Shown here: positions 1 to 64,000 of the stretch, piece by piece
How positions within the stretch are numbered: the first letter of the stretch is position 1
Layout: every line of letters begins with the position of its first letter
The notes under the pieces: generated by a model
The model's database searches: none
What the model was told of the DNA's origin: nothing
The model's input: the letters and a program-made list of their open reading frames with translations, nothing else
Source of the DNA: a virus
Virus record (IMG/VR): IMGVR_UViG_3300009124_000007
Span: 1 to 64,000 of that record
Strand: one strand, 5' to 3'
Length of the DNA: 64,000 bases
Program-made: the position numbers and the translations under genes

Positions 1-1
1 A

Positions 2-1612
2 CGTGCAAACGTTGCTCAGGAATTTACTAATGAGCAAATTGCCGAATTTGCAAGATGTTATAATGATCCAATATACTTCATCAAGAAATATGTGAAGATC
101 GTGTCGCTAGACAAAGGTCTAGTTCCTTTTGACATGTATCATTTCCAAGAGGAAATGGTAGATAAGTTTCATAAAAATAGATTCAATATTGCAAAACTAC
201 CTCGACAGTCTGGTAAGTCTACTATTGTTACGTCATATCTTCTATGGTATGTTATCTTCAATGATAACGTAAACGTTGCAATTCTAGCAAACAAAGCAGC
301 AACGTCCCGCGAGATGTTGCAACGTTTGCAGAGATCATATGAAAACTTACCTAAGTGGTTGCAGCAGGGTATTGTTCAGTGGAACCGTGGTTCTCTAGAA
401 CTAGAAAATGGTTCAAAACTTATGGCAGCATCCACGTCCAGTTCTGCTGTTCGTGGTATGTCGTTCAACGTCATCTTCCTAGACGAATTTGCGTTCGTTC
501 CAAACCACATTGCAGATGAGTTTTTCTCCTCTGTATATCCTACCATCTCTTCTGGTAAATCTACTAAAGTTATTATCATCTCGACGCCACACGGGATGAA
601 CATGTTCTACAAACTATGGCATGATTCAGAGCGTGGTAAGAATGAGTATGTAAGCACGGAGGTTCATTGGTCAGAAGTTCCTGGGCGTGATGCGAAGTGG
701 AAAGAACAAACCATCGCCAACACGTCTGAGCAGCAGTTCAAAGTTGAGTTTGAGTGTGAGTTCTTAGGATCGGTTGACACGTTGATCAGTCCATCCAAAT
801 TACGAACTATGGTCTACAATGACCCGCTGGTTCAAAATAAAGGTCTCTCAATTTATGAGCAAGCACAGAAAGATCACAACTATGTAATTACGGTTGACGT
901 TGCCAGAGGCGTTTCTGGAGACTATTCCGCATTTGTTGTAATTGATACGACTACTATACCATATAAATTAGTAGCAAAGTATAGGAACAATGAAATCAAA
1001 CCTCTGCTGTTTCCAAACATTATTATTGATGTAGCAAAAAATTATAACCATGCATACATCTTAGTGGAAGTGAATGATGTTGGCGGACAGGTTGCAGACA
1101 TTATTCAGTATGATTTGGAATATGAAAATCTACTGATGGCATCGATGCGTGGTCGTGCTGGTCAAGTAGTTGGTCAGGGGTTCTCTGGTAAGAAAACCCA
1201 GATGGGTGTGAAGATGTCTACGGCAGTAAAAAAAGTTGGATGCCACAATCTAAAAGCATTGATTGAGGAAGATAAACTAATCATCAATGACTATGACATC
1301 ATTGCGGAGTTGACTACATTTATTGAAAAGGGTCAGACATTCCAAGCGGAAGATGGATGCAATGATGACTTGGCAATGTCTCTTGTTATTTTTGCTTGGT
1401 TATCAACGTCGGATTACTTCAAAGAGTTGCATGACGATGATATTCGTAAAAGAATTTATGAGGATCAACGGGAAGCAATTGAGGAAGATATGGCACCATT
1501 TGGATTTATGGATGATGGTCTTGGATCAGATGTAATGGTAGATGCGGATGGTGATGTTTGGCATACGGATGAGTACGGAGATCGTGCGTATATGTGGGAG
1601 TATCTAAGTTGA
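2..1612 (+). CDS. gp17: terminase large subunit (5' truncated by window edge)
   Basis: Frame is open from position 2; Walker A PRQSGKST, Walker B IFLDEFAF, nuclease motifs TVDVARG and NDDL. Confidence 0.97.
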   Translation, partial: RANVAQEFTNEQIAEFARCYNDPIYFIKKYVKIVSLDKGLVPFDMYHFQEEMVDKFHKNRFNIAKLPRQSGKSTIVTSYLLWYVIFNDNVNVAILANKAATSREMLQRLQRSYENLPKWLQQGIVQWNRGSLELENGSKLMAASTSSSAVRGMSFNVIFLDEFAFVPNHIADEFFSSVYPTISSGKSTKVIIISTPHGMNMFYKLWHDSERGKNEYVSTEVHWSEVPGRDAKWKEQTIANTSEQQFKVEFECEFLGSVDTLISPSKLRTMVYNDPLVQNKGLSIYEQAQKDHNYVITVDVARGVSGDYSAFVVIDTTTIPYKLVAKYRNNEIKPLLFPNIIIDVAKNYNHAYILVEVNDVGGQVADIIQYDLEYENLLMASMRGRAGQVVGQGFSGKKTQMGVKMSTAVKKVGCHNLKALIEEDKLIINDYDIIAELTTFIEKGQTFQAEDGCNDDLAMSLVIFAWLSTSDYFKELHDDDIRKRIYEDQREAIEEDMAPFGFMDDGLGSDVMVDADGDVWHTDEYGDRAYMWEYLS

Positions 1613-1628
1613 TTGAAAAATAGCATTT

Positions 1629-1636
1629 TATAAATA
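1629..1636 (+). promoter_or_regulatory. T4-type late promoter TATAAATA
   Basis: Exact consensus upstream of gp18. Confidence 0.85.
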
Positions 1637-1676
1637 TTTCTAGAAACTGTAAAGATTCTTCTAGGAGTTATTAGAC

Positions 1677-3953
1677 ATGCCAGCAAACAATCAGCTATCT
1701 CCTGGTGTAGTTGTTCTAGAACGCGACCTCTCCACTAGTACAGTTGTTCAGCAGGGAACGGTTGGTGCCATTACTGGCCCATTCCGTTGGGGTCCTGTAA
1801 ACGACATTGTAGAGTGCAGTGAAGAGGATGAAGTTGTAGATCGCCTCGGAAAGCCAGATGATTATAACTACGAGCATTGGTTCTCGGGTATCCAATTCTT
1901 GAACTATGGTGGACTGCTCAAAGCAGTTCGTACCGATAGTGCAGATCTCAGAAACGCTGTTTCTGACGGTACTGCTACACCCGTGACAACAGTCAAGATC
2001 AGAAACAGCGAGGAGTACACTCAAACTTTTGAGGATCCTGCAACCGCTAATGCTTGGCACTATGCTGTTCGCTACCCTGGTACTTATGGTAACAGCATCC
2101 GCATGTTTGTTACCGATGCTGGGGCAGACCAAATTTTGGCACTTCCTGCTCCTGGTTCGGGTAACGAATGGGAATTCGTTTCTGCAGAAGCACTATCTGC
2201 TGCTAGTGGTGCTGCTGGTAAGGTTTACAACTACAGAATCAAACTGACCCTAACTTCGGTTGTCGGTACTTTCGCAGCAGGTGCTACAACCACGATCGAT
2301 GTTGCTGGTTCTTCCGAGACTGTCACCGTTGTTTCTTACGACGCCAAAGACAAAGTTCTTGAGATTCAACTTCCTGCAGGTGGTATCACTGGTATTCTTG
2401 CTGCAGCACAAACAATCACTCAGGGTACGAACACTGCTGCTATTGCTGCAGACGGTATCAAGCGTGAACTTCTGGTAAAACTGAATAAGGGTTCTGTCCA
2501 GTTTGCTGCTAGCGATAGCGTCGATGACACTAACACCACTTCGGTTACTGTTGATAGCGTTCGTGCTGAGTATCCTGAGCGTGAGTATCTTCCTGGTCAG
2601 CGTTGGATCAGCGTAGCACCTCGTCCTGGCACTTCCAGAATCGCTTTTGAGAAGGGTGGTCACAATGACGAACTTCACATCCTGGTCATGGACTTCGATG
2701 GTGGTATCACTGGTACTCCATATCAACTAGTTGAGAAGTTCCTCGGTCTCTCTAAAGCAAGCGATGGTAAGAGCACAGTTGGTGAAACCAACTACTATAA
2801 GGAAGTTCTGAAGCAACGCTCTAACTACATCTATTGGGGTGAGCACACCGATGAGGTCTTCGTTTCTGGTGCAAACGAAGCAGCGGGTCAGTGGGGTCTA
2901 ACTCTGGTAAACAGAGAGTTCAACCTAATCCGTAACACTCGTGGTACAGTTCTAGAGCCAGACTCTACTGTTACTCCTACAACTCTCGGTAACTCCACTC
3001 TATTCTATGACTTCAAAGGTGGTGCTGACTATCAACTAGCAGGTAGTGAGTATCAGTTCACTTCTGATGATCTGAACACTGCATACAGCATGTTCGATGA
3101 TCCTGAGTCTGTAGAAGTCAACTACATCATTGGTGGTCCTACTGGCGTTAGCACAAGCGCAGGTCTTGCTAAGATCGCTCACATCGTAACCATTTGCGAA
3201 AAGCGTAAGGATTGCATGGCATTCTTCTCGCCCCTTCGCGCTAACATCATCGGTCGTACCGATGGCGATGAAATCGCAGAAGAGATTGTAAAATTCTTCG
3301 ATATGGCACCTTCGAGTTCCTATGTCGCATATGACTCTGGTTACAAGTACATCTACGATAAGTACAACGATAAGTACCGCTACATCCCATGCAACGCTGA
3401 CGTTGCAGGTCTAGTTCTGAACACTGCACTTACTGCAGAACCATGGTTCTCGCCCGCAGGTTTCCAGCGTGGTAACATCCGCAACAGCATCAGACTCGCA
3501 TTCTCTCCAAAGAAAGACCAGCGCGATAAACTGTATGCATCTCGCGTAAACCCAGTTGTAACATTCCCTGGTCAGGGCACTGTTCTTTACGGTGATAAGA
3601 CCGCTCTGTCCTATGCATCTGCATTCGATAGAATCAACGTTCGTCGTCTATTCATCGTAATCGAGAAGGTTATCTCGACTGCTGCTAAGACAATCCTGTT
3701 TGAGCAGAACGATGACGTAACACGTAACTCCTTTATTGGTCTGGTCGAGCCATACATGCGTGATGTTCAGGGTCGCAGAGGCGTTTATGACTTCCTAGTC
3801 AAGTGTAATGCTTCCAACAACCCACCCGATGCAATTGATCGTGGTGAGTTCTACGCAGAAATCTTCGTAAAACCAACCCGTACCATCAACTACATCACTC
3901 TGACCTTCACTGCAACACGCACTGGAGTCAACTTTAGCGAAGTCGCTAACTGA
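1677..3953 (+). CDS. gp18: tail sheath protein
   Basis: SPGVVVLERD N-terminus; PWFSPAG and FDRINVRRLF motifs; synteny. Confidence 0.97.
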   Translation: MPANNQLSPGVVVLERDLSTSTVVQQGTVGAITGPFRWGPVNDIVECSEEDEVVDRLGKPDDYNYEHWFSGIQFLNYGGLLKAVRTDSADLRNAVSDGTATPVTTVKIRNSEEYTQTFEDPATANAWHYAVRYPGTYGNSIRMFVTDAGADQILALPAPGSGNEWEFVSAEALSAASGAAGKVYNYRIKLTLTSVVGTFAAGATTTIDVAGSSETVTVVSYDAKDKVLEIQLPAGGITGILAAAQTITQGTNTAAIAADGIKRELLVKLNKGSVQFAASDSVDDTNTTSVTVDSVRAEYPEREYLPGQRWISVAPRPGTSRIAFEKGGHNDELHILVMDFDGGITGTPYQLVEKFLGLSKASDGKSTVGETNYYKEVLKQRSNYIYWGEHTDEVFVSGANEAAGQWGLTLVNREFNLIRNTRGTVLEPDSTVTPTTLGNSTLFYDFKGGADYQLAGSEYQFTSDDLNTAYSMFDDPESVEVNYIIGGPTGVSTSAGLAKIAHIVTICEKRKDCMAFFSPLRANIIGRTDGDEIAEEIVKFFDMAPSSSYVAYDSGYKYIYDKYNDKYRYIPCNADVAGLVLNTALTAEPWFSPAGFQRGNIRNSIRLAFSPKKDQRDKLYASRVNPVVTFPGQGTVLYGDKTALSYASAFDRINVRRLFIVIEKVISTAAKTILFEQNDDVTRNSFIGLVEPYMRDVQGRRGVYDFLVKCNASNNPPDAIDRGEFYAEIFVKPTRTINYITLTFTATRTGVNFSEVAN

Positions 3954-3993
3954 TTTATTATTGACTAAATAACCGCTAGGAGAATAAATACCA

Positions 3994-4611
3994 ATGGCAC
4001 TTAGTACAATCGACGCTTTCAAAGCTCAGGTCGCCTCGGACTTCGCCAGACCTAACCTATTTGAGGTAATGCTCAATTTCCCAGGAGCTCTGGATATTGA
4101 CAACAAAGATTCCCTCAAGACTCTAGGCAAGTTTACCGTCCGCGCAGCAAACCTCCCATCTTCTCAGATGGGTGTGATTGAGGTTCCCTACAGAGGTAGG
4201 GTTCTCAAGATCGCTGGTGACAGAACATTCGAGCCATGGACTGTTACCATCATGAACGATACCAACTTTGCACTCCGTAGTGCATTTGAGGCATGGTTCT
4301 CTGCAATCCAAGCACAGAACGAGAACTACACTTCTCTTGCTACGCTTGGTGATGAGTCTGACGAGACTGGTTACTTTGCAGATATGCAGGTAACTCAACT
4401 CTCCAGAGACTCTCGTGCTGGTCAGGGTTCTGGTAACCAGGAAGCAGGCACTGCCGAGAACAAGCCTCTACGTCGTTACGAGTTCATGAACATCTTCCCA
4501 AGCAACATCTCCGCAATCGATCTTGATTTCGGTAGCAATGATGCAATCGAAGAGTTCACTGTTGAGTTCCAAGTTCAGTACTGGAGACTTCTCAGCAACG
4601 ACGCTCAGTGA
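3994..4611 (+). CDS. gp19: tail tube protein
   Basis: ARPNLFEV, KIAGDRTFEPW, IEEFTVEFQVQYW. Confidence 0.96.
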   Translation: MALSTIDAFKAQVASDFARPNLFEVMLNFPGALDIDNKDSLKTLGKFTVRAANLPSSQMGVIEVPYRGRVLKIAGDRTFEPWTVTIMNDTNFALRSAFEAWFSAIQAQNENYTSLATLGDESDETGYFADMQVTQLSRDSRAGQGSGNQEAGTAENKPLRRYEFMNIFPSNISAIDLDFGSNDAIEEFTVEFQVQYWRLLSNDAQ

Positions 4612-4615
4612 TCCG

Positions 4616-4623
4616 TATAAATA
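4616..4623 (+). promoter_or_regulatory. T4-type late promoter TATAAATA
   Basis: Exact consensus upstream of gp20. Confidence 0.85.
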
Positions 4624-4645
4624 AAACGGAACTTCAATTATTATA

Positions 4646-6301
4646 ATGTCTCAACTCTTTGGTTTTTCAATAGAGAGAGCAAAGAAGGTCCCTAAGGGGC
4701 CTTCTTTTGTTCAGAAAGATAACTTAGATGGAACTTACCCAGTATCGGGTGGGGGTCACTACAGTTATGCTGTTGATTTCGACGGCGCTGTTCGTAACGA
4801 GTGGGAACTTATTTCTCGATATAGAGAAATGATTCTTCAACCCGAATGCGATAGTGCCGTCGATGATATTGTGAATGAAACGATTTGCGGAAACTTTGAT
4901 GATGTCCCAGTTGAAATTGAACTGAGTAATCTAAAAGTTTCCGACAAAATCAAGAAACTTATCCGCGAAGAATTCGACGAGATTATTCGTCTCTTGGATT
5001 TTGAAAATCGCTCGTATGAGATTTTCCGTCGCTGGTATGTTGACGGCAGATTATTCTACCATAAGGTTATTGATCCCAAAAATCCTAATAGTGGAATTGT
5101 AGAACTGCGTTATATCGATCCTCGTAAGATTCGCAAAATCAAAGAGATTGAAAGCAAACCAGTACAAAAAGGTGCTGGTATTGATGAGGCATTATCTCAG
5201 AAGTCTGTTGAGTATTTCCTTTATCATCCAAAAGGTCTGAAAGCACTCAACTCTGTTGGTGGTGGGGCGCAACAAAATGGTTTGAAAATTGCGTCAGATT
5301 CTGTCACCTACGTCCACAGTGGAATCATGGATCTGAATAAGAACATGGTTCTTTCACACCTTCACAAAGCAATCAAAGCAGTCAATCAACTGCGAATGAT
5401 TGAAGACTCTCTGGTTATCTACCGTTTGAGTAGAGCACCAGAACGTCGTATTTTCTACATCGATGTTGGTAATCTACCCAAACAAAAAGCGGAACAATAT
5501 CTCCGCGAAGTCATGGGTCGTTATCGTAACAAACTTGTTTATGATGCTAACACTGGTGAGATTCGTGATGACAAGAAGTTCATGTCTATGCTAGAGGACT
5601 TCTGGTTGCCACGTAGAGAGGGTGGTCGTGGTACAGAAATCACTACTCTACCTGGTGGTCAAAATCTCGGAGAACTTGAAGATGTCAAGTATTTCCAAAA
5701 GAAACTATATAAAGCATTGAATGTTCCCGAGTCTCGTATGGAGACCGAACAAACATTCAACATCGGTAGAGCAGCAGAAATTACTCGTGACGAAGTAAAG
5801 TTTCAGAAATTCGTCGCAAGACTTCGCAAACGTTTTAGCGAACTTTTTACTGATCTACTGAAAACACAACTCATTCTAAAGGGAGTTATCTCCATTGAAG
5901 AATGGGAAATGATGAAGGAGCATATTCAGTTTGATTACGTTGCCGATAACTATTTTACGGAACTGAAAGAACTGGAGATCAACAACGAAAGAATGAACAT
6001 GGTGAACTCTATGGATCCTTTTGTTGGTAAATACTTCTCGCTTGAATACATCCGTCGTCAGGTTCTCAAGCAAACCGACCGCGAAATTCTTGAAATCGAT
6101 AAACAAATCGAACAGGAAATGAAGGACGGTTTGATCCAAGATCCTAACGATCCTATGGGAGAAATGATGGGTGGTGGTATGGCACCTGAAGAAGGTGCTG
6201 CAGCAGATCCATCAAATCCTGTAGATGCTGAAGGTGGTGAAGAACCACTTTTCACTAAGGATGATCTGGACGCGGAAGACAAGAAACTTTCCAAGTTCTA
6301 A
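4646..6301 (+). CDS. gp20: portal protein
   Basis: RAPERRIFYIDVGNLPK and EDFWLPRREGGRGTEITTLPGG. Confidence 0.98.
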   Translation: MSQLFGFSIERAKKVPKGPSFVQKDNLDGTYPVSGGGHYSYAVDFDGAVRNEWELISRYREMILQPECDSAVDDIVNETICGNFDDVPVEIELSNLKVSDKIKKLIREEFDEIIRLLDFENRSYEIFRRWYVDGRLFYHKVIDPKNPNSGIVELRYIDPRKIRKIKEIESKPVQKGAGIDEALSQKSVEYFLYHPKGLKALNSVGGGAQQNGLKIASDSVTYVHSGIMDLNKNMVLSHLHKAIKAVNQLRMIEDSLVIYRLSRAPERRIFYIDVGNLPKQKAEQYLREVMGRYRNKLVYDANTGEIRDDKKFMSMLEDFWLPRREGGRGTEITTLPGGQNLGELEDVKYFQKKLYKALNVPESRMETEQTFNIGRAAEITRDEVKFQKFVARLRKRFSELFTDLLKTQLILKGVISIEEWEMMKEHIQFDYVADNYFTELKELEINNERMNMVNSMDPFVGKYFSLEYIRRQVLKQTDREILEIDKQIEQEMKDGLIQDPNDPMGEMMGGGMAPEEGAAADPSNPVDAEGGEEPLFTKDDLDAEDKKLSKF

Positions 6302-6326
6302 ATAGTATATACGGAGTGACGTAATT

Positions 6327-6668
6327 ATGTCTGAATTGGCACAAGATATTGTGGATAAAGTATTTGCTGGTGACAAGACTGGCACGATCGATGCAGTTGG
6401 TGCTGCAATTCAAGATCGAGCATACGACCTAATCCAGCAAAAGAAAGTCGAAGTCGCACAACAGTGGGGTTTCGAGTTGGACCAAACAGGTCAGGCAGCA
6501 GCAGATGAAGTTTCCGCTTCTCTTCCCGATGGGACTGACGAACCACAAGATTATGAAGTTGATGGTCGAATGCCTCATGATCCTCCCGAGGAATATGAGG
6601 AACCAACAGTAGAAACAACCCCAGAAGAAGAGGACACAGAAAATGAAACTGATCTCGGAACAGATTGA
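6327..6668 (+). CDS. acidic protein, probable prohead core protein
   Basis: Lies between gp20 and gp21; very acidic; RBS GGAG. Confidence 0.6.
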   Translation: MSELAQDIVDKVFAGDKTGTIDAVGAAIQDRAYDLIQQKKVEVAQQWGFELDQTGQAAADEVSASLPDGTDEPQDYEVDGRMPHDPPEEYEEPTVETTPEEEDTENETDLGTD

Positions 6669-7287
6669 AGAAGTAAAATTTATTGCTGAGGAAACCGAAG
6701 GCAAGAAAAATTACTTTATCGAAGGAATCTTTCTTCAGGGAGAGATCAAAAACCGTAATGGGAGAATGTATCCCATGGCAGTTCTTGATCGCGAAGTTGG
6801 GAAGTACACTGAAGGTTTTATTCAGACTGGACGTGCTCTCGGTGAGTTGGGTCATCCCGATGGTCCTACTCTAAATCTAGATCGCGTTTCCCATAAGATC
6901 ATGTCTCTCCAAAAAGAGGGCACGAACTATGTGGGTCGCGCTAAAATTCTTGGTACACCAATGGGAGAAATTGCCAAGAATCTACTTGACGAGGGAATCA
7001 AACTGGGTGTTTCTTCACGCGGTATGGGTTCACTGGTCAAGAAAGAAGGATATCAAATGGTAGCAGATGATTTCATGCTTGCTACCGCTGCTGATATTGT
7101 AGCAGATCCTTCCGCTCCTGATGCATTTGTTGATGGAATTATGGAAGGAAAGGAATGGGTGTGGGATAACGGCATTTTGAAGGAAGCACAGGTTGCACAA
7201 ATCAAACAAGTTATTGATGAAGCAACTCTAATCAACCTTCAGGAGCGCAAAGTTTCCGCGTTCAAGTCATTTCTACAAAGTTTGTAA
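6643..7287 (+). CDS. gp21: prohead protease
   Basis: ALGELGHP, GVSSRGMGS, DIVADPSAPDA. Confidence 0.97.
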   Translation: MKLISEQIEEVKFIAEETEGKKNYFIEGIFLQGEIKNRNGRMYPMAVLDREVGKYTEGFIQTGRALGELGHPDGPTLNLDRVSHKIMSLQKEGTNYVGRAKILGTPMGEIAKNLLDEGIKLGVSSRGMGSLVKKEGYQMVADDFMLATAADIVADPSAPDAFVDGIMEGKEWVWDNGILKEAQVAQIKQVIDEATLINLQERKVSAFKSFLQSL

Positions 7288-7289
7288 AG

Positions 7290-7297
7290 TATAAATA
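7290..7297 (+). promoter_or_regulatory. T4-type late promoter TATAAATA
   Basis: Exact consensus upstream of gp22. Confidence 0.85.
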
Positions 7298-7337
7298 ATC
7301 TATAGAAAAGCAAATGCCGACTAAAGGAGAAACACAA

Positions 7338-8408
7338 ATGTCTACTACTCTCGATAAAGAGTTTGAAGCGCATATGTCTGAGGAGACCGTCTCTGAGGAA
7401 GCAGCTACTGGTTATGCTGCAGTGAAAAAAGGCGCTAAATCTGGTGAAAAGATTGATCGTTCTGGTGCTAAATATGCCGAAATCGGTGGCACTAAGAATG
7501 ATTCCGAGGAAGGTGCTGCAGGCACTAAGAACCTCGGTGCTGCCGCTTCGGGTGCTGTAAGCGTCGAAGGCGACAAAACTCTGAAGACCAAACCATCCGA
7601 TGCATCCAGTGCAATGCCTGGTGCTCTTTCTGGTAAAATCTTTGACGAGGTAGAGACCGATGAAGAAGAGACAATCACTGAAGCCGAGTACGACTTTGCT
7701 GAAGATGTTGACGCTCTTGTCGCTGGTGAAGACCTCTCCGAAGAATTCAAAGATCGCGCAAAAACAATCTTTGAAGCAGCAGTAACTTCTAAAGTAAATG
7801 CAGAAGTTGCAGCACTAAAAGAAGCATTTGAGTCTGAACTTGAACAGCAAGTTGCAGCACTCAAAGAAGAATTGGCCACACAAGTTGACGATTACCTGTC
7901 GTATGCTGCTCAACAATGGATGACCGAGAATGAACTCGCCATTGAGCACGGTATCAAAAACGACATTGCTGAATCGTTCATGTCTGGTCTAAAAGGTTTG
8001 TTCACAGAACATCACATTGGTGTTCCTGAGGACAAGTTCAACATGCTGGAAGGCATGACTGAACAGCTTGATGAGATGGAAGGAAAACTCAACGAGCAAA
8101 TCGACACCAACGTCCAACTCAATAAGCAGTTGGGTTCTTATATGAAAATGGGTATTGTGAGCGAAGTCGCTGCAGGTCTCGCTGAGACTCAAAAGGAGAA
8201 GCTTGCTTCTCTGGCAGAGGGTGTTGAGTTTGAAAGTGAAGAAGATTTTCGTAAGAAAGTCGAAACTATTAGAGAATCCTACTTTACTCGCCGCGAAGCA
8301 GTAACTGCAGATGCGACCGAGGACGCAGAACCTCTGGTAGAAGAAGTCCAGCACACAAATACAGCGATGAGCAGATATGTGGATGCTCTAGCACGCTGGT
8401 CTAACTAA
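7338..8408 (+). CDS. gp22: prohead scaffold protein
   Basis: LSEEFKDRAKTIFEAAV; acidic coiled coil; AAGGAG before ATG 7338. Confidence 0.93.
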   Translation: MSTTLDKEFEAHMSEETVSEEAATGYAAVKKGAKSGEKIDRSGAKYAEIGGTKNDSEEGAAGTKNLGAAASGAVSVEGDKTLKTKPSDASSAMPGALSGKIFDEVETDEEETITEAEYDFAEDVDALVAGEDLSEEFKDRAKTIFEAAVTSKVNAEVAALKEAFESELEQQVAALKEELATQVDDYLSYAAQQWMTENELAIEHGIKNDIAESFMSGLKGLFTEHHIGVPEDKFNMLEGMTEQLDEMEGKLNEQIDTNVQLNKQLGSYMKMGIVSEVAAGLAETQKEKLASLAEGVEFESEEDFRKKVETIRESYFTRREAVTADATEDAEPLVEEVQHTNTAMSRYVDALARWSN

Positions 8409-8456
8409 TTGTAATTATTTGTAAATAACTATTTTTTCAACGGAGTAACAATTCAA

Positions 8457-9854
8457 ATGGCTGATCTCAGACAACTCCAGGAAAAGTGGGCACCCGTTCT
8501 TGACCACGAAGCACTTCCTAAAATTGAAGATGCTCACAAGCGCGGCGTCGTCGCCCAAATCCTGGAAAACCAAGAAAAAGCACTTACAGAAGAGGCACAA
8601 GTTCTCTCTGAGACTGTTCAAACAGTCGGTACAGGCGGTTTCGGTGGCGGTGCCACTGCAACTGGTCCTGTCGCAGGTTTCGACCCCGTTCTGATCTCCC
8701 TGATCAGACGCTCGATGCCCCAACTGATCGCTTACGATATCGCAGGCGTTCAACCCATGACTGGTCCTACTGGACTGATCTTCGCAATGCGTACTGCTTA
8801 TGGCAGCGAGCGCGATGCAACCAACGCCAACTTCCGTGAGGCATTCTTCAACGAGCCTAACGCAGGTTTCTCTGGTGGTCCTGGCACTGGTCTTGCTAAC
8901 TACGATCCTACCGCTTCTGGTAGCGCAGTCAACGATGCTGAAGGCAGCAACCCTGGTCTCCTCAATGACAGCCCTGCTGGCACCTATGAGGTAACTGGCG
9001 ATGCAACTGGCATGAGCACCTCTTCTGCTGAAGCACTGGATGACAGCGCAGCAGGTACTGCTTTCCGCGAAATGGGCTTCTCGATCGAGAAGGTAACCGT
9101 TACCGCTAAGAGCAGAGCACTGAAGGCAGAGTACAGCCTCGAACTGGCTCAAGACCTGAAGGCAGTTCATGGTCTAGATGCAGAGCAGGAACTCAGCAAC
9201 ATCCTTTCGACTGAGATCCTCGCTGAAATCAACCGTGAAGTTGTTCGTACCGTATACAGCAACGCTGTTGCAGGTGCTCAGAACAACACCGCAACTGCTG
9301 GTATCTTCGACCTCGACGTTGACTCCAACGGTCGTTGGTCTGTTGAGAAGTTCAAAGGTCTTCTGTTCCAGATCGAGCGCGATGCTAACGCAATCGGTCA
9401 TGAGACTCGTCGCGGGAAGGGCAACATCATGATCTGCTCTGCAGACGTTGCTAGCGCCCTCTCCATGGCAGGCGTTCTCGACTATGCTCCTGCTCTGAAC
9501 GGCAACAACGGTTTGATCCCTGACGACACCTCCAGCACCCTGGTTGGTACTCTGAACGGTCGCATCAAAGTCTACGTTGACCCCTACTCTGCAAACGTAA
9601 GTGACAAGCACTTCTACGTCATGGGTTATAAGGGTTCCAGCGCATATGACGCAGGTCTCTTCTACTGCCCATACGTTCCTCTGCAGATGGTTCGTGCAAT
9701 CAACCCTAACACCTTCCAGCCCAAGATTGGCTTCAAGACTCGTTACGGTATGGTTTCCAACCCATTCGCACAGGGTCTCACCCAGGGCACTGGTGCTCTC
9801 ACCGCGAACACCAACAAGTACTATCGTCGCGTACAGGTTGCTAACCTCATGTGA
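8457..9854 (+). CDS. gp23: major capsid protein
   Basis: GVQPMTGPTGLIFAMR, KSRALKAEYS, FQPKIGFKTRYG. Confidence 0.99.
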   Translation: MADLRQLQEKWAPVLDHEALPKIEDAHKRGVVAQILENQEKALTEEAQVLSETVQTVGTGGFGGGATATGPVAGFDPVLISLIRRSMPQLIAYDIAGVQPMTGPTGLIFAMRTAYGSERDATNANFREAFFNEPNAGFSGGPGTGLANYDPTASGSAVNDAEGSNPGLLNDSPAGTYEVTGDATGMSTSSAEALDDSAAGTAFREMGFSIEKVTVTAKSRALKAEYSLELAQDLKAVHGLDAEQELSNILSTEILAEINREVVRTVYSNAVAGAQNNTATAGIFDLDVDSNGRWSVEKFKGLLFQIERDANAIGHETRRGKGNIMICSADVASALSMAGVLDYAPALNGNNGLIPDDTSSTLVGTLNGRIKVYVDPYSANVSDKHFYVMGYKGSSAYDAGLFYCPYVPLQMVRAINPNTFQPKIGFKTRYGMVSNPFAQGLTQGTGALTANTNKYYRRVQVANLM

Positions 9855-9878
9855 TATAGGCACTTCGCTTTTCTACTT

Positions 9879-9905
9879 CAGAGACCCTTCGGGGTCTCTT
9901 TTTTT
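9879..9905 (+). terminator. intrinsic terminator
   Basis: AGAGACCC-TTCG-GGGTCTCT followed by a T-run. Confidence 0.9.
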
Positions 9906-9938
9906 GTCTAAATAAGAATGTAGCAGACTCATAAAAGA

Positions 9939-10529
9939 ATGTCTCAGTGGTACGAAAGGGAAATCCAAAACAAAAATTATCTCTCTCCGATTGGTTTCCG
10001 TCTATTGATCCAGAAGGCACCAAAGGTTTCTTTTATGTGTCAAGATGTTGCTATACCATCAATCAATCTTGGTTCTGTAGAACTTCCATATAGAGGTTTT
10101 GTAACTACACCCGTTGAAGGTAACATCAAGTTTGAAGATTTTACTGTAGAATTTCTAGTCGATGAAGATCTAGAGAACTGGTTAGAAATCTATGATTGGA
10201 TTAGGGGTTTGGGTGTTGCTGCAGCAGCATCTGACAGATACGACTACCTAGAATCAAAGTTCAAAATCGGTGGTCAATCAGACATGTACAGAGCAGCAAA
10301 AGGAAACGAGAAGACTTCCGATACTGTTTTGATGGTTCAGAATAATAACTATGCTTTGAATTTTGAGATCGTTCTTAGAGATTGCTTCCCAATATCTCTA
10401 ACACCTCTACCATTCAATGTTACAAGTTCTGATAACAATTACATGACAGCAAGAGCAACGTTTAGATATACTTATTATGATGTATATAAATCTTACGATG
10501 CCTCTGGAGATCCAACTAGGGGGGGATAA
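9939..10529 (+). CDS. gp3: tail completion / sheath stabilizer
   Basis: NYLSPIGF, FLVDEDLENWLEIYDWI; synteny after gp23. Confidence 0.88.
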   Translation: MSQWYEREIQNKNYLSPIGFRLLIQKAPKVSFMCQDVAIPSINLGSVELPYRGFVTTPVEGNIKFEDFTVEFLVDEDLENWLEIYDWIRGLGVAAAASDRYDYLESKFKIGGQSDMYRAAKGNEKTSDTVLMVQNNNYALNFEIVLRDCFPISLTPLPFNVTSSDNNYMTARATFRYTYYDVYKSYDASGDPTRGG

Positions 10530-10993
10530 TGAAAATCGAATTTCATCATAGATGGGGTGGACAAGAAACTTGGTATACCAAGTCAATGGATTGGGCACGA
10601 AACCAGAAGTATCCATGGAACCAGATTTATAAAGGAATAATTCAATGGTTGTGGAAACATTGGGTTGATGGTAAAATCGAAATGGAAATGGATTCCGTTG
10701 ACAAACAAACAGAATCAATTGTAAAACAATGGGAAAAAGATGATGAGCGACCAAGACCAGAAATCGTGGAGACTGGAGTATTTGGAGAAGAAGGTTGGTC
10801 TATCTCCATGTCAGATCCAAATCTTGACAGAGGGTCCGAAGAGTCTGAGTCAGGCATGGGCACTACAAGCAATGAAATACGATTGGCAGAAAAAATTTCA
10901 GATCCGTGGGACTACTCAGGAGACTGGAACGACGCATTTATAGGATTTGATAATGAATTTAGAAAACATTCAGGAGATGTGGAAACGAGATAG
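10529..10993 (+). CDS. hypothetical protein
   Basis: TAATG coupling to gp3; N-terminal half resembles cyanophage hypotheticals (recalled). Confidence 0.6.
   Translation: MKIEFHHRWGGQETWYTKSMDWARNQKYPWNQIYKGIIQWLWKHWVDGKIEMEMDSVDKQTESIVKQWEKDDERPRPEIVETGVFGEEGWSISMSDPNLDRGSEESESGMGTTSNEIRLAEKISDPWDYSGDWNDAFIGFDNEFRKHSGDVETR
10740..10943 (+). CDS. hypothetical protein nested out of frame in the previous ORF
   Basis: WRLEY...LTEGPKSLSQAWALQAM resembles a small cyanophage family (recalled); stops just before uvsY. Confidence 0.55.
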   Translation: MMSDQDQKSWRLEYLEKKVGLSPCQIQILTEGPKSLSQAWALQAMKYDWQKKFQIRGTTQETGTTHL

Positions 10994-11381
10994 TGTTATC
11001 GATTCCGATCTCTACTGTGAGGAATCTACCAGGATTCCACAACTACATCAAAAGTACATGGAGTTGTTCAATACGTTCTTTCTAATGCAGAAGGAGCAAG
11101 AAGCAAAATTGAAAACAACTAAGCGTGATAAATGGTTATATTACAAAGGCAGAGCACCAGCATCAGTGTATAAGGATGCACCATTCGATCTAAAACTCAC
11201 CACCAGAGAAGAGATCGATATGTTTATCGAAGCAGATGAAGAGTACCAGAAGGTCATTCTAAAACTAGACTACATAGGACAGGTATTAGCATTTCTTGAT
11301 TCGGTTCTAAGGCAACTGAACAACCGAACATTCCAAATCAAGAATGCAATCGAGTGGCAAAAGTTTCAGAATGGATTATGA
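10953..11381 (+). CDS. uvsY: recombination mediator UvsY
   Basis: MWKRDSVID, RTFQIKNAIEWQKF; synteny with uvsW. Confidence 0.92.
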   Translation: MNLENIQEMWKRDSVIDSDLYCEESTRIPQLHQKYMELFNTFFLMQKEQEAKLKTTKRDKWLYYKGRAPASVYKDAPFDLKLTTREEIDMFIEADEEYQKVILKLDYIGQVLAFLDSVLRQLNNRTFQIKNAIEWQKFQNGL

Positions 11382-11932
11382 GGTACGGTGACCCTTACAT
11401 TATTGTTGACATTCCCCCTATTACATGGGGGAACATAAAAAAACATCTGGAAACCATTCCCGTAGAAGGAGCAAAACTTTTCGGGAAAAAGGGTTTGGAA
11501 GATCAAAAAGGTATCCGCGACTCATATGTTGGATGGGTTAGTGAACCTAAAATTCTTGATTTGTTCTTCGATATGGGAGAGCAAGTCAATAAGAAAGCAG
11601 GTTGGAATCTAGACATTCAATATTTGGAACCACTCCAATATACCGTTTATCACAGAGATGGATTCTACGACTGGCACGTAGATCAACACCACATCTGCGA
11701 TGGAGAGACTAGAAAAATATCATTTACCTGTTGGGTGAATGATGACTATGAAGGAGGGGAGTTTGATTTAGAGTTACATCACCCAGGTCATAATCCCAGA
11801 CATAAATCTTTCTTTGCTCAACCAGGTAAAGCAATTTTCTTTATGTCTGATTATTTTCACCGCGTGCGTCCCATTACATCTGGCGTGCGTAAATCTTTAG
11901 TAGGTTGGTTTTCAGGTCCTCCATATGTCTAA
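11378..11932 (+). CDS. 2OG-Fe(II) oxygenase
   Basis: YDWHVD, DYEGGEF, HRVRPITSGVRKSLVGW. Confidence 0.88.
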   Translation: MRYGDPYIIVDIPPITWGNIKKHLETIPVEGAKLFGKKGLEDQKGIRDSYVGWVSEPKILDLFFDMGEQVNKKAGWNLDIQYLEPLQYTVYHRDGFYDWHVDQHHICDGETRKISFTCWVNDDYEGGEFDLELHHPGHNPRHKSFFAQPGKAIFFMSDYFHRVRPITSGVRKSLVGWFSGPPYV

Positions 11933-13388
11933 TATCAAGATCCGTAAAAAGAACGAAGTATATTTGAAGGTAGAAACAGAACCTCATATTCACTATGAGT
12001 TGTCAGAGTTCTTTTGTTTTGAAGTTGAGTCTGCAAAATTTATGCAGCGTCAGCAACGTTATAAGCGTTGGGATGGAAAGATTCGCTTGTACTCCCCTGG
12101 CACAGGAGAAATCTATGTTGGATTGCTAGACTACCTAACTGACTGGGCATATGAGCGAGGGTATAGTTGGGAGTTTGAAGAGTGTAAATTCTTTGGGCAC
12201 CCAAAGGAAGAGAATGAAATGATCACTCCTGAGGGGGTCGTAGGTTTCGTAAAATCTCTGGGTCTACCACATCGCGTTCGGGATTATCAGTATAAAGCAA
12301 TATACGAGGCACTAAGATATAATAGACGACTTTTACTATCTCCGACAGCTTCTGGAAAGAGTCTGATGATTTACTCATTGGTCCGCTTCCATGTAAACGC
12401 TGGCAGGAACATCCTCATAGTAGTACCTACCACCAGTTTGGTAGAGCAGATGTACAAAGACTTTGAGGAATACGGATGGATGGCGTCCGAATATTGCCAC
12501 AAGATATACGCGGGGGCAGAAAAATACACGAATGCCCAGGTAGTAATTACCACTTGGCAATCTGTCTATAAGGAACCGCGTAAGTGGTTTGACAGGTTCG
12601 ATGTCGTGATTGGTGACGAGGCACACCTTTTCAAAGCTAAATCTCTTACTTCTCTTATGTCTAAGTTGCATGAGTGTAAGTATAGGATTGGATTTACTGG
12701 AACACTTGATGGAAGCAACACCAATCAACTAGTTTTGGAAGGTGTATTTGGTAGATGTAGTCAGGTCACTAAAACTAAAGACCTAATGCAAGCAGGTCAT
12801 GTTGCTAAACTCAAAGTGAAGATACTTGTTTTTCAACATAAGCAACAATCATTTTCAAACTACCAGGAAGAAATAGATTATATTGTATCTCACGAAGGGC
12901 GCAATAATTTTATTCGTAAACTAGCACAAGAACTCACTGGAAATACTCTAGTCTTATTCAACTATGTAGAGCGTCATGGAGACCCTCTTTATGAGATGAT
13001 AAATAATAGTACCAACAGACCAGTATTTTATGTACATGGTGGAGTAGAGGTACAAGATAGAGAAAGAGTTCGGACTATCACCGAACAATCAAATGACGCA
13101 ATTATCGTTGCATCCTTCGGCACATTCTCTACTGGTATCAATATCAAAAATCTACATAACGTTATTTTTGCTAGTCCTTCTAAGTCCAGAGTGAGGAACC
13201 TTCAATCAATAGGTCGTGTTCTGAGGAAAGGTGAAAATAAATCTCAAGCAGTGCTATATGATCTCGCTGATGACACTTCCAAAGGAATGTCTAGGCGAAA
13301 CTATACTCTGAATCACCTAATCGAAAGAGTAAAGGTGTACAACGAAGAGAAATTTGATTATGAAATCTTGGAAGTAAAGATCAAGTAG
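11925..13388 (+). CDS. uvsW: RNA-DNA/DNA helicase UvsW
   Basis: SPTASGKS, GDEAH, QSIGRVLR. Confidence 0.96.
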   Translation: MSNIKIRKKNEVYLKVETEPHIHYELSEFFCFEVESAKFMQRQQRYKRWDGKIRLYSPGTGEIYVGLLDYLTDWAYERGYSWEFEECKFFGHPKEENEMITPEGVVGFVKSLGLPHRVRDYQYKAIYEALRYNRRLLLSPTASGKSLMIYSLVRFHVNAGRNILIVVPTTSLVEQMYKDFEEYGWMASEYCHKIYAGAEKYTNAQVVITTWQSVYKEPRKWFDRFDVVIGDEAHLFKAKSLTSLMSKLHECKYRIGFTGTLDGSNTNQLVLEGVFGRCSQVTKTKDLMQAGHVAKLKVKILVFQHKQQSFSNYQEEIDYIVSHEGRNNFIRKLAQELTGNTLVLFNYVERHGDPLYEMINNSTNRPVFYVHGGVEVQDRERVRTITEQSNDAIIVASFGTFSTGINIKNLHNVIFASPSKSRVRNLQSIGRVLRKGENKSQAVLYDLADDTSKGMSRRNYTLNHLIERVKVYNEEKFDYEILEVKIK

Positions 13389-13392
13389 AACT

Positions 13393-13833
13393 ATGCTCAA
13401 TTATGTAAAGCACAATGAAGAGTTTCATTGTACTGTCAAACTAAAAGACGGTGCAGAGATCATTGGTCGTGCAATGGTATCTTACGATGATGAGATACAG
13501 ACACATGTTGTGTACATTCAGGACCCAGTACAGATCAATGTCATCATCAACGACAAAGGTGATGGAAAAGCAGTCCGAGGTATAGGATTCTCCAAGTGGA
13601 TGAACTTCTCTGACGAAGACTTCTTTATCCTTACTGAGAATAACATTCTGACTATGGCATCTCTTGCACCTGAAATGATTGGCATGTATGAGATGTTCTT
13701 GATCAGTGAAGAAGAAGATAAACTGAAAGATACAGACATTTACAAGAACTCTCAACCAGCAGACACTATCAAAGGGTGCTTAGGCACCATCGAAGAAGCA
13801 CGTCAGAAGTTAGAAGACATATTCAAAAAGTAA
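13393..13833 (+). CDS. conserved hypothetical protein between uvsW and gp55
   Basis: Synteny; VKLKDGAEII and KWMNFSDEDFF. Confidence 0.7.
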   Translation: MLNYVKHNEEFHCTVKLKDGAEIIGRAMVSYDDEIQTHVVYIQDPVQINVIINDKGDGKAVRGIGFSKWMNFSDEDFFILTENNILTMASLAPEMIGMYEMFLISEEEDKLKDTDIYKNSQPADTIKGCLGTIEEARQKLEDIFKK

Positions 13834-13865
13834 CTATAAGAGTTCCTTTGAACCCTGGCAGTGTT

Positions 13866-13894
13866 ATTCTACAGAGAAATGAATGACTTGTCAA
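13866..13894 (-). promoter_or_regulatory. antisense sigma70-type promoter
   Basis: Minus strand reads TTGACA-17-TAGAAT. Confidence 0.55.
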
Positions 13895-13916
13895 GTTCTT
13901 TTGTTCGTGCTATACT
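13888..13916 (+). promoter_or_regulatory. sigma70-type promoter for gp55
   Basis: TTGTCA-17-TATACT with extended TG. Confidence 0.65.
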
Positions 13917-13939
13917 TTTGTCAATGGTAAAATAAACTA

Positions 13940-14482
13940 ATGCTCAGAACTCCAGTGAAAAGAAAAAAAGAACATTACGTTGACAACAAACAGTTTCTTT
14001 CTGCAGTTATTGAGCTGAGAAATTATTTCCTGGAAGGTCAACATCTTGGACATAAGAGTCATATCGAGTCGGTAAACTATTTTCGGAATCATAGAGATAG
14101 AAGAACTAGTGTTAGGTTTCGTAGATGCTACGAGTATTTGGGAGATTGCTTCCTAAAGATTTCTACACACCTATCATATAGACCAAATTTCATCAACTAC
14201 ATGTACAAAGATGACATGATCAATGATGGAATTGAAAACTGCATTCAGTATGTTCTAAACTTCAATCCAGAAAAATCTAAGAATCCTTTCGCATACTTTA
14301 CTCAGATTGTTTATTACGCTTTCCTACGAAGGATAGCAAAAGAGAAACGTCAACTTGACATCAAAGATAAAATGATTGAGAAGTCTGGTTTTGATGACAT
14401 CGCTTCTGTAGATGAAGGTGATACCTATGGAAACAGTTATCACCAGATCAAATCCAAAATCGAAATGAGAATGAACTACTGA
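13940..14482 (+). CDS. gp55: late transcription sigma factor
   Basis: HYVDNKQFL, DMINDGIENC, NPFAYFTQI. Confidence 0.95.
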   Translation: MLRTPVKRKKEHYVDNKQFLSAVIELRNYFLEGQHLGHKSHIESVNYFRNHRDRRTSVRFRRCYEYLGDCFLKISTHLSYRPNFINYMYKDDMINDGIENCIQYVLNFNPEKSKNPFAYFTQIVYYAFLRRIAKEKRQLDIKDKMIEKSGFDDIASVDEGDTYGNSYHQIKSKIEMRMNY

Positions 14483-15528
14483 TGAAAGTTTTACTAATCA
14501 CTGACCAACATTTTGGTGTACGCAACGATAATCAAGCATACATTGAAATGTATAAAAAGTTTTATGGAAATTTAGTAATTCCTTTTATTGACAAAATGGG
14601 TATCGACACTATCATCTGCTTAGGTGATACCTTCGATAAACGCAAGTCCATCAACTTTATGTCTCTAGATGAGGCAAAGCAAATGTGGTTCGACCCTCTT
14701 GAACAGATGGGTGTGAAGATGTACATGCTTGTGGGTAATCATGACATCTACTACAAGAACACCCTCAGGATCAATGCACCCGCAGAACTATTGGGATCTT
14801 ATAACAACATCGACGTTGTTGAATCTCCCACTACAATTACACTTGATTCTACTGATATACTTCTTCTCCCATGGATTTGTGATGACAACCGAGGAGACGC
14901 CCTACGAGAAGTCCAAAGCAGTACTGCTACTGTCTGTATGGGCCATCTTGAGCTTGACGGTTTTGAAGCTCATCCTGGTGCTTTCATGAAGGGTGGTATG
15001 AATGCATCTGTCTTTGATCGTTTCGATAAAGTGTTCTCTGGACACTTCCACATGAAGTCTTCTAGGGGCAACATCAACTATCTGGGTAATCCATATCAGT
15101 TGTACTGGAATGATTATGGATGTAAGCGTGGGTTCCATGTCTTTGACACTGAAACTCTGAAGACCACTTTCTATCGTAATCCCAATGACATGTTCCGAAA
15201 GGTTTACTACAACAACGGTACAGTCAGGTTCGATAATCAAGAATCTATTGAAGGTACATATGTAAAACTTATCGTTGAGGAGAAAGAGAACCACGCAGAG
15301 TTTGATGAGTTCCTCAGAGAACTGCAGGAAATGAAACCAGCAGATCTCAACATTATTGAAAACCTTTCTGTTGACTTAGAAAATGGTGACGTTGATGTCG
15401 GGGAAACCGAAGATACTCTTACCCTTCTAGAAACCTACATAGATGAAGCAAAAGACAAAATAAAGGCAGACACAGATTCAATCAAGAAACTTCTCAAGTC
15501 CCTATACATCGAAGCGTGTGAGATCTAA
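14482..15528 (+). CDS. gp47: recombination endonuclease subunit (Mre11/SbcD-like)
   Basis: TDQHFG, GDTFD, GNHD, SGHFH. Confidence 0.96.
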   Translation: MKVLLITDQHFGVRNDNQAYIEMYKKFYGNLVIPFIDKMGIDTIICLGDTFDKRKSINFMSLDEAKQMWFDPLEQMGVKMYMLVGNHDIYYKNTLRINAPAELLGSYNNIDVVESPTTITLDSTDILLLPWICDDNRGDALREVQSSTATVCMGHLELDGFEAHPGAFMKGGMNASVFDRFDKVFSGHFHMKSSRGNINYLGNPYQLYWNDYGCKRGFHVFDTETLKTTFYRNPNDMFRKVYYNNGTVRFDNQESIEGTYVKLIVEEKENHAEFDEFLRELQEMKPADLNIIENLSVDLENGDVDVGETEDTLTLLETYIDEAKDKIKADTDSIKKLLKSLYIEACEI

Positions 15529-15779
15529 TGTATATCCTAGTTGCCACAGAAAGTGGAGGTGTGTATGCCTCTAGAGATCAGAACAGAAAAAAAGTAGTTC
15601 AAATTTTTGTGGAAGAGGATGATGCTACCAGATATCTGGGAATGTTAGATGCAGAAGGGTTTCAAGAAGACCTAGAAGTTACTGAAGTAGATATAACAGT
15701 AGTGGTTGCCAACTGCAAGAAATACGGTTATAATTACTGCATTGTAGAACCAAATCAGTTAGTGATACCCCCCTCATGA
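15528..15779 (+). CDS. hypothetical protein
   Basis: Translationally coupled between gp47 and gp46. Confidence 0.7.
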   Translation: MYILVATESGGVYASRDQNRKKVVQIFVEEDDATRYLGMLDAEGFQEDLEVTEVDITVVVANCKKYGYNYCIVEPNQLVIPPS

Positions 15780-17497
15780 TTTTATTTGAAAAGATTCGAT
15801 GGAAGAACTTCTTATCAACTGGTAACCAGTTCACGGAGTTCAACCTGATGGATTGTTCTTCCACGTTGGTGATTGGCAGAAACGGTGCTGGCAAATCAAC
15901 CATCTTGGATGCTTTGTGCTTTGGTCTATTCAACAAACCATTTCGTAAAATCAACAAACCACAGTTAGTAAATACCATCAACGAAAAAGACTGCATCGTT
16001 GAGGTGGAGTTTTCTGTAAACATGTTTCATTACAAAGTTGTAAGGGGAATCAAACCAACTAAATTTGAGGTATACAAAGATGGACAACTCTTGGATCAAG
16101 ATGCTGCATCAAAAGATACTCAAAAGTACTTGGAGCAGTCAATTCTCAAACTCAACTACAAATCTTTTACACAGGTCGTCATCCTGGGAAGTTCAACGTT
16201 TGTACCGTTCATGCAACTCCCAGCAGCTCATCGAAGGGAAGTAATTGAGGATCTGCTGGACATCGGCATTTTTTCTAACATGAATACAATCCTGAAGGAT
16301 CGTGTTAGTGCTTTGAGACAGCATCAGAGTGATTGCGATCACATGCTCAAACTTGCATCTGAGAAAGTGTCAATGCAAGAACGCAACATTGAGAATCTAG
16401 AGAAGGTTACTGACGATAGACTCTTAGAGAAACAAAACAAAATCTCTGACAATCAGAAAGAGATTGAGAAACTACAAGAAACAATTCTTGAACTGAAAAA
16501 AATAATTGATACAAAAGAAAACAATGCCGATGAACGGCATGATGTTTCTGAACGTATTGACAAACTCAAGATCATGCGAGCAAAGATCTCCGAGAAGAAA
16601 CGCATGGTAGCAAAAGAACTCAAGTTCTTTATAGACAATGATACTTGCCCAACATGTCGTCAAGCAATTCAACCAGACTTCAAAACAAATCGAACTGCAG
16701 AACTAGATGCTAAGGAGATTGAGTATGAAGATGCATTGGGTCAAATCACAACTACCATTGATCAGTCTGTTGAATCTCTGCATGTTTTGGAAGAGAAGTC
16801 TAAAGAACTTGCAGATCTCCGTTCTAACTACAACATACACGAACGAGAGGTTGTTCGATTTGAGTTTGAGAATCTAAACCTCAACAAAGAAATTATTGCT
16901 TTGCAATCAAATCAAACTGATGTTGATGCTGAACGAAAAACTCTAAATCAACTTAGAGAAGAGTATGGCAAAACTAAGCAAGACTGTGCTAGTATAAGTA
17001 AAGAGTGCGACGAATACCGAATCGTTTCTAACCTACTGAAGGATTCGGGAATCAAGAGTCGAATCATCAAGAAGTACATCCCTGTGTTCAATCAACTTAT
17101 CAATAAGTATTTGCACAGTATGGACTTCTACGTCAACTTCACACTTGACGAAAACTTTGATGAGAAAATCAAGTCTCGATTCCGTGACGACTTTTCTTAT
17201 GCATCGTTCTCTGAAGGTGAGAAGCAGAAGATCGACCTGGCACTCCTCTTCACTTGGCGAGAAATCGCACGAATGAAGAACAGCGTCTCTACCAACCTCC
17301 TGATTTTGGATGAGGTTTTCGACTCCTCACTAGACGATGGTGGCACACAAGAACTTCTAAAGATCTTGCGTAATCTGGGAAATGATGCTAATATATTCGT
17401 CATCTCCCATAAGGGAGAAATCCTAGTCGATAAGTTCCTCAGAACTGCTATCTTTGAGAAGGTCAATGACTTTTCCAAAATGCGTTATGATGGATGA
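15776..17497 (+). CDS. gp46: recombination ATPase subunit (Rad50/SbcC-like)
   Basis: GRNGAGKST, CPTC zinc hook, FSEGE signature, LILDEVFD. Confidence 0.97.
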   Translation: MILFEKIRWKNFLSTGNQFTEFNLMDCSSTLVIGRNGAGKSTILDALCFGLFNKPFRKINKPQLVNTINEKDCIVEVEFSVNMFHYKVVRGIKPTKFEVYKDGQLLDQDAASKDTQKYLEQSILKLNYKSFTQVVILGSSTFVPFMQLPAAHRREVIEDLLDIGIFSNMNTILKDRVSALRQHQSDCDHMLKLASEKVSMQERNIENLEKVTDDRLLEKQNKISDNQKEIEKLQETILELKKIIDTKENNADERHDVSERIDKLKIMRAKISEKKRMVAKELKFFIDNDTCPTCRQAIQPDFKTNRTAELDAKEIEYEDALGQITTTIDQSVESLHVLEEKSKELADLRSNYNIHEREVVRFEFENLNLNKEIIALQSNQTDVDAERKTLNQLREEYGKTKQDCASISKECDEYRIVSNLLKDSGIKSRIIKKYIPVFNQLINKYLHSMDFYVNFTLDENFDEKIKSRFRDDFSYASFSEGEKQKIDLALLFTWREIARMKNSVSTNLLILDEVFDSSLDDGGTQELLKILRNLGNDANIFVISHKGEILVDKFLRTAIFEKVNDFSKMRYDG

Positions 17498-17526
17498 CAG
17501 TTTCTAGGGGACTTCGGTCCCCGCTA

Positions 17527-17600
17527 CGAGCATTAGCGCAGTTTGGTAGCGCATTCGCTTTGGGAGCGAAGGGTCGTAGGTTCAAATCCTACATGCTCGA
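17527..17600 (+). tRNA. tRNA-Pro(TGG)
   Basis: Acceptor CGAGCAT/ATGCTCG; anticodon arm TTCGC-TTTGGGA-GCGAA; T loop TTCAAAT; CCA not encoded. Confidence 0.95.
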
Positions 17601-17620
17601 CTCCGTGTGAAGGAAGTGTA

Positions 17621-17657
17621 AGGAGGGCTTGACGCCCTCCTTTTTCTTTGCTATATT
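17621..17657 (+). terminator. terminator hairpin with overlapping sigma70 promoter
   Basis: AGGAGGGC-TTGAC-GCCCTCCT plus T-run; TTGACG-17-TATATT. Confidence 0.75.
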
Positions 17658-17677
17658 GCAGGAAAATTTTTCACCCC

Positions 17678-17869
17678 ATGTACAAACCTTATTCTCCTGA
17701 GTGGCACCGCCATAGATACTTGAAGGAAGCACTTGATAAGTATATCGATGATGGTGTGGACAACCAAACCATTTTGAACGATATCCTAAATATAGTCAGT
17801 GCTCGTGCTGAAACCGCATATAGCGAGTTTAGTAGACTAAATGATCTAGAGTCAAAATTGAGGGAATAG
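17678..17869 (+). CDS. hypothetical protein
   Basis: MYKPYSPEWHR N-terminus, typical of cyanophage ORFs (recalled). Confidence 0.7.
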   Translation: MYKPYSPEWHRHRYLKEALDKYIDDGVDNQTILNDILNIVSARAETAYSEFSRLNDLESKLRE

Positions 17870-17870
17870 T

Positions 17871-18188
17871 ATGCTTTCGACTGCATATCGTAAAAGGTTA
17901 GAGGGGATCTGCCAAAAGATATCCATGGGGGAAGAGGTAGATCTACAAGATATGATTTGGGCAGAAAAAATTGCTAAGTCATATACCACTGCTAGAGACT
18001 GGTTGAATCAAGCAAGACGCAAAGCAGCAAATCCAGATATGCAGGAAGGTAGTATGGATGATTTTATGAATAGGATGGGATTAGGTGACCCCGACCCATC
18101 CAATCACAAAACGGGGTTCGGTTCTGCAGATGAAATTGTAGACTGGTTCAACAGAGACAAACCTGATGATTGGAGACAACGTGACTAA
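17871..18188 (+). CDS. hypothetical protein
   Basis: MLSTAYR...DWRQRD, typical of cyanophage ORFs (recalled). Confidence 0.75.
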   Translation: MLSTAYRKRLEGICQKISMGEEVDLQDMIWAEKIAKSYTTARDWLNQARRKAANPDMQEGSMDDFMNRMGLGDPDPSNHKTGFGSADEIVDWFNRDKPDDWRQRD

Positions 18189-18408
18189 CGACTTTCTTGA
18201 TAATCTGGCAAACCATCAATACCAGAAAATGAATAATGAACCCATGATAAAAGGTGATTGGCGCAAAGCAACTAATAAAGCAATTGCTGCCAATCTCATT
18301 GAAAGTCTTGAAAAACTTTTAGGTGGGGAAGCAAAGCATTACATTTGCTGTGATAGAACTACCGAACATGAAAAAATTGTAATCGAGTATAACCACAAGA
18401 ACAAATGA
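18181..18408 (+). CDS. hypothetical protein
   Basis: ORF fills the gap; GGAG before GTG. Confidence 0.55.
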   Translation: MTNDFLDNLANHQYQKMNNEPMIKGDWRKATNKAIAANLIESLEKLLGGEAKHYICCDRTTEHEKIVIEYNHKNK

Positions 18409-18644
18409 TTCAAGCACTAGTGTATGGTAACGGCGGTCAAGAATCTGAACGAGCAATTATGGTTCTTGAAGCATGTGGTCAGGATGTAAGAGAATTCTTA
18501 CTAGGTGCTGACTTTAGCGACAAACAATTCAGAGCAGAATTTGGATCGGAAGCAGAGTACCCACAGATTGCCATTGGGTTGGACCATCGTGGCAGTTTGA
18601 AGGAAACTCTCAAGTACATGAGTGACAAAGGGATGTTCACCTAA
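18405..18644 (+). CDS. glutaredoxin-fold protein lacking CxxC
   Basis: Grx-like pattern (FRAEFG, YPQI, GSLKETLKY), with GNGGQES where the CPYC site would be. Confidence 0.6.
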   Translation: MIQALVYGNGGQESERAIMVLEACGQDVREFLLGADFSDKQFRAEFGSEAEYPQIAIGLDHRGSLKETLKYMSDKGMFT

Positions 18645-18661
18645 GGAACTGGCACAGTAGT

Positions 18662-18691
18662 TTGACGGGTTGACCTATGGGACGCTATAAT
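18662..18691 (+). promoter_or_regulatory. sigma70-type early promoter
   Basis: TTGACG-18-TATAAT. Confidence 0.7.
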
Positions 18692-18715
18692 GGTTACATA
18701 CCAAAAGAACCAGAG

Positions 18716-20818
18716 ATGACCGTCAACACCGAAGTCAAAGGTACTCTTGCCAAACTGCTGGCAACTGAGAATCTGACCATCGAACATCGTAAGACTAGTA
18801 CTGCTTACTTTGACGTTGAGCGTCGTTTGCTTGCCCTGCCTATCTGGAAGGACGTTACGGGCGACGTATACGACCTTTTAGTGGGTCACGAAGTTGGTCA
18901 TGCACTCTATACCCCTGCAGATGATTTCGGCACTGCTCCAAAGGATTATGTGAACGTTCTGGAGGATGCTCGGGTTGAGCGTAAGATGAAGGTAACTTAT
19001 CCTGGTCTTCGTAAGTCCTTCTTCAAAGGATATCAAGAACTCAACAACCGCGACTTTTTTGCTGTTGAGGGTTGTGACATCTCTAAGATGAATCTGATTG
19101 ACCGTATCAATCTTCATTACAAGATTGGCGGTGAATTTGATGTACCTTTTACGGAAGAAGAACAGGTATGGGTTGATCGTGTTGGTGCGACTATCACCTT
19201 TGCCGACGTTGTAAAACTTGCTGAAGAACTTTATGCATATGCAAAGGAGTGTCAGAAAAAGCAAGAACCTGTTCCGACTCCTCCTACTCAGGCGCAGGGT
19301 TCGTCCAACTCGGACGAATATGATCCTCCGTCAAACTCACAAACTGATGAGACATCTGACGAGGGAGAAGATACTGACAGTGATAGCGATAGCGATTTTG
19401 ACGAGAGCGACGTTGATCCTTTTTCTCTAGATTATACAGATCCTTCTGTTTCTCAAACAGAACGTGCATGGACTGATAACCAGCATACCCTGGTTGATGA
19501 TGATGCTAAAGAATGGATCTACCTAGATCTTCCTAAAATCAAACTGGACAATGTGATTGTGCCGTGGAAAGTTGTTCAGAATGATCTGGGTCAGTATTTC
19601 GCTGAGCATGAAGGGATTCGTTCTTTGGACATGACTTATGGAAAGTATGAAGAGTACAAGAAGTCTGCTCAGAAGTCTGTCAACTATCTGGTCAAACAGT
19701 TTGAGATGAAGAAGTCTGCAGCAGAGTATGCTCGTGCTGCTACGTCTAAGACTGGTGTTATCAATACCAACAAACTGCACAATTACAAGTTTAGTGATGA
19801 CATCTTCAAGAAGGTAACTGTGCTGCCTGATGGTAAAAATCATGGTCTGATCTTCCAGTTGGATTGGTCTGGTTCTATGCATGATGTGATGATGGATACT
19901 ATCCGTCAACTCTATAATCTGATCTGGTTCTGTAAGAAGGTGCAGATTCCTTTCCTGGTCTATGCATTCCAATCACAGGATCACCACTACGGTGAAGTTT
20001 CTCCAGATAAGTTTGAAATCAAAGAGAACACTCTCTCTGTTGCTCACGATTTTAGTCTGATTGAGTTGTTCTCTTCTAAGATGAACAATAGGCAACTTGA
20101 TAATCAGATGAAGTATGTGTGGGCACAGTGTTGGGGAATGACTTCAAACTGGGCAACTCACGGTTCTGCATGGAAGTATAGTCTTGGTTCTACTCCTCTG
20201 GCAGAAGCAATTCTCTGCACTAAGGAACTGGTCAAGAGATTTCGAGCAGTGGAAAAGATTGAGAAAGTCAACGTAATTGCCCTGACTGATGGTGAGGCAA
20301 ACCCTCTCAGGTTTGTTGTTACCAAACGTGAAAGCGAGAAGTATGGTGATCACTGGGTCCAAGATTACCTGTGTCACAATATCCGCAAAGTTTTTATCCT
20401 TCGTGATCCTGTCACTGGATATCAACGTAAGATCAATCCTTCTCCACACAAGACCACACTGGAGATTGTATCTTTTGTTAGAGAGATTACAGATTATAAC
20501 TGGATTGGATTTAGACTCTGTTCTAAGTCTGATGTTCAGCACCTGCTCCGTTCGATATTACCCAATGAAGAAGAAATCAGTGCTATCATGAAGACGTGGA
20601 CAAAAGAACGTTATGCTGAGTTGAAGCATGATGGAGGATTCGATGTTCAATACTTCATTCCAAACCGATACATTGGTGGTGGAACAGATGATATTGAAGT
20701 AAAACAAAAGGGTGAGGTTGCCACAAAAGCAGAACTTACCCGAGCATTCCGAAAGCATATGGGTTCTAAAATGACTAATAAAACTTTGTTGAATAAATTT
20801 GTGGAGATGATCGCTTGA
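18716..20818 (+). CDS. CobT-like metallopeptidase/vWA protein
   Basis: HEVGH and NVLEDARVE; acidic linker; MIDAS motif DWSGSM...TP...TDGE. Confidence 0.85.
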   Translation: MTVNTEVKGTLAKLLATENLTIEHRKTSTAYFDVERRLLALPIWKDVTGDVYDLLVGHEVGHALYTPADDFGTAPKDYVNVLEDARVERKMKVTYPGLRKSFFKGYQELNNRDFFAVEGCDISKMNLIDRINLHYKIGGEFDVPFTEEEQVWVDRVGATITFADVVKLAEELYAYAKECQKKQEPVPTPPTQAQGSSNSDEYDPPSNSQTDETSDEGEDTDSDSDSDFDESDVDPFSLDYTDPSVSQTERAWTDNQHTLVDDDAKEWIYLDLPKIKLDNVIVPWKVVQNDLGQYFAEHEGIRSLDMTYGKYEEYKKSAQKSVNYLVKQFEMKKSAAEYARAATSKTGVINTNKLHNYKFSDDIFKKVTVLPDGKNHGLIFQLDWSGSMHDVMMDTIRQLYNLIWFCKKVQIPFLVYAFQSQDHHYGEVSPDKFEIKENTLSVAHDFSLIELFSSKMNNRQLDNQMKYVWAQCWGMTSNWATHGSAWKYSLGSTPLAEAILCTKELVKRFRAVEKIEKVNVIALTDGEANPLRFVVTKRESEKYGDHWVQDYLCHNIRKVFILRDPVTGYQRKINPSPHKTTLEIVSFVREITDYNWIGFRLCSKSDVQHLLRSILPNEEEISAIMKTWTKERYAELKHDGGFDVQYFIPNRYIGGGTDDIEVKQKGEVATKAELTRAFRKHMGSKMTNKTLLNKFVEMIA

Positions 20819-21210
20819 AACACGTACTTTTTACACTCTATCGGTGTGATGTAGAATTGCTCAATGACCGAATGTTTATTGAGAATCTTTTGTATGAAAC
20901 TGCATCTGAATGTGGATCCACATTTCTAAATACAGTATCACACCAATTTGAACCTCAGGGTGTTACTGCGGTCACTTTGCTAGCAGAATCTCATATCTCA
21001 ATTCACACTTGGCCAGAGAATCAGATGGCAGTATGTGACATCTTTACCTGTGGTGATCATACTGATCCTATGAAAGGATTCTGGTTTATGAAAGAGAAAC
21101 TCAAGTCTCTTTGTGCGACTCATCGAGAATACATTCGTCCATTCGATACCCCTGTGCCAGTTGATGAAGCGGTTTCTACCGTGGTCAGTCACGGCACTTC
21201 CGTGCTATAA
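20815..21210 (+). CDS. speD: S-adenosylmethionine decarboxylase proenzyme
   Basis: LAESHISIHTWPE self-cleavage motif; DIFTCG. Confidence 0.92.
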   Translation: MKHVLFTLYRCDVELLNDRMFIENLLYETASECGSTFLNTVSHQFEPQGVTAVTLLAESHISIHTWPENQMAVCDIFTCGDHTDPMKGFWFMKEKLKSLCATHREYIRPFDTPVPVDEAVSTVVSHGTSVL

Positions 21211-21238
21211 TTACTAGGTAATCAAAGGAAAACACTCC

Positions 21239-22315
21239 ATGCCTCGCAAGTCTCAAGTTACTACTGAAAATCTGGTCAATCAACTGACTGATATGTTCGG
21301 TGTTGAGGTTGGTGCTGATCAAGTCCGTACTGCTGCTGATCAGATGGGTATCTCTTACCCCACTGCTTGCAAACGTTTGGATCAGTACAAGACCAGTCGT
21401 GGTAAGTGGAACCTTACTGCTCAAGAAGTTCGTCAAAAAGTAGAGACTATCGTTCACAATCTCGTTCCCGAAGTCAATGATTCCTACGTCCCTTTCGGTA
21501 ATTTTGTCGATATCAAGAAAGTTGTTCGCTCTGGGCAATTTTATCCTGTCTTCATCACTGGTCTTTCTGGCAATGGAAAAACTTATTCCGTGGAACAGTC
21601 TTGCGCTCAACTTGACCGTGAACTGATCCGAGTCAACATTACTATTGAAACTGATGAAGACGATCTTCTTGGCGGTTTCCGTCTGGTTGACGGTAATACT
21701 GCTTGGCACAATGGTCCTGTGGTTGAAGCTCTTGAGCGAGGTGCTATTCTCCTCTTGGACGAAATCGATCTGGCGTCCAACAAAATTCTTTGTCTACAGT
21801 CTATTCTCGAAGGCAAAGGTGTTTTCCTGAAAAAAATTGGTCGTTATGTAAAACCCGCTAAAGGATTCAATGTTATTGCAACTGCAAATACTAAAGGTAA
21901 AGGCAGCGATGACGGTCGCTTTATTGGAACTAACGTTCTCAATGAGGCATTCCTAGAACGATTCCCCATCACCTTTGAGCAGGACTATCCCACTGCTGCA
22001 ACTGAAATCAAGATTCTACAAAACGTTGGTGCCGACGATCAGTTTGCTGATAACCTAGTCAAATGGGCAGGTGTTATCCGCAAAACTTTCTTTGATGGTG
22101 GAGTTGATGAAGTCATCACCACTCGTCGCCTGGTGCATATTGTTCAGGCATATCAAATCTTCGGTGATCGCATCAAAGCAATCACCAATTGTGTCAACCG
22201 TTTTGATTCTGACACCAAACAATCTTTCCTCGAACTTTATTCTAAGGTTGACGCAGGAGAGGATTCCGAGTACAATCAAGAAAACCAAAATCTTCTACAT
22301 GATGAACAAGTATAA
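21239..22315 (+). CDS. cobS: CobS-like MoxR AAA+ ATPase
   Basis: GLSGNGKT, LLLDEID, ATANTKG, NEAFLERF. Confidence 0.92.
   Translation: MPRKSQVTTENLVNQLTDMFGVEVGADQVRTAADQMGISYPTACKRLDQYKTSRGKWNLTAQEVRQKVETIVHNLVPEVNDSYVPFGNFVDIKKVVRSGQFYPVFITGLSGNGKTYSVEQSCAQLDRELIRVNITIETDEDDLLGGFRLVDGNTAWHNGPVVEALERGAILLLDEIDLASNKILCLQSILEGKGVFLKKIGRYVKPAKGFNVIATANTKGKGSDDGRFIGTNVLNEAFLERFPITFEQDYPTAATEIKILQNVGADDQFADNLVKWAGVIRKTFFDGGVDEVITTRRLVHIVQAYQIFGDRIKAITNCVNRFDSDTKQSFLELYSKVDAGEDSEYNQENQNLLHDEQV
22248..22276 (+). promoter_or_regulatory. sigma70-type promoter inside the cobS 3' end
   Basis: TTGACG-17-TACAAT. Confidence 0.65.
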
Positions 22316-22589
22316 TGAAGATCAACTCCTGAAGGAGTTGCGTGATTACATTGCCAGCACGTATGGTCAACATTATTCTGCTGGCAATGATAGCATTCAG
22401 ACTCTAGATCTGATTGAAGCATGTGGTGATGCTGAGGCATTCTGTCGGAGTAACATCCTGAAGTATGCATCTCGATATGACAAGAAGGGCAGTGCTCGTC
22501 GTGACATTATCAAGATTCTGCATTACGCATTGCTTCTTCTTCACTTTAGTGACAAATCTGCACCCCCTATTGAAACGTATCCTCAATGA
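22299..22589 (+). CDS. conserved hypothetical protein (DUF3310-like)
   Basis: TYGQHY, FCRSNILKYASRYDKKG, DIIKILHY. Confidence 0.75.
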   Translation: MMNKYNEDQLLKELRDYIASTYGQHYSAGNDSIQTLDLIEACGDAEAFCRSNILKYASRYDKKGSARRDIIKILHYALLLLHFSDKSAPPIETYPQ

Positions 22590-23248
22590 GTATGACCGTC
22601 CTTACCCGAGACACTGTTGACATTCTTCAAAACTTTGCCACGATCAACAATTCTATTGTGATCAAACCTGGCAATACTATCGGGACTCTTAGCGTCAATA
22701 AGAATATTCTTGCTTCGGCAGATGTTCCTGAGGAGTTTGAACGTCAAATCTCTATTTACGATTTGGGTTCGTTTATTGCAGGAACTAAATTCTTTGACAC
22801 TCCCAAACTCGTCACTGACAATGATAACTATGTGACAATCACCGAGCAGGCAAATACCAGGAAGCGAGCAAAGTTCTACTATGCTGACCCTGATATTATT
22901 GTTCAACCACCCGAAAAAAACATTCAACTTCCTTCTATTGATGTTGAATTTGATCTGTCTGGTAATGATCTGAAGCAACTTCTTGCTGCTGCAGCAACTT
23001 ACCGTGTACCTGATCTCTGTGTGTATGGTGATGGTGAGTCTATCAGTCTTTGCATCACCGATAAGAAGAATGATACTTCCAACACATATTCTGTGGAAGT
23101 CGGTGAGACCGACAAAGAGTTTTGCTACTGCTTCAAAGTGGAGAACCTCCGAGTCGTCAATCGTAACTACACTGTCAGTATCAGCAATGCTAACGTTGCA
23201 TATTTTGATGGTGGCAACATTCGTTACTGGATTGCACTTGAACCATGA
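22586..23248 (+). CDS. gp45: sliding clamp
   Basis: ILQNFATINNSI, IYDLGSF, YWIALEP. Confidence 0.95.
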   Translation: MSMTVLTRDTVDILQNFATINNSIVIKPGNTIGTLSVNKNILASADVPEEFERQISIYDLGSFIAGTKFFDTPKLVTDNDNYVTITEQANTRKRAKFYYADPDIIVQPPEKNIQLPSIDVEFDLSGNDLKQLLAAAATYRVPDLCVYGDGESISLCITDKKNDTSNTYSVEVGETDKEFCYCFKVENLRVVNRNYTVSISNANVAYFDGGNIRYWIALEP

Positions 23249-23787
23249 ATCAATATGAATTCTATGGTTGTGATGAACTACCAGGAATTCTAGATCAGAA
23301 GGAGTGTATCTTTCTAAAACGTGAACTGGATACTGAGTTTGCAACTCGTCCAGTTCATTTCGATGAGGGCAGAGGATTGGTCAAGATGATCTATCGACCA
23401 AAACCTGCCCTCTTTGTATTTGAGAGACTTCACTATTTTCTAGAAAGGTATCTCAATACAAAACTCTATCCAACGTATTGGTTCACCACACAATACTATA
23501 ACAAGTCTTATATGGCAGCACATACGGATAGGGAAGCATGTGAAGTGTCCGTCAGTCTGAATGTACACCAGGATAATCCCTGGCATCTAAAGGTAAAAGA
23601 TAAGACAGGAAAGAAACATTCGCTTGCCACTCCACCAGGAGATGCTGTATTATACAATGGTATAGAGTGTGAGCATTGGAGAACTCCTTACTCAGGTCAA
23701 AACTACACCCAACTATTTTTACATTATGTCAAACAAAGTGGAAAGTACTCAAGATACAGATACGACTCTAACTGTGAGGGAGTTTGA
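23245..23787 (+). CDS. 2OG-Fe(II) oxygenase-like protein
   Basis: HTD...GDAVLY...HWR...QLFLHY. Confidence 0.75.
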   Translation: MNQYEFYGCDELPGILDQKECIFLKRELDTEFATRPVHFDEGRGLVKMIYRPKPALFVFERLHYFLERYLNTKLYPTYWFTTQYYNKSYMAAHTDREACEVSVSLNVHQDNPWHLKVKDKTGKKHSLATPPGDAVLYNGIECEHWRTPYSGQNYTQLFLHYVKQSGKYSRYRYDSNCEGV

Positions 23788-24280
23788 TTACGTCAAACGT
23801 GACTGTGGATCCTGCAATGAATGCTGTAAGGGTTATCTCTACGGTGATGCACATGGCGTTCCATTCTATCCTGATAATCCCTGTCATTATCTTGACATGA
23901 AGTCACCCTGTGGTGGGTGTACAATCTACAACGATCGTCCTGCTATTTGTAGAGACTTCAAGTGCTGGTGGTTGATGAGTCAACAAGTTCCTAACTGGAT
24001 GAAACCAGAACTTTCTAAGGTCATCGTATACACTCGTGAGTTCACCGATGTGGATGGTGAATACTTGGAAGAAGGTGAGACTATTCAGTGGGTTTCTATG
24101 GTAGAATGTGGTCAAAAGGTAGACTCGATTGTTCTGTCTTGGGTCATCCAGCAGGCACAACGCACTCAGTCTAACCTTCATTATCAGGTGAACAAGCAAG
24201 ACCATTATCTTGGTTCTGCTCAGTTCCATCAATTTGTCAGCGATTCAAGTGGTTTCCAATTCAAGCGAAATGAAAAATGA
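23726..24280 (+). CDS. CxxCxxCC cysteine-cluster (YkgJ-like) protein
   Basis: CGSCNECC, PCHYL, GCTIYNDRPAICRDFKC. Confidence 0.8.
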   Translation: MSNKVESTQDTDTTLTVREFDYVKRDCGSCNECCKGYLYGDAHGVPFYPDNPCHYLDMKSPCGGCTIYNDRPAICRDFKCWWLMSQQVPNWMKPELSKVIVYTREFTDVDGEYLEEGETIQWVSMVECGQKVDSIVLSWVIQQAQRTQSNLHYQVNKQDHYLGSAQFHQFVSDSSGFQFKRNEK

Positions 24281-25214
24281 TTTTCTGTGGGTAGAGAAGT
24301 ATCGCCCTCAAACTGTGGAGGAGTGCATCCTCCCAGAAGAGACGAAAGAGATCTTTCAGGGATTTGTAGAACAGGGTGAGATCCCTAACCTGCTCCTGTC
24401 TGGTTCTGCTGGTGTTGGTAAGACCACCATTGCTAAGGCACTCTGCCGTCAACTTGGCGTGGACTGTATGGTCATCAACGGATCCGACGAGGGTCGTTTC
24501 TTGGACACTGTGAGGAACCAGGCAAAGACCTTCGCAAGCACCGTCTCTCTGACCTCTAGCGCCCGCCATAAGGTCCTTATCATCGATGAGGCAGACAACA
24601 CCACCCCAGACGTGCAACTGCTCCTGAGGGCGTCTATTGAGGAGTTCCAGAAGAACTGTAGGTTTATTTTCACCTGCAACTTCAAGAACAAGATTATCGA
24701 ACCTCTGCACTCTCGTACCACTGTTGTTGACTTCAACATCAATGGTAAGACAAAGCAGCAACTCTGTGCCAGTTTCATGAAACGCTGCCAGCATATTCTC
24801 GATGAGAATGAGATCGAGTATTCACCTAAGGTTGTGGCAGAACTGATCATGAAGTTCTTCCCCGATTTCCGTCGCACTCTGAATGAACTGCAGCGGTATT
24901 CAACCACTGGAAAGATTGACACTGGTATCATGGCAGTGTGTTCAGATGCTACCTATGATGCACTTGTGAAGTCCATGAAGGACAAGAAGTTCACTGATGT
25001 GAAGAAGTGGGTTGAGCAGAATCTAGATAACTCTCCTGCTATGATTATGCGTGGAATTTACGATCGCATGTATAATGTTATGCAGAAGCAGAGCATTGCT
25101 GCTGCTGTTTTGATCATTGCTGAGTATCAGTACAAATCTGCTTTTGTTGCAGACCAAGAAATCAACCTGCTTGCCTGTTTGACCCAACTTATGATGGAGT
25201 GTGAATTCGTATGA
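24270..25214 (+). CDS. gp44: clamp loader large subunit
   Basis: LWVEKYRP, GSAGVGKTT, IIDEAD. Confidence 0.97.
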   Translation: MKNDFLWVEKYRPQTVEECILPEETKEIFQGFVEQGEIPNLLLSGSAGVGKTTIAKALCRQLGVDCMVINGSDEGRFLDTVRNQAKTFASTVSLTSSARHKVLIIDEADNTTPDVQLLLRASIEEFQKNCRFIFTCNFKNKIIEPLHSRTTVVDFNINGKTKQQLCASFMKRCQHILDENEIEYSPKVVAELIMKFFPDFRRTLNELQRYSTTGKIDTGIMAVCSDATYDALVKSMKDKKFTDVKKWVEQNLDNSPAMIMRGIYDRMYNVMQKQSIAAAVLIIAEYQYKSAFVADQEINLLACLTQLMMECEFV

Positions 25215-26047
25215 ACCTAAAAACCCCTCTTCGCTATCCTGGTGGTAAATCTCGTGCCACTAAAAAACTCGCACAGTTTCTGCCTGACATGAGTCAGGTT
25301 CGTGAGTTCCGTGAACCCTTCCTGGGAGGTGGTTCTGTGGCACTCTACATGACTCAGATGTACCCACATATGTCTGTATGGGTCAATGACCTGTATGAAC
25401 CTTTAGTGAACTTCTGGAAGGTCTTGCAGACCGATGGTAAGAAGATGCGCGATGAACTCGTTCAACTCAAGAATCGCCATCCAGATCCTGCATCAGCGAA
25501 GGTTTTGTTTCTAGAGGCAAAAGAATATCTACAGCATTCTATCAAGAAGACTGAACCTTTTCATCGTGCTGTTAGTTTCTATGTGGTGAACAAGTGTTCG
25601 TTCTCTGGTCTCACTGAGTCTTCTTCTTTCTCGAATGCAGCATCAGATTCCAACTTCTCGATGCGTGGCATTGATAAACTGCCCGAATACCAGATGCTGA
25701 TTCGTAACTGGAAAATCACAAATCATTCTTACACTCAGGTGCTGGGTAATGGGGAAGACATCTTCATCTATCTCGATCCCCCATACGATATCAAAGACAA
25801 TCTGTATGGTAATAAAGGTAATATGCACGCTACATTCAATCACGATACCTTTGCAAAGGATTGTGAGAATCATGCAGAACGAGTCAAGATGATGGTCTCA
25901 TACAACTCCAGTCAATTGATTCGAGATCGATTCATGAACTGGCATCCTTATGAGTTTGACCATACCTATACCATGCGATCTGTTGGTGATTACATGGCAG
26001 AGCAACAAGAACGTAAAGAATTGGTACTAATCAACTATGGCATTTGA
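25211..26047 (+). CDS. dam: DNA adenine methyltransferase (Dam family)
   Basis: PLRYPGGKS, EPFLGGGSV, YLDPPY. Confidence 0.93.
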   Translation: MNLKTPLRYPGGKSRATKKLAQFLPDMSQVREFREPFLGGGSVALYMTQMYPHMSVWVNDLYEPLVNFWKVLQTDGKKMRDELVQLKNRHPDPASAKVLFLEAKEYLQHSIKKTEPFHRAVSFYVVNKCSFSGLTESSSFSNAASDSNFSMRGIDKLPEYQMLIRNWKITNHSYTQVLGNGEDIFIYLDPPYDIKDNLYGNKGNMHATFNHDTFAKDCENHAERVKMMVSYNSSQLIRDRFMNWHPYEFDHTYTMRSVGDYMAEQQERKELVLINYGI

Positions 26048-26438
26048 CGAGAACTATCCCCTCAAAGATTATCTGAACAGTATCAATAAGACTAAGAAGA
26101 ATCTGCTGAGGGATGGTGATCCTATGTGGGAAAAGAAGTATCCTGCATTCATTGTCAACAAATGTATGTCTCATCACTTGGATACGATCATGTATGCCAA
26201 TGAGATGAATCAGTATTCCGATCTAGATAATCTCTTGCAGTATGACTTTTTTATAAATACTGTGAGACCACGGCAGAGATTTTCTCCGTGGGGTAAGAAG
26301 GAAAAAGTACAAGACCTCGATATTGTCAAACAGTATTATGGTTATAGTAATGAGAAGGCATTAGATGCTCTTCGCATTTTGACTTCTGACCAACTTGAAT
26401 ACATTAGATGTAAACTGAATACTGGTGGTAAAAGATGA
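26037..26438 (+). CDS. gp62: clamp loader small subunit
   Basis: LKDYLNSIN, YANEMN, KQYYGYSNEKA. Confidence 0.93.
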   Translation: MAFDENYPLKDYLNSINKTKKNLLRDGDPMWEKKYPAFIVNKCMSHHLDTIMYANEMNQYSDLDNLLQYDFFINTVRPRQRFSPWGKKEKVQDLDIVKQYYGYSNEKALDALRILTSDQLEYIRCKLNTGGKR

Positions 26439-26863
26439 TCGAGAACGAAGTACAGTGGGATAAAAACAGCATGATTGAAGTTACTCTGGGGGAACCAGAT
26501 GACTTCTTGAAAGTGAGAGAAACTCTCACTCGTATTGGCGTAGCATCTCGCAAAGAGAAAAAACTATACCAGTCTTGTCATATTCTTCACAAGAAAGGAC
26601 AATACTACATTGTTCATTTCAAAGAATTATTCGCCCTAGACGGTAAGACTTCTAACATTACCAGTAATGATCTGCAACGCAGAAATAGAATCATTCAACT
26701 TCTGTCCGACTGGGGTCTCGTGAGCATTGTGTCTTCAGACTCAATTCTCGATATGGCACCTTTGAGTCAAATCAAAGTTATTTCTTATAAAGATAAAGGT
26801 GAGTGGCAACTTGAGTCGAAGTACAACATCGGCAAAAAGAAGCAACCCACTGAACAGACATGA
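26435..26863 (+). CDS. regA: translational repressor RegA
   Basis: DFLKVRETLTRIG, LYQSCHILHK, YIVHFKELF. Confidence 0.97.
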   Translation: MIENEVQWDKNSMIEVTLGEPDDFLKVRETLTRIGVASRKEKKLYQSCHILHKKGQYYIVHFKELFALDGKTSNITSNDLQRRNRIIQLLSDWGLVSIVSSDSILDMAPLSQIKVISYKDKGEWQLESKYNIGKKKQPTEQT

Positions 26864-27138
26864 CGGAAACAACAAAAGAAACGAAAGCAGTAAAAAGAGA
26901 TAAGGTTGATTGGCATGACGAGGGAGTTGCAACTCTAGTGAGAGTTATTATTCTCTCTTGGTCAGCATTTATTCTCACACTAAACTATGTTACCATCCCA
27001 GGTTGGCAACAAAGACAAATTGATCCCACTTTCATTGCCAGCGTCTTTACTGGGACGTTAGCTACTTTCGGGGTTCAGACAGCAAAGAAGAAAGAAGAAG
27101 AAAAGAAAGAGGAAAAGAAAGAAACTAAAGTAGAATAA
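26860..27138 (+). CDS. hypothetical membrane protein
   Basis: Two hydrophobic segments; IDPTFIASVFTG. Confidence 0.75.
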   Translation: MTETTKETKAVKRDKVDWHDEGVATLVRVIILSWSAFILTLNYVTIPGWQQRQIDPTFIASVFTGTLATFGVQTAKKKEEEKKEEKKETKVE

Positions 27139-27140
27139 TT

Positions 27141-27947
27141 ATGGAAATACAGGAACTGGGTATTAGCACACCTAATATCAAAGGGGTTGAAATACCTGTC
27201 ATTGATGCAACAATTCCAGTTCCTAGAACAGATATTTTTATTGGACCACCAGTAGTGGTCAACATCGGACTTCCCATTGTTGACGTTCCAGGTTGTGTGG
27301 AAGCACACGAAACTAATAATGCCAAGAATAATCAGATCAAAACAGATGACCAGAGAGGCACATATGTAGTCTGTGATGGTGGTATTCCTAGTTACAATCC
27401 AATCAATTTTGAACCTGAGCAGATAATCCCTACTGCTCCTGCTGGTGTTGATACTAGAGAAAAAGAGAACCCAAAACCACCAGGGCAGGTAGAACTACCT
27501 CAGGCAGCACCACCTGCTACTGCTAAGGTAGATTGCCCTACGGCAGCACAGCAATCAAAGGAACCTGTCGGAACATATGTAGAGGGTTTCCGAAAGAAGG
27601 TTGTTGAATATAAACTAATAGGCAACGAGTGTGTCCAGATAACAGAAGCAGTCCCACTACCTCAACAGATAGTAGCAGGACTGCCTAGTGGTGGTCAGGT
27701 TGTTCAGGTGGGTGGTGTTGCTGTGATTGCTACTGCATCAGCACTGCTAGCAAAACCGTTGGCAGACATCCTACTAAAGGCAGTCAAACCAACGGTCAAG
27801 AAAGTGATGAAGAAGATTGCTACGATCAGGAAGAAACCTATTCCCGTCCTGTCGTCAGGGGAGCGCCGAGCAGAGCAGCGTCAGATGAACCACGCTGTTC
27901 GGGAGTTGCGTTCTGTGTTCCCGAGGAAGAAGAAACGGAAGGGATAG
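27141..27947 (+). CDS. hypothetical protein, Pro-rich, with C-terminal hydrophobic and basic segment
   Basis: 268-aa ORF with paired Cys residues. Confidence 0.75.
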   Translation: MEIQELGISTPNIKGVEIPVIDATIPVPRTDIFIGPPVVVNIGLPIVDVPGCVEAHETNNAKNNQIKTDDQRGTYVVCDGGIPSYNPINFEPEQIIPTAPAGVDTREKENPKPPGQVELPQAAPPATAKVDCPTAAQQSKEPVGTYVEGFRKKVVEYKLIGNECVQITEAVPLPQQIVAGLPSGGQVVQVGGVAVIATASALLAKPLADILLKAVKPTVKKVMKKIATIRKKPIPVLSSGERRAEQRQMNHAVRELRSVFPRKKKRKG

Positions 27948-28728
27948 TGTGACGGTGTGGTTTGACAGCATTCACGTTATTCACTACAACATCAGCACAG
28001 ATTTTATAGTAAGGACTACGTGGGTGGAATTGGATTCCTTTGAGCATCAAATCACCACAATTCTTGAGACGGGCAATCTCAAAATCTAATCTCTTGTTAG
28101 CAACTAACTGAGAGTTCAATTCAATTTGAGTTTGTGCTGCTTTCTTACATAGATCCTGCAACTTCTTATCGGTAGGTGTGCTCCATGTCATAGAGAATCC
28201 CAGACCTAAGTTGTAGTTATCTTTCTGTCCTGTTCTTACAGGAACACGATAAAGCACAGACCCAGGATTATCAGGAGCACCATCCTCATCGAGATCCCGC
28301 ATATCGTACACAGGATCATAATAATATGGCTCGTATGGTTTGGTAGCAGATGCACTTCCAGTTACATATGGTGTGAAATTTCTGGTAGGTCCCTGACACT
28401 GGATTCCTCCACCGTAGGTGTTGGTGATGTATGGACCCTGTAAGACTTGGATTGCTTGGTTCGTGACTGAACCAGAGGAATTAGCAACAGGAGCAGCAGT
28501 AGCACTAACACCGCCCACCTCTGCGGAGGCTCCATTTCCATAACAAAATGCTCCTAATGTAATTATTGTGAGAAGATACTTGTAGTGTCTGTGACGCTTG
28601 TTACTTCTGTTGTTCTTTGTATAATTGTTTGGTTGCTGAGACCAGGACCCTGATACGTTTCTGTGAACTGAAACGCTGCTCCTGGTGTTGTCTGTGTGAA
28701 GGTTGGTTTGCTGTTGATTCCTGTCCAT
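27838..28728 (-). CDS. hypothetical secreted protein (start uncertain)
   Basis: Signal-like KYLLTIITLGAFC...ASA followed by SVTNQAIQVLQGPY. Confidence 0.7.
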   Translation of the reverse strand: MDRNQQQTNLHTDNTRSSVSVHRNVSGSWSQQPNNYTKNNRSNKRHRHYKYLLTIITLGAFCYGNGASAEVGGVSATAAPVANSSGSVTNQAIQVLQGPYITNTYGGGIQCQGPTRNFTPYVTGSASATKPYEPYYYDPVYDMRDLDEDGAPDNPGSVLYRVPVRTGQKDNYNLGLGFSMTWSTPTDKKLQDLCKKAAQTQIELNSQLVANKRLDFEIARLKNCGDLMLKGIQFHPRSPYYKICADVVVNNVNAVKPHRHTIPSVSSSSGTQNATPEQRGSSDAALLGAPLTTGRE

Positions 28729-28997
28729 GTCGAAGTCACGCCATCTATAGTTACATTGTTTGTTCCAGTGCCAGGAGATAAATTACCTGAGGCACTTACA
28801 CCACTCCCAGTTACAGAGTATTGATACCCTGTGTTATAGTCCATCGAGTTGATGGTTTCCGTTATTTTTTGTGTTGTCTCTGTGTGACTGGTCATCGACC
28901 CCTGTGTGAAGTTTGGGACCACGGGGACCCCCAGGGCAGCAGCAGGTATGGCAAATACACCCGCCACACTTAGGACACACCAACGAATCATATTCAT
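28563..28997 (-). CDS. hypothetical secreted Thr/Gly-rich protein
   Basis: Signal peptide then VPVVPNFTQG; RBS GAGG. Confidence 0.8.
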   Translation of the reverse strand: MNMIRWCVLSVAGVFAIPAAALGVPVVPNFTQGSMTSHTETTQKITETINSMDYNTGYQYSVTGSGVSASGNLSPGTGTNNVTIDGVTSTWTGINSKPTFTQTTPGAAFQFTETYQGPGLSNQTIIQRTTEVTSVTDTTSIFSQ

Positions 28998-29008
28998 TAC
29001 TATTTACC

Positions 29009-29461
29009 TCAGTCAATGACAGTGATCTCAGTAACGAATTGTCCTGTTGCAGATGAACCAGCACCACCAGCAGTCAGCGTGATAGCATGAGTTCTGTCAA
29101 TCGTACCTGCAAGTGTGCTAGCAGAACCAGCAGCATAAGAGCTAAGGTTACCGAAGTTGGGAACATCACCTGTGCTAACAGCAGATGCAGGAACACTATC
29201 TGCTGCGTTGTATGTTTCACTCAACGACCAATCTTGACCAGATGTAGTGACAGTGTATGTGCCAGCACCAGTGGAAACACCACCCATCGTGCCTGCCGTG
29301 ATGTTAGAACCAGAAGCAGAATAACTACCACCGATTCTCACTGCAGTAGAGCGAGCAGCATCAACAGTCAGTTGGACCGAAGAGGCGTGCTTAGTAACAA
29401 GACCACCAGCGTATGCAGGGGTTGCCATCAAAATCATTACGATAGGAAGAAGTTTACGCAT
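29009..29461 (-). CDS. hypothetical secreted Gly/Ser/Thr-rich protein
   Basis: Signal peptide MRKLLPIVMILMATPAYA. Confidence 0.8.
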   Translation of the reverse strand: MRKLLPIVMILMATPAYAGGLVTKHASSVQLTVDAARSTAVRIGGSYSASGSNITAGTMGGVSTGAGTYTVTTSGQDWSLSETYNAADSVPASAVSTGDVPNFGNLSSYAAGSASTLAGTIDRTHAITLTAGGAGSSATGQFVTEITVID

Positions 29462-29618
29462 TTTTCCATCGATTAGAAGTCCTATCTATATGTAGGTCGG
29501 GAAAACCTTACAGAGAAATACGGTTGACACCACTCATTTATTTCTAATAAGTTGTGTATATAATATGGTTGCCTTCGGGGACCACACATCAAACTCGCTT
29601 ATAAAAGGAGCATAACAA

Positions 29619-30065
29619 ATGACTGGACTGCGTAAGTTTGGCACCAAAGATCTTGGTGCGATCATCGACGCTGCTGAGCGTTATAGCGTCGGACTAGATG
29701 ACATTTTTTATAGACTACATTCCTATGGAATGGGGTCAGTCAACGAAGCGTATCCCCCTTACAATCTCGTGAAGGAATCCGAGATCAAGTGGAGGATCGA
29801 GATGGCACTTGCTGGCTGGTCGAAGGACGAGATTGAAGTTTCTACAGAATCTAACGTCCTCCTAGTCAGGTCTAAGGCGGCGAAGTCTAAAGGAGAAGAA
29901 GAGTACATGCATCGTGGCGTTGCAACTCGGACTTTCGCCAGAGGATTCAACTTGAGTGATGATGTTGAGATTGGTGATGTATCTTTCCAAAACGGAATGC
30001 TTGTGGTAGAATTGAGGAAGATCATTCCAGATCATCAGAAACTCAAGATTTATGATATTACATGA
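29619..30065 (+). CDS. hsp20: small heat shock protein
   Basis: YPPYNL, EMALAGW, YMHRGVATRTF, NGML. Confidence 0.95.
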   Translation: MTGLRKFGTKDLGAIIDAAERYSVGLDDIFYRLHSYGMGSVNEAYPPYNLVKESEIKWRIEMALAGWSKDEIEVSTESNVLLVRSKAAKSKGEEEYMHRGVATRTFARGFNLSDDVEIGDVSFQNGMLVVELRKIIPDHQKLKIYDIT

Positions 30066-30466
30066 TTCTAAAAAAACTTAGATTGAAACAGCGATGGTCT
30101 AACAGACCCCGCACTCGTAGAGAGTGGGTAAGATTATATGTTTCATATCTGAAGCGTATTCCAGAGAGGCAATACTGGCCAATCTTTATTATTCTGTCTC
30201 TCTACTTCGTCGTTCCGATGAGTGAGATTACCGTAACACTTGGAGCACTTCTCTATTTCAAATTTGAAAAGAGAGTTCGACCATCTATTGAAAAACTAAC
30301 CAGCAGATTGCCCGACTGGTTGCGTTATGGTGGCAGTATCATCTTCTTCCTAGTGATGATTGATGACACTTTGTTTTATTTTGGTTTGATGGCTCTGGCA
30401 TTCTGGAGCAGCAAGCAAGTCCAGAAGGAAGAAAATAATGTTATCTGTGAGGATACAGACACATGA
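30062..30466 (+). CDS. hypothetical membrane protein
   Basis: Several hydrophobic segments; ATGA coupling. Confidence 0.65.
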   Translation: MILKKLRLKQRWSNRPRTRREWVRLYVSYLKRIPERQYWPIFIILSLYFVVPMSEITVTLGALLYFKFEKRVRPSIEKLTSRLPDWLRYGGSIIFFLVMIDDTLFYFGLMALAFWSSKQVQKEENNVICEDTDT

Positions 30467-30654
30467 AATATCTGAAGGTATTACTTCATCCTATTACTCA
30501 ATTCAACCTGTTGGTTGTGGGGTTTCTGATTGTAATTCAGGGACTCCACCTTCAAGCCCATTACAGTATGGATCTTGATGTAGAATCTTATGTGACTGCC
30601 TTCTGTAAAAAGAATCTTGAAAAGTGTGAGAGAATTATCTCTAACTTTGATTGA
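30463..30654 (+). CDS. hypothetical protein
   Basis: Coupled ORF with one hydrophobic segment. Confidence 0.65.
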   Translation: MKYLKVLLHPITQFNLLVVGFLIVIQGLHLQAHYSMDLDVESYVTAFCKKNLEKCERIISNFD

Positions 30655-30670
30655 TATATAGTATACAACT

Positions 30671-30700
30671 AAAGAGACTCCCGCTGGGGGTCTCTTTTTA
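30671..30700 (+). terminator. intrinsic terminator
   Basis: AAAGAGACTCCC-GCT-GGGGGTCTCTTT followed by T residues. Confidence 0.8.
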
Positions 30701-30714
30701 TTTTGGAGGACATA

Positions 30715-30945
30715 ATGAATGTATTTGTGAACTGTTGTCCCAGTGGTTACAATGGTGAATCAGAACTAATCACAGTAGAAGTCCCATCAAAGTTTACTGA
30801 TGAAATGCTATCTTATGCTAGACTACTGTCTGATGAGTATGGCGTTTCCGAACGTAAAATTGTAAAGGACATCATCAAAGAATCGGCACTTGAAATTGAA
30901 AGGAGGTATTATGAGCGTAAAGATCGCAAGACTAAGAAACGGTGA
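30715..30945 (+). CDS. hypothetical protein
   Basis: GGAGGA RBS before ATG. Confidence 0.7.
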   Translation: MNVFVNCCPSGYNGESELITVEVPSKFTDEMLSYARLLSDEYGVSERKIVKDIIKESALEIERRYYERKDRKTKKR

Positions 30946-31285
30946 GGATGTCATCTCTGACATTCGTGAAGTACACTCTTCACCAGAACCAGAAGATGCT
31001 AGTGTTCCTATTGCATGGCAGTTGAATTATCCATATTCAATTCAAGTCTTGAGCATTCAGGCAGATGACGGTGTTGGTAAGATTCAAAAGATCAGTGAAC
31101 CTGAGTTGTTCTTTCAACCATGGGCACCACTTGCTTCTAAATCTGACATCATGCTCAGACTGGAAGAAGTCGTGAGTCTTTATGACCCTCACGATGCAGT
31201 AATGGAAAAGTATCAAGAAATTATGGAGGCACAGCAAGATGGACAACGTGAAAGTTCTTCTACTGAAGAACGGGAATCTGAATGA
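30911..31285 (+). CDS. conserved hypothetical protein
   Basis: AGGAGG RBS; LRNGEDVISDI...PWAPL. Confidence 0.75.
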   Translation: MSVKIARLRNGEDVISDIREVHSSPEPEDASVPIAWQLNYPYSIQVLSIQADDGVGKIQKISEPELFFQPWAPLASKSDIMLRLEEVVSLYDPHDAVMEKYQEIMEAQQDGQRESSSTEERESE

Positions 31286-31499
31286 TTATCTGATCGGTAG
31301 GGTTCAGGAACTAGATGAAGAACCCTCAGTCTTTATTGAGAAGTGTTATCGTATTACTGGCGAAGATATGGAACCATATCCTCGTTACAGCAAACAACGC
31401 GATCTCTTCTTGACATCCGACTCGATCTTTACTATAGTGGATCCGAACAAAGCAGTGTTAGAACTGTATTTGGATAAGGAGAAAAGCGAACCTTCATGA
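31239..31499 (+). CDS. conserved hypothetical protein upstream of gp43
   Basis: GGAGG RBS; SDSIFTIVDP. Confidence 0.75.
   Translation: MDNVKVLLLKNGNLNDYLIGRVQELDEEPSVFIEKCYRITGEDMEPYPRYSKQRDLFLTSDSIFTIVDPNKAVLELYLDKEKSEPS
31410..31438 (+). promoter_or_regulatory. sigma70-type promoter for gp43, embedded in the upstream ORF
   Basis: TTGACA-17-TATAGT. Confidence 0.7.
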
Positions 31500-33976
31500 G
31501 TTTCTATACTAACGTCGAACTGATCGGTGACAACGTGTTGTATCGTGGGTATGAGAATGGGCAGCGAGTCCAGTCTCGTACCCATTTTTCTCCCACGCTG
31601 TTTATTACTTCAAACAAGAAGGAGAAGCACAAGACTCTAACTGGAAAGGACGTAAAACCAATCCAGTTTGAATCGCCTCGTGAAGCACGAGAGTTCATCG
31701 GTAAGTATGAAGATGTGCATGGCGTAGAAGTTCATGGATATGAGAGGTTCGTTTATCAATTCATCTCAGACCAGTTCCCTGGCGAGATTGAATATGATAT
31801 GACCCAGATGAATATCATTACGATTGACATTGAGGTTGCATGTGAGAATGGATTCCCTGATGTAGAAAGTGCAGCAGAAGAAATGCTGCTGATCACAGTC
31901 AAGAATATGATGACAAAAGAAGTCATCACTTGGGGCACTAGGGAATACAATACGGATCAAATTGAATATCGTGTCTTCTGGACTGAGCAGGAGATGCTAA
32001 ACGATTTTGTTGGGTGGTGGGTAGATAACACCCCCGATGTTGTAACAGGATGGAACTGTAACCTGTATGACATTCCATACCTGTGTCGTCGTATCAATCG
32101 TGTCCTAGGTGAGAAGTGGATGAAGTCCCTGTCACCATGGAACAAAGTGAACGAGCGAGAGATTGTAATCATGGGCAGGACTCAACTTGCCTATGAAGTT
32201 GTTGGTGTGTCTGTTCTGGACTATCTGGATCTGTATAAGAAGTTTACTTATACCAACCAAGAGTCATACAAACTAGACCATATTGCCAATGTAGAACTGG
32301 GGCAGAAGAAACTCGATCACTCCGAGTTCGATACTTTCAAAGATTTCTATACACAAGATTGGCAGAAGTTCGTCGTCTACAACATTCTTGACGTGGAACT
32401 GGTGGACAGACTTGAAGATAAAATGAAGTTGCTTGAACTTGCATTGACTATGGCATATGATGCCAAAGTGAACTTTGAGGATGTTTATAGTCAGGTCCGC
32501 ATGTGGGACACTCTAATCTATAATTATCTAAAGGATCGCAACCTCGTGGTTCCACCACGAAGAGGTGCCAAGAAAGATGAAAAGTATGCAGGTGCTTATG
32601 TCAAAGAACCGATTCCTGGAAAGTATGATTGGGTTGTGTCTTTTGACCTCAACTCTCTGTACCCTCATCTTATTATGCAGTACAACATCTCGCCAGAGAC
32701 ACTGGTCGAGAAACGACATCCCTATGCCACAGTTGACAAAATACTTTCTAAGCAAATAGAAGTTGATAGAGAGTATTGTGTATGTGCTAATGGTGCTCAG
32801 TACCGCAAAGATGTGCATGGGTTCCTACCCGAAATGATGCAAAAAATTTATGATGAACGAAAGATTTACAAGCGTAAGATGTTGGATGCAAAACAAGAAT
32901 ACGAAGCATCTCCGTCCGATTCACTTCAAAAGACCATTTCTAGATACAACAACTTCCAAATGGCAAGAAAGATCCAACTCAACTCTGCCTATGGTGCCAT
33001 TGGAAACCAATACTTCCGCTACTACAATCTGGCAAATGCTGAGGCGATCACTCTCTCGGGTCAAGTCTCGATTCGTTGGATTGAGGGGAAGGTAAACGAC
33101 TACCTAAACAAACTACTAAAAACGGAGGACCACGATTATGTTATTGCCAGTGATACTGACAGCATCTATATCTGTCTTGATCTACTTGTCCGTAGCGTAT
33201 TTGATGTACAGAATGTTCCTGCAGAGAGGATCGTCAACTTTCTCGATGCTGCCTGTAAGGAGCGAATCGAACCATTCATCGAACGATCCTACCAGGAACT
33301 AGCAGACTATGTTGGTGCTTATGAACAGAAGATGTTCATGAAGCGCGAGAACATTGCTAACAAAGGTATCTGGACTGCTAAGAAGCGATACATCCTCAAC
33401 GTCTGGGACAGTGAGGGTGTTCGCTATGAGAAACCTAAACTGAAGATGATGGGTATTGAAGCAGTCAAGTCTTCAACCCCTGGTCCCTGCAGGCAAAAGA
33501 TCAAAGACGCACTGCAGGTTATTATGAATGGTACTGAAGAAGAGGTGCAGAAATTTATTGCTGACTTCCGAGAAGAGTTTCGATCGTTGCCAGTCGAAGA
33601 TATTTCATTCCCACGAGGTTGTAACAATCTAAATAAGTGGTCGAGTCCAGCGACCATCTACTCGAAGGGAACACCTATCCATGTACGTGGCGCTTTGCTC
33701 TACAACTTCCACATCAAAAATAATAAACTCACTCACAAGTATCAACTTATTCAGGATGGTGATAAAGTCAAGTTTGTTTATTTGAAGACCCCAAACAAAA
33801 TCGGTGAGAACGTTATTAGTTTCATCGGTACGTTTCCTATGGAATTGCAACTTGACAATCAGGTAGACTATGACCTACAATTCGACAAGAGTTTTCTTGA
33901 ACCATTGAAAGTCATCATGGACACTATTGGGTGGAAGTCCGAAAAAGTAGCATCACTGGAGTTTCTATTTGGATGA
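31496..33976 (+). CDS. gp43: family B DNA polymerase
   Basis: ExoI DIEV; SFDLNSLYP, KIQLNSAYG, SDTDS; no intein seen. Confidence 0.98.
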   Translation: MSFYTNVELIGDNVLYRGYENGQRVQSRTHFSPTLFITSNKKEKHKTLTGKDVKPIQFESPREAREFIGKYEDVHGVEVHGYERFVYQFISDQFPGEIEYDMTQMNIITIDIEVACENGFPDVESAAEEMLLITVKNMMTKEVITWGTREYNTDQIEYRVFWTEQEMLNDFVGWWVDNTPDVVTGWNCNLYDIPYLCRRINRVLGEKWMKSLSPWNKVNEREIVIMGRTQLAYEVVGVSVLDYLDLYKKFTYTNQESYKLDHIANVELGQKKLDHSEFDTFKDFYTQDWQKFVVYNILDVELVDRLEDKMKLLELALTMAYDAKVNFEDVYSQVRMWDTLIYNYLKDRNLVVPPRRGAKKDEKYAGAYVKEPIPGKYDWVVSFDLNSLYPHLIMQYNISPETLVEKRHPYATVDKILSKQIEVDREYCVCANGAQYRKDVHGFLPEMMQKIYDERKIYKRKMLDAKQEYEASPSDSLQKTISRYNNFQMARKIQLNSAYGAIGNQYFRYYNLANAEAITLSGQVSIRWIEGKVNDYLNKLLKTEDHDYVIASDTDSIYICLDLLVRSVFDVQNVPAERIVNFLDAACKERIEPFIERSYQELADYVGAYEQKMFMKRENIANKGIWTAKKRYILNVWDSEGVRYEKPKLKMMGIEAVKSSTPGPCRQKIKDALQVIMNGTEEEVQKFIADFREEFRSLPVEDISFPRGCNNLNKWSSPATIYSKGTPIHVRGALLYNFHIKNNKLTHKYQLIQDGDKVKFVYLKTPNKIGENVISFIGTFPMELQLDNQVDYDLQFDKSFLEPLKVIMDTIGWKSEKVASLEFLFG

Positions 33977-34125
33977 GTAAAAAGTACATCGTATCCTATC
34001 AAAAAGCATTTGGTTTCTCTGTCCGTGAGGAGAAAGAGTTTACGAATGAAGAAGACGCAAAATGGTTTTCCCGTGCCATGAAACGGGCACAATATATCAC
34101 AACAATTTTGGAGGACAAAGCGTGA
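33973..34125 (+). CDS. hypothetical protein
   Basis: ATGA and GTGA coupling on both sides. Confidence 0.65.
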
Positions 34126-35138
34126 ATTTTCTACAGGATGTAGTAAAGGAGATTGGTAATGAGTATGCTGGTTTGGTTGCTGACGGAGTGGCAGCAGGAG
34201 ATACTGAGTCTTACATTGATACTGGTAGTTACATTTTCAATGCTCTGGTTAGTGGTTCAATCTACGGTGGAGTCCCCTCAAACAAGATCACTGCTATCGC
34301 TGGTGAGTCTAGTACTGGCAAGACTTTCTTTTGTCTTGGGATTGTCCAGCATTTTCTTGAATCTAACCCCGATGCTGGGGTAATCTACTTTGAATCTGAG
34401 TCTGCTATTACTAAAAGTATGATCGTTGAACGTGGCATTGATGCCAATCGTATGATGATCGTTCCTGTTACTACTGTGCAGGAGTTTCGTACTCAAGCAC
34501 TGAAAATTCTCGATAAGTATCTTGAGGTAAAGAAAGAAGATCGTCAACCTATGATGTTTGTTCTGGATTCTCTAGGCATGTTGTCCACAACAAAGGAGAT
34601 TGAAGACTCCTCTGAGGGCAAAGAAACGAGAGATATGACTCGCGCACAAGTCACTAAGGCAATCTTCCGTGTACTGACCCTGAAACTAGGTAAGGCAAAT
34701 GTTCCTATGCTGGTGACTAACCATACATATGACGTGGTTGGTGCCTATGTACCCACTAAGGAGATGGGTGGAGGTAGCGGTCTCAAGTATGCTGCCAGCA
34801 CTATCATCTATCTCTCCAAGTCAAAGGAGAAAGATGGTAAGGAAGTGATCGGCAACATTATCAAGTGTAAAGCACATAAGTCTCGTTTGACAAAGGAGAA
34901 CTCTCAGGTTGAAACCCGTCTTTACTACGATCGTGGACTGGACAAGTATTACGGACTACTGGAACTGGGTGAGAAGTACGGAGTCTTCGAGCGGGTGGGG
35001 AATCGTATCAAGATTGATGGTACTTCTGTTTATCCTAAGAGTATTCTCAGCGATCCTGAGAAGTATTTCACGCCAGAAATAATGCAGGCACTTGACGAAT
35101 CAGCAGCAAAGGAGTTTAGATATGGAAACGACGCTTGA
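34122..35138 (+). CDS. uvsX: RecA-like recombinase
   Basis: [22 protein letters not shown]. Confidence 0.96.
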
Positions 35139-35682
35139 TAACTATATCAGAGAGTACGATAACATCGTTCCACCTACTTTCTGCAATCATGTAATCAATA
35201 CATTTGAACTATCTGAGAAAGTAGAGGTCGATAGAGAATTTCGTCCTAAGTGGGAGGAGTTCAATATCTCTCAACACTACGATGATCCCCAATATGGATT
35301 GATTCAAAATGAAGTACAAAAGTATTTCATTGATGCCATCAAACTGTATATGGAAGACCTGCAATGTGGTGTGGACTTCCCTGCAAAGTATTGCTTTGAG
35401 GAATATCGTATCAAAAAGTATAGAGCACATAGTGAAGATCAGTTCAGAGACCACGTTGATGTACAAGATCTTCGTTCTGCTAGACGATTCATGGTCGTCA
35501 TGCTATACTTGAACAGTGTTGATGAAGGTGGTGAAACACATTTCCCTCTAATCAATCGGACAGTGAAACCTCAAACAGGAAAACTTCTTCTGTTCCCATC
35601 AAACTGGCAGTATCGACATGCTGGTAGACCAGTTCAATCTAACAACAAGTACATTCTCGGATCCTATCTCCACTACCTATGA
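35122..35682 (+). CDS. 2OG-Fe(II) oxygenase (prolyl 4-hydroxylase-like)
   Basis: [20 protein letters not shown]. Confidence 0.88.
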
Positions 35683-37061
35683 ACATCGAAGAATTGATTA
35701 TAAATAACCTTTTGTTTCAAGAGGAGTATAGTCGTAAGGTTCTTCCGTTCATAAAGAGAGAGTATTTTTCTACGAACTCTTTGGGTATTCTCTTTGAAGA
35801 AGTCCAGAGTTACATTGAGAAGTACAATAAAGTAATCAGTCCTGAGATCTTATCCATTGAGGTTGAGAACAGATCTGATTTGAATGAAGACCAATACAAA
35901 GAAGCGTCTTCTGTTATTGGATCTCTTTCTGGCGACAAGAGTGAGTTGCAATGGATTCTCGATTCTACTGAAAGGTGGTGTCAAGAACGTGCAATCTATC
36001 TTGCCCTGATGGAATCAATCAAGATTGCAGACGGACAAGATGCTAAGCGTGAGAAGGGAGCAATCCCCCAGATCCTCTCTGAAGCATTGGGTGTATCATT
36101 TGACACTCACATTGGTCACGATTACATTTCAGATTCAGATGAAAGATTTGCCTCTTATCATAAAGTTGAAAAGAAAATCCCCTTCGATCTGGATTTCTTC
36201 AATAAAATTACGAAGGGCGGTCTCCCTAACAAAACTCTCAATATCGCACTCGCTGGCACTGGCGTTGGCAAATCTCTGTTTATGTGCCACTGTGCTGCCG
36301 CTACCCTCCTCCAGGGCAAGAACGTCCTTTATATCACACTGGAAATGGCAGAGGAGAAGATCGCAGAGCGTATTGACGCGAATCTTCTCAACGTCAAAAT
36401 CCAAGAGTTAGGTAATCTTCCCAAACCTATGTTTGATAAGAAGATCAATAGTCTTGGGAAGAAGACACAGGGCAAACTAATCATCAAAGAGTATCCTACT
36501 GCGAGTGCTCATGTCGGACATTTTTCTTCTTTGTTTAGTGATCTTGCTCTCAAGAGGGACTTTAGACCCGATATTATCTTCGTGGATTACCTCAATATTT
36601 GTGCTTCATCAAGATATAAGGGAAGTCTCGTCAACTCGTATACCTATGTCAAAGCAATTGCTGAAGAACTACGGGGTATGGCGGTGGAGCATGATGTACC
36701 TGTGGTGTCTGCTACGCAGACCACTCGTGCTGGTTATGGTAGCAGTGACGTTGATATTACTGATACTAGTGAATCCTTTGGTCTTCCTGCCACTGCTGAT
36801 CTTATGTTCGCCCTTATTTCTACTGAAGAACTTGAGGGTATGAATCAGATCATGGTCAAGCAGTTGAAGAACCGCTACAACGATATCTCCATAAACAAAC
36901 GATTCTGCGTGGGTATTGACAGGGCAAAGATGAGGTTGTATGATGTAGAGCAATCAGCTCAGGATGATATTCAAGATTCGGGACAGACTGAATCTTCACG
37001 ACCATCTATTCTAGACAAATTCAAAACAAACAAAACATTCCAAGATCTAAAGTATGATTGA
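35679..37061 (+). CDS. gp41: replicative DNA helicase
   Basis: AGTGVGKS, FVDYL, SATQTTR, QLKNRY. Confidence 0.97.
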   Translation: MNIEELIINNLLFQEEYSRKVLPFIKREYFSTNSLGILFEEVQSYIEKYNKVISPEILSIEVENRSDLNEDQYKEASSVIGSLSGDKSELQWILDSTERWCQERAIYLALMESIKIADGQDAKREKGAIPQILSEALGVSFDTHIGHDYISDSDERFASYHKVEKKIPFDLDFFNKITKGGLPNKTLNIALAGTGVGKSLFMCHCAAATLLQGKNVLYITLEMAEEKIAERIDANLLNVKIQELGNLPKPMFDKKINSLGKKTQGKLIIKEYPTASAHVGHFSSLFSDLALKRDFRPDIIFVDYLNICASSRYKGSLVNSYTYVKAIAEELRGMAVEHDVPVVSATQTTRAGYGSSDVDITDTSESFGLPATADLMFALISTEELEGMNQIMVKQLKNRYNDISINKRFCVGIDRAKMRLYDVEQSAQDDIQDSGQTESSRPSILDKFKTNKTFQDLKYD

Positions 37062-37455
37062 CCTTCAAAAATATGTCGAATTCGTTGACTCTACTACTTC
37101 TTCGCCCAGTAAAAACTACTATGATTTTGCCCAGCGCATTGCCGTTCTGCAGGATCAGGAATTTCCTACCGAGCGACTGCTTACTGCTGCTGTAGGTATG
37201 TCTGCTGAGGCAGGTGAGTTTACTGAGATTATCAAGAAGATTATCTTTCAGGGCAAACCCGTCAATGAAGAGAATCTATTCCACCTAAAGCGTGAACTGG
37301 GTGACATCATGTGGTATGTTGCTCAAGCATGTATGGGTCTTGATATTTCTCTTGATGAAGTGATTCAAATGAATTTTGAAAAACTGACTGCCCGCTATCC
37401 AGAGGGTGCTTTTACTATCGAACATTCCGAAAACCGTAAGGAGGGTGACCTGTGA
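37054..37455 (+). CDS. mazG: MazG nucleotide pyrophosphohydrolase
   Basis: AEAGEFTEIIKK, ELGDIMWY, KLTARYP. Confidence 0.94.
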   Translation: MIDLQKYVEFVDSTTSSPSKNYYDFAQRIAVLQDQEFPTERLLTAAVGMSAEAGEFTEIIKKIIFQGKPVNEENLFHLKRELGDIMWYVAQACMGLDISLDEVIQMNFEKLTARYPEGAFTIEHSENRKEGDL

Positions 37456-37598
37456 CCAATCGCGAATTTATTGACAAGAACGGTAACACTTGGACTTGGG
37501 AGGAAACTCCTGAGACTATTGAAGCACTGAAGAAACTACATTCATCTGTAGTGGATACTGAACTAAAACGACCAAACAAACCAAGTAATAATGCTTAG
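37452..37598 (+). CDS. small hypothetical protein (48 aa, not in the ORF track)
   Basis: GTG start coupled to the mazG stop; MTNREFIDKNGNTWTWEETPET. Confidence 0.6.
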   Translation: MTNREFIDKNGNTWTWEETPETIEALKKLHSSVVDTELKRPNKPSNNA

Positions 37599-37788
37599 TT
37601 TCTGGATTCACTTGGTAGCATTCTTCCAAGTTGTCGTGATGAATTGCATTCAACCTGCCAACTGGAAGTATTGCTACCGTGTTGACCAGTGGTTGATCCC
37701 AGATCTTGTAGAAGGTTATGAGATCTGGACTCAGAAAAAACATCCTTATCAAAACGAAAAGGAATACCTAAATCGCATTGATAAATAA
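37591..37788 (+). CDS. hypothetical protein
   Basis: NCIQPANWKYCYRVDQWL, typical of cyanophage ORFs (recalled). Confidence 0.7.
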   Translation: MLSFWIHLVAFFQVVVMNCIQPANWKYCYRVDQWLIPDLVEGYEIWTQKKHPYQNEKEYLNRIDK

Positions 37789-37811
37789 GGGGGTAGAGTC
37801 CCCTCTTTTTT
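37787..37811 (+). terminator. intrinsic terminator preceded by a late-promoter-like ATAAATA
   Basis: AAGGGGG-TAGAGT-CCCCTCT followed by a T-run. Confidence 0.65.
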
Positions 37812-39233
37812 ATGGCTTCCACAATGTATAATATGCCTCTTGCTGAGGCTAAAAAGAAAGCAAAGACCATGAAGATTGATACACTCTTCAATAAAGCCGT
37901 GGCGGGAATACCAGAACCAGAATACTTCTTTGCGGATTCTCTGTGGAGACCCAATACAAGATCTATGTGGACGATCAAAACTGGTGAAAACAATATTGAT
38001 AAAATTGAAGAAATTCTTAGTAAAGAAGATCCGAATGTAGATATCAAAGTCAAAGCAGGAAAAGCGACTTTGGATTATCAAATGGGTCAGTATAAAATTA
38101 GATGGATTGCAAGTAATAAGAAATCTGCAGGAGCAGCAGATGCTAAGACAACTGCTATGCAAGAGAGAGCATCTGCATGGATTTTTCGTAGAGTCTTGAA
38201 TGATAACCAATCTTATAATTCTTGGACAGACATCAAACAAGATGCTAAGTATGGTGAACTTGAAAAGATATATCCAAATGTAGAAGAAGAGTGGTTGAAA
38301 GTATTCTATGCACAGCAAGCAAGAATGCTCAAAGAATTCGCACCAACGAAATTTTCTGAGTTCAATCGTGATGGTGGATTCATGGATTATATTACTAAAG
38401 TTGTTAGGGAAAAATTTGGTATCAGTAAGAAAGATACTTGGAACCCAGCAGACATTTGGTGCATTCAGGATGAGGCTGGTGTGACCAGATTGATTGAACA
38501 AACTGTAGATGGTAATGGATCTCAAACTATTCTTGAATTGAACGCAGTTCTTAGGAAGTTGTATCGTGATCGTAAGGTAGTTGGAATCTCTCTAAAGAAA
38601 GTATCGGGCAAAGTTGCTAAGTTTGAAGAAGTCAATGTTAGAGAAGATGCATTGAATGATGATTATAACTTTGATATCAAGAGTTATGAATGCAAAGTCA
38701 ATTTGAAAAATGGTGATGAGTGGGATTCGCTTGCATGTAGAATCATTGTTGGATCTAATGATGCTGAATATAACTTTCAGATTCAGGGGAATGATACCAC
38801 TAAGGAATCAAATCTAAAATTTGAACCAACACAAAAGGGAGCACAAGCAGCTCGTATGGGTAAGGCACCAGTTGACATGGTTGCTAAACTAATTGAAGAT
38901 AATAAAATGGATTTTGAAAATAATCATAATAAGTACCCAGCTAATGCAACTGAGTTCAATAAAAAGGCAGATGAATATAAGAAACTATTCAGCAAACTAA
39001 AAACAAAGGGAGTTGATGTTGGAGGAGTTACAAAGCAGACTGACTTTCTTGTAAATATTCAAACTGTATTTGCAAACAAACCACATACAGCAAAGGCAAA
39101 ACTCATGGAGATGAAATTTATTGAAGCAGTTATTGATCTGGATGATAAGAAACGAGAAGAGTTCATGACTGATATGGTCTTCATCGCTGCCAAGAAAGGC
39201 AAACGCTTTGGACCATTTGGCAAACTGTACTAA
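37812..39233 (+). CDS. hypothetical protein, possible PD-(D/E)xK-variant nuclease
   Basis: 473 aa; QE...WNPADIW...GISLKK pattern; A/T-rich codons. Confidence 0.6.
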   Translation: MASTMYNMPLAEAKKKAKTMKIDTLFNKAVAGIPEPEYFFADSLWRPNTRSMWTIKTGENNIDKIEEILSKEDPNVDIKVKAGKATLDYQMGQYKIRWIASNKKSAGAADAKTTAMQERASAWIFRRVLNDNQSYNSWTDIKQDAKYGELEKIYPNVEEEWLKVFYAQQARMLKEFAPTKFSEFNRDGGFMDYITKVVREKFGISKKDTWNPADIWCIQDEAGVTRLIEQTVDGNGSQTILELNAVLRKLYRDRKVVGISLKKVSGKVAKFEEVNVREDALNDDYNFDIKSYECKVNLKNGDEWDSLACRIIVGSNDAEYNFQIQGNDTTKESNLKFEPTQKGAQAARMGKAPVDMVAKLIEDNKMDFENNHNKYPANATEFNKKADEYKKLFSKLKTKGVDVGGVTKQTDFLVNIQTVFANKPHTAKAKLMEMKFIEAVIDLDDKKREEFMTDMVFIAAKKGKRFGPFGKLY

Positions 39234-39263
39234 AAGCAGGGACTATATAAAAACTGTCACAAG

Positions 39264-39285
39264 ACCCCCGCCACGGGGGTTTTTT
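39264..39285 (+). terminator. intrinsic terminator
   Basis: ACCCCCG-CCA-CGGGGGT followed by a T-run. Confidence 0.8.
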
Positions 39286-39324
39286 CATGCTAGTATATAA
39301 GGGTCAAAGAAAAACGCCCTTTCT

Positions 39325-40299
39325 ATGCCTGCTAATACTCATCTGGAACACCCCGAAGACATGGTTTTCCACGGGGAGTATATAAGTCTGCTCAACTTTT
39401 TCTACAATCTGCCGTCCAATCAGCGTGTATCAGTCAAGTGGGACGGTGCCCCTGCTTTGGTATGGGGTATATGCCCTTCCTCGGGTCGCTTCTTTGTAGG
39501 AACTAAGTCGGTTTTCAATAAGCGCAAGATCAAGATCAACTATAATCACCATGATATTGATATGAATCATGGTGACAATCCTGCTGTAGCATCTATTCTT
39601 CACGTTGCATTTGAGTGTCTTCCTGTTCCTGGCAACGGAGGTTATCTGCAGGGAGACTTCATTGGTTTTGGCGATACCAATACTTTCAAACCCAATACCA
39701 TTGAGTATCGGTTTGACAATACTATCAAGCAATCTATAGTTGTTGCTCTCCATACTCGTTATGAGGGTGCTTTTATCGAACCTCGCGTTCAGTTTGGTAT
39801 TAGTACCAACGATGTTATTTGGTCAGATCGTCGTCAAGATCGCTGCTATCTGATTGACACTGCCCATGCATCTGTGGAATACAAGTCTGTCTTCGGTAAG
39901 ATGTATCGCACTCAACTTGCAAAGTTTTTTGCTCACCGTGCTAAGTTTCCTGCTGCTCGTGCAACCACTCAGTACCTGAAAACTCACGTCAATAAATACA
40001 TCCGCCATGGCATCATGCCCACTGCTACTGAGATGTACGATTCGTTACCTGATAAATATAAGAGTCAAGTGAACGTTGATTTGTTTCGCCTCTTTGAGGT
40101 TATCTATAATCTGAAAAACAAAGTGATGAAACATATCGTTGTTTATAACCAAGCAGAATGTTACATTGATGGTCAACCCACTGATCATGAAGGTTTCGTG
40201 ATTACCAGTTCTGGTCAAACCTATAAAATGGTGAACAGGTTGGAATTTAGCAAAGCGAACTTTACCCTAGATAAAAATTGGACGAATGAAAAAGTTTAG
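39325..40299 (+). CDS. ligase-like covalent nucleotidyltransferase-fold protein
   Basis: KWDG (motif I), LQGDF (III), HEGFVI (IV), YKMV (V). Confidence 0.65.
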   Translation: MPANTHLEHPEDMVFHGEYISLLNFFYNLPSNQRVSVKWDGAPALVWGICPSSGRFFVGTKSVFNKRKIKINYNHHDIDMNHGDNPAVASILHVAFECLPVPGNGGYLQGDFIGFGDTNTFKPNTIEYRFDNTIKQSIVVALHTRYEGAFIEPRVQFGISTNDVIWSDRRQDRCYLIDTAHASVEYKSVFGKMYRTQLAKFFAHRAKFPAARATTQYLKTHVNKYIRHGIMPTATEMYDSLPDKYKSQVNVDLFRLFEVIYNLKNKVMKHIVVYNQAECYIDGQPTDHEGFVITSSGQTYKMVNRLEFSKANFTLDKNWTNEKV

Positions 40300-41458
40300 C
40301 ACCTTCCTTAGCGAGGCGGCAAAATCCACAGCAGGACAGCAAGCAGAGAAACTAGGACTTACCCATGCTGGGTATGGTCGCTGGATGAACAAACGTGGCG
40401 AGGTGACACACATCTCAAAGCAGGGCAAACTGATTCCTATAGCACAACAACCCGAAGTAGCACCAGATGGAGGAGAGGCACCAGCACCCGAAGCGCAACA
40501 ACCCGCTGCGCCAGAAGCACCTGGAGAGGTATCTAAAGGTCCGATTACTATTACTTTTGGAAGATTCAATCCTCCTACTACAGGGCATGAAAAACTCATT
40601 CAGCAGGTAGCATCACAAGCAGGTGATGGTGACTATCGAATCTACCCATCACGCTCCCAGGATCCTAAGAAGAATCCTCTGGATCCAGAAACTAAGGTGC
40701 ATTACATGCGCTTGGCATATCCAGATCATGCTCATGCTATCCACAATGATGATAATATGAAGAGCATCTTTGATGTTCTTGAGGGACTATATGGTGAGGG
40801 GTATAGTGATGTCAATATTGTAGTTGGTGGCGATCGAGTAAAAGAGTTTGATGCTCTCGCTAACAAGTACAACGGCAAACTTTATAACTTTACCAGCATC
40901 AATGTGAAGTCTGCTGGTGATCGTGACCCAGATGCTGATGATGTATCTGGCATGTCTGCATCTAAACTTCGTGCTCATGCAGCAGAGAATGACTACGAAT
41001 CTTTTTCTTCTGGTTTGTCTAAGAACCTAGAGGATAAGCACAAGAAAGAACTGTTTGCACATTTGCGTGGTAATATGAAGATGGAGGAGGCAGAAGATTT
41101 TGCTGAAGCATCTTTTGTTCTTCATGAAGTTGCTCCCAAACTAGATCCTACAAGTTTACGTGAAGCATATTACAACAAAGAAATTTTCAAAGTCGGACAG
41201 ATTGTTGAGAATTTGAACACTGGTGTGATCGGTAAGGTTGTATCACGCGGTGTAAATTACGTTATATACATAGATGAGCATGAGGAAATTTATCGCGGTT
41301 GGTTGAAGGATCTCGTGGAGAGAAACGACATCAAACGCTTTGATTTTACTCCGCTTGGTAAGATTGGTACAGATGAACTAGCACATAAAGTTGCTGCTAT
41401 GACACCTGGACAATTTATTCAGAAGATAAATAAAAGAAACAAAACTGCTGAACGATGA
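40286..41458 (+). CDS. cytidylyltransferase-like (HIGH-family) nucleotidyltransferase
   Basis: TFGRFNPPTTGH, VVGGDR, MSASKLR. Confidence 0.88.
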   Translation: MKKFSTFLSEAAKSTAGQQAEKLGLTHAGYGRWMNKRGEVTHISKQGKLIPIAQQPEVAPDGGEAPAPEAQQPAAPEAPGEVSKGPITITFGRFNPPTTGHEKLIQQVASQAGDGDYRIYPSRSQDPKKNPLDPETKVHYMRLAYPDHAHAIHNDDNMKSIFDVLEGLYGEGYSDVNIVVGGDRVKEFDALANKYNGKLYNFTSINVKSAGDRDPDADDVSGMSASKLRAHAAENDYESFSSGLSKNLEDKHKKELFAHLRGNMKMEEAEDFAEASFVLHEVAPKLDPTSLREAYYNKEIFKVGQIVENLNTGVIGKVVSRGVNYVIYIDEHEEIYRGWLKDLVERNDIKRFDFTPLGKIGTDELAHKVAAMTPGQFIQKINKRNKTAER

Positions 41459-42498
41459 ACTACGAAGCACTGCCTGGAATGGAAGAAGCACTAAGACTAG
41501 TGCAAGAAAAGAAGATGAGCAAAGAAGCTCATAAGAAAGCTGCTAAGGCGGGCAAGCGTTGGCAGGACTCCGATGGTGACGGTAAGTGGTATGAACCTGG
41601 TGAGGATGTAAAAGAAGCAAAGAAGGATGACACATATCTGGAAACGGATATGAAGAAGCGCCAAGCAAATAACGAGAAGGCTCGTAAGGAACTTGCAAAG
41701 GGTCCTCAAATGAAGAACCCACACTTTGAAGAAGTCCAACTAGAAGGTGTCCGTGACACTGACCCAGAGAAGGGCACTGAAGAGAGAAAGGCACGTCTTG
41801 AGAAGAAGCGTGGCATGAAACTCGATGACCATCCTCAGTATAAGAAGGAAGAGGTTGAACTAGACGAGAACCGTGCTGCTGCTCGTGCTGCTGGTGGTTA
41901 TAAGGATGACAGCAAGAAGCAGACCGATCCTTCTAAGGCAGGTTTCACTGGCATCTCTGGTAGCATCAAAGACATCATGCGCCAGAACAAAGAGATCGAA
42001 GCAGCAAATAAAGCAAAGGCGAAGAAGGAAGAAGTAGAACTTGAGGAAGGTAAGAACAAAGAAGGAAAAGAGCAGGGTGTTGACGGTAAAGCATGTTGGA
42101 AAGGTTACCGCTATGCTGGCACCGAGAATGGTAAGGACAAGTGCGTTCCTGCTAACGAGGAACTAGAGACCATGGAAGCAAGTCTGCTTGAGTCTGGTCT
42201 GTTCTCTGATGATGAAGTACGTTACATCATCGGTGAGAAGTTCGACGAACTTGAGGAACTCTACAAAGGTAAGCACGGTCAGTCTGAGAAAGAGTATCAG
42301 GATGGTCGCTCTGATGGCGGCAAGATGGTTTCGGGTGACAGCAAGCACAGTGGTGCTGCATACTCCTCCCGTGCTGTCAAGAATAGTGGTCCTAATCCTG
42401 CAGGTGGATCTAAGAAACCTCAGGGTCAGGGTCGTATGACTTCTGGTGCTCGTGCTGATCTACAGTATCGTAAGGCAAATATGAAGGCAGGTAAGTGA
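41455..42498 (+). CDS. charged low-complexity protein, probable internal head protein
   Basis: Repeated EEV(E/Q)L(D/E)E spacers; late-promoter-like ATAAATA upstream. Confidence 0.65.
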   Translation: MNYEALPGMEEALRLVQEKKMSKEAHKKAAKAGKRWQDSDGDGKWYEPGEDVKEAKKDDTYLETDMKKRQANNEKARKELAKGPQMKNPHFEEVQLEGVRDTDPEKGTEERKARLEKKRGMKLDDHPQYKKEEVELDENRAAARAAGGYKDDSKKQTDPSKAGFTGISGSIKDIMRQNKEIEAANKAKAKKEEVELEEGKNKEGKEQGVDGKACWKGYRYAGTENGKDKCVPANEELETMEASLLESGLFSDDEVRYIIGEKFDELEELYKGKHGQSEKEYQDGRSDGGKMVSGDSKHSGAAYSSRAVKNSGPNPAGGSKKPQGQGRMTSGARADLQYRKANMKAGK

Positions 42499-44675
42499 TG
42501 GCAGACGAAAAGAAAGTCACTGGTAAGCAATCCAAAATCAAAGTCAACCCACGATCTGAAGAAATAATGGAACGCAGAACTAATATCGCAAGACAAATCC
42601 TCGGCAATAAACTCACAGAAATGAGAGTTGCCGATGACTTTGATCACTTTGCAGCAGATCATTTCACTGATGAAGAACTTCTAGAAATCTGCGAAGAAGT
42701 TCTCTCAGAAATGAATACTGAAGATCTGGAAGAGATCTGTGAAGCGATTGAAACTAACCTGGAAGTCATCTCTGAGAGAATGGATCCTAAAGAGATCCAA
42801 CGTCGTAGAGACCAGGCAAAGGATAGACTTGCAACTGGTGCTGCAATGAAGAAAGCAGCAGAAAAGTCTGCTGCAGAGAAATCCTCAACCACATCTTCCG
42901 ATGCAAAACCATCTCGTGCAGAACGTGTCAAGTCTGCTCTCAAGAAAGCTGCTTCGACCACTAAGAATGTCGCTAAGAAAGTCGCTAAGGGTGCTGGAGA
43001 GGTCGCTGGTGCTGCTCGTGCTGGCTACCGCGATGCTGCGGGTTCCTCATCCTCTGGAAATACTGCTGGATCTTCTAGTGGTTCTTCTAGTAGTTCTTCT
43101 TCTTCCTCTAGTGGCGGTGGGTCATCGTCTGGAGGCAGTGGGGAGAACAGAGTCAGACTTCGTGACAGACTGAAAGGTGCTATCAAGAAAGGTGTAGGCA
43201 AACTTGCACGTTCAGTATCTCGTGGTGCTCGCAACGTTGCTCGTAAGATGGGTGAAGAAACTGTACTTGGTTTCTCCGCATTCATTACTGAAGGCAAAGT
43301 CAAGTGTAAGGAGTGTGCTGGCAAAGGTTGCAAGCACTGTGGTGATAAGGGTTACATGGTGACCCATGACTGCTCCAAGAAAGTAGAACATGCTGAGTGG
43401 GGTATTGGTGAGTGTATTGCTGAGCAGCATACACTAGATGAAGAAGGTAACATCACTCACTACGATGTTCAGTTTGAGCATGGTTTGGAAGAGAATGTAT
43501 CTGTAGAGGTTCTCAAGACTCTTGTCTCTGAAATGCATGAACATGCTATCAACTACGACAAGAACCAGGAGGTACTTGGCGAAAAAAAGGATGAAGAGGG
43601 GTTCGCTGGTGAAGCAACCTCTTACAAAGGTGTAGTAATCAGACGTACCAAGTCTGGTTATGAAGCACCTAGATTCAATCTAAAGAGCAATTCTGTCGAT
43701 GGTATCAAGCAGAACATCGATAAAGAGATTGCTAAGGTTGATGAGTCCTACAAACCAGATGCTGCTAACAACTACAACGGTCCTCTCTATGCTCCCTGGA
43801 CTGCTGTGAAGAAAGAAGATGTAGAATATGTTGATGAGGATTCCCGTCGTATGAGCAATAAGCAACATACTGCTCGTGTAAAACAAAACATCAAAACTTT
43901 TGGAAGTAATTTCACTCCACCCAATAACTATGACCCCGATGCTAATCGTGGTAAGGGTGAAGTTGTTACTCGTAAACAGATGGAGAAGAAGCGTCGTAAG
44001 GCACTTCGTCAAGAAGAAACTATCCTAGAGCGTGGTGACTATTGGCATCCAGATCCTGAGAAGGATAAGAAACTGGGTGGTCCTGGTGCTAACCAACGTG
44101 CTCGTGAAGATCGTGGATCTAAATCTTCTTCCTCTTCTTCCTCCTCCTCTTCCGATTCTAAGAAACTGAAGCCAGGTGAGTCCTATATGGACTATGCTAA
44201 GCGTCAGAAGTCGGGTAAGTCTTCTTATGCGTCCAGTGGTAAGACTGCTCGTGAGCGTCTTCAGAAAGCAGGTGCAAAATTTTCGACTCCTGCTAAGAAA
44301 GAAGGACTCCGTGATAAGATCAAGCGTAAGTTGGGTCTGAAAAAAGAAGAGTTTGCCATGCAGGAAGGCAGAGCAGAAGATGCACAAGCATCTCTAGCAA
44401 AAGTCAAAGCACGTCAGAAGGTTCTCGATGCACATGAGAAGAAGACTGGCAGGAAACTTGACATCTCTAAGACACCTGAGCACAAAGCACACAAGAAAGA
44501 ATTCCCTGGTGCTAAACGCACTGGTAAGAAAGTTCCTGGTGCTAAGGAGACTCCTGCTGAAACTCAGCGTAGACAAACCAATCGTCAGGTTTCTAGGGTC
44601 GTCAAGCATGGTTACACTTCTAAAGAAAAGAAAGAAGTTGAATCGATGGCAAAGCATACCTCAGCAAGAGATTGA
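42495..44675 (+). CDS. modular charged protein, probable internal head polyprotein
   Basis: Basic modules, Ser tracts, CxxC-x4-CxxC and acidic spacers. Confidence 0.65.
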   Translation: MMADEKKVTGKQSKIKVNPRSEEIMERRTNIARQILGNKLTEMRVADDFDHFAADHFTDEELLEICEEVLSEMNTEDLEEICEAIETNLEVISERMDPKEIQRRRDQAKDRLATGAAMKKAAEKSAAEKSSTTSSDAKPSRAERVKSALKKAASTTKNVAKKVAKGAGEVAGAARAGYRDAAGSSSSGNTAGSSSGSSSSSSSSSSGGGSSSGGSGENRVRLRDRLKGAIKKGVGKLARSVSRGARNVARKMGEETVLGFSAFITEGKVKCKECAGKGCKHCGDKGYMVTHDCSKKVEHAEWGIGECIAEQHTLDEEGNITHYDVQFEHGLEENVSVEVLKTLVSEMHEHAINYDKNQEVLGEKKDEEGFAGEATSYKGVVIRRTKSGYEAPRFNLKSNSVDGIKQNIDKEIAKVDESYKPDAANNYNGPLYAPWTAVKKEDVEYVDEDSRRMSNKQHTARVKQNIKTFGSNFTPPNNYDPDANRGKGEVVTRKQMEKKRRKALRQEETILERGDYWHPDPEKDKKLGGPGANQRAREDRGSKSSSSSSSSSSDSKKLKPGESYMDYAKRQKSGKSSYASSGKTARERLQKAGAKFSTPAKKEGLRDKIKRKLGLKKEEFAMQEGRAEDAQASLAKVKARQKVLDAHEKKTGRKLDISKTPEHKAHKKEFPGAKRTGKKVPGAKETPAETQRRQTNRQVSRVVKHGYTSKEKKEVESMAKHTSARD
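43040..43140 (+). repeat. Ser/Gly low-complexity tract (TCT-rich)
   Basis: GSSSSGNTAGSSSGSSSSSSSSSSGGG; a similar tract lies near 44117-44159. Confidence 0.7.
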
Positions 44676-44710
44676 GCATATATAAGGTATAATCCTATTT
44701 GGTAACACCC

Positions 44711-44911
44711 ATGGTATCATTTCTACTTCCACTTGCTTATAAAGTAGTCGATGCTGCAGTTGCTAAGATTCCTGATGATGCAGAACTAGGTGAGAAACTC
44801 ATCGATCTCTGTCTTCTGATCGTTGGCAAAGCAGTAAAACTAACTAAGACTACTGCTGATGATGAACTATTTGAGAAGGTAAAAGAAGCACTCCAAACCC
44901 GCGAGGGTTGA
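44711..44911 (+). CDS. hypothetical protein
   Basis: Small helical ORF followed by a terminator. Confidence 0.75.
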   Translation: MVSFLLPLAYKVVDAAVAKIPDDAELGEKLIDLCLLIVGKAVKLTKTTADDELFEKVKEALQTREG

Positions 44912-44916
44912 GTTTT

Positions 44917-44947
44917 AGAGGGGCAAAAGCCCCTCTTTTTATAAATA
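44917..44947 (+). terminator. terminator abutting late promoter TATAAATA (44940-44947)
   Basis: AGAGGGGC-AAAA-GCCCCTCT plus T-run, then TATAAATA. Confidence 0.85.
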
Positions 44948-44976
44948 AATATTAGGAAAACATTCGGGGAACACTC

Positions 44977-45561
44977 ATGTCTTTATACGGAAGAGTTGAC
45001 TCTGTTGCCAACCAGACCGCTGTTGGTCTTACTAGAGGTAATGGCGCAGGGTCTGCAACAGAAACAATTGTTTTCGTTGACGAAACGGAAGCAGGTCTTG
45101 CAGCAAACAAAGAGCGTGGCATCACTGCTCCTGGTTGGTGGGCATATCGTACCTACACTGATGCAGCAGGTAGCACCCGTCATAAAGCAGAGCACCTGAT
45201 GGTTCTCACTAATCCTGAGGCAAACGCACAAGAGACTCTCGCTGACGACACCATCGCAGCAGACGTTCAAGCACTCATCACCATCTCTGCACAACCTACC
45301 GATCAGACCACCGTCAGCGGCGCAGCAACCTTCAGCGTTACTGCTGCTTGTGATAACAGTGGCACGGTTACCTTCCAGTGGCAGAAGAAGACAGCAGGTA
45401 GCACCCGCTATGTCAACGTCTCTGGTGCAACCTCTGCATCTCTGGCACTCACAGGTCAAACCGCATCCGAAACTGGTGACAAGTATCGCGTCAAGTTGAA
45501 TGCTAACGTTGGTGCTCCTGAGGTTATCTCTGATGCTGTAACACTAACATTTGGCACCTGA
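44977..45561 (+). CDS. virion structural protein with C-terminal Ig-like domain
   Basis: ITISAQP...ATFSVTA...TFQWQK...YRVKL...SDAVTLT; late promoter upstream. Confidence 0.8.
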   Translation: MSLYGRVDSVANQTAVGLTRGNGAGSATETIVFVDETEAGLAANKERGITAPGWWAYRTYTDAAGSTRHKAEHLMVLTNPEANAQETLADDTIAADVQALITISAQPTDQTTVSGAATFSVTAACDNSGTVTFQWQKKTAGSTRYVNVSGATSASLALTGQTASETGDKYRVKLNANVGAPEVISDAVTLTFGT

Positions 45562-45567
45562 TAATAT

Positions 45568-45930
45568 ATGAACTTCAGCGAACTGAATGCTAATAACTAC
45601 ATTCTGTTCGCCATCAAACATTATGAAAATCCTCAGAGCGTAACGCGAGAGGATTTTGATGAAGACATGAAACGCTTCAAGTATCTCAAGAGATTGTTCA
45701 AGAGATACTTGAAGTCTCATGATTTGAGAACTCATCTCATCATCAATCATATTATTATTTTGTATAATGTTTTTGGCGAAGCAGCAACACCGTTACTCTT
45801 TTTCAAACTGGAAAGGGAGTATTGGCCTTTGCTAAAAACCTTTCTATTATTTTTGAATAAATATCCTGTAGGCATGTTGCCAGGATTAGATATCGAAGAA
45901 GAAATTCAAGAGGAGCTTGATAAACTATGA
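45568..45930 (+). CDS. conserved T4-like hypothetical protein
   Basis: YENPQ...DMKRFKYLKRL...INHIIILYNVFG. Confidence 0.85.
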   Translation: MNFSELNANNYILFAIKHYENPQSVTREDFDEDMKRFKYLKRLFKRYLKSHDLRTHLIINHIIILYNVFGEAATPLLFFKLEREYWPLLKTFLLFLNKYPVGMLPGLDIEEEIQEELDKL

Positions 45931-46841
45931 TGACCGTAGGTACTGGTGGTTTTAGTGGTTCCGCTGCAGCAACTGGACCTGTAGCAGGGTTCGATCCTGT
46001 CTTGGATTTTCGTAAGAGAATGGCAAACAAGATCAAAGATCATCCTTATGCCCAGCAGTATAAGGAGAAGCGTAAGAAAGCAAAAAAACTGAAAGAGGCA
46101 ATGGATCGCCATGCCCATCAGGTTGCTCATCTCTACCAGTACAAAGTAAACATCCCTGAAGTGGGTGAAACTATTATCTTCGCATCTTCGCAAGCAGAAC
46201 TAACAATGAAGATGCGTCTTCTTATCAACCCACGCTATCGTGGTGATGTAAAGATTGATAGAATCTTCCCTTCTGATGCTGGAAAGTTTTATAACGAAAA
46301 GAGAATGAAAGCATATAAAAATCTCCCTGAGCAGATGGAAGATCCTGCAGACAAAGCAGCAGCTGCTTCGGCAAAGAAAGAGCAAGATGCTGCTAAGAAG
46401 GCAAATGATGCTGCTAAGAAACAAGCAGCAGCACTGAAGAAGCAACAGTCGCAGAAAGAAATTGCCACCAAGATTGCTGCAGAGAAGAAAAAAATTCAAC
46501 TGAAGACTGCAGAGATGCAGAAAACACTGCAAACTAAGATTGCAGGCATGAAAAAAGCAGCAGCATCTGGCGCATCTACTGGTGGTGTTGCCGAAGAGTT
46601 CATGCATGAATCTTCAGGTGGTAACATCGATGCAATCAAAAAGATTGCTGATAGCAATCAACCAGGTAAGATTACATTCTTGAATGGCGAGAGTTTCCAA
46701 CTCCAACCAGCAATTGCACAGAAAATTTTCCAAGCATACGAGACACTAGGTATGCAAAGGAACAAAGCGAAGTTTAGTAATGCTGCAAATGAGAATACAC
46801 AATCATTCCAAAAGATCTTAGATTTTGTGGGGCAGTCATAA
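45927..46841 (+). CDS. hypothetical protein with gp23 N-arm-like N-terminus, probable head protein
   Basis: TVGTGGFSGSAAATGPVAGFDPVL matches gp23 at 21/24 residues; Lys/Ala coiled coil. Confidence 0.75.
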   Translation: MMTVGTGGFSGSAAATGPVAGFDPVLDFRKRMANKIKDHPYAQQYKEKRKKAKKLKEAMDRHAHQVAHLYQYKVNIPEVGETIIFASSQAELTMKMRLLINPRYRGDVKIDRIFPSDAGKFYNEKRMKAYKNLPEQMEDPADKAAAASAKKEQDAAKKANDAAKKQAAALKKQQSQKEIATKIAAEKKKIQLKTAEMQKTLQTKIAGMKKAAASGASTGGVAEEFMHESSGGNIDAIKKIADSNQPGKITFLNGESFQLQPAIAQKIFQAYETLGMQRNKAKFSNAANENTQSFQKILDFVGQS

Positions 46842-47266
46842 TGGCCTTCGGTCTTCAAAAATTAGCAGTTCTTGAATCCAAACTCGATATTTATGAAGAT
46901 CTCTCTAAAGAGATGCTTGACAAACTTGAAAGAGCAGTCGGGACTATCTCTGAGAATAGCAATAAGATTGCTATAATTCTTGAGCGTCATGAGGCACGTC
47001 TAGATGAAGGCGACAAAGCAAACGATGCCATCCTAAAAATGGTGAATGATCACCAGAAGTATGATGAAAGAATGTTCAATAACTTTGCAGAGAAGTTAGA
47101 GACTCTAGAGAAGAAGGTAGACGATAATCAAAAGATGCTCTGGATGGTCACCGTGAGTGCTGGTGCAGTCATCTTTGTATTACAGATGCTACCTCAACTG
47201 GGATTACGGTTGACTCCTACTGGATCGTCTGCTAGCATAGGGACAGCAATCCACCGTTCTGCATGA
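46841..47266 (+). CDS. coiled-coil protein with C-terminal transmembrane segment
   Basis: KLAVLESKL coiled coil; MLWMVTVSAGAVIFVL. Confidence 0.75.
   Translation: MAFGLQKLAVLESKLDIYEDLSKEMLDKLERAVGTISENSNKIAIILERHEARLDEGDKANDAILKMVNDHQKYDERMFNNFAEKLETLEKKVDDNQKMLWMVTVSAGAVIFVLQMLPQLGLRLTPTGSSASIGTAIHRSA
47210..47238 (+). promoter_or_regulatory. sigma70-type promoter for primase
   Basis: TTGACT-17-TAGCAT. Confidence 0.6.
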
Positions 47267-48258
47267 GCACAGTTGATATGAGGTTTGCGGATCTTGTGGG
47301 TCCGAGACTTCAGAAGTTTGTCCGTAAGAAGAGCGGACTATGGAACTTTCGTTGTCCTTATTGTGGGGACTCGCAGAAGTATCAGAACAAAGCACGAGGA
47401 TACTTCTTCCTGAAGAAGAATGACATCGTGTACAAGTGTCACAACTGTGGTGTTGGGAGGTCTTTCGGTGGGTTCCTGAAGGATAATGCTCCTGATCTCC
47501 ATGATGAATATGTCATGGAAAGGTACAAGAAGGGATTGACTGGTAAAGGTAGAAATGTTGCTGACCCAGAGTTCAAAACTACCAAACCTGTCTTCATATC
47601 TAAACCTACAGGTCTTACAAAAATTTCTGACCTAAATATTTCTCACCCAGCAAAGAAATATCTTCTAAGCAGACAGTTACCAGAAGACGCAATGCAGCGT
47701 CTATATTACGTTGATAGATTTCAGCACTGGGTCAACACACAAAAGAAAACTTTTCCAAATTCAAATGCTGATCATCCACGAATCATTATCCCTCTTATCG
47801 ATAGAGATGGAAGTTGGTTTGGGTTTCAGGGCAGGTCCCTAAATCCTAAGGATAAGATGAGATATATTACTATCATGTTAGATGATAGCAAACCAAAGAT
47901 TTATGGATTGGACAAAGTTGATGACAAACGAACAGTCTACGTCACAGAAGGACCCTTTGACTCCTATTTCATTAGGAACTCTGTTGCTATGTGTGGTAGC
48001 GATGTTGACTACCGCTCTCTATCTTATCGAGATAGGGTCTGGGTCTTCGATAATGAACCAAGAAACAAAGAGATCGTTGCAAAGATTGCAAAGACCACCG
48101 AGTCAGGAGATAAGGTAGTCATCTGGCCTTCTAGCATCAAAGAGAAAGATCTAAATGATATGTTCATTGCTGGTCACGACGTTCAGTCTGTGGTAGAATC
48201 TAATACCTTCAGTGGTTTACAAGCACAAGTCAAATTTTCAGAGTGGAAAAAAGTATGA
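47263..48258 (+). CDS. gp61: DNA primase
   Basis: RCPYCGDS, YKCHNCG, TEGPFDS, FDNEPRN. Confidence 0.96.
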   Translation: MSTVDMRFADLVGPRLQKFVRKKSGLWNFRCPYCGDSQKYQNKARGYFFLKKNDIVYKCHNCGVGRSFGGFLKDNAPDLHDEYVMERYKKGLTGKGRNVADPEFKTTKPVFISKPTGLTKISDLNISHPAKKYLLSRQLPEDAMQRLYYVDRFQHWVNTQKKTFPNSNADHPRIIIPLIDRDGSWFGFQGRSLNPKDKMRYITIMLDDSKPKIYGLDKVDDKRTVYVTEGPFDSYFIRNSVAMCGSDVDYRSLSYRDRVWVFDNEPRNKEIVAKIAKTTESGDKVVIWPSSIKEKDLNDMFIAGHDVQSVVESNTFSGLQAQVKFSEWKKV

Positions 48259-50558
48259 GTAACGGCATCAAAGTTGTAAAGCGAGACGGAAGTACCGAGA
48301 AGATCAATCTCGATAAGGTACATAAGATGGTTGAACATGCCTGTGCAGGTCTTGCAGGTGTTTCTGCTTCTCAGGTTGAGATCAGTTCTGGTCTACAATT
48401 TTTCGATGGTATCAAGACTAGCGACATTCAAGAGATTCTTGTACGTTCTGCAAATGATCTGATTAGTTTGGAAGCACCCAACTATCAGTATGTGGCAGCA
48501 CGACTGTTGTTATTTGGTCTTCGTAAGAGAGTGTATGGCGAGCACCCAGATAATCACCCACCTCTCCTAGAACATTGTTACAAATGCGTAAGTGGAGCAG
48601 TATATGAAGGGCAAATTTTGCGTAAATATACTGCAGAGGAATGGGCACAAATTGATAGTTGGATTGATCATGATCGTGACATGCTATTCACTTATGCAGG
48701 TCTACGTCAGGTCGTTGACAAGTACCTCGTGCAAGATAGAAGCAGTGGCGAAGTATATGAGACGCCACAATATATGTACATGATGATCGCTGTTACTCTG
48801 TTCCAAGATTATCCTAAGGAGACTCGTCTCGAATATGTCCGACGCTACTACGACGCAATCTCAAAGCACAAAATCAACATCCCAACCCCTGTCATGGCAG
48901 GAGTTCGGACGCCACTTCGACAGTTTGCTAGCTGTGTTCTTGTTGATGTTGATGACACCCTCGATAGTATCTTTAGCAGCGACATGGCTATTGGTTACTA
49001 CGTTGCTCAACGTGCAGGAATCGGCATCAACGCAGGTCGAATCCGTGGCATCAACAGTAAAATCCGAGGCGGAGAGGTTCAACACACAGGTGTGGTCCCC
49101 TTCCTCAAAAAGTTTGAATCAACTGTGCGATGCTGCACACAAAACGGCATCCGAGGTGGGTCAGCTACTGTCCACTTTCCTATCTGGCACCAAGAGATAG
49201 AAGATATCATTGTTCTCAAGAACAACAAAGGTACAGAAGACAATCGCGTAAGGAAACTTGACTACTCAATCCAGATTTCAAAACTGTTCTACGAACGATT
49301 CATCCAGAACGGAGACATCACCCTCTTCAGTCCGCATGACGTACCAGGTCTGTATGATGCTTTTGGCACTCCTGAGTTTGATGATCTCTATATCAAGTAT
49401 GAATCTGATGAATCAATTCCTAAGCGATCTGTCCGTGCTCAAGAACTCATTCTGGACCTCCTGAAGGAGAGAGCAGAGACTGGTCGTTTGTACATCATGA
49501 ACATCGACCACTGTAACTCCCACTCTTCATTCAAAGATAAGGTAAACATGTCCAACCTGTGTCAGGAGATCACTCTCCCCACAGATCCTATCGATCACAT
49601 CGATGATGATGCAGGTGAGATTGCTTTGTGCATTCTGTCTGCTATCAACGTTGGTAAGATCAAGTCCCTGGATGAGATGGAGAACCTCTGTGACCTCGCT
49701 GTGAGGGGTCTGGATGCCCTTATTGACTATCAGGGATACCCAGTTGCTGCTGCTAAGCGTTCGACTCTTGCTCGCCGTTCTCTGGGCATTGGTTTCATCG
49801 GTCTGGCACACTACCTCGCTAAGCATGGATACTATTACAGTGAACCTCAGGCACTCACCCTAGTACATAAATTGACTGAGGCATTCCAGTACAACCTCCT
49901 GAAAGCATCTAATGAACTTGCAAGAGAGTATGGTCCATGTGCAGCATATGATCGTACTAAGTATGCAGATGGTATTTTGCCGATCGATACATACAAGAAG
50001 GAAGTTGATGAGTTAGTAGACCCAGAATACGATTATGATTGGGATAGTTTACGGGATGCTATCGCCCGCCACGGACTACGGAACTCAACACTGTCCGCAC
50101 AGATGCCATCAGAGAGCAGTTCCGTTGTGTCAAATGCCACAAACGGAATCGAACCACCTAGAGACTACTTGTCCATCAAGAAGAGTAAGAAGGGTCCGCT
50201 CAAGCAGATCGTTCCTCAGTATGGTTCTCTCAAGAATAACTACACGCTTCTCTGGGACATGCAGTCCAACGAAGGATACATCAACGTAGTGGCAGTTATC
50301 CAAAAGTTCTTCGACCAAGCAATCTCTGGTAACTGGTCTTACAACCCCGAGAACTATCCAGATAATGAAGTGCCTGTTTCTGTGATGGCACAAGACTTCC
50401 TCAATACATACAAGTATGGTTGGAAGACTTCTTATTATCAAAACACATATGACAACAAAAAAGATGCAGACATCGACGAGAAATCTGAGAATGTTGACAT
50501 CCTTATCCAACAACTGCTAGAATCAGAGGAGGAAGATTGTGAGTCCTGCAAAGTCTAA
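48255..50558 (+). CDS. nrdA: ribonucleotide reductase class Ia alpha subunit
   Basis: ATP cone VVKRDG; SCVL, SNLCQEI, C-terminal CESCKV. Confidence 0.98.
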   Translation: MSNGIKVVKRDGSTEKINLDKVHKMVEHACAGLAGVSASQVEISSGLQFFDGIKTSDIQEILVRSANDLISLEAPNYQYVAARLLLFGLRKRVYGEHPDNHPPLLEHCYKCVSGAVYEGQILRKYTAEEWAQIDSWIDHDRDMLFTYAGLRQVVDKYLVQDRSSGEVYETPQYMYMMIAVTLFQDYPKETRLEYVRRYYDAISKHKINIPTPVMAGVRTPLRQFASCVLVDVDDTLDSIFSSDMAIGYYVAQRAGIGINAGRIRGINSKIRGGEVQHTGVVPFLKKFESTVRCCTQNGIRGGSATVHFPIWHQEIEDIIVLKNNKGTEDNRVRKLDYSIQISKLFYERFIQNGDITLFSPHDVPGLYDAFGTPEFDDLYIKYESDESIPKRSVRAQELILDLLKERAETGRLYIMNIDHCNSHSSFKDKVNMSNLCQEITLPTDPIDHIDDDAGEIALCILSAINVGKIKSLDEMENLCDLAVRGLDALIDYQGYPVAAAKRSTLARRSLGIGFIGLAHYLAKHGYYYSEPQALTLVHKLTEAFQYNLLKASNELAREYGPCAAYDRTKYADGILPIDTYKKEVDELVDPEYDYDWDSLRDAIARHGLRNSTLSAQMPSESSSVVSNATNGIEPPRDYLSIKKSKKGPLKQIVPQYGSLKNNYTLLWDMQSNEGYINVVAVIQKFFDQAISGNWSYNPENYPDNEVPVSVMAQDFLNTYKYGWKTSYYQNTYDNKKDADIDEKSENVDILIQQLLESEEEDCESCKV

Positions 50559-51702
50559 AGAAGTATCTGGTATGACCGTATTCAACAAAAAGAAAGTAAA
50601 CAGCAAGAAACAACCTATGTTTTTTGGACAACCACTCGGTGTCCAACGCTATGACGGATTCAAGTATCCAGTATTTGATCGACTAACGCAGCAGCAACTG
50701 GGGTATTTCTGGAGACCTGAAGAGGTCTCCCTCCAGAAGGATCGTGCAGACTATGCACAACTGACTCCTGAGCAAAAGCATATCTTCACCAGCAACCTGA
50801 AGTATCAGATCATGCTGGACTCTGTGCAGGGTCGTGGTCCTGGTATGGCATTCATTCCATACTGCTCCCTCCCTGAACTGGAAGCATGTATGACTGTGTG
50901 GGAGTTCATGGAGATGATCCACTCTCGTTCATACACATACATCATCAAGAATGTGTACTCTGACCCAGGTGAGGTGTTTGATACTATTCTCGATGATGAA
51001 CGTATCATCCAGCGTTCTGCTTCTGTTACTGAATCGTATGATCAATTCATTGAACATGCTCATCAGTATGACAACACTACTACTTGGGAACTTGCTAAGG
51101 AAGGACACGTATCTGGTATCTACGATCGTGTCGAACTGAAGCGTAAACTCTATCGTGCTATTGCTAATGTCAATATCCTGGAGGGCATCCGCTTCTATGT
51201 TAGTTTTGCTTGCAGTTTTGCTTTCGGTGAAAATAAACTCATGGAAGGTTCTGCAAAAATCCTATCCCTTATTGCTCGTGATGAGAATCAACACCTGGTG
51301 ATCACTCAAAACATCATGAACAAGTGGCGTGATGGAGATGATCCTGAGATGCAGCAGATTGCTATCGAAGAGGAAGAGAATGTCATCAACATGTTCCGTC
51401 AGACCGTGGATGAAGAGAAGGCATGGGCAGAGTATCTGTTCAAAGATGGATCTATGATCGGTCTGAATGAACGTCTTCTTGGTCAGTATGTTGAATGGAT
51501 TGCTAACCGTCGTATGAAAGCGATTGGCATCAAACCTATCTATGATATCCCTGCTAAGAACAACCCTCTGCCCTGGACTGAGCACTGGTTGAACAGTAAG
51601 GGTCAACAAAATGCACCTCAAGAAACGGAGATTGAAAGTTATGTCATCGGAGGAATCAAACAAGATCTCAAAGCAGACACCTTCGCAGGGTTCTCCCTCT
51701 GA
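50539..51702 (+). CDS. nrdB: ribonucleotide reductase class Ia beta subunit
   Basis: FWRPEEV, EMIHSRSY, LEGIRFYVSF, RDENQH. Confidence 0.98.
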   Translation: MSPAKSKEVSGMTVFNKKKVNSKKQPMFFGQPLGVQRYDGFKYPVFDRLTQQQLGYFWRPEEVSLQKDRADYAQLTPEQKHIFTSNLKYQIMLDSVQGRGPGMAFIPYCSLPELEACMTVWEFMEMIHSRSYTYIIKNVYSDPGEVFDTILDDERIIQRSASVTESYDQFIEHAHQYDNTTTWELAKEGHVSGIYDRVELKRKLYRAIANVNILEGIRFYVSFACSFAFGENKLMEGSAKILSLIARDENQHLVITQNIMNKWRDGDDPEMQQIAIEEEENVINMFRQTVDEEKAWAEYLFKDGSMIGLNERLLGQYVEWIANRRMKAIGIKPIYDIPAKNNPLPWTEHWLNSKGQQNAPQETEIESYVIGGIKQDLKADTFAGFSL

Positions 51703-51922
51703 GATTCAAAAGGACCTCTACACAGAGGTCACTAACTATTATAACAATCAGAGTGACGCTTGGATAGATAGTCTTTATGATGAGCTCATCAATAGCGGTA
51801 ACGAATTAGAAGACCATGAAAATTTCTTCGATATTTGGGACAAAAACTACGCCAAGCGTCAACTCCTCAGAAGACTCAAAGCAGAAGAACCAGACGTGGA
51901 CCTGGACGAAATGGGGCAATAA
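51641..51922 (+). CDS. hypothetical protein (start uncertain)
   Basis: Acidic ORF overlapping the nrdB 3' end. Confidence 0.45.
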   Translation: MSSEESNKISKQTPSQGSPSEIQKDLYTEVTNYYNNQSDAWIDSLYDELINSGNELEDHENFFDIWDKNYAKRQLLRRLKAEEPDVDLDEMGQ

Positions 51923-52091
51923 CGTTGATATTCCTGAACGTCTCACAAAAGAACAGGTTCAGGAAATGATCGATAAGGCTATTGACAACCACAATAAAAC
52001 TGCTACAATGATATCAGCATCGATAGGAGGGGTTCTCCTCTTCTTCTATGCTCATGGTGTACTCGCTGTGATCGATCGTGTATCACACTGA
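51816..52091 (+). CDS. hypothetical membrane protein (start uncertain)
   Basis: TKEQVQEMIDKAIDNHN followed by a hydrophobic segment. Confidence 0.55.
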   Translation: MKISSIFGTKTTPSVNSSEDSKQKNQTWTWTKWGNNVDIPERLTKEQVQEMIDKAIDNHNKTATMISASIGGVLLFFYAHGVLAVIDRVSH

Positions 52092-52105
52092 ACAGCACCA
52101 TGTCG

Positions 52106-52113
52106 TATAAATA
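52106..52113 (+). promoter_or_regulatory. T4-type late promoter TATAAATA
   Basis: Exact consensus upstream of the riboswitch-like RNA. Confidence 0.8.
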
Positions 52114-52140
52114 ATATGGTAACAATAGTTACCACTTATA

Positions 52141-52186
52141 CGTTCATCTTACAATTATAGTAAGACGCAAGTAAGTCGCGGAACGG
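52141..52186 (+). ncRNA. glutamine riboswitch-like element 1 (glnA / Downstream-peptide family)
   Basis: P1 CGTTC/GAACG; P2 TCTTAC/GTAAGA; CGCAAGTAAG junction. Confidence 0.65.
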
Positions 52187-52188
52187 AG

Positions 52189-52402
52189 CGTTCATCCTAT
52201 GTTATCATTGGCACTCATCTTTTTTAGTCACGTCCCAGTGGAGAATTATCTTCGCTGTGAAGACTATGAATGGTTGAAGCAGGGACTACAAGAGACAACT
52301 CTTTTCACTCCCTTTGAGAAATCTGATATTCTCATCCACTGGATGAATCATACAGATCCTCATTGTTTTGATAGCAAGGACGCACACGACTGAAGGAACG
52401 GG
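52189..52402 (+). ncRNA. Downstream-peptide (glutamine-II) riboswitch-like element 2 with a very large P2 loop
   Basis: CGTTCATCCT...AGGACGCACACGACTGAAGGAACGGG; upstream of a YRG-motif peptide. Confidence 0.7.
52199..52393 (+). CDS. 64-aa ORF inside the riboswitch P2 loop
   Basis: ATG in the P2 5' strand, TGA within the conserved GACTGAAGG; GGAG upstream. Confidence 0.65.
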   Translation: MLSLALIFFSHVPVENYLRCEDYEWLKQGLQETTLFTPFEKSDILIHWMNHTDPHCFDSKDAHD

Positions 52403-52436
52403 ATTTAATTATCTCATTTCTTTAGGAGTACCTACA

Positions 52437-52601
52437 ATGAACACACTAACCCTTATCAAGAAGCAGATCCAGAAGCAAGCAGCACTTCACGATGCTCAGA
52501 TTGCGATGACCACTTATCGTGGTGTTCGCTATGAGTGCCAGCAAGGTGCTGAAGAAGTTCATGGAACATTCTGCTATCGCGGTCACACTTATAACAAGTG
52601 A
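52437..52601 (+). CDS. DUF4278-like YRG-motif peptide
   Basis: AGGAG RBS; TYRGVRY and CYRGHTY. Confidence 0.8.
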   Translation: MNTLTLIKKQIQKQAALHDAQIAMTTYRGVRYECQQGAEEVHGTFCYRGHTYNK

Positions 52602-52602
52602 T

Positions 52603-52770
52603 ATGGAAAACTATGTCTATCATCATGATGACATGGATAAAGATAGCAGACCACCCAGTTGTTATCAACTCAAATATAGAGGAGTAACATACTGGTCCTG
52701 CTATAATATGCACTTGCATGAATACTTTGAGCGTCTGCTTGAAGTTGAAGCAAGTAACAGGGGACGGTGA
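52603..52770 (+). CDS. second YRG-motif peptide
   Basis: LKYRGVTY; starts immediately after the previous stop. Confidence 0.7.
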   Translation: MENYVYHHDDMDKDSRPPSCYQLKYRGVTYWSCYNMHLHEYFERLLEVEASNRGR

Positions 52771-52788
52771 CATACCGTCCCTTTTTTT
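52760..52788 (+). terminator. intrinsic terminator
   Basis: GGGACGGT-GACAT-ACCGTCCC followed by a T-run. Confidence 0.85.
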
Positions 52789-52824
52789 ATGTCTGCGAAT
52801 AGATATAGCAGACGCTAATTCATT

Positions 52825-52992
52825 ATGCCGAGATCTGCTTTGAACAAGAATGACATGCTCTACAGGGTCTACAAACTAAAGACTGGTCTGCATGACGGAA
52901 CCATGTGGGGAGACGCCTCAGAGGAGCATAAAGAGGGCGTACACGATGCCTTAGGGAAGGTGCTAGAGATTCTAAACGAATACTCCTCTTGA
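52825..52992 (+). CDS. small hypothetical protein (55 aa, not in the ORF track)
   Basis: MPRSALNKNDMLYRVYKLK...VLEILNEYSS. Confidence 0.65.
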   Translation: MPRSALNKNDMLYRVYKLKTGLHDGTMWGDASEEHKEGVHDALGKVLEILNEYSS

Positions 52993-53040
52993 CATACATA
53001 TCTAAAATAACTAGAATCAACACTGTCAGGGTTGGAAGAG

Positions 53041-53193
53041 ATGGAACAGAGAAAGCTAAAAGAGATTATCAATGATCTAGAGAAAGTTCTAGATGATTTG
53101 AAATCAGAGGTCTATTCGGACCCTTCTAAATATCTTCAAGACATTGGATCCAATGTCAAGATTGGAGATGATAACGATGGAGAAGCAGATTGA
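53041..53193 (+). CDS. small hypothetical protein (50 aa, not in the ORF track)
   Basis: MEQRKLKEIINDLEKVLDDLKSEVYSD. Confidence 0.65.
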   Translation: MEQRKLKEIINDLEKVLDDLKSEVYSDPSKYLQDIGSNVKIGDDNDGEAD

Positions 53194-53626
53194 TTATGAA
53201 AACCCCTGGATTTATGAAGGTACTCCCTTCACTAGCGAGGATATTGGTGATTACTACGGGTTTGTGTACAGTATCCGTAACCTCATTTCTGATAGGCGTT
53301 ACATTGGCAGAAAGTACTTCTGGTCGTTACGAAAGCCTAGAGGCAAAAGTAGGAGAGTTAGAAGTGAAAGTGACTGGAAGAAATACTATGGCAGTTCTGA
53401 TGAAGTTGCTGCAGATGTCAAAGAGTATGGAAAGATACAGTTTGAAAGAACTATAATCAGCCTACATAAAACAAAGGGTCAATGCAATTTTGAAGAGACC
53501 CGACAACTTTTTCTACACAATGTACTAACGGAGGAGATGTCAGATGGAACACCTGCTTACTACAACAGCAATATTCTCGGTCGGTACATGCGGAAGGACT
53601 ATTTCCGAGGTGGCACTTGCTCTTGA
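53177..53626 (+). CDS. GIY-YIG family endonuclease
   Basis: GFVYSIRN...YIGRK, YYGSS, YYNSNI. Confidence 0.82.
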   Translation: MEKQIDYENPWIYEGTPFTSEDIGDYYGFVYSIRNLISDRRYIGRKYFWSLRKPRGKSRRVRSESDWKKYYGSSDEVAADVKEYGKIQFERTIISLHKTKGQCNFEETRQLFLHNVLTEEMSDGTPAYYNSNILGRYMRKDYFRGGTCS

Positions 53627-53652
53627 CGCACCAGGGTAACACCTGCTATAAT
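53623..53652 (+). promoter_or_regulatory. sigma70-type early promoter
   Basis: TTGACG-18-TATAAT with extended TG. Confidence 0.75.
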
Positions 53653-53669
53653 TACGGAGTAGTCAACCA

Positions 53670-53897
<228 letters not shown>

Positions 53898-53937
53898 TTC
53901 CTCGCAAGAGGAAATGTTCAATGCTTAGGACAGAGAT

Positions 53938-54138
53938 ATGACTACCGCACAAAAGTTCGCACCTGTAACCAACATTCTTCGCGATGCCGTTACAGGAGAT
54001 GTAAGTCTCGACACTGACTATCCTATTATTTTCCAAAAGGTCTATAGACATTACGAGGAAAAAGGTGTAGACTTCTATGGTAACTCAGAAGAGGATTACG
54101 CAATCCTCATCGACCGTCTTGAAATTGACTTGTTCTAA
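53938..54138 (+). CDS. hypothetical protein
   Basis: ORF in the tRNA region. Confidence 0.7.
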   Translation: MTTAQKFAPVTNILRDAVTGDVSLDTDYPIIFQKVYRHYEEKGVDFYGNSEEDYAILIDRLEIDLF

Positions 54139-54141
54139 ACT

Positions 54142-54381
54142 ATGAAAACCAAAGTCCTCCTAGAACGTTATCCTTATCGATACGTGGAGTGTGGCATCCT
54201 AGAAATCAATGGGATGCCCGACTTCCGTCTCCAAAAGGCAAATGAGTACACAAAGCGATACTCTGACATCTATCTTTTTGACAATGGCGCTCAATGTTCA
54301 CTCGCTATTGAGGACTTTGAATACACGAAATGGTTAGATCCTGATCGTGTTCCCTGTTATGTACGTGATTCCTGCTCTTGA
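54142..54381 (+). CDS. hypothetical protein
   Basis: ERYPYRYVECG...EDFEYTKWLDP, typical of cyanophage ORFs (recalled). Confidence 0.75.
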   Translation: MKTKVLLERYPYRYVECGILEINGMPDFRLQKANEYTKRYSDIYLFDNGAQCSLAIEDFEYTKWLDPDRVPCYVRDSCS

Positions 54382-54383
54382 TT

Positions 54384-54599
54384 ATGAACGTGTATGATCA
54401 GGCAGTTGCTTCTGCAAAAGAAGCATTCAAAACTGCCCTAGATACTGATGTAGATGCTTCTACATTGTCTGAACTCTGGAGACATTATCTTGGACTACGA
54501 GCAATCGTTGACAAGATTGCCCAGACAGACAAACCACAATTCAATATTGATTTACAACAATCGCCTTTGACTTTTGGAGATGATCGCATCAGTCTCTAG
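54384..54599 (+). CDS. hypothetical protein
   Basis: LSELWRHYLGL. Confidence 0.65.
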   Translation: MNVYDQAVASAKEAFKTALDTDVDASTLSELWRHYLGLRAIVDKIAQTDKPQFNIDLQQSPLTFGDDRISL

Positions 54600-54680
54600 T
54601 CTTTGCCAATAGACTCTAAACTAGATGGTTGTAACGCATGAGAGATGTTTATACAACTCGTTGACGCGAACACCCCAAAA

Positions 54681-54875
54681 GAGTTTCCCCGTTCTCACAA
54701 AACGGGGTGGTGGAGTCAATTATGACCCTCTTAGTCTCGGGAAGACATAAAACTCGCCCTGGTCGGGATGGTCCTAGGACCCCTGGAGTTTCCTGCTTCT
54801 CTCAAAAGCAGGTGGTGCGGATGGGAACTCTCCCGCCTGTTTCTTATTTCAGTAAAAAATAAGTGGCGAGCCTGC
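54681..54875 (+). ncRNA. structured RNA with three pseudoknot-TGGYG units (wcaG/manA-like cyanophage motif)
   Basis: Covarying H-type pseudoknots at 54681, 54786 and 54837, each followed by TGGYG. Confidence 0.75.
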
Positions 54876-54902
54876 TCTGGGGGACTTGACCCTCCCCCTC
54901 AA

Positions 54903-54984
54903 GCACATGTGGCGGAATTGGTAGACGCGCTGGGTTTAGGTTCCAGTGACTTATGTCGTGGAGGTTCAAGTCCTCTCATGTGTA
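54903..54984 (+). tRNA. tRNA-Leu(TAG)
   Basis: Acceptor GCACATG/CATGTGT; anticodon arm CTGGG-TTTAGGT-TCCAG; long variable arm; T loop TTCAAGT. Confidence 0.93.
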
Positions 54985-55002
54985 TACAATGAACTTAGTA
55001 TT

Positions 55003-55650
55003 ATGACTCTTCTAAATCTTTTTCCCTGTCCAATTATTCGAGAACCTGCTCATCCCGAACATAACTATCACCAGGTACAGCAAGAGATCCTACCTATCCT
55101 GAAAGCAGTAGAGGAAGGTGATCTAGAATGTGTGTCTTACATCTATAGAGACTGTAAGAAAGACAAGCAACTTGCTAAGGTCGGTAATGTTCTACCCACT
55201 TGGCAGATTGAAGATGATCTGATTGGCAAATACAATCTAGTAAATCTAGAGAAACGTATCTACGAGGCACTAGGAAAGTATTTGGGTTTCATCAAAGCAA
55301 ATAAATCTGAGCACAATAAAGAAAACAAGAGTGCTGTTATCAAATGCTCTTGGATCAATATTGCCGAACGTGGAAAGTCCCACGACATTCATGCTCATCC
55401 TGGGTATGATATCGCTGGCATTTATTACTTTAGGGTGTCTGAAGATCAGGGTGGTATTACCTTCAACAATCCTAACATGATGGTGTATAATGGTAACTTC
55501 CCTGAGGGTCAGATGACTCCCATGAGTATGGAGATCATTCCACAAGACGGAGATCTCTTCTTGTTTCCTGCCTGGTTGCAGCACGGAACAAGACCAAACA
55601 AAACTGATGACCCTAGGGTCAGTATTTCATTCAACATCAACATCGAATAA
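55003..55650 (+). CDS. 2OG-Fe(II) oxygenase family protein
   Basis: SWIN, HAH, GIYY, LFPAWLQHG, RVSISFN. Confidence 0.85.
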   Translation: MTLLNLFPCPIIREPAHPEHNYHQVQQEILPILKAVEEGDLECVSYIYRDCKKDKQLAKVGNVLPTWQIEDDLIGKYNLVNLEKRIYEALGKYLGFIKANKSEHNKENKSAVIKCSWINIAERGKSHDIHAHPGYDIAGIYYFRVSEDQGGITFNNPNMMVYNGNFPEGQMTPMSMEIIPQDGDLFLFPAWLQHGTRPNKTDDPRVSISFNINIE

Positions 55651-55652
55651 TT

Positions 55653-56153
55653 ATGCAAATCCCTGATACTCTTCTCCGCCATCGTATTGATGGTAAATTT
55701 GTGGACGTGAGAACCCACGAGGTGTTCGGAGGCAAACGAGTCGTTGTCTTTGGACTGCCTGGTGCATTTACTCCTACCTGTAGCACTAAGCAACTGCCTG
55801 GTTTTGAAAAACTGTATACTGACATTACCACTCTTGGTATTGATGAAATCTATTGTACTTCTGTCAATGATTCGTTCGTGATGGATGCTTGGTTCAATGA
55901 CCTGGGTATTCGTTATGTGAAACCTTTTGCTGATGGTTCTGGTCACTTTGCTGCCATGATGAATATGCTTGTGACTAAAACTAATCTTGGTTTCGGTCTT
56001 CGTTCTTGGCGTTATGCTACCATCATCAATAACCTGGAAATTGAACTGATGCGTGAGGAAGAGGGCAAACGTGATGATGCTGAAGACGATCCGTTTGAAA
56101 TCTCTAACGCAGAAGGTATCCTAGAATACCTAAAGACACATCCGACTGCTTGA
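55653..56153 (+). CDS. peroxiredoxin (Prx5 / type II)
   Basis: LPGAFTPTCS, SVNDSFVMDAW, RSWRY. Confidence 0.93.
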   Translation: MQIPDTLLRHRIDGKFVDVRTHEVFGGKRVVVFGLPGAFTPTCSTKQLPGFEKLYTDITTLGIDEIYCTSVNDSFVMDAWFNDLGIRYVKPFADGSGHFAAMMNMLVTKTNLGFGLRSWRYATIINNLEIELMREEEGKRDDAEDDPFEISNAEGILEYLKTHPTA

Positions 56154-56178
56154 CAAGAATGTAAAAATACTATATAAT
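56150..56178 (+). promoter_or_regulatory. consensus sigma70 promoter for the hli genes
   Basis: TTGACA-17-TATAAT. Confidence 0.85.
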
Positions 56179-56204
56179 TCTGTAGTAAATCTTTACAAAG
56201 CATT

Positions 56205-56423
56205 ATGACCGTCACAACTAATGAGCAGGGGCAGAACAATATGTTCGCTGTTGAACCTGCAATGTACATGACTGATGAAGACCGCGCTAAGTATGGCATG
56301 GAGTCTCATGCAGAACGTGCAGAAAAACTAAATGGTCGCACTGCAATGCTTGGATTTGTTGCTGCAGTCATCTCGTATGCTACTACGGGTAGCGTGTTCT
56401 TCTTTGGAGCATTTGGGTTCTGA
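56205..56423 (+). CDS. hli: high-light inducible protein
   Basis: AEKLNGRTAMLGF chlorophyll-binding motif. Confidence 0.93.
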   Translation: MTVTTNEQGQNNMFAVEPAMYMTDEDRAKYGMESHAERAEKLNGRTAMLGFVAAVISYATTGSVFFFGAFGF

Positions 56424-56426
56424 TCT

Positions 56427-56576
56427 ATGCCAAATCCAAATGCTCTTTACGAGGACATGCAGAAGCTCGATGATTTGTATGAAGAGCTACTGTGGCATCC
56501 TGACGATGAATTACAATTTACCCACGATGGCACTAAGGTCATCATTATCAACAAAACATTGGAGGAAAAATCATGA
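56427..56576 (+). CDS. small hypothetical protein (49 aa, not in the ORF track)
   Basis: MPNPNALYEDMQKLDDLYEELLWHPDDEL. Confidence 0.65.
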   Translation: MPNPNALYEDMQKLDDLYEELLWHPDDELQFTHDGTKVIIINKTLEEKS

Positions 56577-56680
56577 ATGAAAAAGCAGAACGTATCAATG
56601 GTTGGGCAGCAATGATCGGTGTGATCGCTGCTATGGGTGCATACGCAACCACTGGTCAAATCATTCCTGGAATTTGGTGA
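56573..56680 (+). CDS. hli: high-light inducible protein (35 aa, not in the ORF track)
   Basis: MNEKAERINGWAAMIG...TGQIIPGIW; GGAGG RBS. Confidence 0.93.
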   Translation: MNEKAERINGWAAMIGVIAAMGAYATTGQIIPGIW

Positions 56681-56763
56681 TGGCACTAGCAGTACTGGCA
56701 GTCATTCTTTTTGGCACTTTTGTTGGTGCTGCCGTCATGACACAATCGGGCGAAGAAAACTGA
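56680..56763 (+). CDS. 27-aa single-transmembrane peptide
   Basis: TGATG coupling to hli; MALAVLAVILFGTFVGAAVMTQSGEEN. Confidence 0.45.
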   Translation: MALAVLAVILFGTFVGAAVMTQSGEEN

Positions 56764-56771
56764 ATAGAAAG

Positions 56772-56810
56772 AAGGGGGGTCTTGACACCCCTCTTTTTTT
56801 ATTCTAATAT
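56772..56810 (+). terminator. terminator with TTGACA in its loop (overlapping promoter)
   Basis: GGGGGGT-CTTGAC-ACCCCTC plus T-run; TTGACA-17-TAATAT. Confidence 0.75.
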
Positions 56811-56851
56811 ATACTCTGAGTCGTCACTCGAATCATTTCTCTTGGAGACGA

Positions 56852-57460
56852 ATGCTGAGTTCAATTATTTCGATGCGCTTCAAAAACTTTATACCTGCTG
56901 CTGTAGTGGCAACTGCTCTTATTTCTCCTGCATGTGCAAAATCTAGCGTTGACGTTACTGTCAATGAGGAGAAGGCAGTACCCATCGAAGTGGTAGCAAA
57001 AGAGTGGAAGTGTCCTACCTGCAATAATAACGAGCAGTATGTTCTCGACCAACTCCAAGAAAAAACCAAGATCTCAGATCGTAATGCACTTGCAACGATT
57101 ATGGGAAATATCAAATCTGAAAGCAACTTCATTCCCAACATTTGCGAGGGAGGGGCTAGAGTTCCTTACAACGCTTGCCGTAGCGGGGGTTATGGTCTTA
57201 TTCAGTGGACCAGTCTAGGACGCTACAATAACCTCGGTAAGTTTGCTATACGCTACGGTTACGACCCTTCCACTCTTGAAGGTCAGACGGCATATATGAT
57301 CAACGAAAGCGTCTTCCAACGCTACCTTCCTGAGTTTGAAGGTACTGGTAAGACCATTGATCAGTATATGGTTGCTGCATACTACTGGTTGGGTTGGGGC
57401 ATCAAAGGTCACCGCCAACTCTATGCTTATGACTACCACAAGAAACTGGTATTTGCCTAA
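56852..57460 (+). CDS. lysozyme-fold cell wall hydrolase (phage tail lysozyme-like) with signal peptide
   Basis: IMGNIKSES and GYGLIQWT motifs; hydrophobic N-terminus. Confidence 0.72.
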   Translation: MLSSIISMRFKNFIPAAVVATALISPACAKSSVDVTVNEEKAVPIEVVAKEWKCPTCNNNEQYVLDQLQEKTKISDRNALATIMGNIKSESNFIPNICEGGARVPYNACRSGGYGLIQWTSLGRYNNLGKFAIRYGYDPSTLEGQTAYMINESVFQRYLPEFEGTGKTIDQYMVAAYYWLGWGIKGHRQLYAYDYHKKLVFA

Positions 57461-57484
57461 GTAAAAATACTCTAATTCAGGGGC

Positions 57485-57518
57485 TTGACGGATTCCCGAA
57501 CCCCTGCTATACTAAATA
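57485..57518 (+). promoter_or_regulatory. psbA promoter: sigma70 plus overlapping late-like element
   Basis: TTGACG-17-TATACT overlapping ACTAAATA. Confidence 0.75.
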
Positions 57519-57557
57519 GGTAAACAAATGTAACGGACCTTTACGGAGTCGTTACAA

Positions 57558-57670
57558 ACCCCTGCCGCTTGACCGAGACTAGGCAGGGTTACCAATCCGT
57601 CTCTCATATCCTTACCTGAGGGTGGTAAGGAAATAAGTATCTCCACCATTTCCCTGATGGACCTACTTCT
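57558..57670 (+). ncRNA. PhotoRC-II-like structured psbA leader
   Basis: CCCTGCC/GGCAGGG stem; GAGAC/GTCTC pseudoknot; CCTTACC/GGTAAGG hairpin; 5' of psbA. Confidence 0.75.
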
Positions 57671-57682
57671 TTGTACAATTTC

Positions 57683-58765
57683 ATGGCTAACTCTACTCTC
57701 GTTCAACAACGACAACAATCTACCTGGGACAACTTCTGTGACTGGGTAACTAGCACTGACAACCGTCTTTATGTTGGTTGGTTCGGTGTCCTGATGATTC
57801 CCTGCCTCTTGGCAGCGACCATCTGCTTCATCGTTGCCTTCGTGGCAGCACCTCCCGTCGATATTGACGGTATCCGTGAACCCGTCGCTGGTTCGCTTCT
57901 CTACGGTAACAACATCATCTCTGGTGCAGTTGTTCCTTCTTCTAACGCTATCGGTCTTCACTTCTATCCCATCTGGGAAGCAGCAAGTCTGGATGAATGG
58001 CTCTATAACGGTGGTCCTTTCCAACTCGTTATCTTCCACTTCCTGATCGGCATCTATGCTTACATGGGTCGTGAGTGGGAACTTTCTTACCGTCTGGGTA
58101 TGCGTCCCTGGATCTGCGTTGCATACTCTGCTCCAGTCGCTGCTGCGAGTGCAGTGTTCCTCGTCTATCCTTTCGGTCAGGGTTCTTTCTCCGATGCTAT
58201 GCCTCTGGGTATCAGTGGCACCTTCAACTACATGCTTGTCTTCCAAGCAGAGCACAACATCCTGATGCACCCCTTCCACATGCTCGGCGTAGCAGGTGTG
58301 TTTGGCGGTTCTCTGTTCAGTGCAATGCACGGTTCGCTGGTTACTTCTTCGCTGGTTCGTGAGACCACCGAAAATGAGTCACAGAACTATGGTTATAAGT
58401 TTGGTCAAGAAGAAGAGACCTACAACATTGTCGCTGCTCACGGTTACTTTGGTCGTCTGATTTTCCAGTACGCATCGTTCAACAACTCCCGTTCGCTGCA
58501 CTTCTTCCTCGCAGCATGGCCTGTTGTCGGCATCTGGTTCACTGCTCTTGGTGTTAGCACCATGGCATTCAACCTGAACGGTTTCAACTTCAACCAGTCC
58601 ATCATTGATGGTCAGGGTCGCGTTCTGAACACCTGGGCAGACGTTCTCAACCGTGCTGGTCTTGGTATGGAAGTCATGCACGAGCGTAATGCTCACAACT
58701 TCCCTCTTGACCTCGCTGCTGCTGAAAGCACCCCTGTTGCTCTCACTGCTCCTTCTATCGGTTGA
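57683..58765 (+). CDS. psbA: photosystem II D1 protein
   Basis: [26 protein letters not shown]; no intron seen. Confidence 0.99.
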
Positions 58766-58784
58766 TATGGAACCTGGTAGTTTC

Positions 58785-58814
58785 AACCCCGCTGCTCAGG
58801 TGGCGGGGTTTTTT
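58785..58814 (+). terminator. intrinsic terminator after psbA
   Basis: AACCCCGCTGC-TCAG-GTGGCGGGGTT followed by a T-run. Confidence 0.8.
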
Positions 58815-58861
58815 ATAGGCATTCTTACTATTGCACTTCCGTTACTTTGTGTGGTATTATT

Positions 58862-59131
58862 ATGATTGGTAATTTGGAACCAGAGGAAAATGTTATGAGC
58901 GACAATCGTTTCACCCAAGATGATCTATGGCACATGATGCATGATCTAGGGTGGGATGTTAGTACAGATGACATCTCACTAGAAATTGGGGGAACATCTG
59001 TTTATGGTATTGATGGTGCTGGTACTAAGTGGGCACCAAAATTAGGTACTCGAAAGTACAACCAGGATGCCTTTATCGTGATCAAAAATCGTTCACGCAA
59101 TCCTGTAATCCCTTCTAAACCTATGGAGTAA
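58862..59131 (+). CDS. hypothetical protein between psbA and psbD
   Basis: EIGGTSVYGIDGAGTKWAP...FIVIKNRSR. Confidence 0.72.
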   Translation: MIGNLEPEENVMSDNRFTQDDLWHMMHDLGWDVSTDDISLEIGGTSVYGIDGAGTKWAPKLGTRKYNQDAFIVIKNRSRNPVIPSKPME

Positions 59132-59134
59132 TAA

Positions 59135-60193
59135 ATGACTACAAGTACACTTTCACAAAAATATCAAAGGGGGTGGTTCGATGTACTCGACGACTGGCTC
59201 AAGAGAGATCGTTTCGTTTTTGTTGGCTGGTCTGGACTTCTTCTTTTTCCCACTGCTTATCTTGCTCTTGGGGGTTGGCTCACTGGAACTACTTTCGCGA
59301 CGAGCTGGTATACCCACGGACTCGCTTCTTCCTATCTTGAGGGTGCGAACTTTCTTACTGCAGCAGTTAGTTCTCCAGCAGATGTTATGGGTCATTCTCT
59401 TCTGCTTCTCTGGGGTCCTGAAGCTCAGGGAGATTTCGTCCGCTGGATCCAACTTGGGGGACTCTGGACTTTTGTGGCGCTCCACGGAGCCTTTGCTCTC
59501 ATTGGTTTCATGCTTCGACAGTTTGAACTTGCACGTCTGATTGGTATTCGTCCTTACAATGCAATTGCTTTTTCAGGTCCTATTGCTGTATTCGTTAGTG
59601 TTTTTCTTATCTATCCTCTGGGACAGTCGTCGTGGTTCTTCGCGCCGTCGTTCGGGGTCGCAGCAATCTTCAGGTTCCTCCTCTTCCTTCAGGGGTTCCA
59701 CAACTGGACACTGAATCCATTTCACATGATGGGTGTAGCAGGTATCCTGGGTGGTGCATTGCTCTCAGCAATCCACGGTGTTACCGTAGAAAATACTCTT
59801 TATGAAGATGGTGAACAAGCAAATACTTTCAAAGCATTTGATTCGACTCAGGAAGAGGAAACTTATTCCATGGTCACTGCTAACCGATTCTGGTCTCAGA
59901 TTTTTGGTATTGCTTTCAGCAATAAGCGTTGGTTGCACTTCTTTATGCTTTTCGTTCCTGTCATGGGACTTTGGACAAGTTCTATTGGTATCATCGGTCT
60001 CGCACTCAATCTTCGTGCTTATGACTTTGTGTCTCAGGAAGTTAGAGCAGCAGAGGATCCAGAGTTTGAAACTTTCTATACGAAAAACATCCTCCTCAAT
60101 GAAGGACTCCGTGCCTGGATGGCTCCAGTAGACCAACCTCATGAGAACTTCGTGTTCCCTGAAGAGGTCTTGCCAAGAGGCAACGCTCTGTGA
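59135..60193 (+). CDS. psbD: photosystem II D2 protein
   Basis: [26 protein letters not shown]. Confidence 0.99.
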
Positions 60194-60200
60194 TATAATA

Positions 60201-60225
60201 AGGGGGTCTTCGGATCCCTTTTTTT
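60201..60225 (+). terminator. intrinsic terminator after psbD
   Basis: GGGGTC-TTCG-GATCCC followed by a T-run. Confidence 0.8.
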
Positions 60226-60633
60226 ATGACCTACGAAGCAACGGTCGAATTCAAGTTTGATGCTACCTACACTCACTCCTATGGTGGATTTGGTTCTACT
60301 ATTGGTGATGATGACTTCCTACCTGAAGAGCATTATGTGATCACTGCACCTGCTGCTGATCTCAATGCCAAACAGTATTTCAAACTGTTTGAGAAGTTCA
60401 TGCTATGTGTAGGCATGTGCCCCTCATCTATCAGATCAGGTGCTATGTCGTTGGTCTTCAACGATTATGTTACTGAGGAAGAGCAGCGTAAGGTCTGTAA
60501 AGAGTATGAACTGACCATGGATGAGGACCTGGAGAAGAAATACCAGGACTTCAAAGAGCGTGATGCTCAGTGGGCAAAGATGAATGCTCATTATAAAAAT
60601 AACTTTGAAGATAGTGCTAATGGAGTAGCATGA
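60226..60633 (+). CDS. hypothetical protein
   Basis: PEEHYVITAPAADLN, typical of cyanophage ORFs (recalled). Confidence 0.75.
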   Translation: MTYEATVEFKFDATYTHSYGGFGSTIGDDDFLPEEHYVITAPAADLNAKQYFKLFEKFMLCVGMCPSSIRSGAMSLVFNDYVTEEEQRKVCKEYELTMDEDLEKKYQDFKERDAQWAKMNAHYKNNFEDSANGVA

Positions 60634-61028
60634 CTGAAAGGGATCGTAAAGCAGAGTATCAACGTTTATCACCAGAAGCAAAGGCAAGAAAGAGTGCTCG
60701 CAATCAACTACCAGAAGTAAAACAAAAGAAAAAAGAATACTATCAAAGAGACAAACATTTGATAAAGGAAAGATACCATCAGAATTTTGCTATTGTGGTC
60801 AAGTTCTTGGAAGAAAGAGATAACCATGAGGGATGTATCAAATGTGGTAGCAAAGAACGACTAGAACTTGATCATATCAATCAACAAGACAAAAGTTGGA
60901 ATCCAAAGCGTAGTATGGCTTCCAAAGTTTTATCAGAAAACTTTTGGGAAGAAATCAACAAGTGCCAACTCTTATGTTTTGATTGTCACAAACAAAAAAC
61001 CATTCAACAACTTAGGAAAACCCCATGA
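60630..61028 (+). CDS. HNH endonuclease
   Basis: CIKCG, LELDHIN, KCQLLCFDCHKQKT; basic N-terminus; A-rich composition. Confidence 0.85.
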   Translation: MTERDRKAEYQRLSPEAKARKSARNQLPEVKQKKKEYYQRDKHLIKERYHQNFAIVVKFLEERDNHEGCIKCGSKERLELDHINQQDKSWNPKRSMASKVLSENFWEEINKCQLLCFDCHKQKTIQQLRKTP

Positions 61029-61366
61029 CTATCCCACATTTCAAATCCCAACATGATTGGGAAGCATTTACCCAAATCTTTGATAGTCAGTGGCATTGTA
61101 AGAAAGCACTGCTAGATCGTGTCAAAGATGATATGTTCCCCAATACATCCTGGAACGGACTTACCGCAAAGTCTATTGAAGTTATCAATGACATCGTAAC
61201 AAATCTCCTGTACGATGTAGATCGTAAGTTCAAAGAGACCCACCAGGACTACAAGACTGAGGATGATGAAATGTTCATTCCTTATCGCTCATTCAAAGAG
61301 AATGTGCTTGAAGCATTGAATGAAGCACTCACACCCTATGAGTTGCAATATAAGGAACCGCAGTGA
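61025..61366 (+). CDS. hypothetical protein
   Basis: ATGA-coupled ORF. Confidence 0.7.
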   Translation: MTIPHFKSQHDWEAFTQIFDSQWHCKKALLDRVKDDMFPNTSWNGLTAKSIEVINDIVTNLLYDVDRKFKETHQDYKTEDDEMFIPYRSFKENVLEALNEALTPYELQYKEPQ

Positions 61367-61371
61367 TCTAA

Positions 61372-61557
61372 ATGTGGAGAATTTGGGCAAAAGCATTAGG
61401 GGAGAAGCATGGACGAAACGACAAAGAAGCAGATCTTATTGCTTGCATACGCACCATTATTTTTATTTCTTACTTGGTCACTAACTGTTTTATTATATCT
61501 GGAGTAATTCGACACTGGAATGACGTACCACAATCCCAAATCGAAACCACCAAATGA
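61372..61557 (+). CDS. hypothetical membrane protein
   Basis: MWRIWAKALGEK...GVIRHW. Confidence 0.72.
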   Translation: MWRIWAKALGEKHGRNDKEADLIACIRTIIFISYLVTNCFIISGVIRHWNDVPQSQIETTK

Positions 61558-61666
61558 TGATGAACTTATGGGAGAAATCGATGTCGATCGTGACATGCTT
61601 GAATGGTTGTATGGATTTGATGAAGACGAAGACACCTATGATGATCTCAGTGGTACAGAACTATGA
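61520..61666 (+). CDS. small acidic hypothetical protein (not in the ORF track)
   Basis: 48-aa ORF filling the gap. Confidence 0.4.
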   Translation: MTYHNPKSKPPNDDELMGEIDVDRDMLEWLYGFDEDEDTYDDLSGTEL

Positions 61667-61705
61667 CATATAGATATAGAGTGAGTGTTTGAACCAGATA
61701 CATAG

Positions 61706-63043
61706 ATGGCATTTTACCGTCCTGAAGGAAACTTTGGACCTGTATGTGATCCTATTGGAGTTATCACAGCAGGGTCGGATCCTGTTGTCATTGATGAACA
61801 AATTTCTGATAATGATTTCAAACCCTGCAAAGGGTTTGCTGAGTATCCACCCAATCCATCTTGGGTAACAATGCCAACTCAAACTAGAGTTCTTTGTAGG
61901 GAGATTGAAGGTGGTGCTGTCGAATATAAGTTTGAAACTGACATTGAATCGGATGCCCTTTATGTGGCAGAAGAGATCAATAGACGTATTGCCGAACTAA
62001 CACTAGCAGCAGTACCACCTGCCGTTCCATTTGAACCATATGATCCCAATAGATATTGCCAAGAATTTTTTGGTGATACAAAATTGTATCCTGAAACACT
62101 AAACGGGGTAACAACTTACTATAAACTAAAGTCAGTACCGAGATCTTATAGTGTCACCCACACTACCTGGGATGATGAGATGAATGTAGAAGCAGCATGG
62201 ATCTCACAGGGTGTCTGTAGTTTTGAAGATAAAACAATTGCTGGTGGTACTGCTGCATATGTTGTTACTGACTTCACTGTAGACACTACAGGAACACACA
62301 CTCTAAGATATAGATTTTCTAAACAGGGTGAGGTGTGGTTGAATTACTTTGATGAGAATCCAAACAATAGAATACAGTTGTTGAATGTAACTGAGACCAG
62401 ATCTTCTTATGACAACTCACAGTTTGAAACCAAACAAGTAACCCTTACTGAGGGAGATTATAAACTTTATATTGTAATTGAAAATCCAACAGTAGGAACT
62501 TTCAAGAAACTATGGGATGATTCTCCTGCTGCTGTAGGTATGCAAATCTATGAGGGTTCTTACAGCAGCAGTACGGTGAATGGTATACCTACCTCTGTGG
62601 GTATCGTAACATCAAGCAGTCAGGGTTCTACATACACAAGTTCCTGGGGTCAGAATTGGATCCGAGATGATGATGATCAGTCTGGAGTGTTTGCACTTTC
62701 TGAAGGTGGACAAGAGTACAATGTTAGTTTCTCTAACTCTGGTCTCACAGGAACAGCAAAGGTAAAACCAATTGTGACTCATACATATAACGCAACCACC
62801 CAACAAAATGAGTACATCACTACTGCAGAATGGACAGTCCATGATGTAACTGCATTTGGTAGTGGCAAATCAGTTGACGATAGGATCACTATCAGTTATA
62901 CTGGATCTGTTGGTGGAACAATTACTGCAGACGTAAAAGTCTTTGCAGTTACAAATCAAACTACCACTACAGGTACAAAGATTTGGTCCACAAGTGAAAA
63001 CCTTACAGGTTATTTTAGGTCTACAACTCCCTTTGATGATTGA
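61706..63043 (+). CDS. probable virion structural protein (Thr/Ser-rich, beta-rich)
   Basis: FGPVCD N-terminus; VTLTEGDYKL and IWSTS patterns. Confidence 0.65.
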   Translation: MAFYRPEGNFGPVCDPIGVITAGSDPVVIDEQISDNDFKPCKGFAEYPPNPSWVTMPTQTRVLCREIEGGAVEYKFETDIESDALYVAEEINRRIAELTLAAVPPAVPFEPYDPNRYCQEFFGDTKLYPETLNGVTTYYKLKSVPRSYSVTHTTWDDEMNVEAAWISQGVCSFEDKTIAGGTAAYVVTDFTVDTTGTHTLRYRFSKQGEVWLNYFDENPNNRIQLLNVTETRSSYDNSQFETKQVTLTEGDYKLYIVIENPTVGTFKKLWDDSPAAVGMQIYEGSYSSSTVNGIPTSVGIVTSSSQGSTYTSSWGQNWIRDDDDQSGVFALSEGGQEYNVSFSNSGLTGTAKVKPIVTHTYNATTQQNEYITTAEWTVHDVTAFGSGKSVDDRITISYTGSVGGTITADVKVFAVTNQTTTTGTKIWSTSENLTGYFRSTTPFDD

Positions 63044-63315
63044 TGGAAATTAGTAAAGACAATCTACCAGATTCTGTAAAGAAACTAATCGGTGACGATG
63101 AGTTTGTCATTGAAACTTTTTGTCCAGATCAAGACCCTGCTCTTACCGAAGCATTCGGTATGGATCCTGTCGAACGTGAGATTATGAAACTGCAATCTCA
63201 ATATCAAATGAGAAAAGCAGTAGATGAACTGAACAAAGTTCGCTTCCCAAAGAAATATAAGAAGCGTAAAACTTCTAAAAAACATTCAGTTTTGGACGAG
63301 TTGAAAAACTTATAA
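63043..63315 (+). CDS. hypothetical protein
   Basis: Coupled ORF with a basic C-terminus. Confidence 0.6.
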   Translation: MEISKDNLPDSVKKLIGDDEFVIETFCPDQDPALTEAFGMDPVEREIMKLQSQYQMRKAVDELNKVRFPKKYKKRKTSKKHSVLDELKNL

Positions 63316-63413
63316 ATAAATTCACGCAACCAATTGTTACGTTTTACAACAGAGGATGGTGCCTCAACTACTCGCGCCAATCTGTTGACCTGACCACGGT
63401 TATGTGGTATAAT
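63311..63413 (+). promoter_or_regulatory. late promoter (63311-63318) plus sigma70 promoter (63385-63413)
   Basis: TATAAATA; TTGACC-17-TATAAT. Confidence 0.7.
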
Positions 63414-63493
63414 AAACAAAGCGAAGGGTAGTCGAACCCTTCCGACATCTGTGGGTAACCATTCCACAAGCAAAAATTACGAGGTAAACTACT

Positions 63494-63865
63494 ATGATCA
63501 AATCCGCATTCGCAGCTCTGGCTGCTGCTCCCCTTTTCGCTGGCGCTGCTTTTGCAGGTCCTTACGTGAACGTCGAAGCTAACTCTGGTTGGACTGGTTC
63601 TAACTATGGTGGCACCGCTATCGATAACCATATTGGTTACGAAGGTGCTCTGGGTGAGTCTGCTTCTTACTACGTTCAGGGTGGCGCTACCGTCAAACTT
63701 CCTGATGGTGGTGACGCTAAGTGGGTTCCTTCTGGTAAGGCAGGCGTTGGCGTCGGTCTGACCGATTCTCTCGGTGCTTACGGCGAAGTCTCCTTCGTTG
63801 GCAGCGGCGAGTCTGGTGTTGACCGTGGTTACGGCACCAAAGCTGGTCTCAAGTGGACCTTCTGA
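63494..63865 (+). CDS. host-like small outer-membrane beta-barrel protein
   Basis: Signal peptide ending AFA; amphipathic strands; C-terminal LKWTF. Confidence 0.75.
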   Translation: MIKSAFAALAAAPLFAGAAFAGPYVNVEANSGWTGSNYGGTAIDNHIGYEGALGESASYYVQGGATVKLPDGGDAKWVPSGKAGVGVGLTDSLGAYGEVSFVGSGESGVDRGYGTKAGLKWTF

Positions 63866-63888
63866 TCCTTCCTACATAGCGTAGAAGT

Positions 63889-63912
63889 GGGGGACCTTCG
63901 GGTCCCCTTTTT
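63889..63912 (+). terminator. intrinsic terminator
   Basis: GGGGACC-TTCG-GGTCCCC followed by a T-run. Confidence 0.9.
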
Positions 63913-63926
63913 ATTCGGAGATAATT

Positions 63927-64000
63927 ATGAACTTCAAAGTATATACACGTACAGGTTGCCCTTATTGTGATAAAGTAAAGGCAGTTCTTAGTGGCAAAGG
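63927..64000 (+). CDS. nrdC: glutaredoxin (3' truncated by window edge)
   Basis: MNFKVYTRTGCPYCDKVK; GGAG RBS. Confidence 0.85.
   Translation, partial: MNFKVYTRTGCPYCDKVKAVLSGK

Follow-up and report, generated by a model that had tools for sequence, protein, structure and literature searches.

An extreme case of escape from DNA-cutting enzymes in a T4-like cyanomyovirus, with a possible source of the TTAA cutter in the virus lineage itself

Virulent double-stranded DNA phages can escape restriction by losing the sites that restriction enzymes recognise; for example, Staphylococcus phage K lacks GATC and Bacillus phages lack GGCC, and the avoidance of short palindromes has reportedly been treated by Sharp in 1986, Rocha and colleagues in 2001, and Rusinov and colleagues in 2018. 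The DNA analyzed here (the window, positions 1–64,000 of a contig of 76,966 bases) belongs to a T4-like cyanomyovirus (family Kyanoviridae) that occurs in metagenomes from estuaries and coasts. It resembles these phages in that short palindromes are depleted beyond the prediction from composition or codon usage, sites have been removed synonymously, and the pattern is lineage specific. It differs from them in that at least 13 words are affected at once, two 4-mers are down to a single copy or none in 77 kb, and a relative, S-ShM2, has zero TTAA in 180 kb; in addition, the hosts rank with the bacteria least endowed with restriction-modification (R-M) systems, avoidance of the 4-mers is not seen in other phage families that infect them, and the suspected TTAA nuclease is phage-borne. 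The genome is an extreme case of escape from DNA-cutting enzymes, and full-text searches of an open-access library turned up no account of cyanomyoviruses avoiding TTAA or CCGG.

Viruses can also carry the cutting enzyme themselves. Chloroviruses encode type II R-M enzymes, including CviAII/M.CviAII of PBCV-1 and CviJI (RG^CY) of IL-3A. The case proposed here resembles them in that a lytic virus of a phototroph would carry a type II-like nuclease with the potential to degrade host DNA, and the CviJI word RGCY is among those depleted, with no CviJI-like gene found here; chloroviruses protect themselves by methylation, whereas S-ShM2 has neither a PF01555 methylase nor TTAA. The words TTAA and CCGG are also those of the type IIP enzymes MseI/Tru9I and HpaII/MspI. 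In T4, EndoII (denA) and EndoIV (denB) break down host DNA, and hydroxymethyl-cytosine protects the DNA of the phage. The reading proposed below would similarly have a T4-type phage nuclease attack host DNA with phage DNA exempt, but the exemption would come from site absence rather than from base modification, and cyanomyoviruses lack denA, denB, and ndd (PMC2984593) yet degrade host DNA (PMC2984593, PMC6708340).

Words lost from the window and their removal at the codon level

TTAA occurs once in the window, against expectations of 423 from mononucleotide composition, 176 from a maximal-order Markov model, and 291±16 from dinucleotide-preserving shuffles; CCGG does not occur at all (expected 134, 48, and 74±9.5 under the same three models), and both counts are unchanged when extended to the whole contig. 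The original prediction had placed the only TTAA in the spacer after the riboswitch where several hundred copies were to be expected, and had described CCGG as apparently missing and GATC and CTAG as abundant; the full count agrees on each point (GATC 349 copies, CTAG 155), and the observed/expected ratios of TTAA and CCGG lie far below 1 under both Markov and codon-preserving nulls. Its list of depleted words was right for these two and incomplete for the rest, having missed CAAGG/CCTTG (2 observed vs. 121±10 expected), RGCY (90 vs. 650±22, a ∼7-fold depletion), and nine palindromic hexamers that are absent altogether (AGCGCT, CACGTG, CTCGAG, GACGTC, GCATGC, GGTACC, GTCGAC, GTGCAC, and TTCGAA). 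The RGCY words are depleted alike (observed/expected 0.18 for AGCT, 0.25 for GGCC, and 0.25 for AGCC/GGCT), and other NGCN words, TGCA, CGCA, and GCGC, are spared, with ratios of at least 0.6.

Absence is specific to palindromes, with 9 of 42 testable palindromic hexamers absent from this phage vs. 1 of 1900 non-palindromic ones; the same comparison gives 13/50 vs. 0/1947 in S-ShM2 and 11/52 vs. 0/1975 in S-RIM8. Interrupted palindromes are not avoided in this phage, and CGATCG is at its normal level (14 vs. 11 expected). An assembly artefact is ruled out because contigs from independent estuary metagenomes hold identical pieces. Among 40 of 547 variants between metagenome contigs and the window that were examined, one of those listed creates a TTAA, on a high-depth foreign contig, in a comparison in which conserved genes draw in contigs of other cyanophages.

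The three surviving sites (one TTAA and two CAAGG) all lie within ∼170 bases, in a small-ORF cassette headed by a glutamine-riboswitch-like element (Table 1). The TTAA lies 13 bases past the stop of the small ORF downstream of the riboswitch-like element, and its position is not conserved in relatives. A search for a second aptamer around 52340–52404 gave no Rfam match.

Table 1. Features of the window (positions in nucleotides; a dot marks a feature with no strand)
Feature	Position	Strand	Remarks
Purged window, with the rest of the contig	1..64000	.	TTAA, CCGG, CAAGG/CCTTG, and nine palindromic hexamers lost; RGCY ∼7-fold down
184-aa cysteine-cluster protein (CxxCxxCC / YcgN-like; phrog_9155)	23726..24280	+	Presence coincides with TTAA-free state
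D12-class (Dam-like) N6-adenine DNA methyltransferase	25211..26047	+	Between clamp-loader genes
gp43 DNA polymerase	31496..33976	+	Marker used for tree placement; groups the TTAA-free phages in one clade
473-aa ORF, phrog_1462	37812..39233	+	No Pfam or PADLOC match
Glutamine-II / glnA-type riboswitch-like aptamer	52138..52192	+	Heads small-ORF cassette; Rfam 28.6 bits (below the 33-bit gathering score), E 2.7e-4
Residual CAAGG no. 1	52375..52379	+	Within stretch AGCAAGGACGCA.ACGACTGAAGGAACGGG, of near-invariant nucleotides in six divergent cyanomyoviruses
Only TTAA	52405..52408	+	In 44-b spacer between 64-aa ORF (52199-52393) and next small ORF (start 52438)
Residual CAAGG no. 2	52542..52546	+	Invariant AGCAAGG in second small ORF; same orientation as no. 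1
SegE-type GIY-YIG homing endonuclease	53144..53626	+	69% identity to S-ShM2, 78% to S-RIM8

In 300 synonymous-codon shuffles of 105 ORFs, 264±11 TTAA and 71±7 CCGG were expected vs. none observed of either, which excludes codon bias, and codon-preserving shuffles expect 130 CAAGG/CCTTG in coding DNA; the control words were normal (GATC 389 vs. 365 expected, CTAG 189 vs. 195). The depletion is present in all three codon phases and also in non-coding DNA. At 91 of 172 aligned TTAA sites of S-RIM8 and two other relatives, this phage encodes the same amino acids with other codons, namely ATC-AAx, CTA-Axx, and TTC-AAx, the very replacements (CTA-A, ATC-AA, and TTC-AA) that had been noticed beforehand, and none of its 26 TAA stops is preceded by T. 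Sites have been removed mainly by synonymous substitution, with the protein sequence kept. Because codon bias is excluded, palindromes are specifically hit, and removal is synonymous, the evidence supports the initial view that a depletion this complete reflects strong selection, acting at the DNA level through sequence-specific nucleases.

Distribution of the missing words among phages and hosts

Avoidance of CCGG, RGCY, and several hexamers extends throughout the marine T4-like cyanophages; in nearly all of them, CCGG, GCATGC, GGTACC, and GTGCAC are absolutely avoided and RGCY is depleted 4–7-fold. The loss of CCGG had been taken as special to this phage but is a family-wide trait: S-PM2, S-IOM18, the full 171 kb of S-RIM8, and ∼75 of 80 related loci contain no copy. 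Podoviruses, siphoviruses, and non-T4 myoviruses on the same host genera (Syn5, P60, P-SSP7, P-SS2, and S-TIM5) have kept CCGG and RGCY, the freshwater phage S-CRM01 and the vibriophage KVP40 avoid neither, and CCGG, RGCY, and TTAA are at expected levels in host loci. The hexamers TTCGAA, GTCGAC, CTCGAG, TGCGCA, and GTGCAC are avoided also by unrelated cyanopodoviruses and a siphovirus, and this sharing suggests that host enzymes account for some or all of the list.

The TTAA-free state is restricted to one clade, which comprises this contig, the cultured phage S-ShM2, and 11 metagenomic contigs and has support of 96/92 on the gp43 tree and 97/95 on the gp44 tree. S-ShM2 contains no TTAA in 179,563 bases, with 1347 expected from base composition, and TTAA-normal relatives have no TTAA-free island longer than 2.6 kb. 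The loss of CAAGG/CCTTG is unique to this phage among those compared. Other lineages have gaps of their own; for example, S-RIM8 avoids GATC (105 vs. 676 expected), the contig G001 avoids ACGT (14 vs. 105 expected), and G001 and a further contig, G002, both avoid AWCCAC.

Candidate genes on the contig and a nuclease of S-ShM2

The original prediction had suggested correlating the TTAA loss with the ORF at 37812 or the GIY-YIG gene, and neither tracks it. The former carries no nuclease signature, and its homologues occur in S-ShM2, in a sister contig, and in a relative (L058) with normal TTAA; the latter is a homing endonuclease of a kind shared by TTAA-free S-ShM2 and TTAA-normal S-RIM8. The D12-class methylase has homologues in 16 of 19 large related loci irrespective of the words that these avoid, TTAA-normal relatives included, and shows no simple link to GATC avoidance, GATC-poor S-RIM8 having kept a 69%-identical homologue. 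The only gene on the contig that coincides with the TTAA-free state is the 184-aa cysteine-cluster ORF, an association that is confounded because all its carriers form one clade. When it was considered as a candidate for the nuclease, its AlphaFold model was poor (pLDDT 53.5), and neither a Foldseek search nor a PDB sequence search gave a match.

In S-ShM2, an ORF at 47030–47536 matches the PADLOC profile REase_II (E 1.4e-22). Its D..ExK motif is invariant among homologues, and it sits at the T4-GC36 helicase locus. The match is to a generic type II profile only. A beta-class (PF01555) methylase was found neither in the whole S-ShM2 genome nor on this contig, and the REase_II profile has no match in TTAA-normal S-RIM8 and P-RSM4. 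A PF01555 methylase locus of P-RSM4 was considered as a nuclease cassette and rejected, being TTAA-rich and lacking a nuclease homologue. The contig, ∼41% complete, with 59% of the genome unsampled, does not cover the T4-GC36 helicase locus and yielded no homologue; since the locus of the gene lies off the contig, its presence in this phage is predicted from clade membership.

An unrelated cyanophage lineage (G311/L228/L230/L231; gp43 58% identical) carries a 36%-identical homologue of the nuclease adjoining a PF01555-like methylase. In three of its flanking regions, TTAA is observed 1, 3, and 9 times vs. 207, 205, and 110 expected from base composition; over 133 kb it is found 114 times vs. 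∼1170, and the 16 kb around the gene pair are TTAA-free. Two contigs with close homologues fit imperfectly: L227, with a homologue 78% identical, keeps six TTAA in 10.6 kb, and L229, with a homologue 74% identical on 3.7 kb (GC 0.47, CCGG present), has normal TTAA. With these exceptions, TTAA loss tracks the nuclease family in two lineages, effectively two independent ones because gene presence and TTAA loss within the S-ShM2 clade are confounded by common descent.

Explanations for the purge and its meaning

The explanation judged best, and thought somewhat likelier right than wrong as a whole, is a purge in three layers in which the TTAA layer stems from a methylase-less nuclease of the lineage itself. 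Each copy of a targeted word would expose the genome to a sequence-specific endonuclease, and short words, almost all of them palindromic, would in this way have been purged synonymously. The first layer, family-wide in marine T4-like cyanophages, would comprise CCGG, RGCY, GCATGC, GGTACC, and GTGCAC; the second, at clade level, would be TTAA, common to S-ShM2 and the 11 metagenomic contigs; and the third, private to this phage, would be CAAGG/CCTTG, which is asymmetric, as recognition words of type IIS or type III enzymes typically are. The second layer would most likely originate from the lineage's own small PD-ExK type II restriction-like nuclease unaccompanied by a beta-class (PF01555) methylase, which would cut host or rival-phage DNA and to which the phage would be immune only through site absence. 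Accepting this reading, the S-ShM2 nuclease would cut TTAA, and this phage would carry its counterpart in the unsampled part of its genome. One of the two causes originally put forward was a phage nuclease from which the phage is safe because it lacks the site; for TTAA this cause gains indirect support from S-ShM2 and the second lineage, while the genes then named for it fail. The other, a host MseI-like or HpaII-like system, has no direct support, given that the RE_HpaII and MspI families were not found in the 301 host-family genomes searched and that CCGG is retained by host DNA and other phage families. No nuclease was found, on the phage or host side, for CCGG, RGCY, the hexamers, or CAAGG.

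Classical restriction avoidance on its own is considered rather less likely. It would make all the words, TTAA included, sites of R-M systems scattered through Synechococcus, Cyanobium, and Prochlorococcus, where even rare host systems would suffice against generalist phages with unmodified DNA, many hosts, and very large populations. The missing words are of the kind type II enzymes recognise, unbroken palindromes of 4 and 6 bp; fingerprints differ per lineage, as the GATC, ACGT, and AWCCAC gaps illustrate; five avoided hexamers are common to unrelated podoviruses and siphoviruses of the same hosts; and a dozen or more words would demand many phage-encoded nucleases. C5 methyltransferases are present in 37 of 301 host-family genomes, and RE_ApaLI has two weak matches among the 301, in one genome with the ApaLI-like match adjoining a C5 methyltransferase. 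On the other hand, no homologue of HpaII or MspI was found there, the RE_HpaII and Endonuc-MspI families each being found in 0 of the 301 genomes, with the MspI control likewise without any match; the literature describes R-M systems as uncommon among marine picocyanobacteria (PMC6708340, PMC8262939); and host loci hold CCGG, RGCY, and TTAA at expected levels. Classical avoidance also has to contend with the five phages of other families that keep CCGG and RGCY on the same host genera, and with two lineages in which TTAA depletion goes together with a phage nuclease family.

It is quite improbable that the CCGG, RGCY, and hexamer list reflects warfare among phages, each lineage dodging the cuts of nucleases of co-infecting cyanomyoviruses. 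The solitary restriction-like nuclease of S-ShM2 and the nuclease-methylase pair of the second lineage speak for it, and CCGG/RGCY avoidance is confined to marine T4-like cyanophages and missing from other phage families, S-CRM01, and KVP40; however, podoviruses in the same cells should be hit too yet keep both words, and no gene for a CCGG- or RGCY-type nuclease was found in any phage examined. A near-core cyanophage endonuclease is rejected as the cause of CCGG loss because S-PM2, from which that gene is missing (PMC3037559), also has no CCGG. The CCGG-bearing G001 and G002, on contigs 29–35% complete, show no PF00145, no protective methylase, and, in the available parts, no difference in gene content that would explain it; they carry in addition pstS, zwf, gnd, PTOX, and a gene of no assigned function, and relative to S-RIM8 they lack a UvsY-like gene and a 2OG-Fe(II) oxygenase.

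Less probable again, and given very little credence, is the avoidance of methylation, in which orphan methyltransferases of the host would modify the words, and phage DNA methylated in this way would be hit by methyl-dependent (type IV) enzymes of the next host. In its favor, solitary methyltransferases for GATC, GGCC, CGATCG, and RCCGGY (DmtA–D of Anabaena) are common in cyanobacteria. However, a C5 methyltransferase is missing from all five of the marine Synechococcus genomes nearest by psbA, GATC and CGATCG are at normal levels in this phage, and TTAA and CAAGG would be left without explanation. The proposal that codon usage, amino-acid composition, or mutational bias made the gaps without site-specific selection, supported solely by a general rarity of CG-containing trinucleotides, is refuted by the codon shuffles and by the codon-phase and non-coding counts, and TTAA and CAAGG are normal in close relatives whose codon usage is the same, so that its chances are practically nil.

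Restriction-site avoidance is a textbook phenomenon, but its textbook cause fits poorly here: the most extreme avoidance is seen on hosts that rank among the poorest in restriction systems, and the 4-mer avoidance is not common to other phage families on the same hosts. The avoidance fingerprints (such as TTAA, CAAGG, GATC, ACGT, and AWCCAC) provide inexpensive lineage markers that may help tie uncultured cyanophages to hosts or competitors, and they show cloners which enzymes never cut these genomes. A wider reading, offered tentatively and with rather less than even confidence, is that marine T4-like cyanophages use solitary type II restriction-like nucleases against host or rival DNA and are immune by deletion of the target site, with the TTAA-free clade as one case and CCGG perhaps as an older, fixed instance; the fingerprints would then record the phages' own nuclease arsenal rather than host immunity. 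If the TTAA purge is self-imposed and serves to make a methylase-less phage nuclease safe, it would offer a concrete answer to the question, present in the literature, of how cyanomyoviruses degrade host DNA without denA, denB, and ndd, and immunity by site absence would join the known ways in which viruses protect themselves from their own weapons.

Loss of TTAA, CCGG, and further words in the window

The window covers the first 64,000 b of its source contig (76,966 b; estimated completeness 41%). The contig has replication genes of the T4 type (gp43 polymerase, gp44 clamp loader, gp41, UvsX, nrdA/B, and a MazG protein) together with cobS-like, hsp20, psbA, and psbD genes, and its closest deposited phages are Synechococcus cyanomyoviruses with just 76–78% nucleotide identity. 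Because independent estuary metagenomes hold contigs with identical pieces and seawater runs hold close variants, the contig is no assembly artefact but comes from a genuine phage that recurs.

Counting confirms the near-absence of TTAA and the apparent absence of CCGG that the original prediction had read by eye, and extends the avoidance to further words. TTAA occurs once, against 423 copies expected from base composition, 176 from a maximal-order Markov model, and 291 ± 16 from dinucleotide-preserving shuffles, and CCGG not at all, where the same three expectations are 134, 48, and 74 ± 9.5. Codon bias is excluded as the explanation, since synonymous-codon shuffles of coding DNA (300 rounds inside 105 ORFs) expect 264 ± 11 TTAA and 71 ± 7 CCGG where there are none of either, the depletion is present in all three codon phases, and none of 26 TAA stop codons follows a T; the control words GATC (389 vs. 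365) and CTAG (189 vs. 195) are at expectation in the same DNA. The TTAA-dodging codon use noticed earlier is also borne out in ten conserved genes aligned with those of S-RIM8 and of G001 and G002, two members of a CCGG-bearing lineage, where, at 91 of the 172 positions with TTAA in the relatives, the amino acids of this phage are identical to theirs and are encoded as ATC-AAx, CTC-AAx, TTC-AAx, or CTA-Axx.

Further depletions had been overlooked. The asymmetric pentamer CAAGG/CCTTG occurs twice (121 ± 10 expected; 80 + 50 in codon shuffles), its usual replacement being CAG-GGx or AAA-Gxx, and all four RGCY words are down together ∼7-fold (90 vs. 650 ± 22), other NGCN words showing no depletion. 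In addition, of the 42 palindromic hexamers that could be tested, 9 are missing altogether (AGCGCT, CACGTG, CTCGAG, GACGTC, GCATGC, GGTACC, GTCGAC, GTGCAC, and TTCGAA), compared with 1 of 1900 non-palindromic hexamers, and no avoidance of interrupted palindromes (e.g., GGWCC, CCWGG, and GANTC) is found in the window.

The lone TTAA and both CAAGG copies, the latter on the same strand, all lie inside 170 b of a riboswitch cassette whose small ORFs are 64 and 54 aa long. At 83–86% identity to distant cyanomyoviruses, the cassette has the highest nucleotide conservation in the region. In a six-phage alignment, each CAAGG copy is part of an AGCAAGG stretch with little or no variation, and the TTAA position is without conservation; the simplest reading of this alignment is that nucleotide-level constraint would outweigh avoidance at the two CAAGG sites. 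The first CAAGG is followed by GACGCA.ACGACTGAAGGAACGGG, a 24-b block over the stop codon of the first ORF that is nucleotide-invariant in the six divergent cyanomyoviruses, resembles the aptamer core, and may be a second RNA element, with no Rfam family matched at the block.

Features of the window, with positions and remarks
Feature	Position	Remark
Cysteine-cluster protein (CxxCxxCC / YcgN-like), 184 aa	23726-24280	Between 2OG-oxygenase-like ORF and gp44
Dam-like D12 methyltransferase	25211-26047	Kept in most relatives
ORF 37812	37812-39233	phrog_1462; no nuclease signature
Glutamine-riboswitch-like aptamer	52138-52192	Below Rfam gathering score; head of small-ORF cassette
Riboswitch cassette	52138-52620	Contains all three residual sites
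First CAAGG	52375	
TTAA	52405	
Second CAAGG	52542	
GIY-YIG gene	53144-53626	SegE-type homing endonuclease
tRNA gene	53824-53897	73 bits; directly after GIY-YIG gene
HNH endonuclease-like ORF	60630-61028	Downstream of psbD

Distribution of the avoided words among phages

The CCGG absence, though real in the window, is a family-wide trait and not peculiar to this phage. Among 80 IMG/VR loci fetched around gp43, nearly all have no CCGG and a 3–6-fold deficit of RGCY, and CCGG is likewise absent from S-PM2, S-IOM18, and the whole 171-kb genome of S-RIM8 (149 expected from a Markov model; 290 from base composition). None of the six larger genomes examined contains GCATGC or GGTACC, and five of them also lack GTGCAC, which has one copy in G002. 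CCGG is near expectation only in one small group (G001, 69 vs. 81; G002, 48 vs. 60; and partly locus L064), and the G001/G002 lineage, the sole cyanomyovirus lineage seen in this state, avoids AWCCAC instead. Other lineage marks include the avoidance of ACGT by G001 (14 vs. 105) and of GATC by S-RIM8 (105 vs. 676) and S-RIM50-like phages. The 6-fold GATC depletion in S-RIM8 occurs despite a 69%-identical copy of the D12 methyltransferase of the window; GATC may therefore not be the target of the enzyme, or GATC methylation may be a liability in S-RIM8.

Avoidance of CCGG and RGCY is not found in the podoviruses Syn5, P60, and P-SSP7, the siphovirus P-SS2, or the non-T4 myovirus S-TIM5, which infect the same host genera as marine T4-like cyanophages, nor in freshwater S-CRM01 or vibriophage KVP40. 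The Prochlorococcus podovirus P-SSP7 has GGCC alone depleted (6 vs. 40) and lacks CTCGAG, GAATTC, GAGCTC, and TGCGCA. The Pelagibacter myophage HTVC008M is depleted of RGCY and GATC (16 vs. 78), without depletion of CCGG, although its SAR11 hosts reportedly carry few R-M systems.

TTAA loss marks a single clade. The metagenomic relative G004 has no TTAA in 36 kb, the cultured Synechococcus phage S-ShM2 has none in 179,563 b (1347 expected from composition; 586 from a Markov model), with one CCGG and 13 palindromic hexamers absent, and 11 of 11 further IMG/VR contigs found via a clade-specific gene are without TTAA. All TTAA-free sequences form one clade in the gp43 and gp44 trees (96/92 and 97/95) with all others outside, so the purge arose once, and it has been kept while the clade diverged to ∼65–68% median protein identity. 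CAAGG loss is absent even in sister lineages (G004, 78 vs. 77) and is the most recent avoidance layer. The one gene on the contig coinciding with TTAA loss encodes the cysteine-cluster protein, which was seen nowhere outside the TTAA-free clade (0 or 1 TTAA in each of 13 carriers); its structure model is poor and gave no match.

Candidate nucleases

Selection by sequence-specific nucleases, as originally proposed, is well supported as the general cause of the depletions, but the two genes then named do not track TTAA loss. ORF 37812 has a 60%-identical homologue in the TTAA-normal locus L058 (129 vs. 123), and the GIY-YIG gene occurs in S-ShM2, which is TTAA-free, as well as in TTAA-normal S-RIM8. 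A different candidate comes from the S-ShM2 ORFs without a counterpart in any TTAA-bearing sequence compared: a 168-aa ORF (NC_015281, 47030–47536) directly after the T4-GC36 helicase, where P-RSM4 holds a beta-class methylase (PF01555). It matches the PADLOC type II restriction profile REase_II (E 1.4e-22) and is PD-ExK type II restriction-like, with a D..ExK motif invariant among its homologues. The ORF is solitary in S-ShM2, and no PF01555 methylase is found in S-ShM2, G004, S-RIM8, G001, or the contig of the window. The family profile has no match in the complete TTAA-normal genomes of S-RIM8 and P-RSM4; G002 holds a weak, stop-ridden remnant (29082–29276).

An unrelated cyanomyovirus lineage, whose gp43 shares 58% identity with that of this phage and whose GC is 0.36–0.38, has a 36%-identical member of the nuclease family, with a PF01555-like methylase directly after it. 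Three flanking regions there have TTAA counts of 1/207, 3/205, and 9/110 (count/base-composition expectation), and a 133-kb contig has 114 against ∼1170, with none in the initial 16.3 kb, where the gene pair lies; the same contig has GCGC at 0 vs. 43 and CGCG at 2 vs. 27. Two loci are exceptions, namely L227 (nuclease 78% identical), with 6 TTAA in 10.6 kb, and L229, which is short and compositionally odd and has normal TTAA. The nuclease family and TTAA depletion thus coincide in two independent lineages, and depletion is complete where there is no PF01555 methylase and partial where one is present. For TTAA, the second of the original alternatives, a phage nuclease that spares its own genome because the site is missing there, is the more likely one, through a gene other than those first named; for this contig, which does not cover the corresponding locus, we infer that the phage carries it.

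It is possible that host restriction enzymes drive the avoidance, as such enzymes are hard to recognise in genomes, weak selection is enough in huge phage populations, and five hexamers are avoided not just by the myoviruses but also by unrelated cyanopodoviruses or a siphovirus, as host enzymes would predict. However, RE_HpaII and Endonuc-MspI have no match in 301 host-family genomes, in which RE_ApaLI has two weak matches and C5 methyltransferases occur in 37, and no CCGG nuclease was found among the phages searched. Host loci (marine and estuarine Synechococcus, and Cyanobium) have one CCGG per ∼190 b and one RGCY per ∼36 b, which are expected levels. The near-core cyanophage endonuclease is excluded as the cause of CCGG loss, because S-PM2, which lacks the enzyme (PMC3037559), lacks CCGG too.

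No description of TTAA or CCGG avoidance in cyanomyoviruses was found in open-access full texts, and the S-ShM2 genome has been public since 2010 with a genome paper that does not contain the word "restriction". Cyanomyoviruses degrade host DNA although they have none of denA, denB, and ndd (PMC2984593; PMC6708340), and a phage-borne, site-specific route of host-DNA breakdown is therefore a worthwhile hypothesis.

Follow-up and report, generated by a model that had tools for sequence, protein, structure and literature searches.

The protein encoded at 45927-46841 begins with a close copy of the N-terminal arm of its phage's own major capsid protein, gp23. The copy is under purifying selection, is conserved throughout a cyanomyovirus protein family and appears, as a module, on unrelated proteins that include the product of T4 gene 61.1. 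We propose, as being about as likely as not, that the protein is incorporated into the prohead and docks on the gp23 lattice by this free N-fist copy, so that a basic segment would be tethered to the shell. Coordinates refer to the window, that is, the whole 64,000-nucleotide stretch that was analysed. The features on which the argument depends are the following:

6643..7287, +: prohead protease gp21, with a Peptidase_S77 match (E 4.8e-33); its cuts are presumed to lie behind [L/I/V]-x-E
8457..9854, +: gp23 major capsid protein (Pfam Gp23 PF07068, E 1.3e-148)
8601..8693, +: gp23 maturation site V-L-S-E (8601-8612) and, behind it, residues 53-79 (8613-8693), equivalent to the N-fist
44918..44947, +: GC-rich hairpin with a T-run, then T4-type late promoter TATAAATA (44940-44947)
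44977..45561, +: gp188-type "head protein", first gene of the late operon (phrog_613, E 9e-83; weak Hoc-like Ig matches)
45568..45930, +: gp189 homologue, function unknown (phrog_407)
45927..46841, +: gp190-family ORF of 304 aa (phrog_696), the start of which overlaps the gp189 stop (ATGA)
45933..46004, +: N-fist copy, residues 3-26 (21/24 vs gp23)
46005..46097, +: basic helical segment, residues 27-57, net charge +9 (AF2, composition)
46089..46097, +: L-K-E, residues 55-57, candidate gp21 site, position conserved in the family
46098..46331, +: conserved core, residues 58-135, small alpha/beta domain (AF2 pLDDT 84-89)
46332..46571, +: Lys/Ala-rich long helix, segment 136-215 (AF2 helix 141-213), net charge +10
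46572..46622, +: Gly/Ser/Ala linker with EEFMHE (residues 223-228)
46623..46838, +: small C-terminal domain, residues 233-304 (AF2: folded 233-301; pLDDT 83-89)
46841..47266, +: gp191 homologue, coiled coil and C-terminal hydrophobic segment (phrog_451)
47263..48258, +: gp61 primase, conserved downstream neighbour

The stop-free 304-aa translation matches the phrog_696 profile with an E of 1.9e-98 (residues 1-302 on positions 7-260 of 263), and relatives were found by tblastn in 283 phage records (cyanomyovirus). It follows that the label "orphan", given to the ORF in an earlier sequence-only reading, does not apply. Judged by this match, the ORF is this phage's member of the family named Syn9 gp190, T4-GC426 or phrog_696, with which it has in common the full-length match, the N-terminal copy and a QYKV..P..G.T core; the family is without assigned function. 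Together with the proteins of S-ShM2, S-RIM14, S-SSM4 and ACG-2014d, it represents the long subtype, which has an extra Lys/Ala helix and a C-terminal domain, short members of the family having only about 175-190 residues. The homologue in S-RIM14 is 69.5% identical to it. The name "major head protein" given to gp190 and phrog_696 in RefSeq and PHROGs is a misannotation. A Pfam search with the whole protein returned only a sub-threshold match to DUF6985, and an HMM of the family alignment found nothing with E <0.1 among all PDB sequences. A literature search on gp190 and cyanophages yielded nothing relevant, and we found no paper describing a copy of the gp23 N-fist.

By comparing the two segments, we reproduced the match that had been reported from the sequence alone: residues 3-26 (45933-46004) are identical to gp23 residues 56-79 (8622-8693) at 21 of 24 positions, with 52 of 72 nucleotides identical at the DNA level. 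Among the codons of the 21 identical residues, 7 are the same and 14 are synonymous. The synonymous difference noticed earlier is thus real, but its extent was put at about half of the shared codons when it is in fact two thirds (14/21). In a set of 23 phages, the arms have 366 identical residues, and the codons differ at 212 of them. The N-fist copy is under purifying selection, and the earlier proposal of conservation at the protein level rather than a recent duplication is borne out by the synonymous codons and by the family-wide similarity. Recent gene conversion as the origin of the copy is ruled out by the codon comparisons. A search of all 76,966 bp of the record with residues 1-38 recovered two places and no others, the ORF from which the query came and, at E 2.4e-11, the site in gp23, so that neither chance nor composition explains the match.

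The V-L-S-E that precedes the segment in gp23, suggested before to be a gp21 site, aligns in register with F-L-T-E65|A66, where T4 gp23 is known to be cleaved; GVQPM, which is conserved, lies 44 residues further on in this gp23 compared to 47 in T4. T4 N-fists, after expansion, are found on the outer surface and contribute to Soc sites, and their residues lock to four neighbouring capsid subunits. The T4 N-fist consists of gp23* residues 66-91 (PMC7136217). The peptide copied by the ORF corresponds to this element: it takes the same place relative to the cleavage site and to the RR..P.LIA.D..GVQPM block. The copy also resembles the N-fist in length and in having a free N-terminus, but differs in being carried by a separate protein, the AF2 model of which shows no HK97 fold.

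In the AF2 model, residues 1-22 have no secondary structure, with a pLDDT <50 for residues 1-14. Behind the copy, most homologues have an [L/I/V/M]-x-E 15 residues ahead of their QYKV, which is conserved; in the window protein, L-K-E|A is the candidate at this conserved position, and at least one such motif occurs in the linker of 74 out of 85 homologues, whereas about 31 would be expected from composition. The core contains strands 70-76, 80-86 and 109-112 and the invariant residues Q71, Y72, P77, G80 and T82. As anticipated from the sequence alone, the model shows both the Lys/Ala helix, which is restricted to the long subfamily, and a C-terminal domain after EEFMHE, where M-H-E|S (residues 226-228) is a second candidate gp21 site. 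Foldseek matched the model to nothing in the PDB at E <=0.001, VIA-align, run on 48,161 chains, gave only generic coiled-coil matches to the long helix (Z <=6.9), and all matches in BFVD and the ESM Atlas were uncharacterised viral proteins. The fold of the C-terminal domain also exists in other uncharacterised viral proteins. A pattern scan for the capsid-targeting leader MK..(F/Y)..F(I/L).E found none in this protein, which starts with MMTVG. In the same type of scan, ORF 40286 of the window showed a targeting-like leader, and a looser match was seen on a 46-aa frame at 21070.

The copy is a family trait. Of 99 homologues, 96 have the motif GPxAGxDP no further in than residue 45, and residues 5-28 hold 13 of the 35 columns that are nearly invariant in the family alignment. 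In 20 of 22 named cyanophage genomes, a query with the gp23 N-terminus had the start of gp190 as its sole second match. About two thirds of the family members also have the copy in register with the N-terminus of mature gp23: the leaders MTVM, MTIA and MTMM leave 3 residues ahead of the core motif once the Met is removed, and a cut in M-I-N-E|SPTM, M-N-V-N-E|SPTM or M-N-E|EMM would leave 3-4, while gp23* equally has 3-4 residues there (TLQ, TLA or APTM). In S-SSM4, ACG-2014d and S-H38, the similarity between gp190 and gp23 spans the cleavage site, with [I/V]-N-E in the former and L-[T/S]-E in the latter.

We then compared each copy with the gp23 of its own phage and of other phages. Over 23 phages, the alignment score was 87.0 with the own gp23 versus 76.4 with others, a result that none of 20,000 permutations reached. 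Lineage-specific matches between a copy and its own gp23 include APTNS (S-H38), [AS]PTM (S-SSM4, ACG-2014d), T[IL]ATAG (QB2, WH25-B) and TTG[YF]TG (Syn9-like phages). The covariation that the sequence-only reading proposed to look for is found in part; it breaks down in 9 of the 23 cyanophages, in which the copy (GTGGFSG type) is closer to the gp23 of other phages than to their own (TTGYTG type). This incomplete tracking counts against the docking model. No own-versus-other signal was obtained for 10 closely related T4-like genomes (70.1 vs 69.6), where the test has no power because their N-fists are nearly identical. Self-searches of S-PM2 and Sinorhizobium phage phiM7 at E up to 1 detected no second N-fist copy, and the module is thus not universal.

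The late promoter TATAAATA lies 30 nt ahead of the gp188 start, directly upstream of the operon. The gene order gp188-gp189-gp190-gp191-gp61 (window ORFs 44977, 45568, 45927, 46841 and 47263), in which the gp191 gene separates gp190 from the primase gene, is the same in 23 named phages. We predict from this arrangement that the protein is made from the late promoter, in one operon with the Hoc-like gp188. As for the presence of the family in virions, purified virions of S-SM1 gave 17 peptide counts for T4-GC426, which is listed there as "Structural protein" (Sullivan 2010, PMC3037559 Table S8). Syn9 gp190 was undetected in Syn9 virions (PMC3037559 Table S8), and this counts against the docking model. 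The sequence-only reading had made its case depend on homologues carrying the motif and on the protein being present in virions. It is not refuted on these counts, since the similarity is family-wide and partly lineage-matched and a homologue is found in virions, and its interpretation as a whole is partly supported. The cytidylyltransferase family T4-GC190 is present in virions as well. Our literature search found no cryo-EM structure of a T4-like cyanophage capsid.

N-fist copies are also present on two other proteins. In S-SM2 gene 108, an N-terminal MKTLKQFLKE| precedes a copy that is 71% identical to the N-fist of the phage's own gp23 (E 7e-10); in gene 61.1 of RB55, which belongs to the T4 species, MKTFKEFIKE| stands at the start, gp23 residues 66-94 are copied behind it, and a basic tail comes next. 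The order is capsid-targeting sequence, prohead-protease site and N-fist copy in both, and the basic tail comes last in T4 61.1. Elsewhere in the RB55 genome, MKT[FY].EFI.E is found only in two ORFs of 193 and 100 aa starting with MKTYQEFIAE, which we take to be the internal proteins IPIII and IPII, respectively. The 61.1 product is an uncharacterised protein of 54 aa found in 1398 phage records; among all PDB sequences it matches T4 gp23 only (residues 3-39 vs 58-94, ungapped, E 0.004). All 16 T4-like IMG/VR genomes tested gave the same second match, always directly after [hydrophobic]-x-E. Some 61.1 relatives have an N-terminal domain of about 105 residues instead of the targeting sequence, and the label "major capsid protein" carried by some homologues is a misannotation. 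Published T4 capsid models have no chain for gp61.1, which counts against the docking model, and a literature search on gp61.1 returned nothing relevant.

Like the protein of the window, T4 61.1 has a copy of its own gp23 N-fist and then a basic tail, and its gene is just upstream of primase gene 61, gp190 being likewise near gp61. The 61.1 copy starts exactly where a gp21 cut would make an N-terminus, at Asp11 of gp61.1, and the peptide so released would have a mass of about 4.7 kDa; unlike the window protein, 61.1 has a leading capsid-targeting sequence and no folded domain. Aligning the N-terminal module of gp190 with mature 61.1 peptides by hhalign placed 20 columns in register with an E of 0.01 and a probability of 4%, so homology is not demonstrable by this method. 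At the sequence level, gp190, T4 61.1 and S-SM2 gene 108 carry the same kind of module on unrelated proteins. Since the module stands behind a targeting sequence and a protease site in the latter two, prohead entry and gp21 processing are favoured.

We propose the following mechanism, to which we give an even chance. The protein would be built into the prohead, with a free N-terminus in register with mature gp23 that would be generated right after the initiator Met or, in some relatives, by removal of the short [I/V]-N-E leader. This N-terminus would take the gp23 acceptor surface used by authentic N-fists, most likely at sites without an N-fist donor, beside the vertices and the portal. Docking would tether the basic segment and the remaining protein to the shell. 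If gp21, whose specificity in cyanophages is taken from T4, cut at the conserved L-K-E, only a peptide of ~56 residues, consisting of the N-fist and the basic tail, would stay tethered, as the equivalent of mature T4 gp61.1. Two further points count against the docking model: the protein lacks a capsid-targeting sequence and, if it stays whole and inside, its N-terminus must reach a site that lies on the outer surface in T4. A wider proposal, which we regard as tentative and rather unlikely, is that gp190, T4 gp61.1 and S-SM2 gene 108 act as surrogate N-fists that enter the prohead, are trimmed by gp21 to the gp23* N-terminus and, on expansion, fill donor-less acceptor sites (hexamers around vertices and portal, ~55-60 per head). 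Our analysis found nothing in favour of the size-regulator, nucleator or defence-decoy roles that had also been suggested.

The joining of targeting sequence, gp21 site and copy in T4 61.1 and S-SM2 gene 108 can also be read as a signal without any role in the lattice, the copy mimicking the gp23 maturation region for recruitment by the scaffold or protease core and for handling by gp21. The cargo would then be the basic segment and/or the folded domains, as internal head proteins perhaps ejected with the DNA, for which DarA and Hdf of P1 provide a precedent as capsid-bound, DNA-binding, ejected internal proteins. The resemblance of the end of the T4 targeting sequence (EFIAE|A) to gp23 SFLTE|A, the excess of [L/I/V/M]-x-E in the linker and the neighbouring genes for virion-borne non-structural proteins (T4-GC190, and ORF 40286 with its targeting-like start) are in line with this possibility. 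We nevertheless consider it doubtful. Most gp190 proteins, including the one in the window, have nothing upstream of the copy, which is therefore without cleavage context; the copy is among the most conserved parts of the family, with a free N-terminus in the register of mature gp23, and it would be redundant for targeting wherever a targeting sequence is present. We see a smaller chance that the protein is an external, Soc-like decoration or cement protein that binds the outside of the expanded capsid by its N-fist copy and is never in the prohead. The location of T4 N-fists after expansion, the late operon shared with a Hoc-like Ig-domain head protein and the homologue found in virions would fit this role. 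However, leaders with gp21 sites in register and the targeting versions of T4 and S-SM2 imply exposure to the protease in the prohead, and strongly basic helices suit contact with DNA better than an outer surface. Nor did we find any likeness to known decoration folds: neither Pfam nor PHROGs gave a decoration-protein match, and fold searches gave nothing above background.

Capsid proteins are triggers of bacterial defences, and a mimic under selection could serve as a decoy that does not bind the capsid but titrates a host factor, for instance a chaperone or a capsid-sensing defence, by which the N-terminal region of gp23 is recognised. We hold this to be very unlikely, as the strict N-terminal register, the prohead-targeting sequence and the presence in virions would all be unneeded, and late expression comes too late for most counter-defence roles. 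That the protein is a true shell protein, either a second major head protein as in RefSeq and PHROGs or the missing gp24-type vertex protein of cyanomyoviruses, is unlikely given the available data, to the point that we give it hardly any credence. Pfam Gp23 (PF07068) gave no match even with E allowed to reach 1, only about 26 residues resemble gp23, and the AF2 model consists of helices and two small domains, with no HK97-like fold and no capsid-protein matches in Foldseek or VIA-align; the size of the short members argues against it as well. Finally, the similarity might be a chance low-complexity match, or else a recent duplication or gene conversion that has no function: Gly, Thr and Ala abound in the segment, BLAST masks part of it, and many tblastn hits start only at residue 18. 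This last explanation is already refuted by the data: the copy is the sole second match in each of about 40 genomes, always in the syntenic gene, its synonymous sites are largely randomised, and it is conserved over 99 clusters.

T4 head assembly is among the best-studied assembly pathways. Even so, our analysis indicates that in T4, with 61.1, and in the marine cyanomyoviruses, which are abundant, there are phage-encoded proteins that have a copy of the N-fist as their mature N-terminus. Together, the copies in gp190, 61.1 and S-SM2 gene 108 point to a putative route by which extra proteins or peptides attach to T4-type capsids. If the copy docks on the lattice, it would represent a new way to fix cargo or a stabilising peptide to an HK97-type shell, and the engineering of T4 for display and delivery would gain a portable "capsid-docking tag". 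What takes the place of gp24 at the vertices of cyanomyoviruses is an old question, for which gp190 becomes a concrete candidate. If surrogate N-fists do exist, they would be a capsid component unrecognised until now, even in T4, and would bear on vertex stabilisation in gp24-less cyanomyoviruses. The analysis also corrects a widespread misannotation of phrog_696/gp190 and of some 61.1 homologues.

Among known head proteins, T4 IPI-III reach the prohead core, are cut by gp21 after [L/I]-x-E and stay in the head, and their leader is shared by T4 61.1 and S-SM2 gene 108; their targeting sequence is lacking in the window protein, and no IP is known to copy the N-fist. The P1 proteins DarA and Hdf, 55 pairs of which are located on the inner capsid surface at penton-hexon junctions, offer a functional analogy only: they bind shell and DNA by basic surfaces and affect head stability, but they are unrelated in sequence and are attached by helical bundles, not by a copy of a capsid arm. 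T4 Soc and Hoc are accessory proteins of the head, too, and their genes lie outside the head gene cluster. N-fists take part in Soc sites, and gp188, the neighbour of the window gp190, is Hoc-like. In contrast to what we propose for gp190, however, Soc and Hoc, for which our searches showed no likeness in sequence or fold to the window protein, bind the outside of the capsid after expansion, without gp21 processing.

The window comes from a 76,966-bp fragment in IMG/VR that belongs to a T4-like cyanomyovirus (family Kyanoviridae), and encodes three head-morphogenesis genes:

6643-7287, gp21 prohead protease (Peptidase_S77, E 4.8e-33)
7314-8408, gp22 scaffold (T4_CASP, E 4e-82)
8457-9854, gp23 major capsid protein (Pfam Gp23, E 1.3e-148)

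The sequence-only reading had proposed that the ORF at 45927-46841 (+), which runs for 304 codons without a stop, starts with a copy of the N-terminal segment of mature gp23. By comparing both proteins, we found that residues 3-26 of the ORF match gp23 residues 56-79 (8622-8693) at 21/24 residues and 52/72 nucleotides, with different codons at 14 of the 21 identical residues. Residues 1-38, used as a query against the whole record, matched nothing but the gp23 site (E 2.4e-11) and, trivially, the ORF they came from. In the window gp23, the copied segment is preceded by V-L-S-E, the likely gp21 site pointed out before, and this motif is indeed in line with the T4 maturation site F-L-T-E65↓A66 when measured from the conserved GVQPM (44 residues in the window gp23, 47 in T4). 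These match data together show that the initial observation was correct and the similarity real, chance or sequence composition being excluded as its source. In T4, residues 66-91 of mature gp23 (gp23*) form the "N-fist", which touches four subunits, two in its own capsomer and two in the adjoining one; the Soc sites are made up of N-fists and I-domain linkers. By contrast with gp23*, gp24* has no N-fist, and the portal-facing N-fists are disordered (PMC9958956; PMC7136217). Judging by position and length, the N-fist equivalent in cyanophage gp23 is the stretch that begins at the cleavage site and runs to DPVL.

The ORF had been called an orphan, which does not hold. Its full length aligns with phrog_696 (E 1.9e-98), and it belongs to the Syn9 gp190 / T4-GC426 family, with relatives in 283 phage records (tblastn), cyanophages without exception, and 199 clusters in a large protein database. 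Gene order around the family is invariable: gp188 (Hoc-like "head protein"), gp189, gp190, gp191 and the gp61 primase. RefSeq and PHROGs label the family "major head protein", a name that we rejected because the Gp23 profile is unmatched, the similarity covers only ~26 residues and no capsid-protein fold is seen in the AF2 model; gp190 is unlikely to be a true shell or vertex protein. The label probably originates from the short N-terminal similarity to gp23, and the homologue in one genome record was assigned to the gp23 cluster T4-GC131. Misannotations in public records comprise gp190 homologues ("major head protein"), the 61.1 homologue of Klebsiella phage Roth01 ("major capsid protein") and gp23 of ACG-2014 phages ("head vertex precursor"). 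Also, the gp190 homologue of P-RSM1 (NC_021071) is split by a frameshift (L022:~690-1240 (+), local to the extracted locus), so that the conserved core is read in a different frame from the N-fist copy and basic start, and RefSeq has no annotated gene there.

An AF2 model of the gp190 ORF, built with 99 homologues (mean pLDDT 73.9), together with the family alignment, gives the following anatomy:

residues 1-22, without secondary structure in the model (pLDDT below 50 at 1-14)
residues 3-26, copied peptide
residues 24-63, predicted helical and strongly basic (net charge +9 over 27-57)
residues 70-131, small alpha/beta domain, the conserved family core (invariant Q71, Y72, P77, G80, T82)
residues 141-213, predicted single long Lys/Ala-rich helix (net charge +10 over 136-215)
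residues 216-232, Gly/Ser/Ala linker with EEFMHE
residues 233-301, predicted small C-terminal domain

The Lys/Ala helical stretch and C-terminal domain expected for the rest of the ORF are thus both present in the model. They are limited to one subfamily (S-ShM2, S-RIM14, S-SSM4, ACG-2014d), and most family members are about 175-190 residues long. Structure and profile searches found no known relative of either folded domain. The C-terminal domain (~72 residues, 233-304; window 46623-46838 (+)) is a module that recurs elsewhere, in viral proteins of 106-347 aa that are likewise uncharacterised (Atlas TM by query 0.91-0.92; BFVD ~70 aligned residues, rmsd 1.5-2.6), and the WHD_ORC1 winged-helix family is found in 15% of the members of one such protein cluster.

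In 96/99 family members the copy stands right at the N-terminus, and few columns of the family alignment are as well conserved as those it occupies. With a gp23 N-terminal query, the gp190 start was the sole second match in 20/22 named cyanophage genomes. Among 23 phages, codons differ at 212/366 residues identical between the copy and its own gp23, which rules out recent duplication or gene conversion as the copy's origin and shows selection at the protein level, as the codons of the window had suggested. Ahead of the core motif, family members carry MM, MTVM, MTIA, MTMM, M-I-N-E-SPTM, M-N-V-N-E-SPTM, M-N-E-E-MM or similar residues. Removal of Met or a cut after [I/V/M]-x-E leaves 3-4 residues before the core in most of these leaders, and mature gp23 likewise has 3-4 (TLQ, TLA, TVQ or APTM); the window ORF (MM + TVGTGG) has one residue fewer there than gp23* of the same phage (TVQ + TVGTGG). 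In S-SSM4, ACG-2014d and S-H38 the similarity spans the cleavage site ([I/V]-N-E↓[S/D]… vs L-[T/S]-E↓A…), and these three phages have no alternative start codon that would remove the [I/V]-N-E leader. Together, the leader lengths and the similarity across the cleavage site indicate that the copy imitates the mature, free N-terminus of gp23.

Co-variation of the copy with each phage's own gp23, proposed as a check, was borne out in part. The mean alignment score was 87.0 with the own gp23 vs 76.4 with that of other phages (23 phages), and 0/20,000 permutations reached the own-gp23 score, a statistic that ignores phylogeny. The lineage-specific matches are convincing: APTNS in S-H38, [A/S]PTM in S-SSM4 and ACG-2014d, T[I/L]ATAG…G[G/A]D in QB2 and WH25-B, and TTG[Y/F]TG in Syn9, S-MbCM6, S-H35, S-RIM12 and P-SSM3. 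However, 9/23 phages (Syn30, ACG-2014a, ACG-2014b, MbCM1, P-RSM1, S-CAM22, S-SM1, S-CAM8, S-RIM2) have the GTGGFSG form in the copy vs TTGYTG in their own gp23. At the sequence level, the copy therefore tracks its own gp23 only partly.

Using the gp23 N-terminus of each phage as a query against its own genome, we found the copy on other proteins in further T4-type phages. The second match in S-SM2 was gene 108 (SSM2_108; L080:2877-3305 (+), local coordinates), a 142-aa hypothetical protein encoded between g16 and g17, which starts with a T4-type targeting leader, MKTLKQFLKE, and then, in exact register, copies the N-fist of the phage's own gp23 (71% identical, E 7e-10); its remainder is unrelated to gp190. 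In RB55, a strain of species T4, it was gene 61.1 (54 aa; L079:2431-2595 (-), local coordinates), immediately upstream of the primase gene 61; its uncharacterised product begins with MKTFKEFIKE, continues with gp23 residues 66-94 (the N-fist) copied without gaps, and ends in a Lys-rich tail. Only three ORFs in the whole RB55 genome have such a targeting-type leader, namely 61.1 and two of 193 and 100 aa (MKTYQEFIAE), presumably the internal proteins IPIII and IPII. This leader type is the T4 capsid-targeting sequence, which is removed by gp21. It directs the encapsidation of internal proteins, which enter the scaffolding core (PMC3012670). A search of all PDB sequences with 61.1 matched only T4 gp23 (residues 3-39 against 58-94, ungapped, E 0.004), and no PDB entry has a gp61.1 chain. 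Members of the 61.1 family are present in 1398 phage records, one homologue being labelled "major capsid protein", and the gp23 query matched the 61.1 locus in 16/16 T4-like IMG/VR genomes. In some T4-like genomes the copy stands at the C-terminal end of a ~155-residue protein, directly after [V/I]-x-E and with a basic tail behind. Gene 108, 61.1 and these variants therefore point to a recurring unit, made of a protease site (or initiator Met), an N-fist copy and a basic tail, that is carried on otherwise unrelated proteins; it is encoded beside the primase gene in T4 and cyanophages. No second copy was seen in S-PM2 and phiM7, so the module is widespread, not universal.

Most gp190 family members have an [L/I/V/M]-x-E motif 15 residues before the conserved QYKV (L-G-E↓S, V-H-E↓S or V-K-E↓S; L-K-E↓A, residues 55-57, in the window), and such a motif occurs in the linker of 74/85 members vs about 31 expected from composition. 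Assuming the T4 specificity for cyanophage gp21, a cut at L-K-E would release a ~56-residue peptide with the N-fist copy and basic helix. If gp21 cuts there, this peptide would correspond to mature T4 gp61.1 (44 residues).

The surroundings of gp190 hold the following features:

40286-41458 (+), 390-aa ORF, cytidylyltransferase-like (PF01467, E 4.5e-4, marginally below the Pfam threshold)
41455-44675 (+), two large ORFs of 347 and 726 aa, upstream of the operon
44918-44947 (+), terminator-like GC hairpin with T-run, then T4-type late promoter TATAAATA (44940-44947), 30 nt before gp188
44977-45561 (+), gp188-type "head protein" (phrog_613), weakly matching Hoc-like Ig decoration families; first gene of the late operon that includes gp190

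From gp188 to gp191, neighbouring genes touch or overlap. TATAAATA occurs eight times in the window, always on the + strand, vs 1.6 expected; the other positions are 1629, 4616, 7290, 26252, 35699, 52106 and 63311, one motif lying 17 nt before gp22, and these motifs are presumably T4-type late promoters. For T4-GC426, listed as "Structural protein", purified S-SM1 virions gave 17 peptide counts; it was undetected in Syn9 and is absent from S-PM2 and T4 (Sullivan et al. 2010, PMC3037559 Table S8), and its entry under "Existence of Proteomic Data" is YES (PMC3037559). Virion presence of the family is thus read from the S-SM1 homologue, not from the window protein. The 390-aa ORF starts with MKKFSTFLSE↓A and is the sole long window ORF with a T4-type capsid-targeting start; the scan's one other match, MKGFWFMKE on a 46-aa frame at 21070, fits less closely. 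A cytidylyltransferase, T4-GC190, was reported from S-SM1 virions (Sullivan 2010). The 347- and 726-aa ORFs share the neighbourhood of this virion-borne-type transferase and gp188-gp190.

Our preferred reading, which we hold with about even confidence, is that the gp190 protein would enter the prohead, where its free N-fist copy would dock on a gp23 acceptor surface and anchor to the shell a segment that is basic and probably binds DNA, either as the whole protein or as the released peptide. We infer that the most plausible docking sites would be those without an N-fist donor, on hexamers beside the vertices and portal. Its main rival, in which the copy only imitates the gp23 maturation region for targeting to the prohead or for processing, is considerably less probable, since most gp190 proteins have nothing upstream of the copy, yet the copy and its N-terminal register are conserved. 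An external, Soc-like decoration would agree with the outer location of the T4 N-fist but is at odds with the protease-site and targeting-sequence versions, and seems improbable. We also consider it unlikely that the copy acts as a decoy, one of the roles suggested from the sequence, or that it resembles gp23 by chance.

We found no description of an N-fist copy in gp190 or T4 61.1 in a literature search that covered a minority of the subscription journals, so an earlier description is possible. P1 DarA-Hdf are an example of accessory head proteins located at penton-hexon junctions that also bind DNA (PMC12810830).

Follow-up and report, generated by a model that had tools for sequence, protein, structure and literature searches.

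Can a riboswitch aptamer enclose a complete protein gene, and how would its parts then pair around that gene? Such aptamers are regarded as compact domains without coding sequence, and the family models assume so. The leader analysed here belongs to a T4-like cyanomyovirus and lies in the window (the whole stretch of 64,000 nucleotides under study, a fragment of an IMG/VR record of 76,966 bases), with ribonucleotide reductase genes upstream and wcaG and PhotoRC-II RNAs nearby. A sequence-only reading had noticed two elements that begin with CGTTCA (52141 and 52189), a 12-bp stem, a GGAG, an open reading frame (ORF) and its TGA, and every one of these features was found to be correct and in the place given for it. 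The sequence pattern at 52106–52402 is far beyond chance. Taking together the evidence laid out below, we consider it reasonably probable that the leader of this late-transcribed operon is a glutamine riboswitch of two nested cores with a protein gene inside (Table 1).

Table 1. Features of the leader and the operon that follows it, in window coordinates.
Feature	Position	Strand	Basis
T4-type late promoter box TATAAATA	52106–52113	+	ATAAATA form kept in most relatives
5' hairpin, predicted transcript start	52117–52134	+	MFE fold; compensated stem changes
Outer P1, 5' strand CGUUC	52141–52145	+	Pairs with 52396–52400; by exclusion and RF01739 alignment of ORF-less relatives
Outer P2 hairpin	52147–52165	+	4/4 tested pairs change on both sides
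Outer linker CGC and AGUA half of E-loop	52166–52173	+	RF01739 consensus aCGgAAGUA
P3, 5' strand AGUCG	52174–52178	+	Pairs with 52387–52391 across 208 nt; covariation
Inner P1' hairpin GAACG-GAG-CGUUC	52181–52193	+	Strands 52181–85/52189–93; G:C flips; MFE fold
Inner P2', 5' strand, with ATG at 52199–52201	52195–52207	+	Pairs with 52369–52380; covarying base
64-aa ORF, phrog_13397	52199–52393	+	Profile match, kept frame, dN/dS, CDS annotation
Inner P2', 3' strand, encoding C-terminal residues of the ORF	52369–52380	+	Covariation with 5' strand
Inner linker CGCACA; CGC, putative second pocket linker	52381–52386	+	GACGCA invariant
P3, 3' strand CGACU; U is the first stop-codon base	52387–52391	+	Covaries with 52174–78
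GAA half of E-loop, then outer P1, 3' strand GGAACG with closing G	52392–52401	+	Exact RF01739 consensus GAAGGAACG
Expression platform, CUGAAGGAA (52390–98) with UUUCUUUAG (52417–25), enclosing hairpin 52400–04/52411–15	52390–52425	+	MFE fold, covariation
Ribosome-binding site AGGAG of YRG gene 1	52424–52428	+	Kept in alignment
YRG peptide gene 1, 54 aa	52437–52601	+	phrog_545, E 5e-33; DUF4278, 20.9 bits
YRG peptide gene 2, 55 aa	52603–52770	+	DUF4278, 16.3 bits
Intrinsic terminator, operon end	52759–52790	+	11-bp stem with 6 G-C pairs, then T run

Conservation and transcript signals

A BLAST comparison with phage genomes matched 414 records, and the layout turned out to be common to all 12 isolate relatives inspected (12/12; S-RSM4, S-H9-1, S-RIM4, S-RIM8, S-M1, S-H25, S-MS29, S-ShM2, S-WAM2, S-H35, S-RIM50 and WH25-B), which come from several Kyanoviridae genera. 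It recurs in over 250 contigs of viral and metagenomic origin; pattern scans yielded more than 170 further viral loci and 120 metagenome loci, with the junction sequence fixed in most of the search patterns, so that conservation at the junction is partly circular. A scan of genome contigs with a pattern of 14 fixed bases returned chance matches in unrelated bacteria, with the motif context present in none of at least 120 loci, and is uninformative on host cyanobacteria.

The late promoter proposed ahead of the two elements is present at 52106–13. Its box, TATAAATA, occurs eight times in the window, always on the + strand, against 1.6 copies expected. The hairpin at the predicted transcript start changes in a compensated manner among relatives, its stem being GUAAC/GUUAC in some and GUAGC/GCUAC in others. 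Metatranscriptome contigs span about 52138–52780, with none just beyond; they cannot fix transcript ends, strand or level.

Pairing of the two elements

At gathering thresholds, Rfam reported no glutamine family match in the window. Permissive settings recovered element 1 only, with 28.6 bits for glutamine-II (RF01704, cut-off 33 bits) and 27.2 bits for glutamine-I (RF01739, cut-off 35 bits), both of them below cut-off; element 2 is missed because the RF01739 model cannot span the 208 nt that lie between the P3 strands. For natural relatives devoid of the ORF, by comparison, RF01739 gave 46.4, 37.1 and 36.9 bits and aligned one aptamer across both elements, with P3 read as AGU...ACU over 38–41 nt, which bears out the earlier proposal that both halves are glutamine-aptamer sequence. 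RF01704 stayed below its cut-off in relatives as well (29.7 bits in locus L008 and 28.1 bits in L118), and pairs of its aligned hairpin were flagged as non-canonical.

Judged by its nucleotides, the outer aptamer appears to be a canonical glutamine-I (glnA-type) fold, and it is likely to sense glutamine. It shares with glnA RNA (RF01739) the CGUUC/GAACG P1, P2, the CGC linker, the AGUA/GAA E-loop and P3, as well as a position upstream of DUF4278/YRG genes, where glutamine-I RNAs occur in marine cyanobacteria and their phages. The difference lies in the loop of P3: as predicted here, this helix closes over 208 nt, comprising a second core and a gene, whereas known aptamers have a small loop of about 4–10 nt.

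The ORF-less relatives are informative on how much of this insert is needed. In eight viral contigs the double element lacks an ORF: its P2' is a short hairpin that covaries, and each contig has a YRG gene downstream. BLAST homologues of this kind are the compact double element of Synechococcus phage S-PM2 (L469, 440–538) and contigs L118 and L133–L164, which resemble the present locus in both cores, the platform and the downstream YRG gene, and differ from it in that the ORF is absent and P2' is a short hairpin; in S-PM2, moreover, AGCCGACU in both elements replaces AGUCG/CGACU, and GAU replaces GAG in the inner loop. Among contigs from metatranscriptome libraries, some likewise have the ORF replaced by a short hairpin, in one of them capped by UUCG. 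Since ORF-less forms exist, the ORF sits in a hairpin loop that is dispensable. In the metagenome sample, the ORF-bearing form outnumbered the compact one 105 to 1.

How the two elements pair is best read from base swaps at their junction. A change of G to C in the first GGAACG always came with a change of C to G in the second CGUUC (52 of 52 viral variant loci), and in the same 52 loci the first CGUUC and the second GGAACG stayed canonical. A metagenome sample for which either base was allowed at both positions contained 113 G/C and 7 C/G loci and none with a mismatch, so that complementarity was kept in 120/120. Viral variant scans for single changes (A37 of the inner hairpin, or C5 of the second CGUUC alone) found none. 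In view of these paired swaps, GGAACG of element 1 pairs with CGUUC of element 2 in a hairpin with a GAG loop, and CGUUC of element 1 and GAACG of element 2 are left for each other. Both strands of this outer P1 (52141–45 and 52396–400) are invariant, and its pairing is assigned via exclusion and the Rfam model, not via covariation of its own. Furthermore, AGUA is found in element 1 only and GAA in element 2 only, so that a complete E-loop can form only across both elements. The compensatory swaps and the RF01739 match that extends over both elements therefore argue for a nested fold and against a pseudoknotted tandem, and we hold nesting to be very probable.

It is here that the sequence-only reading has to be revised, as it had taken the elements for interlocked tandem partners: two aptamers, each with its CGUUC paired to the GGAACG of the same element, which AGUCG/CGACU tie together as a double pseudoknot. 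Element 1 would indeed fold first in transcription, each element alone has sub-threshold glutamine-II or glutamine-I matches (24–33 bits), and glutamine riboswitches often occur in tandem, 157 doublets and 4 triplets being described as side-by-side units (PMC9481103). In such a tandem, however, the double swap would mismatch both P1 helices, one by C-C and the other by G-G, while leaving the inner hairpin of the nested fold intact, and it was seen in 52/52 viral and 7/7 metagenome variants with no singles; the E-loop would be incomplete within either element, and the nested alignment alone passes the Rfam cut-off. An interlocked tandem is thus a very improbable description of this leader. In the S-PM2/L071 locus type, both elements contain AGCCGACU, and the second is read by Rfam as a separate aptamer that scores 33.3 bits on its own; given this type, tandem folding may occur in some relatives.

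Returning to the nested fold, the inner part follows the order P3b-GGAACGG-loop-CGUUCA-P2'-ACGCA-P3a, which suggests that the inner core corresponds to a glutamine-I core after circular permutation at P3. In solved structures, the pocket is formed by CGUUC/GGAACG(G) and the CGC linker (PMC6698751). All pocket nucleotides named there are retained in the inner as well as in the outer core, and from these conserved nucleotides we infer that the former would bind glutamine. The stretch GACGCA, which includes the inner linker triplet, was invariant in 82 of 82 aligned homologues and was fixed by no search pattern. The inner core has no E-loop, and its closing G lies in the 3-nt loop and may be strained. 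With glutamine-II (Downstream-peptide RNA, RF01704), the leader has in common the pocket nucleotides, including CGC with GGAACGG and a C:G closing pair, and the position upstream of YRG peptides; the glutamine-II pseudoknot hairpin around GGAACG is absent here, the partner being 208 nt away and part of a nested P3. Known tandem glutamine riboswitches likewise have two sets of pocket nucleotides in one leader, and they differ from the arrangement proposed here, in which one core sits inside the P3 of the other, the two share that helix and a single platform, and the inner core is permuted.

Covariation of the helices

The stem that closes over the ORF consists of UCCU-A-UGUUAUCA (52195–52207) paired with UGAUAGCA-AGGA (52369–80), that is, 12 bp with one G-U pair and A52199 bulged. 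It is present in the MFE fold, and duplexfold assigned −12.7 kcal/mol to it (window). A homologue alignment, which had been proposed as a check on stem covariation, speaks clearly for this and the other helices. Across 82 aligned homologues, 99.0% of the tested cells in P2, P2' and P3 were pairing, as compared with 32–54% with slid partners; eight pairs changed on both sides, which was matched by 0/500 shuffles. The base of P2' varies in concert (UCCU/AGGA, UCCC/GGGA, UCCUCAU/AUGAGGA and UCUAUG/CAUAGA), and duplex energies were −10.7 kcal/mol with the true partners versus −7.9 kcal/mol with permuted ones (0/500). In one clade, a synonymous leucine change from UUA to CUU at the start of the ORF co-occurs with a change of DSK to EAQ at its end, and the P2' helix is kept.

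P3, flanked by the E-loop (AGUA-AGUCG at 52170–78 with CGACU-GAA at 52387–94), behaves likewise, and the complementarity of AGTCG and CGACT that had been noticed from the letters is a genuine covarying long-range helix. Scans targeted at variants found compensation in 30/30 loci for AGUCA/UGACU, 7/7 for AAUCG/CGAUU and 3/3 for AUUCG/CGAAU, and also AGACU/AGUCU; G-U intermediates and a joint 3-nt insertion occur as well. Variant scans for P3 positions 3 and 4 gave no matches. The sole exception to P3 compensation is the S-PM2/L071 locus type.

The gene inside the probable aptamer

We hold it highly probable that this ORF is a genuine protein-coding gene. The window protein matched the phrog_13397 profile, a family of no known function, with E 9.4e-49 over residues 1–64 of 64. 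The frame that opens at the stem AUG and closes at the T[GA]A of the core is kept in 143/149 viral loci with a long insert and in 95/105 metagenome loci; in 4 further viral loci (of 149) and 8 metagenome loci (of 105), it ends earlier at a TAG within the stem, the UAG in P2' being a stop five codons early in these 12 loci. ORF lengths range from 49 to 66 aa across loci, in frame every time. All 137 unique ORF proteins fell into one BLAST cluster (137/137), changes are mostly at third positions, and dN/dS was 0.14–0.30 in homogeneous length classes, so that the frame conservation and selection looked for in the homologues were both found. An insert that acts as non-coding RNA only is ruled out by frame conservation and dN/dS. 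In 12/12 isolates, the ORF extends from the ATG in UCCYAUG to the TGA in GACUGAAGG, and an overlapping CDS is annotated in most of the isolate records, with a later start or no CDS in a few.

As to the encoded protein, Pfam gave no match, and its 55 homologues, all of 51–65 aa, are hypothetical wherever named. Viral clusters without names, below 0.8, were returned by a protein atlas search. AlphaFold predicts, with confidence, a small hairpin of helices (pLDDT 78), for which no PDB fold was found at E <= 0.001. No recognizable link to nitrogen metabolism emerged from Pfam, homologues, atlas or PDB folds.

The earlier description of a gene in the loop stands in so far as a real 64-aa ORF is closed over by a covarying stem; it does not stand as regards the ends of the gene, which begins in the 5' strand of that stem and runs into the P3/E-loop core, its TGA (52391–93) lying within GACUGAAGG. 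The last eight codons and the stop are made of P2', the inner linker, P3 and the E-loop, and GGAG at 52185–88, at the tip of inner P1', is the likely ribosome-binding site. Because ribosome-binding site, start, last codons and stop of the ORF are aptamer nucleotides, translation and folding would be mutually exclusive, as the sequence-only reading had anticipated. A translating or terminating ribosome would unfold P2', P3, the E-loop and outer P1, and the folded RNA would in turn hide the start region of the ORF.

Such exclusion would hold whatever the origin of the gene, and this bears on the view of the ORF as a passenger that settled in a hairpin loop able to tolerate it, much like homing-endonuclease genes in intron loops, uses signals of the leader and has no regulatory tie to glutamine. 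The loop is dispensable, as the ORF-less forms attest; GGAG and U[GA]A are present in these forms too and hence pre-date the gene, and the lack of a recognizable nitrogen-metabolism link would also befit a passenger. Yet the positions of start and stop are fixed inside core helices in more than 90% of loci despite an ORF body that varies widely in length and sequence, and the ORF-bearing form is by far the commoner one in the metagenome sample. We regard a mere passenger as quite unlikely and continue with the gene as part of the nested riboswitch.

Expression platform and proposed regulatory logic

The platform helix extends over the first two bases of the downstream ribosome-binding site and thereby masks them (MFE fold, z = −6.0). 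It reaches at least 6 bp in 68/74 loci, and the middle base of the stop codon covaries with the base before AGGAG (G-C 35, G-U 20, A-U 16, A-C 0). Glutamine riboswitches are known to switch on DUF4278/IF17 genes, and the masking seen here is in keeping with the published model of an ON switch whose ligand, once bound, releases the ribosome-binding site (both PMC6212724). YRG peptides had been expected downstream, and two YRG/DUF4278-like genes do follow; both peptides contain YRG motifs and score below the Pfam gathering score for DUF4278 (PF14105, 25.3 bits), and they are best called DUF4278-like.

The CUGAAGGAA strand can pair either inside the aptamer or with UUUCUUUAG, and the latter pairing would mask the YRG ribosome-binding site. 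At high glutamine, both cores would be locked; the ORF would be silent, and the YRG/IF17-like peptides would be made, in the manner of the known ON switches. At low glutamine, looser cores would permit translation of the ORF, and the masking helix would form behind the ribosome. This reciprocal glutamine logic of ORF versus YRG peptides, the switch that the sequence-only reading had put forward, is a tentative proposal to which we give somewhat less than even weight.

The same anatomy can be read with the opposite sign for the ORF. A ribosome that ends at the UGA would open the masking helix, and ORF translation could in this way activate the YRG genes. Taken as the main function, the fold would still be nested and the ORF would be an activating upstream frame: ribosomes at the UGA melt 52390–98/52417–25, and ORF translation and glutamine both turn YRG on. 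The stop codon is indeed part of the 5' strand of this masking helix, which covaries; only 30 nt separate the stop from the AGGAG that follows, and translational coupling is frequent in T4-like phages. Against this, ORF-less relatives regulate the same genes without any ORF, and in the 12 loci with the early UAG in P2' a ribosome would reach the helix less well. We judge an activating frame to be unlikely.

If both pockets are functional, a further consequence may be considered. Two glutamine pockets would sit on one shared P3, the inner one a natural circular permutation, and each ribosome passage would unfold the sensor, so that glutamine is sampled anew, with the loop protein made at low and the IF17-like peptides at high glutamine. 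We offer this as a possible, rather doubtful elaboration; if true, ligand and translation would be integrated within the aptamer itself.

Relation to known systems

Two other RNAs invite comparison. In the Mg2+ leader of Salmonella mgtA, mgtL encodes a peptide of about 17 codons that is not known to have a function of its own and lies in the expression platform. Leader ORFs of this type resemble the present case in that a frame lies inside a sensing RNA and its translation competes with alternative structures; here, by contrast, a conserved protein is encoded within the aptamer, and start and stop codons are shared with core helices. The group I intron of T4 td carries the gene for I-TevI, a mobile endonuclease, in a peripheral loop of a self-splicing RNA. 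Both are genes looped out of a structured-RNA hairpin in a T4-like phage, with translation set against folding; the RNA considered here differs in being a ligand sensor, with a small protein gene of no known function and no sign of mobility.

Should the nested arrangement hold, a widespread phage riboswitch would be invisible to its family model, its aptamer being wrapped around a second core and a complete gene. We know of no earlier well-supported conserved gene that takes its start and stop from aptamer-core nucleotides and, to our knowledge, no nested, circularly permuted aptamer pair sharing a helix preceded this one; the leader would then be the first such case of a gene in an aptamer and the first such nested pair. 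It suggests that further aptamers split by large inserts are escaping detection, and it would provide a direct test bed for ribosome traffic versus ligand sensing. A new phage protein would also join the glutamine-controlled set, beside the IF17-like peptides, which are thought to act on host glutamine synthetase.

Cyanophage glutamine riboswitches and their tandem arrangements are known already (PMC2864571, PMC9481103), and our literature search found no description of a nested or permuted glutamine riboswitch pair or of a gene within an aptamer. The glnA alignment file of 2010 holds one ORF-bearing metagenomic example, of which only the 5' half seems to be aligned.

Variants and earlier record of the double element

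An ORF-bearing example of the double element, the probably nested two-core glutamine-I-type aptamer, was already contained in the 2010 seed alignment glnA.sto (supplement file 80, PMC2864571), where its 5' half was aligned as far as the AGU of helix P3 and the ORF and second half were left as plain flank. The form of Synechococcus phage S-PM2 is compact and lacks the ORF; both of its halves carry AGCCGACU, replacing AGUCG/CGACU of P3, and its inner loop reads GAU in place of GAG. Each AGCCGACU copy could fold locally into a 2-bp mini-hairpin, or the two could join in an 8-bp quasi-palindromic helix containing two C-A mismatches. The second half is read by Rfam as a separate aptamer (33.3 bits).

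Some relatives have an additional conserved insert of about 25–30 nt in the loop of the platform, the segment preceding the first YRG peptide gene. It runs from ACGGAUC through a short hairpin with a GNRA or UUAG cap to GAGAAGGUUAA or UAAAGGAG, and may be an additional RNA module or supply a second ribosome-binding site.

Coordinates of the features considered here
Feature	Location	Remarks
Covarying hairpin	window 52117-52134	few bases 3' of late promoter box
Two YRG peptide genes, then strong terminator	window 52437-52790	54 and 55 aa
wcaG RNA	window 54784-54877	Rfam, 83.4 bits; adjoins tRNA gene
PhotoRC-II RNA	window 57552-57644	Rfam, 56.5 bits
Compact double element without ORF	L469:440-538	Synechococcus phage S-PM2
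Platform-loop insert	L118, L007, L017, L032, L035, L040, L050	between GGAACGG and AGGAG
ORF-bearing row of glnA.sto	JCVI_SCAF_1101668558910/801-358	PMC2864571

Loop ORF protein and operon context

Within the 64-aa class of the loop ORF protein (52199-52393), H11, C20, H51, and C56 are invariant, and only the two cysteines among them are kept in the shorter classes. This conservation, together with the proximity of C20 and C56 in the structure model, suggests a disulfide or metal site.

Taken together, the YRG genes and their terminator have the appearance of a late operon complete in itself. Both YRG peptides are DUF4278-like, with scores below the Pfam cut-off, and relatives encode one to three peptides of this type. 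The covarying hairpin likely lies at the 5' end of the transcript and could protect the mRNA end; a terminator-like site of the minus strand is also listed at its position. The wcaG and PhotoRC-II RNAs found downstream are already known cyanophage RNA motifs.

Follow-up and report, generated by a model that had tools for sequence, protein, structure and literature searches.

The wcaG motif of a T4-like cyanophage lies within a longer modular RNA whose tails are complementary to host tRNA 3′ ends

What kind of RNA is encoded by a run of similarly built pseudoknots that stands just before a tRNA gene in a cyanophage, and what might such an RNA do? The window, by which we mean the whole 64 kb stretch of viral DNA analyzed here, is a T4-like cyanomyophage contig whose nearest isolates are S-RIM8-type Synechococcus phages (~81% identity); its parent IMG/VR record is 77 kb long, with a completeness estimate of 41%. 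The initial annotation of this DNA described three pseudoknot-forming units ending in TGGYG, and a script read all three exactly where and as they had been placed and spelled. They are listed here with the Rfam match that covers two of them.

54681-54712, + strand: unit 1, GAG-TTT-CCCCGTT-CTC-ACAA-AACGGGG-TGGTG
54786-54817, + strand: unit 2, GAG-TTT-CCTGCTT-CTC-TCAA-AAGCAGG-TGGTG
54837-54868, + strand: unit 3, CTG-TTT-CTTATTT-CAG-TAAA-AAATAAG-TGGCG
54784-54877, + strand: Rfam wcaG RNA (RF01761), 83.4 bits, E 4e-14, gathering score 42

A generic scan for N3-TTT-hairpin-TGGYG over both strands of the 64 kb window matched units 1-3 only.

The core of the observation is the already catalogued wcaG RNA. 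The Rfam scan that had been suggested for this locus returned a full-length match, spanning model positions 1-98 of 98 and running from unit 2 through the P2 hairpin to unit 3; unit 1 gave 18.6 bits against the same model, a sub-threshold and partial match to the first hairpin and UGGUG. The features that define wcaG membership are present, namely two UGGYG elements 3′ of P1 and P3 (UGGUG at 54813-54817 and UGGCG at 54864-54868), three hairpins (P1-P3), the first and third of which covary, and a pseudoknot joining the loop of P3 to the 5′ flank of that hairpin (CUG at 54837-54839 with CAG at 54850-54852). Weinberg 2010 (PMC2864571) reported wcaG from marine metagenomes and cyanophages and took it for a probable cis-regulator and riboswitch candidate, and the supplement of that paper noted that a dimeric protein might bind at the two UGGYG elements; what the initial annotation said of wcaG, that it carries UGGYG elements and has no assigned function, agrees with this account. 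In the literature mentioning the wcaG motif we found no further statement on function, no array and no tRNA link. An iron-response-element match in Rfam was sub-threshold (20.9 bits) and was set aside.

All three knots had been proposed to covary, and comparison among relatives bears this out to different degrees. Scanning IMG/VR with a pattern for the conserved core gave 119 loci, 86 of them with at least one parsed unit, making 87 with the window. Units built like the three above, which we call A-type, number two in 43 of the 86 related loci, three in 30 and four in 1. When 62 distinct sequences (61 relatives and the window) were aligned with MAFFT, the unit-3 knot was 100% paired, with 3 of 3 pairs changed on both sides among the types TGG:CCA, CTG:CAG, AGG:CCT, TAG:CTA, CAG:CTG and one GAG:CTC, and a register-tolerant test found it paired in 40 of 41 unique sequences. 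The stems behave similarly: in the same 62 sequences pairing reaches 95% in P1 and 99% in P3, with both partners altered at 6 of the 7 pairs in either stem, and P2 is conserved. Slid and shuffled controls came down to 36-58% paired. Judged by this covariation the unit-3 knot is solid, and it is the one already annotated by Weinberg, whose Stockholm file carries a pseudoknot line (SS_cons_1) on the second hairpin and none on the first (PMC2864571).

MAFFT lost the register of the P1 loop, and the P1 knot was therefore tested by a register-tolerant script with a permutation control. At the unit-2 position a 3-bp knot can form in 31 of 55 unique sequences, compared with 23.3 when the 5′ arms are permuted, and 7 of 5000 permutations reach 31; a unit-2 knot, absent from the published annotation, is plausible and moderately supported by these counts. 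At the unit-1 position the predicted 3-bp knot is present in 8 of 25 (0 of 5000 permutations), the others being plain hairpins of 8-9 bp with short loops, and here the knot holds in a subset only, the window included. The third of the proposed pseudoknots is thus upheld throughout, the second to a moderate degree, and the first for that subset. Across the 62 sequences G-UUUC, the loop AA and UGGYG are almost invariant. When 54672-54902 is folded at minimum free energy with nested pairs only, the result (−80.2 kcal/mol, z = −1.29) is indistinguishable from shuffles, and it says little because pseudoknots cannot be represented in a nested fold.

The wcaG motif is the last two modules of a longer RNA of four to five modules, 54595-54900, made up as follows.

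54595-54630, + strand: module K, with hairpin AGUCU (54598-54602)/AGACU (54611-54615), an A-rich linker and tail UGGUU (54626-54630)
54681-54712, + strand: unit 1, an A-type module, with 3-bp knot stem GAG/CUC, UUU, 7-bp stem and UGGUG
54708-54726, + strand: unit-1 tail UGGUGGAGUCA (54708-54718) and spacer hairpin GUCA/UGAC (54715-54726)
54734-54783, + strand: module B, with hairpin GUCU/AGAC (54734-54737/54743-54746), loop CGGGA, an A-rich linker and CC
54760-54782, + strand: module B tail UGGUCGGGAUG (54760-54770) and spacer hairpin (54769-54782)
54786-54836, + strand: unit 2, the P1 of wcaG, with knot GAG/CUC, tail UGGUGCGGAUG (54813-54823) and P2 hairpin (54822-54835)
54837-54874, + strand: unit 3, the P3 of wcaG, with knot CUG/CAG and terminal tail UGGCGAGCCUG (54864-54874)
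54879-54898, + strand: G+C-rich closing hairpin GGGGGA/UCCCCC with no U-run, in place of the terminator of most relatives

Modules start at 54681, 54734, 54786 and 54837, a spacing of ~50 nt, and with four to five modules at that spacing the idea of a multivalent array, already voiced in the initial annotation, has held up. The unit-1 tail motif TGGTGGAG[TC]CA (as RNA, UGGUGGAG(U/C)CA) occurs 5′ of the wcaG core in 72 of the 87 loci, at −50, −102 or ~−300, and module B lies at ~−56 from the core in 17 of the 87. Hairpins of the B type are found at 115 of 134 non-A sites ending in UGG across the loci, and their stem covaries widely (AGUC/GACU, CGUG/CACG, CAUG/CAUG, UGCC/GGCA and others); a second stem in module B between loop GG and CC is unproven, since this pairing never varies. 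The loops of B-type hairpins (for example in loci L073, L093 and L116) fall into two conserved classes, YCGGRAY and AUGGAGA, and the AUGGAGA class resembles an anticodon loop in having U at position 2 and a purine at position 6. Module K resembles the B type and is conserved in 4 of the 87 loci as a hairpin with flanking CUAG repeats. A related knot had been drawn at 54591-54625; its AGUCU/AGACU hairpin and the CUAG repeats are kept in three relatives, but its first AGTCT arm (54591-54595) is specific to the window. Module K overlaps the stop codon of the ORF at 54378-54599; a readthrough or frameshift signal there was considered, and just 14 more codons lie beyond that stop. Four relatives (L018, L051, L058 and L089) have a fourth A-type unit 3′ of the wcaG motif, and their third unit ends in UGGUG, not UGGCG. 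Since the third unit carries UGGUG when a fourth follows, UGGCG marks the array's last module.

Repeated short units capable of forming pseudoknots had suggested a comparison with ToxI, the antitoxin RNA of type III toxin-antitoxin systems, which is cut to monomers that inhibit an endoribonuclease. The likeness is loose and goes no further than units of ~32-50 nt of this general kind. ToxI consists of tandem, near-identical repeats of ~36 nt, but the units here have diverged (stems CCCCGTT, CCTGCTT and CTTATTT) and come in two module architectures. In addition, Pfam and PHROGs identified no ToxN/AbiQ/CptN-type endoribonuclease gene among the neighboring ORFs, no toxin-like gene is adjacent to the array, and in the relatives no toxin ORF comes after it. 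The comparison does not survive this, and we give an antitoxin of the ToxI kind almost no weight.

If the array is an RNA, then its place in the transcript that carries it should constrain what it can do. The surrounding features are these.

17527-17601: phage tRNA-Pro(UGG)
53144-53652: SegE-type GIY-YIG homing endonuclease gene (Pfam PF19835, E 8e-54)
53623-53652, + strand: promoter-like site TTGACG-18-TATAAT with TG, 11/12, a consensus match only
53823-53898: phage tRNA-Arg(UCU)
53938-54138, + strand: phrog_552 small gene (PHROGs)
54142-54381, + strand: phrog_481 small gene (PHROGs)
54378-54599, + strand: third small ORF, its stop codon overlapped by module K
54903-54984, + strand: phage tRNA-Leu(UAG), 34 nt past the last UGGCG
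57552-57644: PhotoRC-II RNA (RF01717), 56.5 bits, directly 5′ of psbA
57671-58765: psbA

By Pfam and PHROGs, then, the array's neighbors are a SegE-like endonuclease, three small ORFs with no function assigned, tRNA-Leu, a 2OG-Fe(II) oxygenase and a peroxiredoxin; a Pfam search of the three small ORFs 5′ of the array gave no match, and the label ‘NAD synthetase’ that PHROGs attaches to the SegE-type family looks like a misnomer. PhotoRC-II before psbA is the usual arrangement in cyanomyophages. The promoter-like match, which is strong and sigma-70-like, begins at the 3′ end of the SegE gene, just 5′ of tRNA-Arg(UCU). A transcript running through tRNA-Arg, the three small ORFs and the array likely starts at this site, and a scan of the + strand from there to the array found no full terminator (hairpin plus T-run).

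At the other end of the array, the relatives are informative. Among 68 distinct loci with a terminal UGGCG module, an intrinsic terminator, defined as a strong hairpin and a run of at least 5 T no more than 70 nt past the last UGGCG, closes the array in 53, 13-25 nt past the motif, and these terminators are unrelated and variable in sequence. In 44 of the 53 a TATAAT-like hexamer then follows within ~20 nt (related loci L002-L116, 13-70 nt past the last UGGCG), which means that the transcript end and the next start share a few dozen bases. A tRNA gene with no T-run before it lies 30-60 nt 3′ of the array in 10 of the 68 loci, and 5 have neither, one of these five being a terminator that the rule missed. 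The window belongs to the tRNA class, with the closing hairpin followed by tRNA-Leu(UAG) at 54903. On its 5′ side the array begins at or just past the stop codon of the upstream gene; homologs of phrog_481 lie upstream on the same strand in 58 of the 87 loci and homologs of phrog_552 in 42, and the genes 5′ of the array are kept among relatives whereas those 3′ of it vary.

These arrangements bear directly on whether the array is a riboswitch or another cis-regulator of downstream genes, as the Rfam type ‘Cis-reg’ and Weinberg's ‘probably’ would have it. Complex, conserved, pseudoknotted folds are what one meets in small aptamers, and in the window no terminator stands between the array and tRNA-Leu with the 2OG-Fe(II) oxygenase gene. 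The 5′ UTR position that goes with the Rfam type, an annotation and not a defining feature, is nevertheless not what is found, given the strong terminators of variable sequence close behind the motif, most with a promoter-like hexamer after them, and the tRNA genes that take their place elsewhere. Nothing like a conserved anti-terminator is apparent, the terminator stems varying freely beside a conserved motif, and the downstream genes that a regulator would act on are the variable ones. We consider cis-regulation very unlikely. With a terminator or tRNA downstream, upstream genes kept and downstream genes variable, the array is better described as a 3′-terminal or free-standing RNA than as a leader, and to judge from these gene orders it looks like the mark of a transcript 3′ end.

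A position at the transcript end could also be the whole point. If the knots served to stabilize the upstream mRNA, to stall host exoribonucleases (compare the flavivirus xrRNAs) or to mark processing in transcripts that contain tRNAs, then an array that starts at or just past a stop codon and ends directly 5′ of a terminator or tRNA would be well placed, and the nuclease roadblock proposed in the initial annotation fits the 3′-terminal position. On the other hand, a terminator hairpin already protects the 3′ end, and such a role leaves unexplained both the conserved, indeed invariant, single-stranded tails and the tRNA-end match described below. A structural element of this kind seems to us distinctly unlikely.

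What, then, might the tails pair with? UGGYG is the complement of CRCCA, and CRCCA is the usual 3′ end of a tRNA. As a host proxy we used the 43 tRNAs of Synechococcus sp. MIT S9451, which has a psbA 94% identical to that of the window and may not be the phage's host, and each tail (UGGY plus 7 nt) was compared with tRNA nucleotides 66-73 plus CCA, 11 positions in all. The module B tail pairs with tRNA-Pro(CGG) at 11 of 11 positions, all Watson-Crick, as does the unit-2 tail with both tRNA-Leu(CAG) and tRNA-Leu(GAG); the unit-1 tail forms 10 Watson-Crick pairs and 1 G-U with tRNA-Ala(GGC). The unit-3 tail reaches 10/11 with tRNA-Arg(CCG) and, by hand comparison, 10/11 with tRNA-Arg(ACG), and the module K tail has no clear partner among the 43 tRNAs (best 9/11). 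Beyond UGGY, the next seven nucleotides of the tail have the sequence of the tRNA's own 5′ acceptor strand, and Y tracks the discriminator base, UGGU tails going with A73 tRNAs and the UGGC tail with G73 tRNAs. In MIT S9451, 42 of the 43 tRNA genes lack an encoded CCA, so the match is to mature tRNA and not to DNA.

How much weight these matches can bear depends on the null. Among random tails matched for composition, 11 Watson-Crick pairs are reached with P = 0.0034; with G-U allowed the null is loose, at P = 0.03 for 11/11 and P = 0.29 for at least 10. Control targets (reversed ends or 5′ strands) gave at most 9/11. With 2 nt of difference between them, tails B and 2 are probably duplicates, and their matches are therefore not independent. 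Within the host family the matched ends recur: the Leu end is found in 76 of 81 genomes, the Pro end in 65 of 81 and the Ala end in most, and each of the two Arg ends turns up in tRNA context throughout the matches listed. Another common unit-3 tail among the relatives, UGGCGUGCAUG, also pairs with Arg(CCG) at 10/11. The terminal tails UGGCGAGCCUG and UGGCGUGCAUG each fit one G73 tRNA-Arg end (ACG and CCG), both with a mismatch at nt 71. Among the matches listed, the unit-3 tail variants have no perfect partner in tRNA context and are one mismatch short of the two Arg ends. None of the 81 host-family genomes offers a partner in tRNA context for a frequent variant of the B tail, UGGUCGGUGAA/U. 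In some modules the claim of complementarity extends no further than UGGU plus 3-4 nt. The spacer hairpins are moreover predicted to take up the 3′ parts of the tails, and pairing past ACCA would need the acceptor stem to be opened. Phage-encoded tRNAs were also considered as partners and are weaker than those of the host, except that tail B forms 10 pairs and 1 G-U with some phage tRNA-Pro.

The same tails could instead be protein sites. UGGYG elements repeated beside compact folds would offer a scaffold or sponge for a dimeric or multimeric RNA-binding protein of host or phage, a suggestion made by Weinberg (PMC2864571) and, as a protein-binding array or decoy, in the initial annotation, and both the near invariance of G-UUUC, loop AA and UGGYG and the ~50-nt spacing of the modules would suit it. 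No candidate protein emerged, however. The phrog_481 protein (79 aa), encoded next to the array in so many relatives, has a confident predicted structure (pLDDT 87) of a four-stranded sheet and two helices, but Foldseek against the PDB returned nothing better than E = 0.15, and an RNA-binding signature is absent. More to the point, the nucleotides after UGGY differ from module to module and yet are conserved at each position, which one repeated binding site leaves unexplained. A protein scaffold is possible, though we doubt it, and where the sequence evidence can be put to a test it favors the 3′ ends of tRNAs as the partner.

Our preferred reading, to which we would assign a probability of roughly 40%, is that the array works in trans, as a multi-module RNA docking host tRNAs at their 3′ ends. 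Positions 54595-54900 would form one non-coding RNA, probably transcribed at the end of the operon of tRNA-Arg and small ORFs, with its 3′ end made by an RNase P cut at the 5′ end of tRNA-Leu in this phage and by a terminator in most relatives. Each A-type module folds as an H-type pseudoknot and each B-type module as a covarying hairpin with a possible loop-to-CC knot, and the last helix of every module runs directly into a single-stranded tail of UGGY plus ~7 nt. These tails may then dock specific host tRNAs at their mature 3′ ends, with UGGY pairing with the discriminator base and CCA in the manner of the T-box UGGN, and the new helix stacking on that of the module. Because the nucleotides after UGGY repeat the tRNA's 5′ acceptor strand, the pairing could extend into the acceptor stem.

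If tRNAs are bound in this way, the RNA may sequester them or sense them. The matched host isoacceptors, Pro-CGG, Leu-CAG/GAG, Arg-CCG or Arg-ACG, and Ala-GGC, mostly read host-favored codons ending in G or C, and the phage supplies isoacceptors for codons ending in A. A ‘tRNA dock’ that captured these host isoacceptors might tilt translation toward phage messages, or it might report on tRNA charging; as a specific proposal we think this unlikely. Codon usage, which for the host proxy rests on 6314 codons, runs in the expected direction: CCG is used at 0.05 in the phage vs 0.21 in the host proxy, CGG at 0.02 vs 0.16, and CUG, a codon of one matched tRNA-Leu, at 0.22 vs 0.40. The matched Pro(CGG) and Arg(CCG) tRNAs read only G-ending codons. 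Among the tRNAs of the phage itself, Pro(UGG), Arg(UCU) and Leu(UAG) carry the amino acids of three of the four matched host tRNAs and read A-ending codons. The pattern of codon usage and phage tRNAs fits the tRNA reading and proves nothing. If the binding is real, however, a virus would be acting on host tRNAs through RNA-RNA pairing, beside the carriage of tRNA genes already known in cyanophages, and an orphan riboswitch candidate of 2010 would gain named tRNA partners that can be tested at the bench.

Docking of host tRNA ends by the array invites comparison with other RNAs that recognize or accompany tRNAs. In a T-box riboswitch, UGGN pairs with the NCCA-3′ end of a tRNA, and the array likewise presents a single-stranded UGGY beside a helix, complementary to the discriminator and CCA, with U opposite A73 and C opposite G73. 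It is nonetheless not a T-box: Stem I with its specifier loop and codon is absent, as is the antiterminator/sequestrator helix, and no T-box family appeared in a permissive Rfam scan of 54400-55050. Where the T-box sequence sits in a helix bulge, the array's UGGY follows a pseudoknot; the array also has several tails for different tRNAs, and its complementarity runs on into the acceptor stem.

The primer-binding site of retroviruses and LTR-retroelements begins with UGG and over 18 nt complements one particular tRNA in its mature form, at the 3′ end and with the added CCA included. The tails share the UGG start and the complementarity to a mature 3′ end, a resemblance and not membership, as the match in the array is 11-13 nt and not 18, and four sites for different tRNAs stand in a row, each behind a pseudoknot; no reverse transcriptase was found among the neighboring genes checked. 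In the tRNA region of phage T4, two stable, structured RNAs, species 1 and 2 (rnaC/rnaD), have no assigned function and are probably released by tRNA processing. The array may be compared with these in context alone, as an RNA among the tRNA genes of a T4-type phage.

The closest known system remains the published wcaG motif, with which the array shares the T4-like cyanophage setting, the two UGGYG elements and the P3 pseudoknot. It differs in that, here and in most relatives, one to three extra modules lie 5′ of the motif, in that a knot fits P1 too, and in that the array stands at a transcript end and not in a 5′ UTR. What is new relative to the catalogue is therefore a longer, modular RNA, its position at the end of a transcript, and a set of tails complementary to host tRNA ends that bear CCA.
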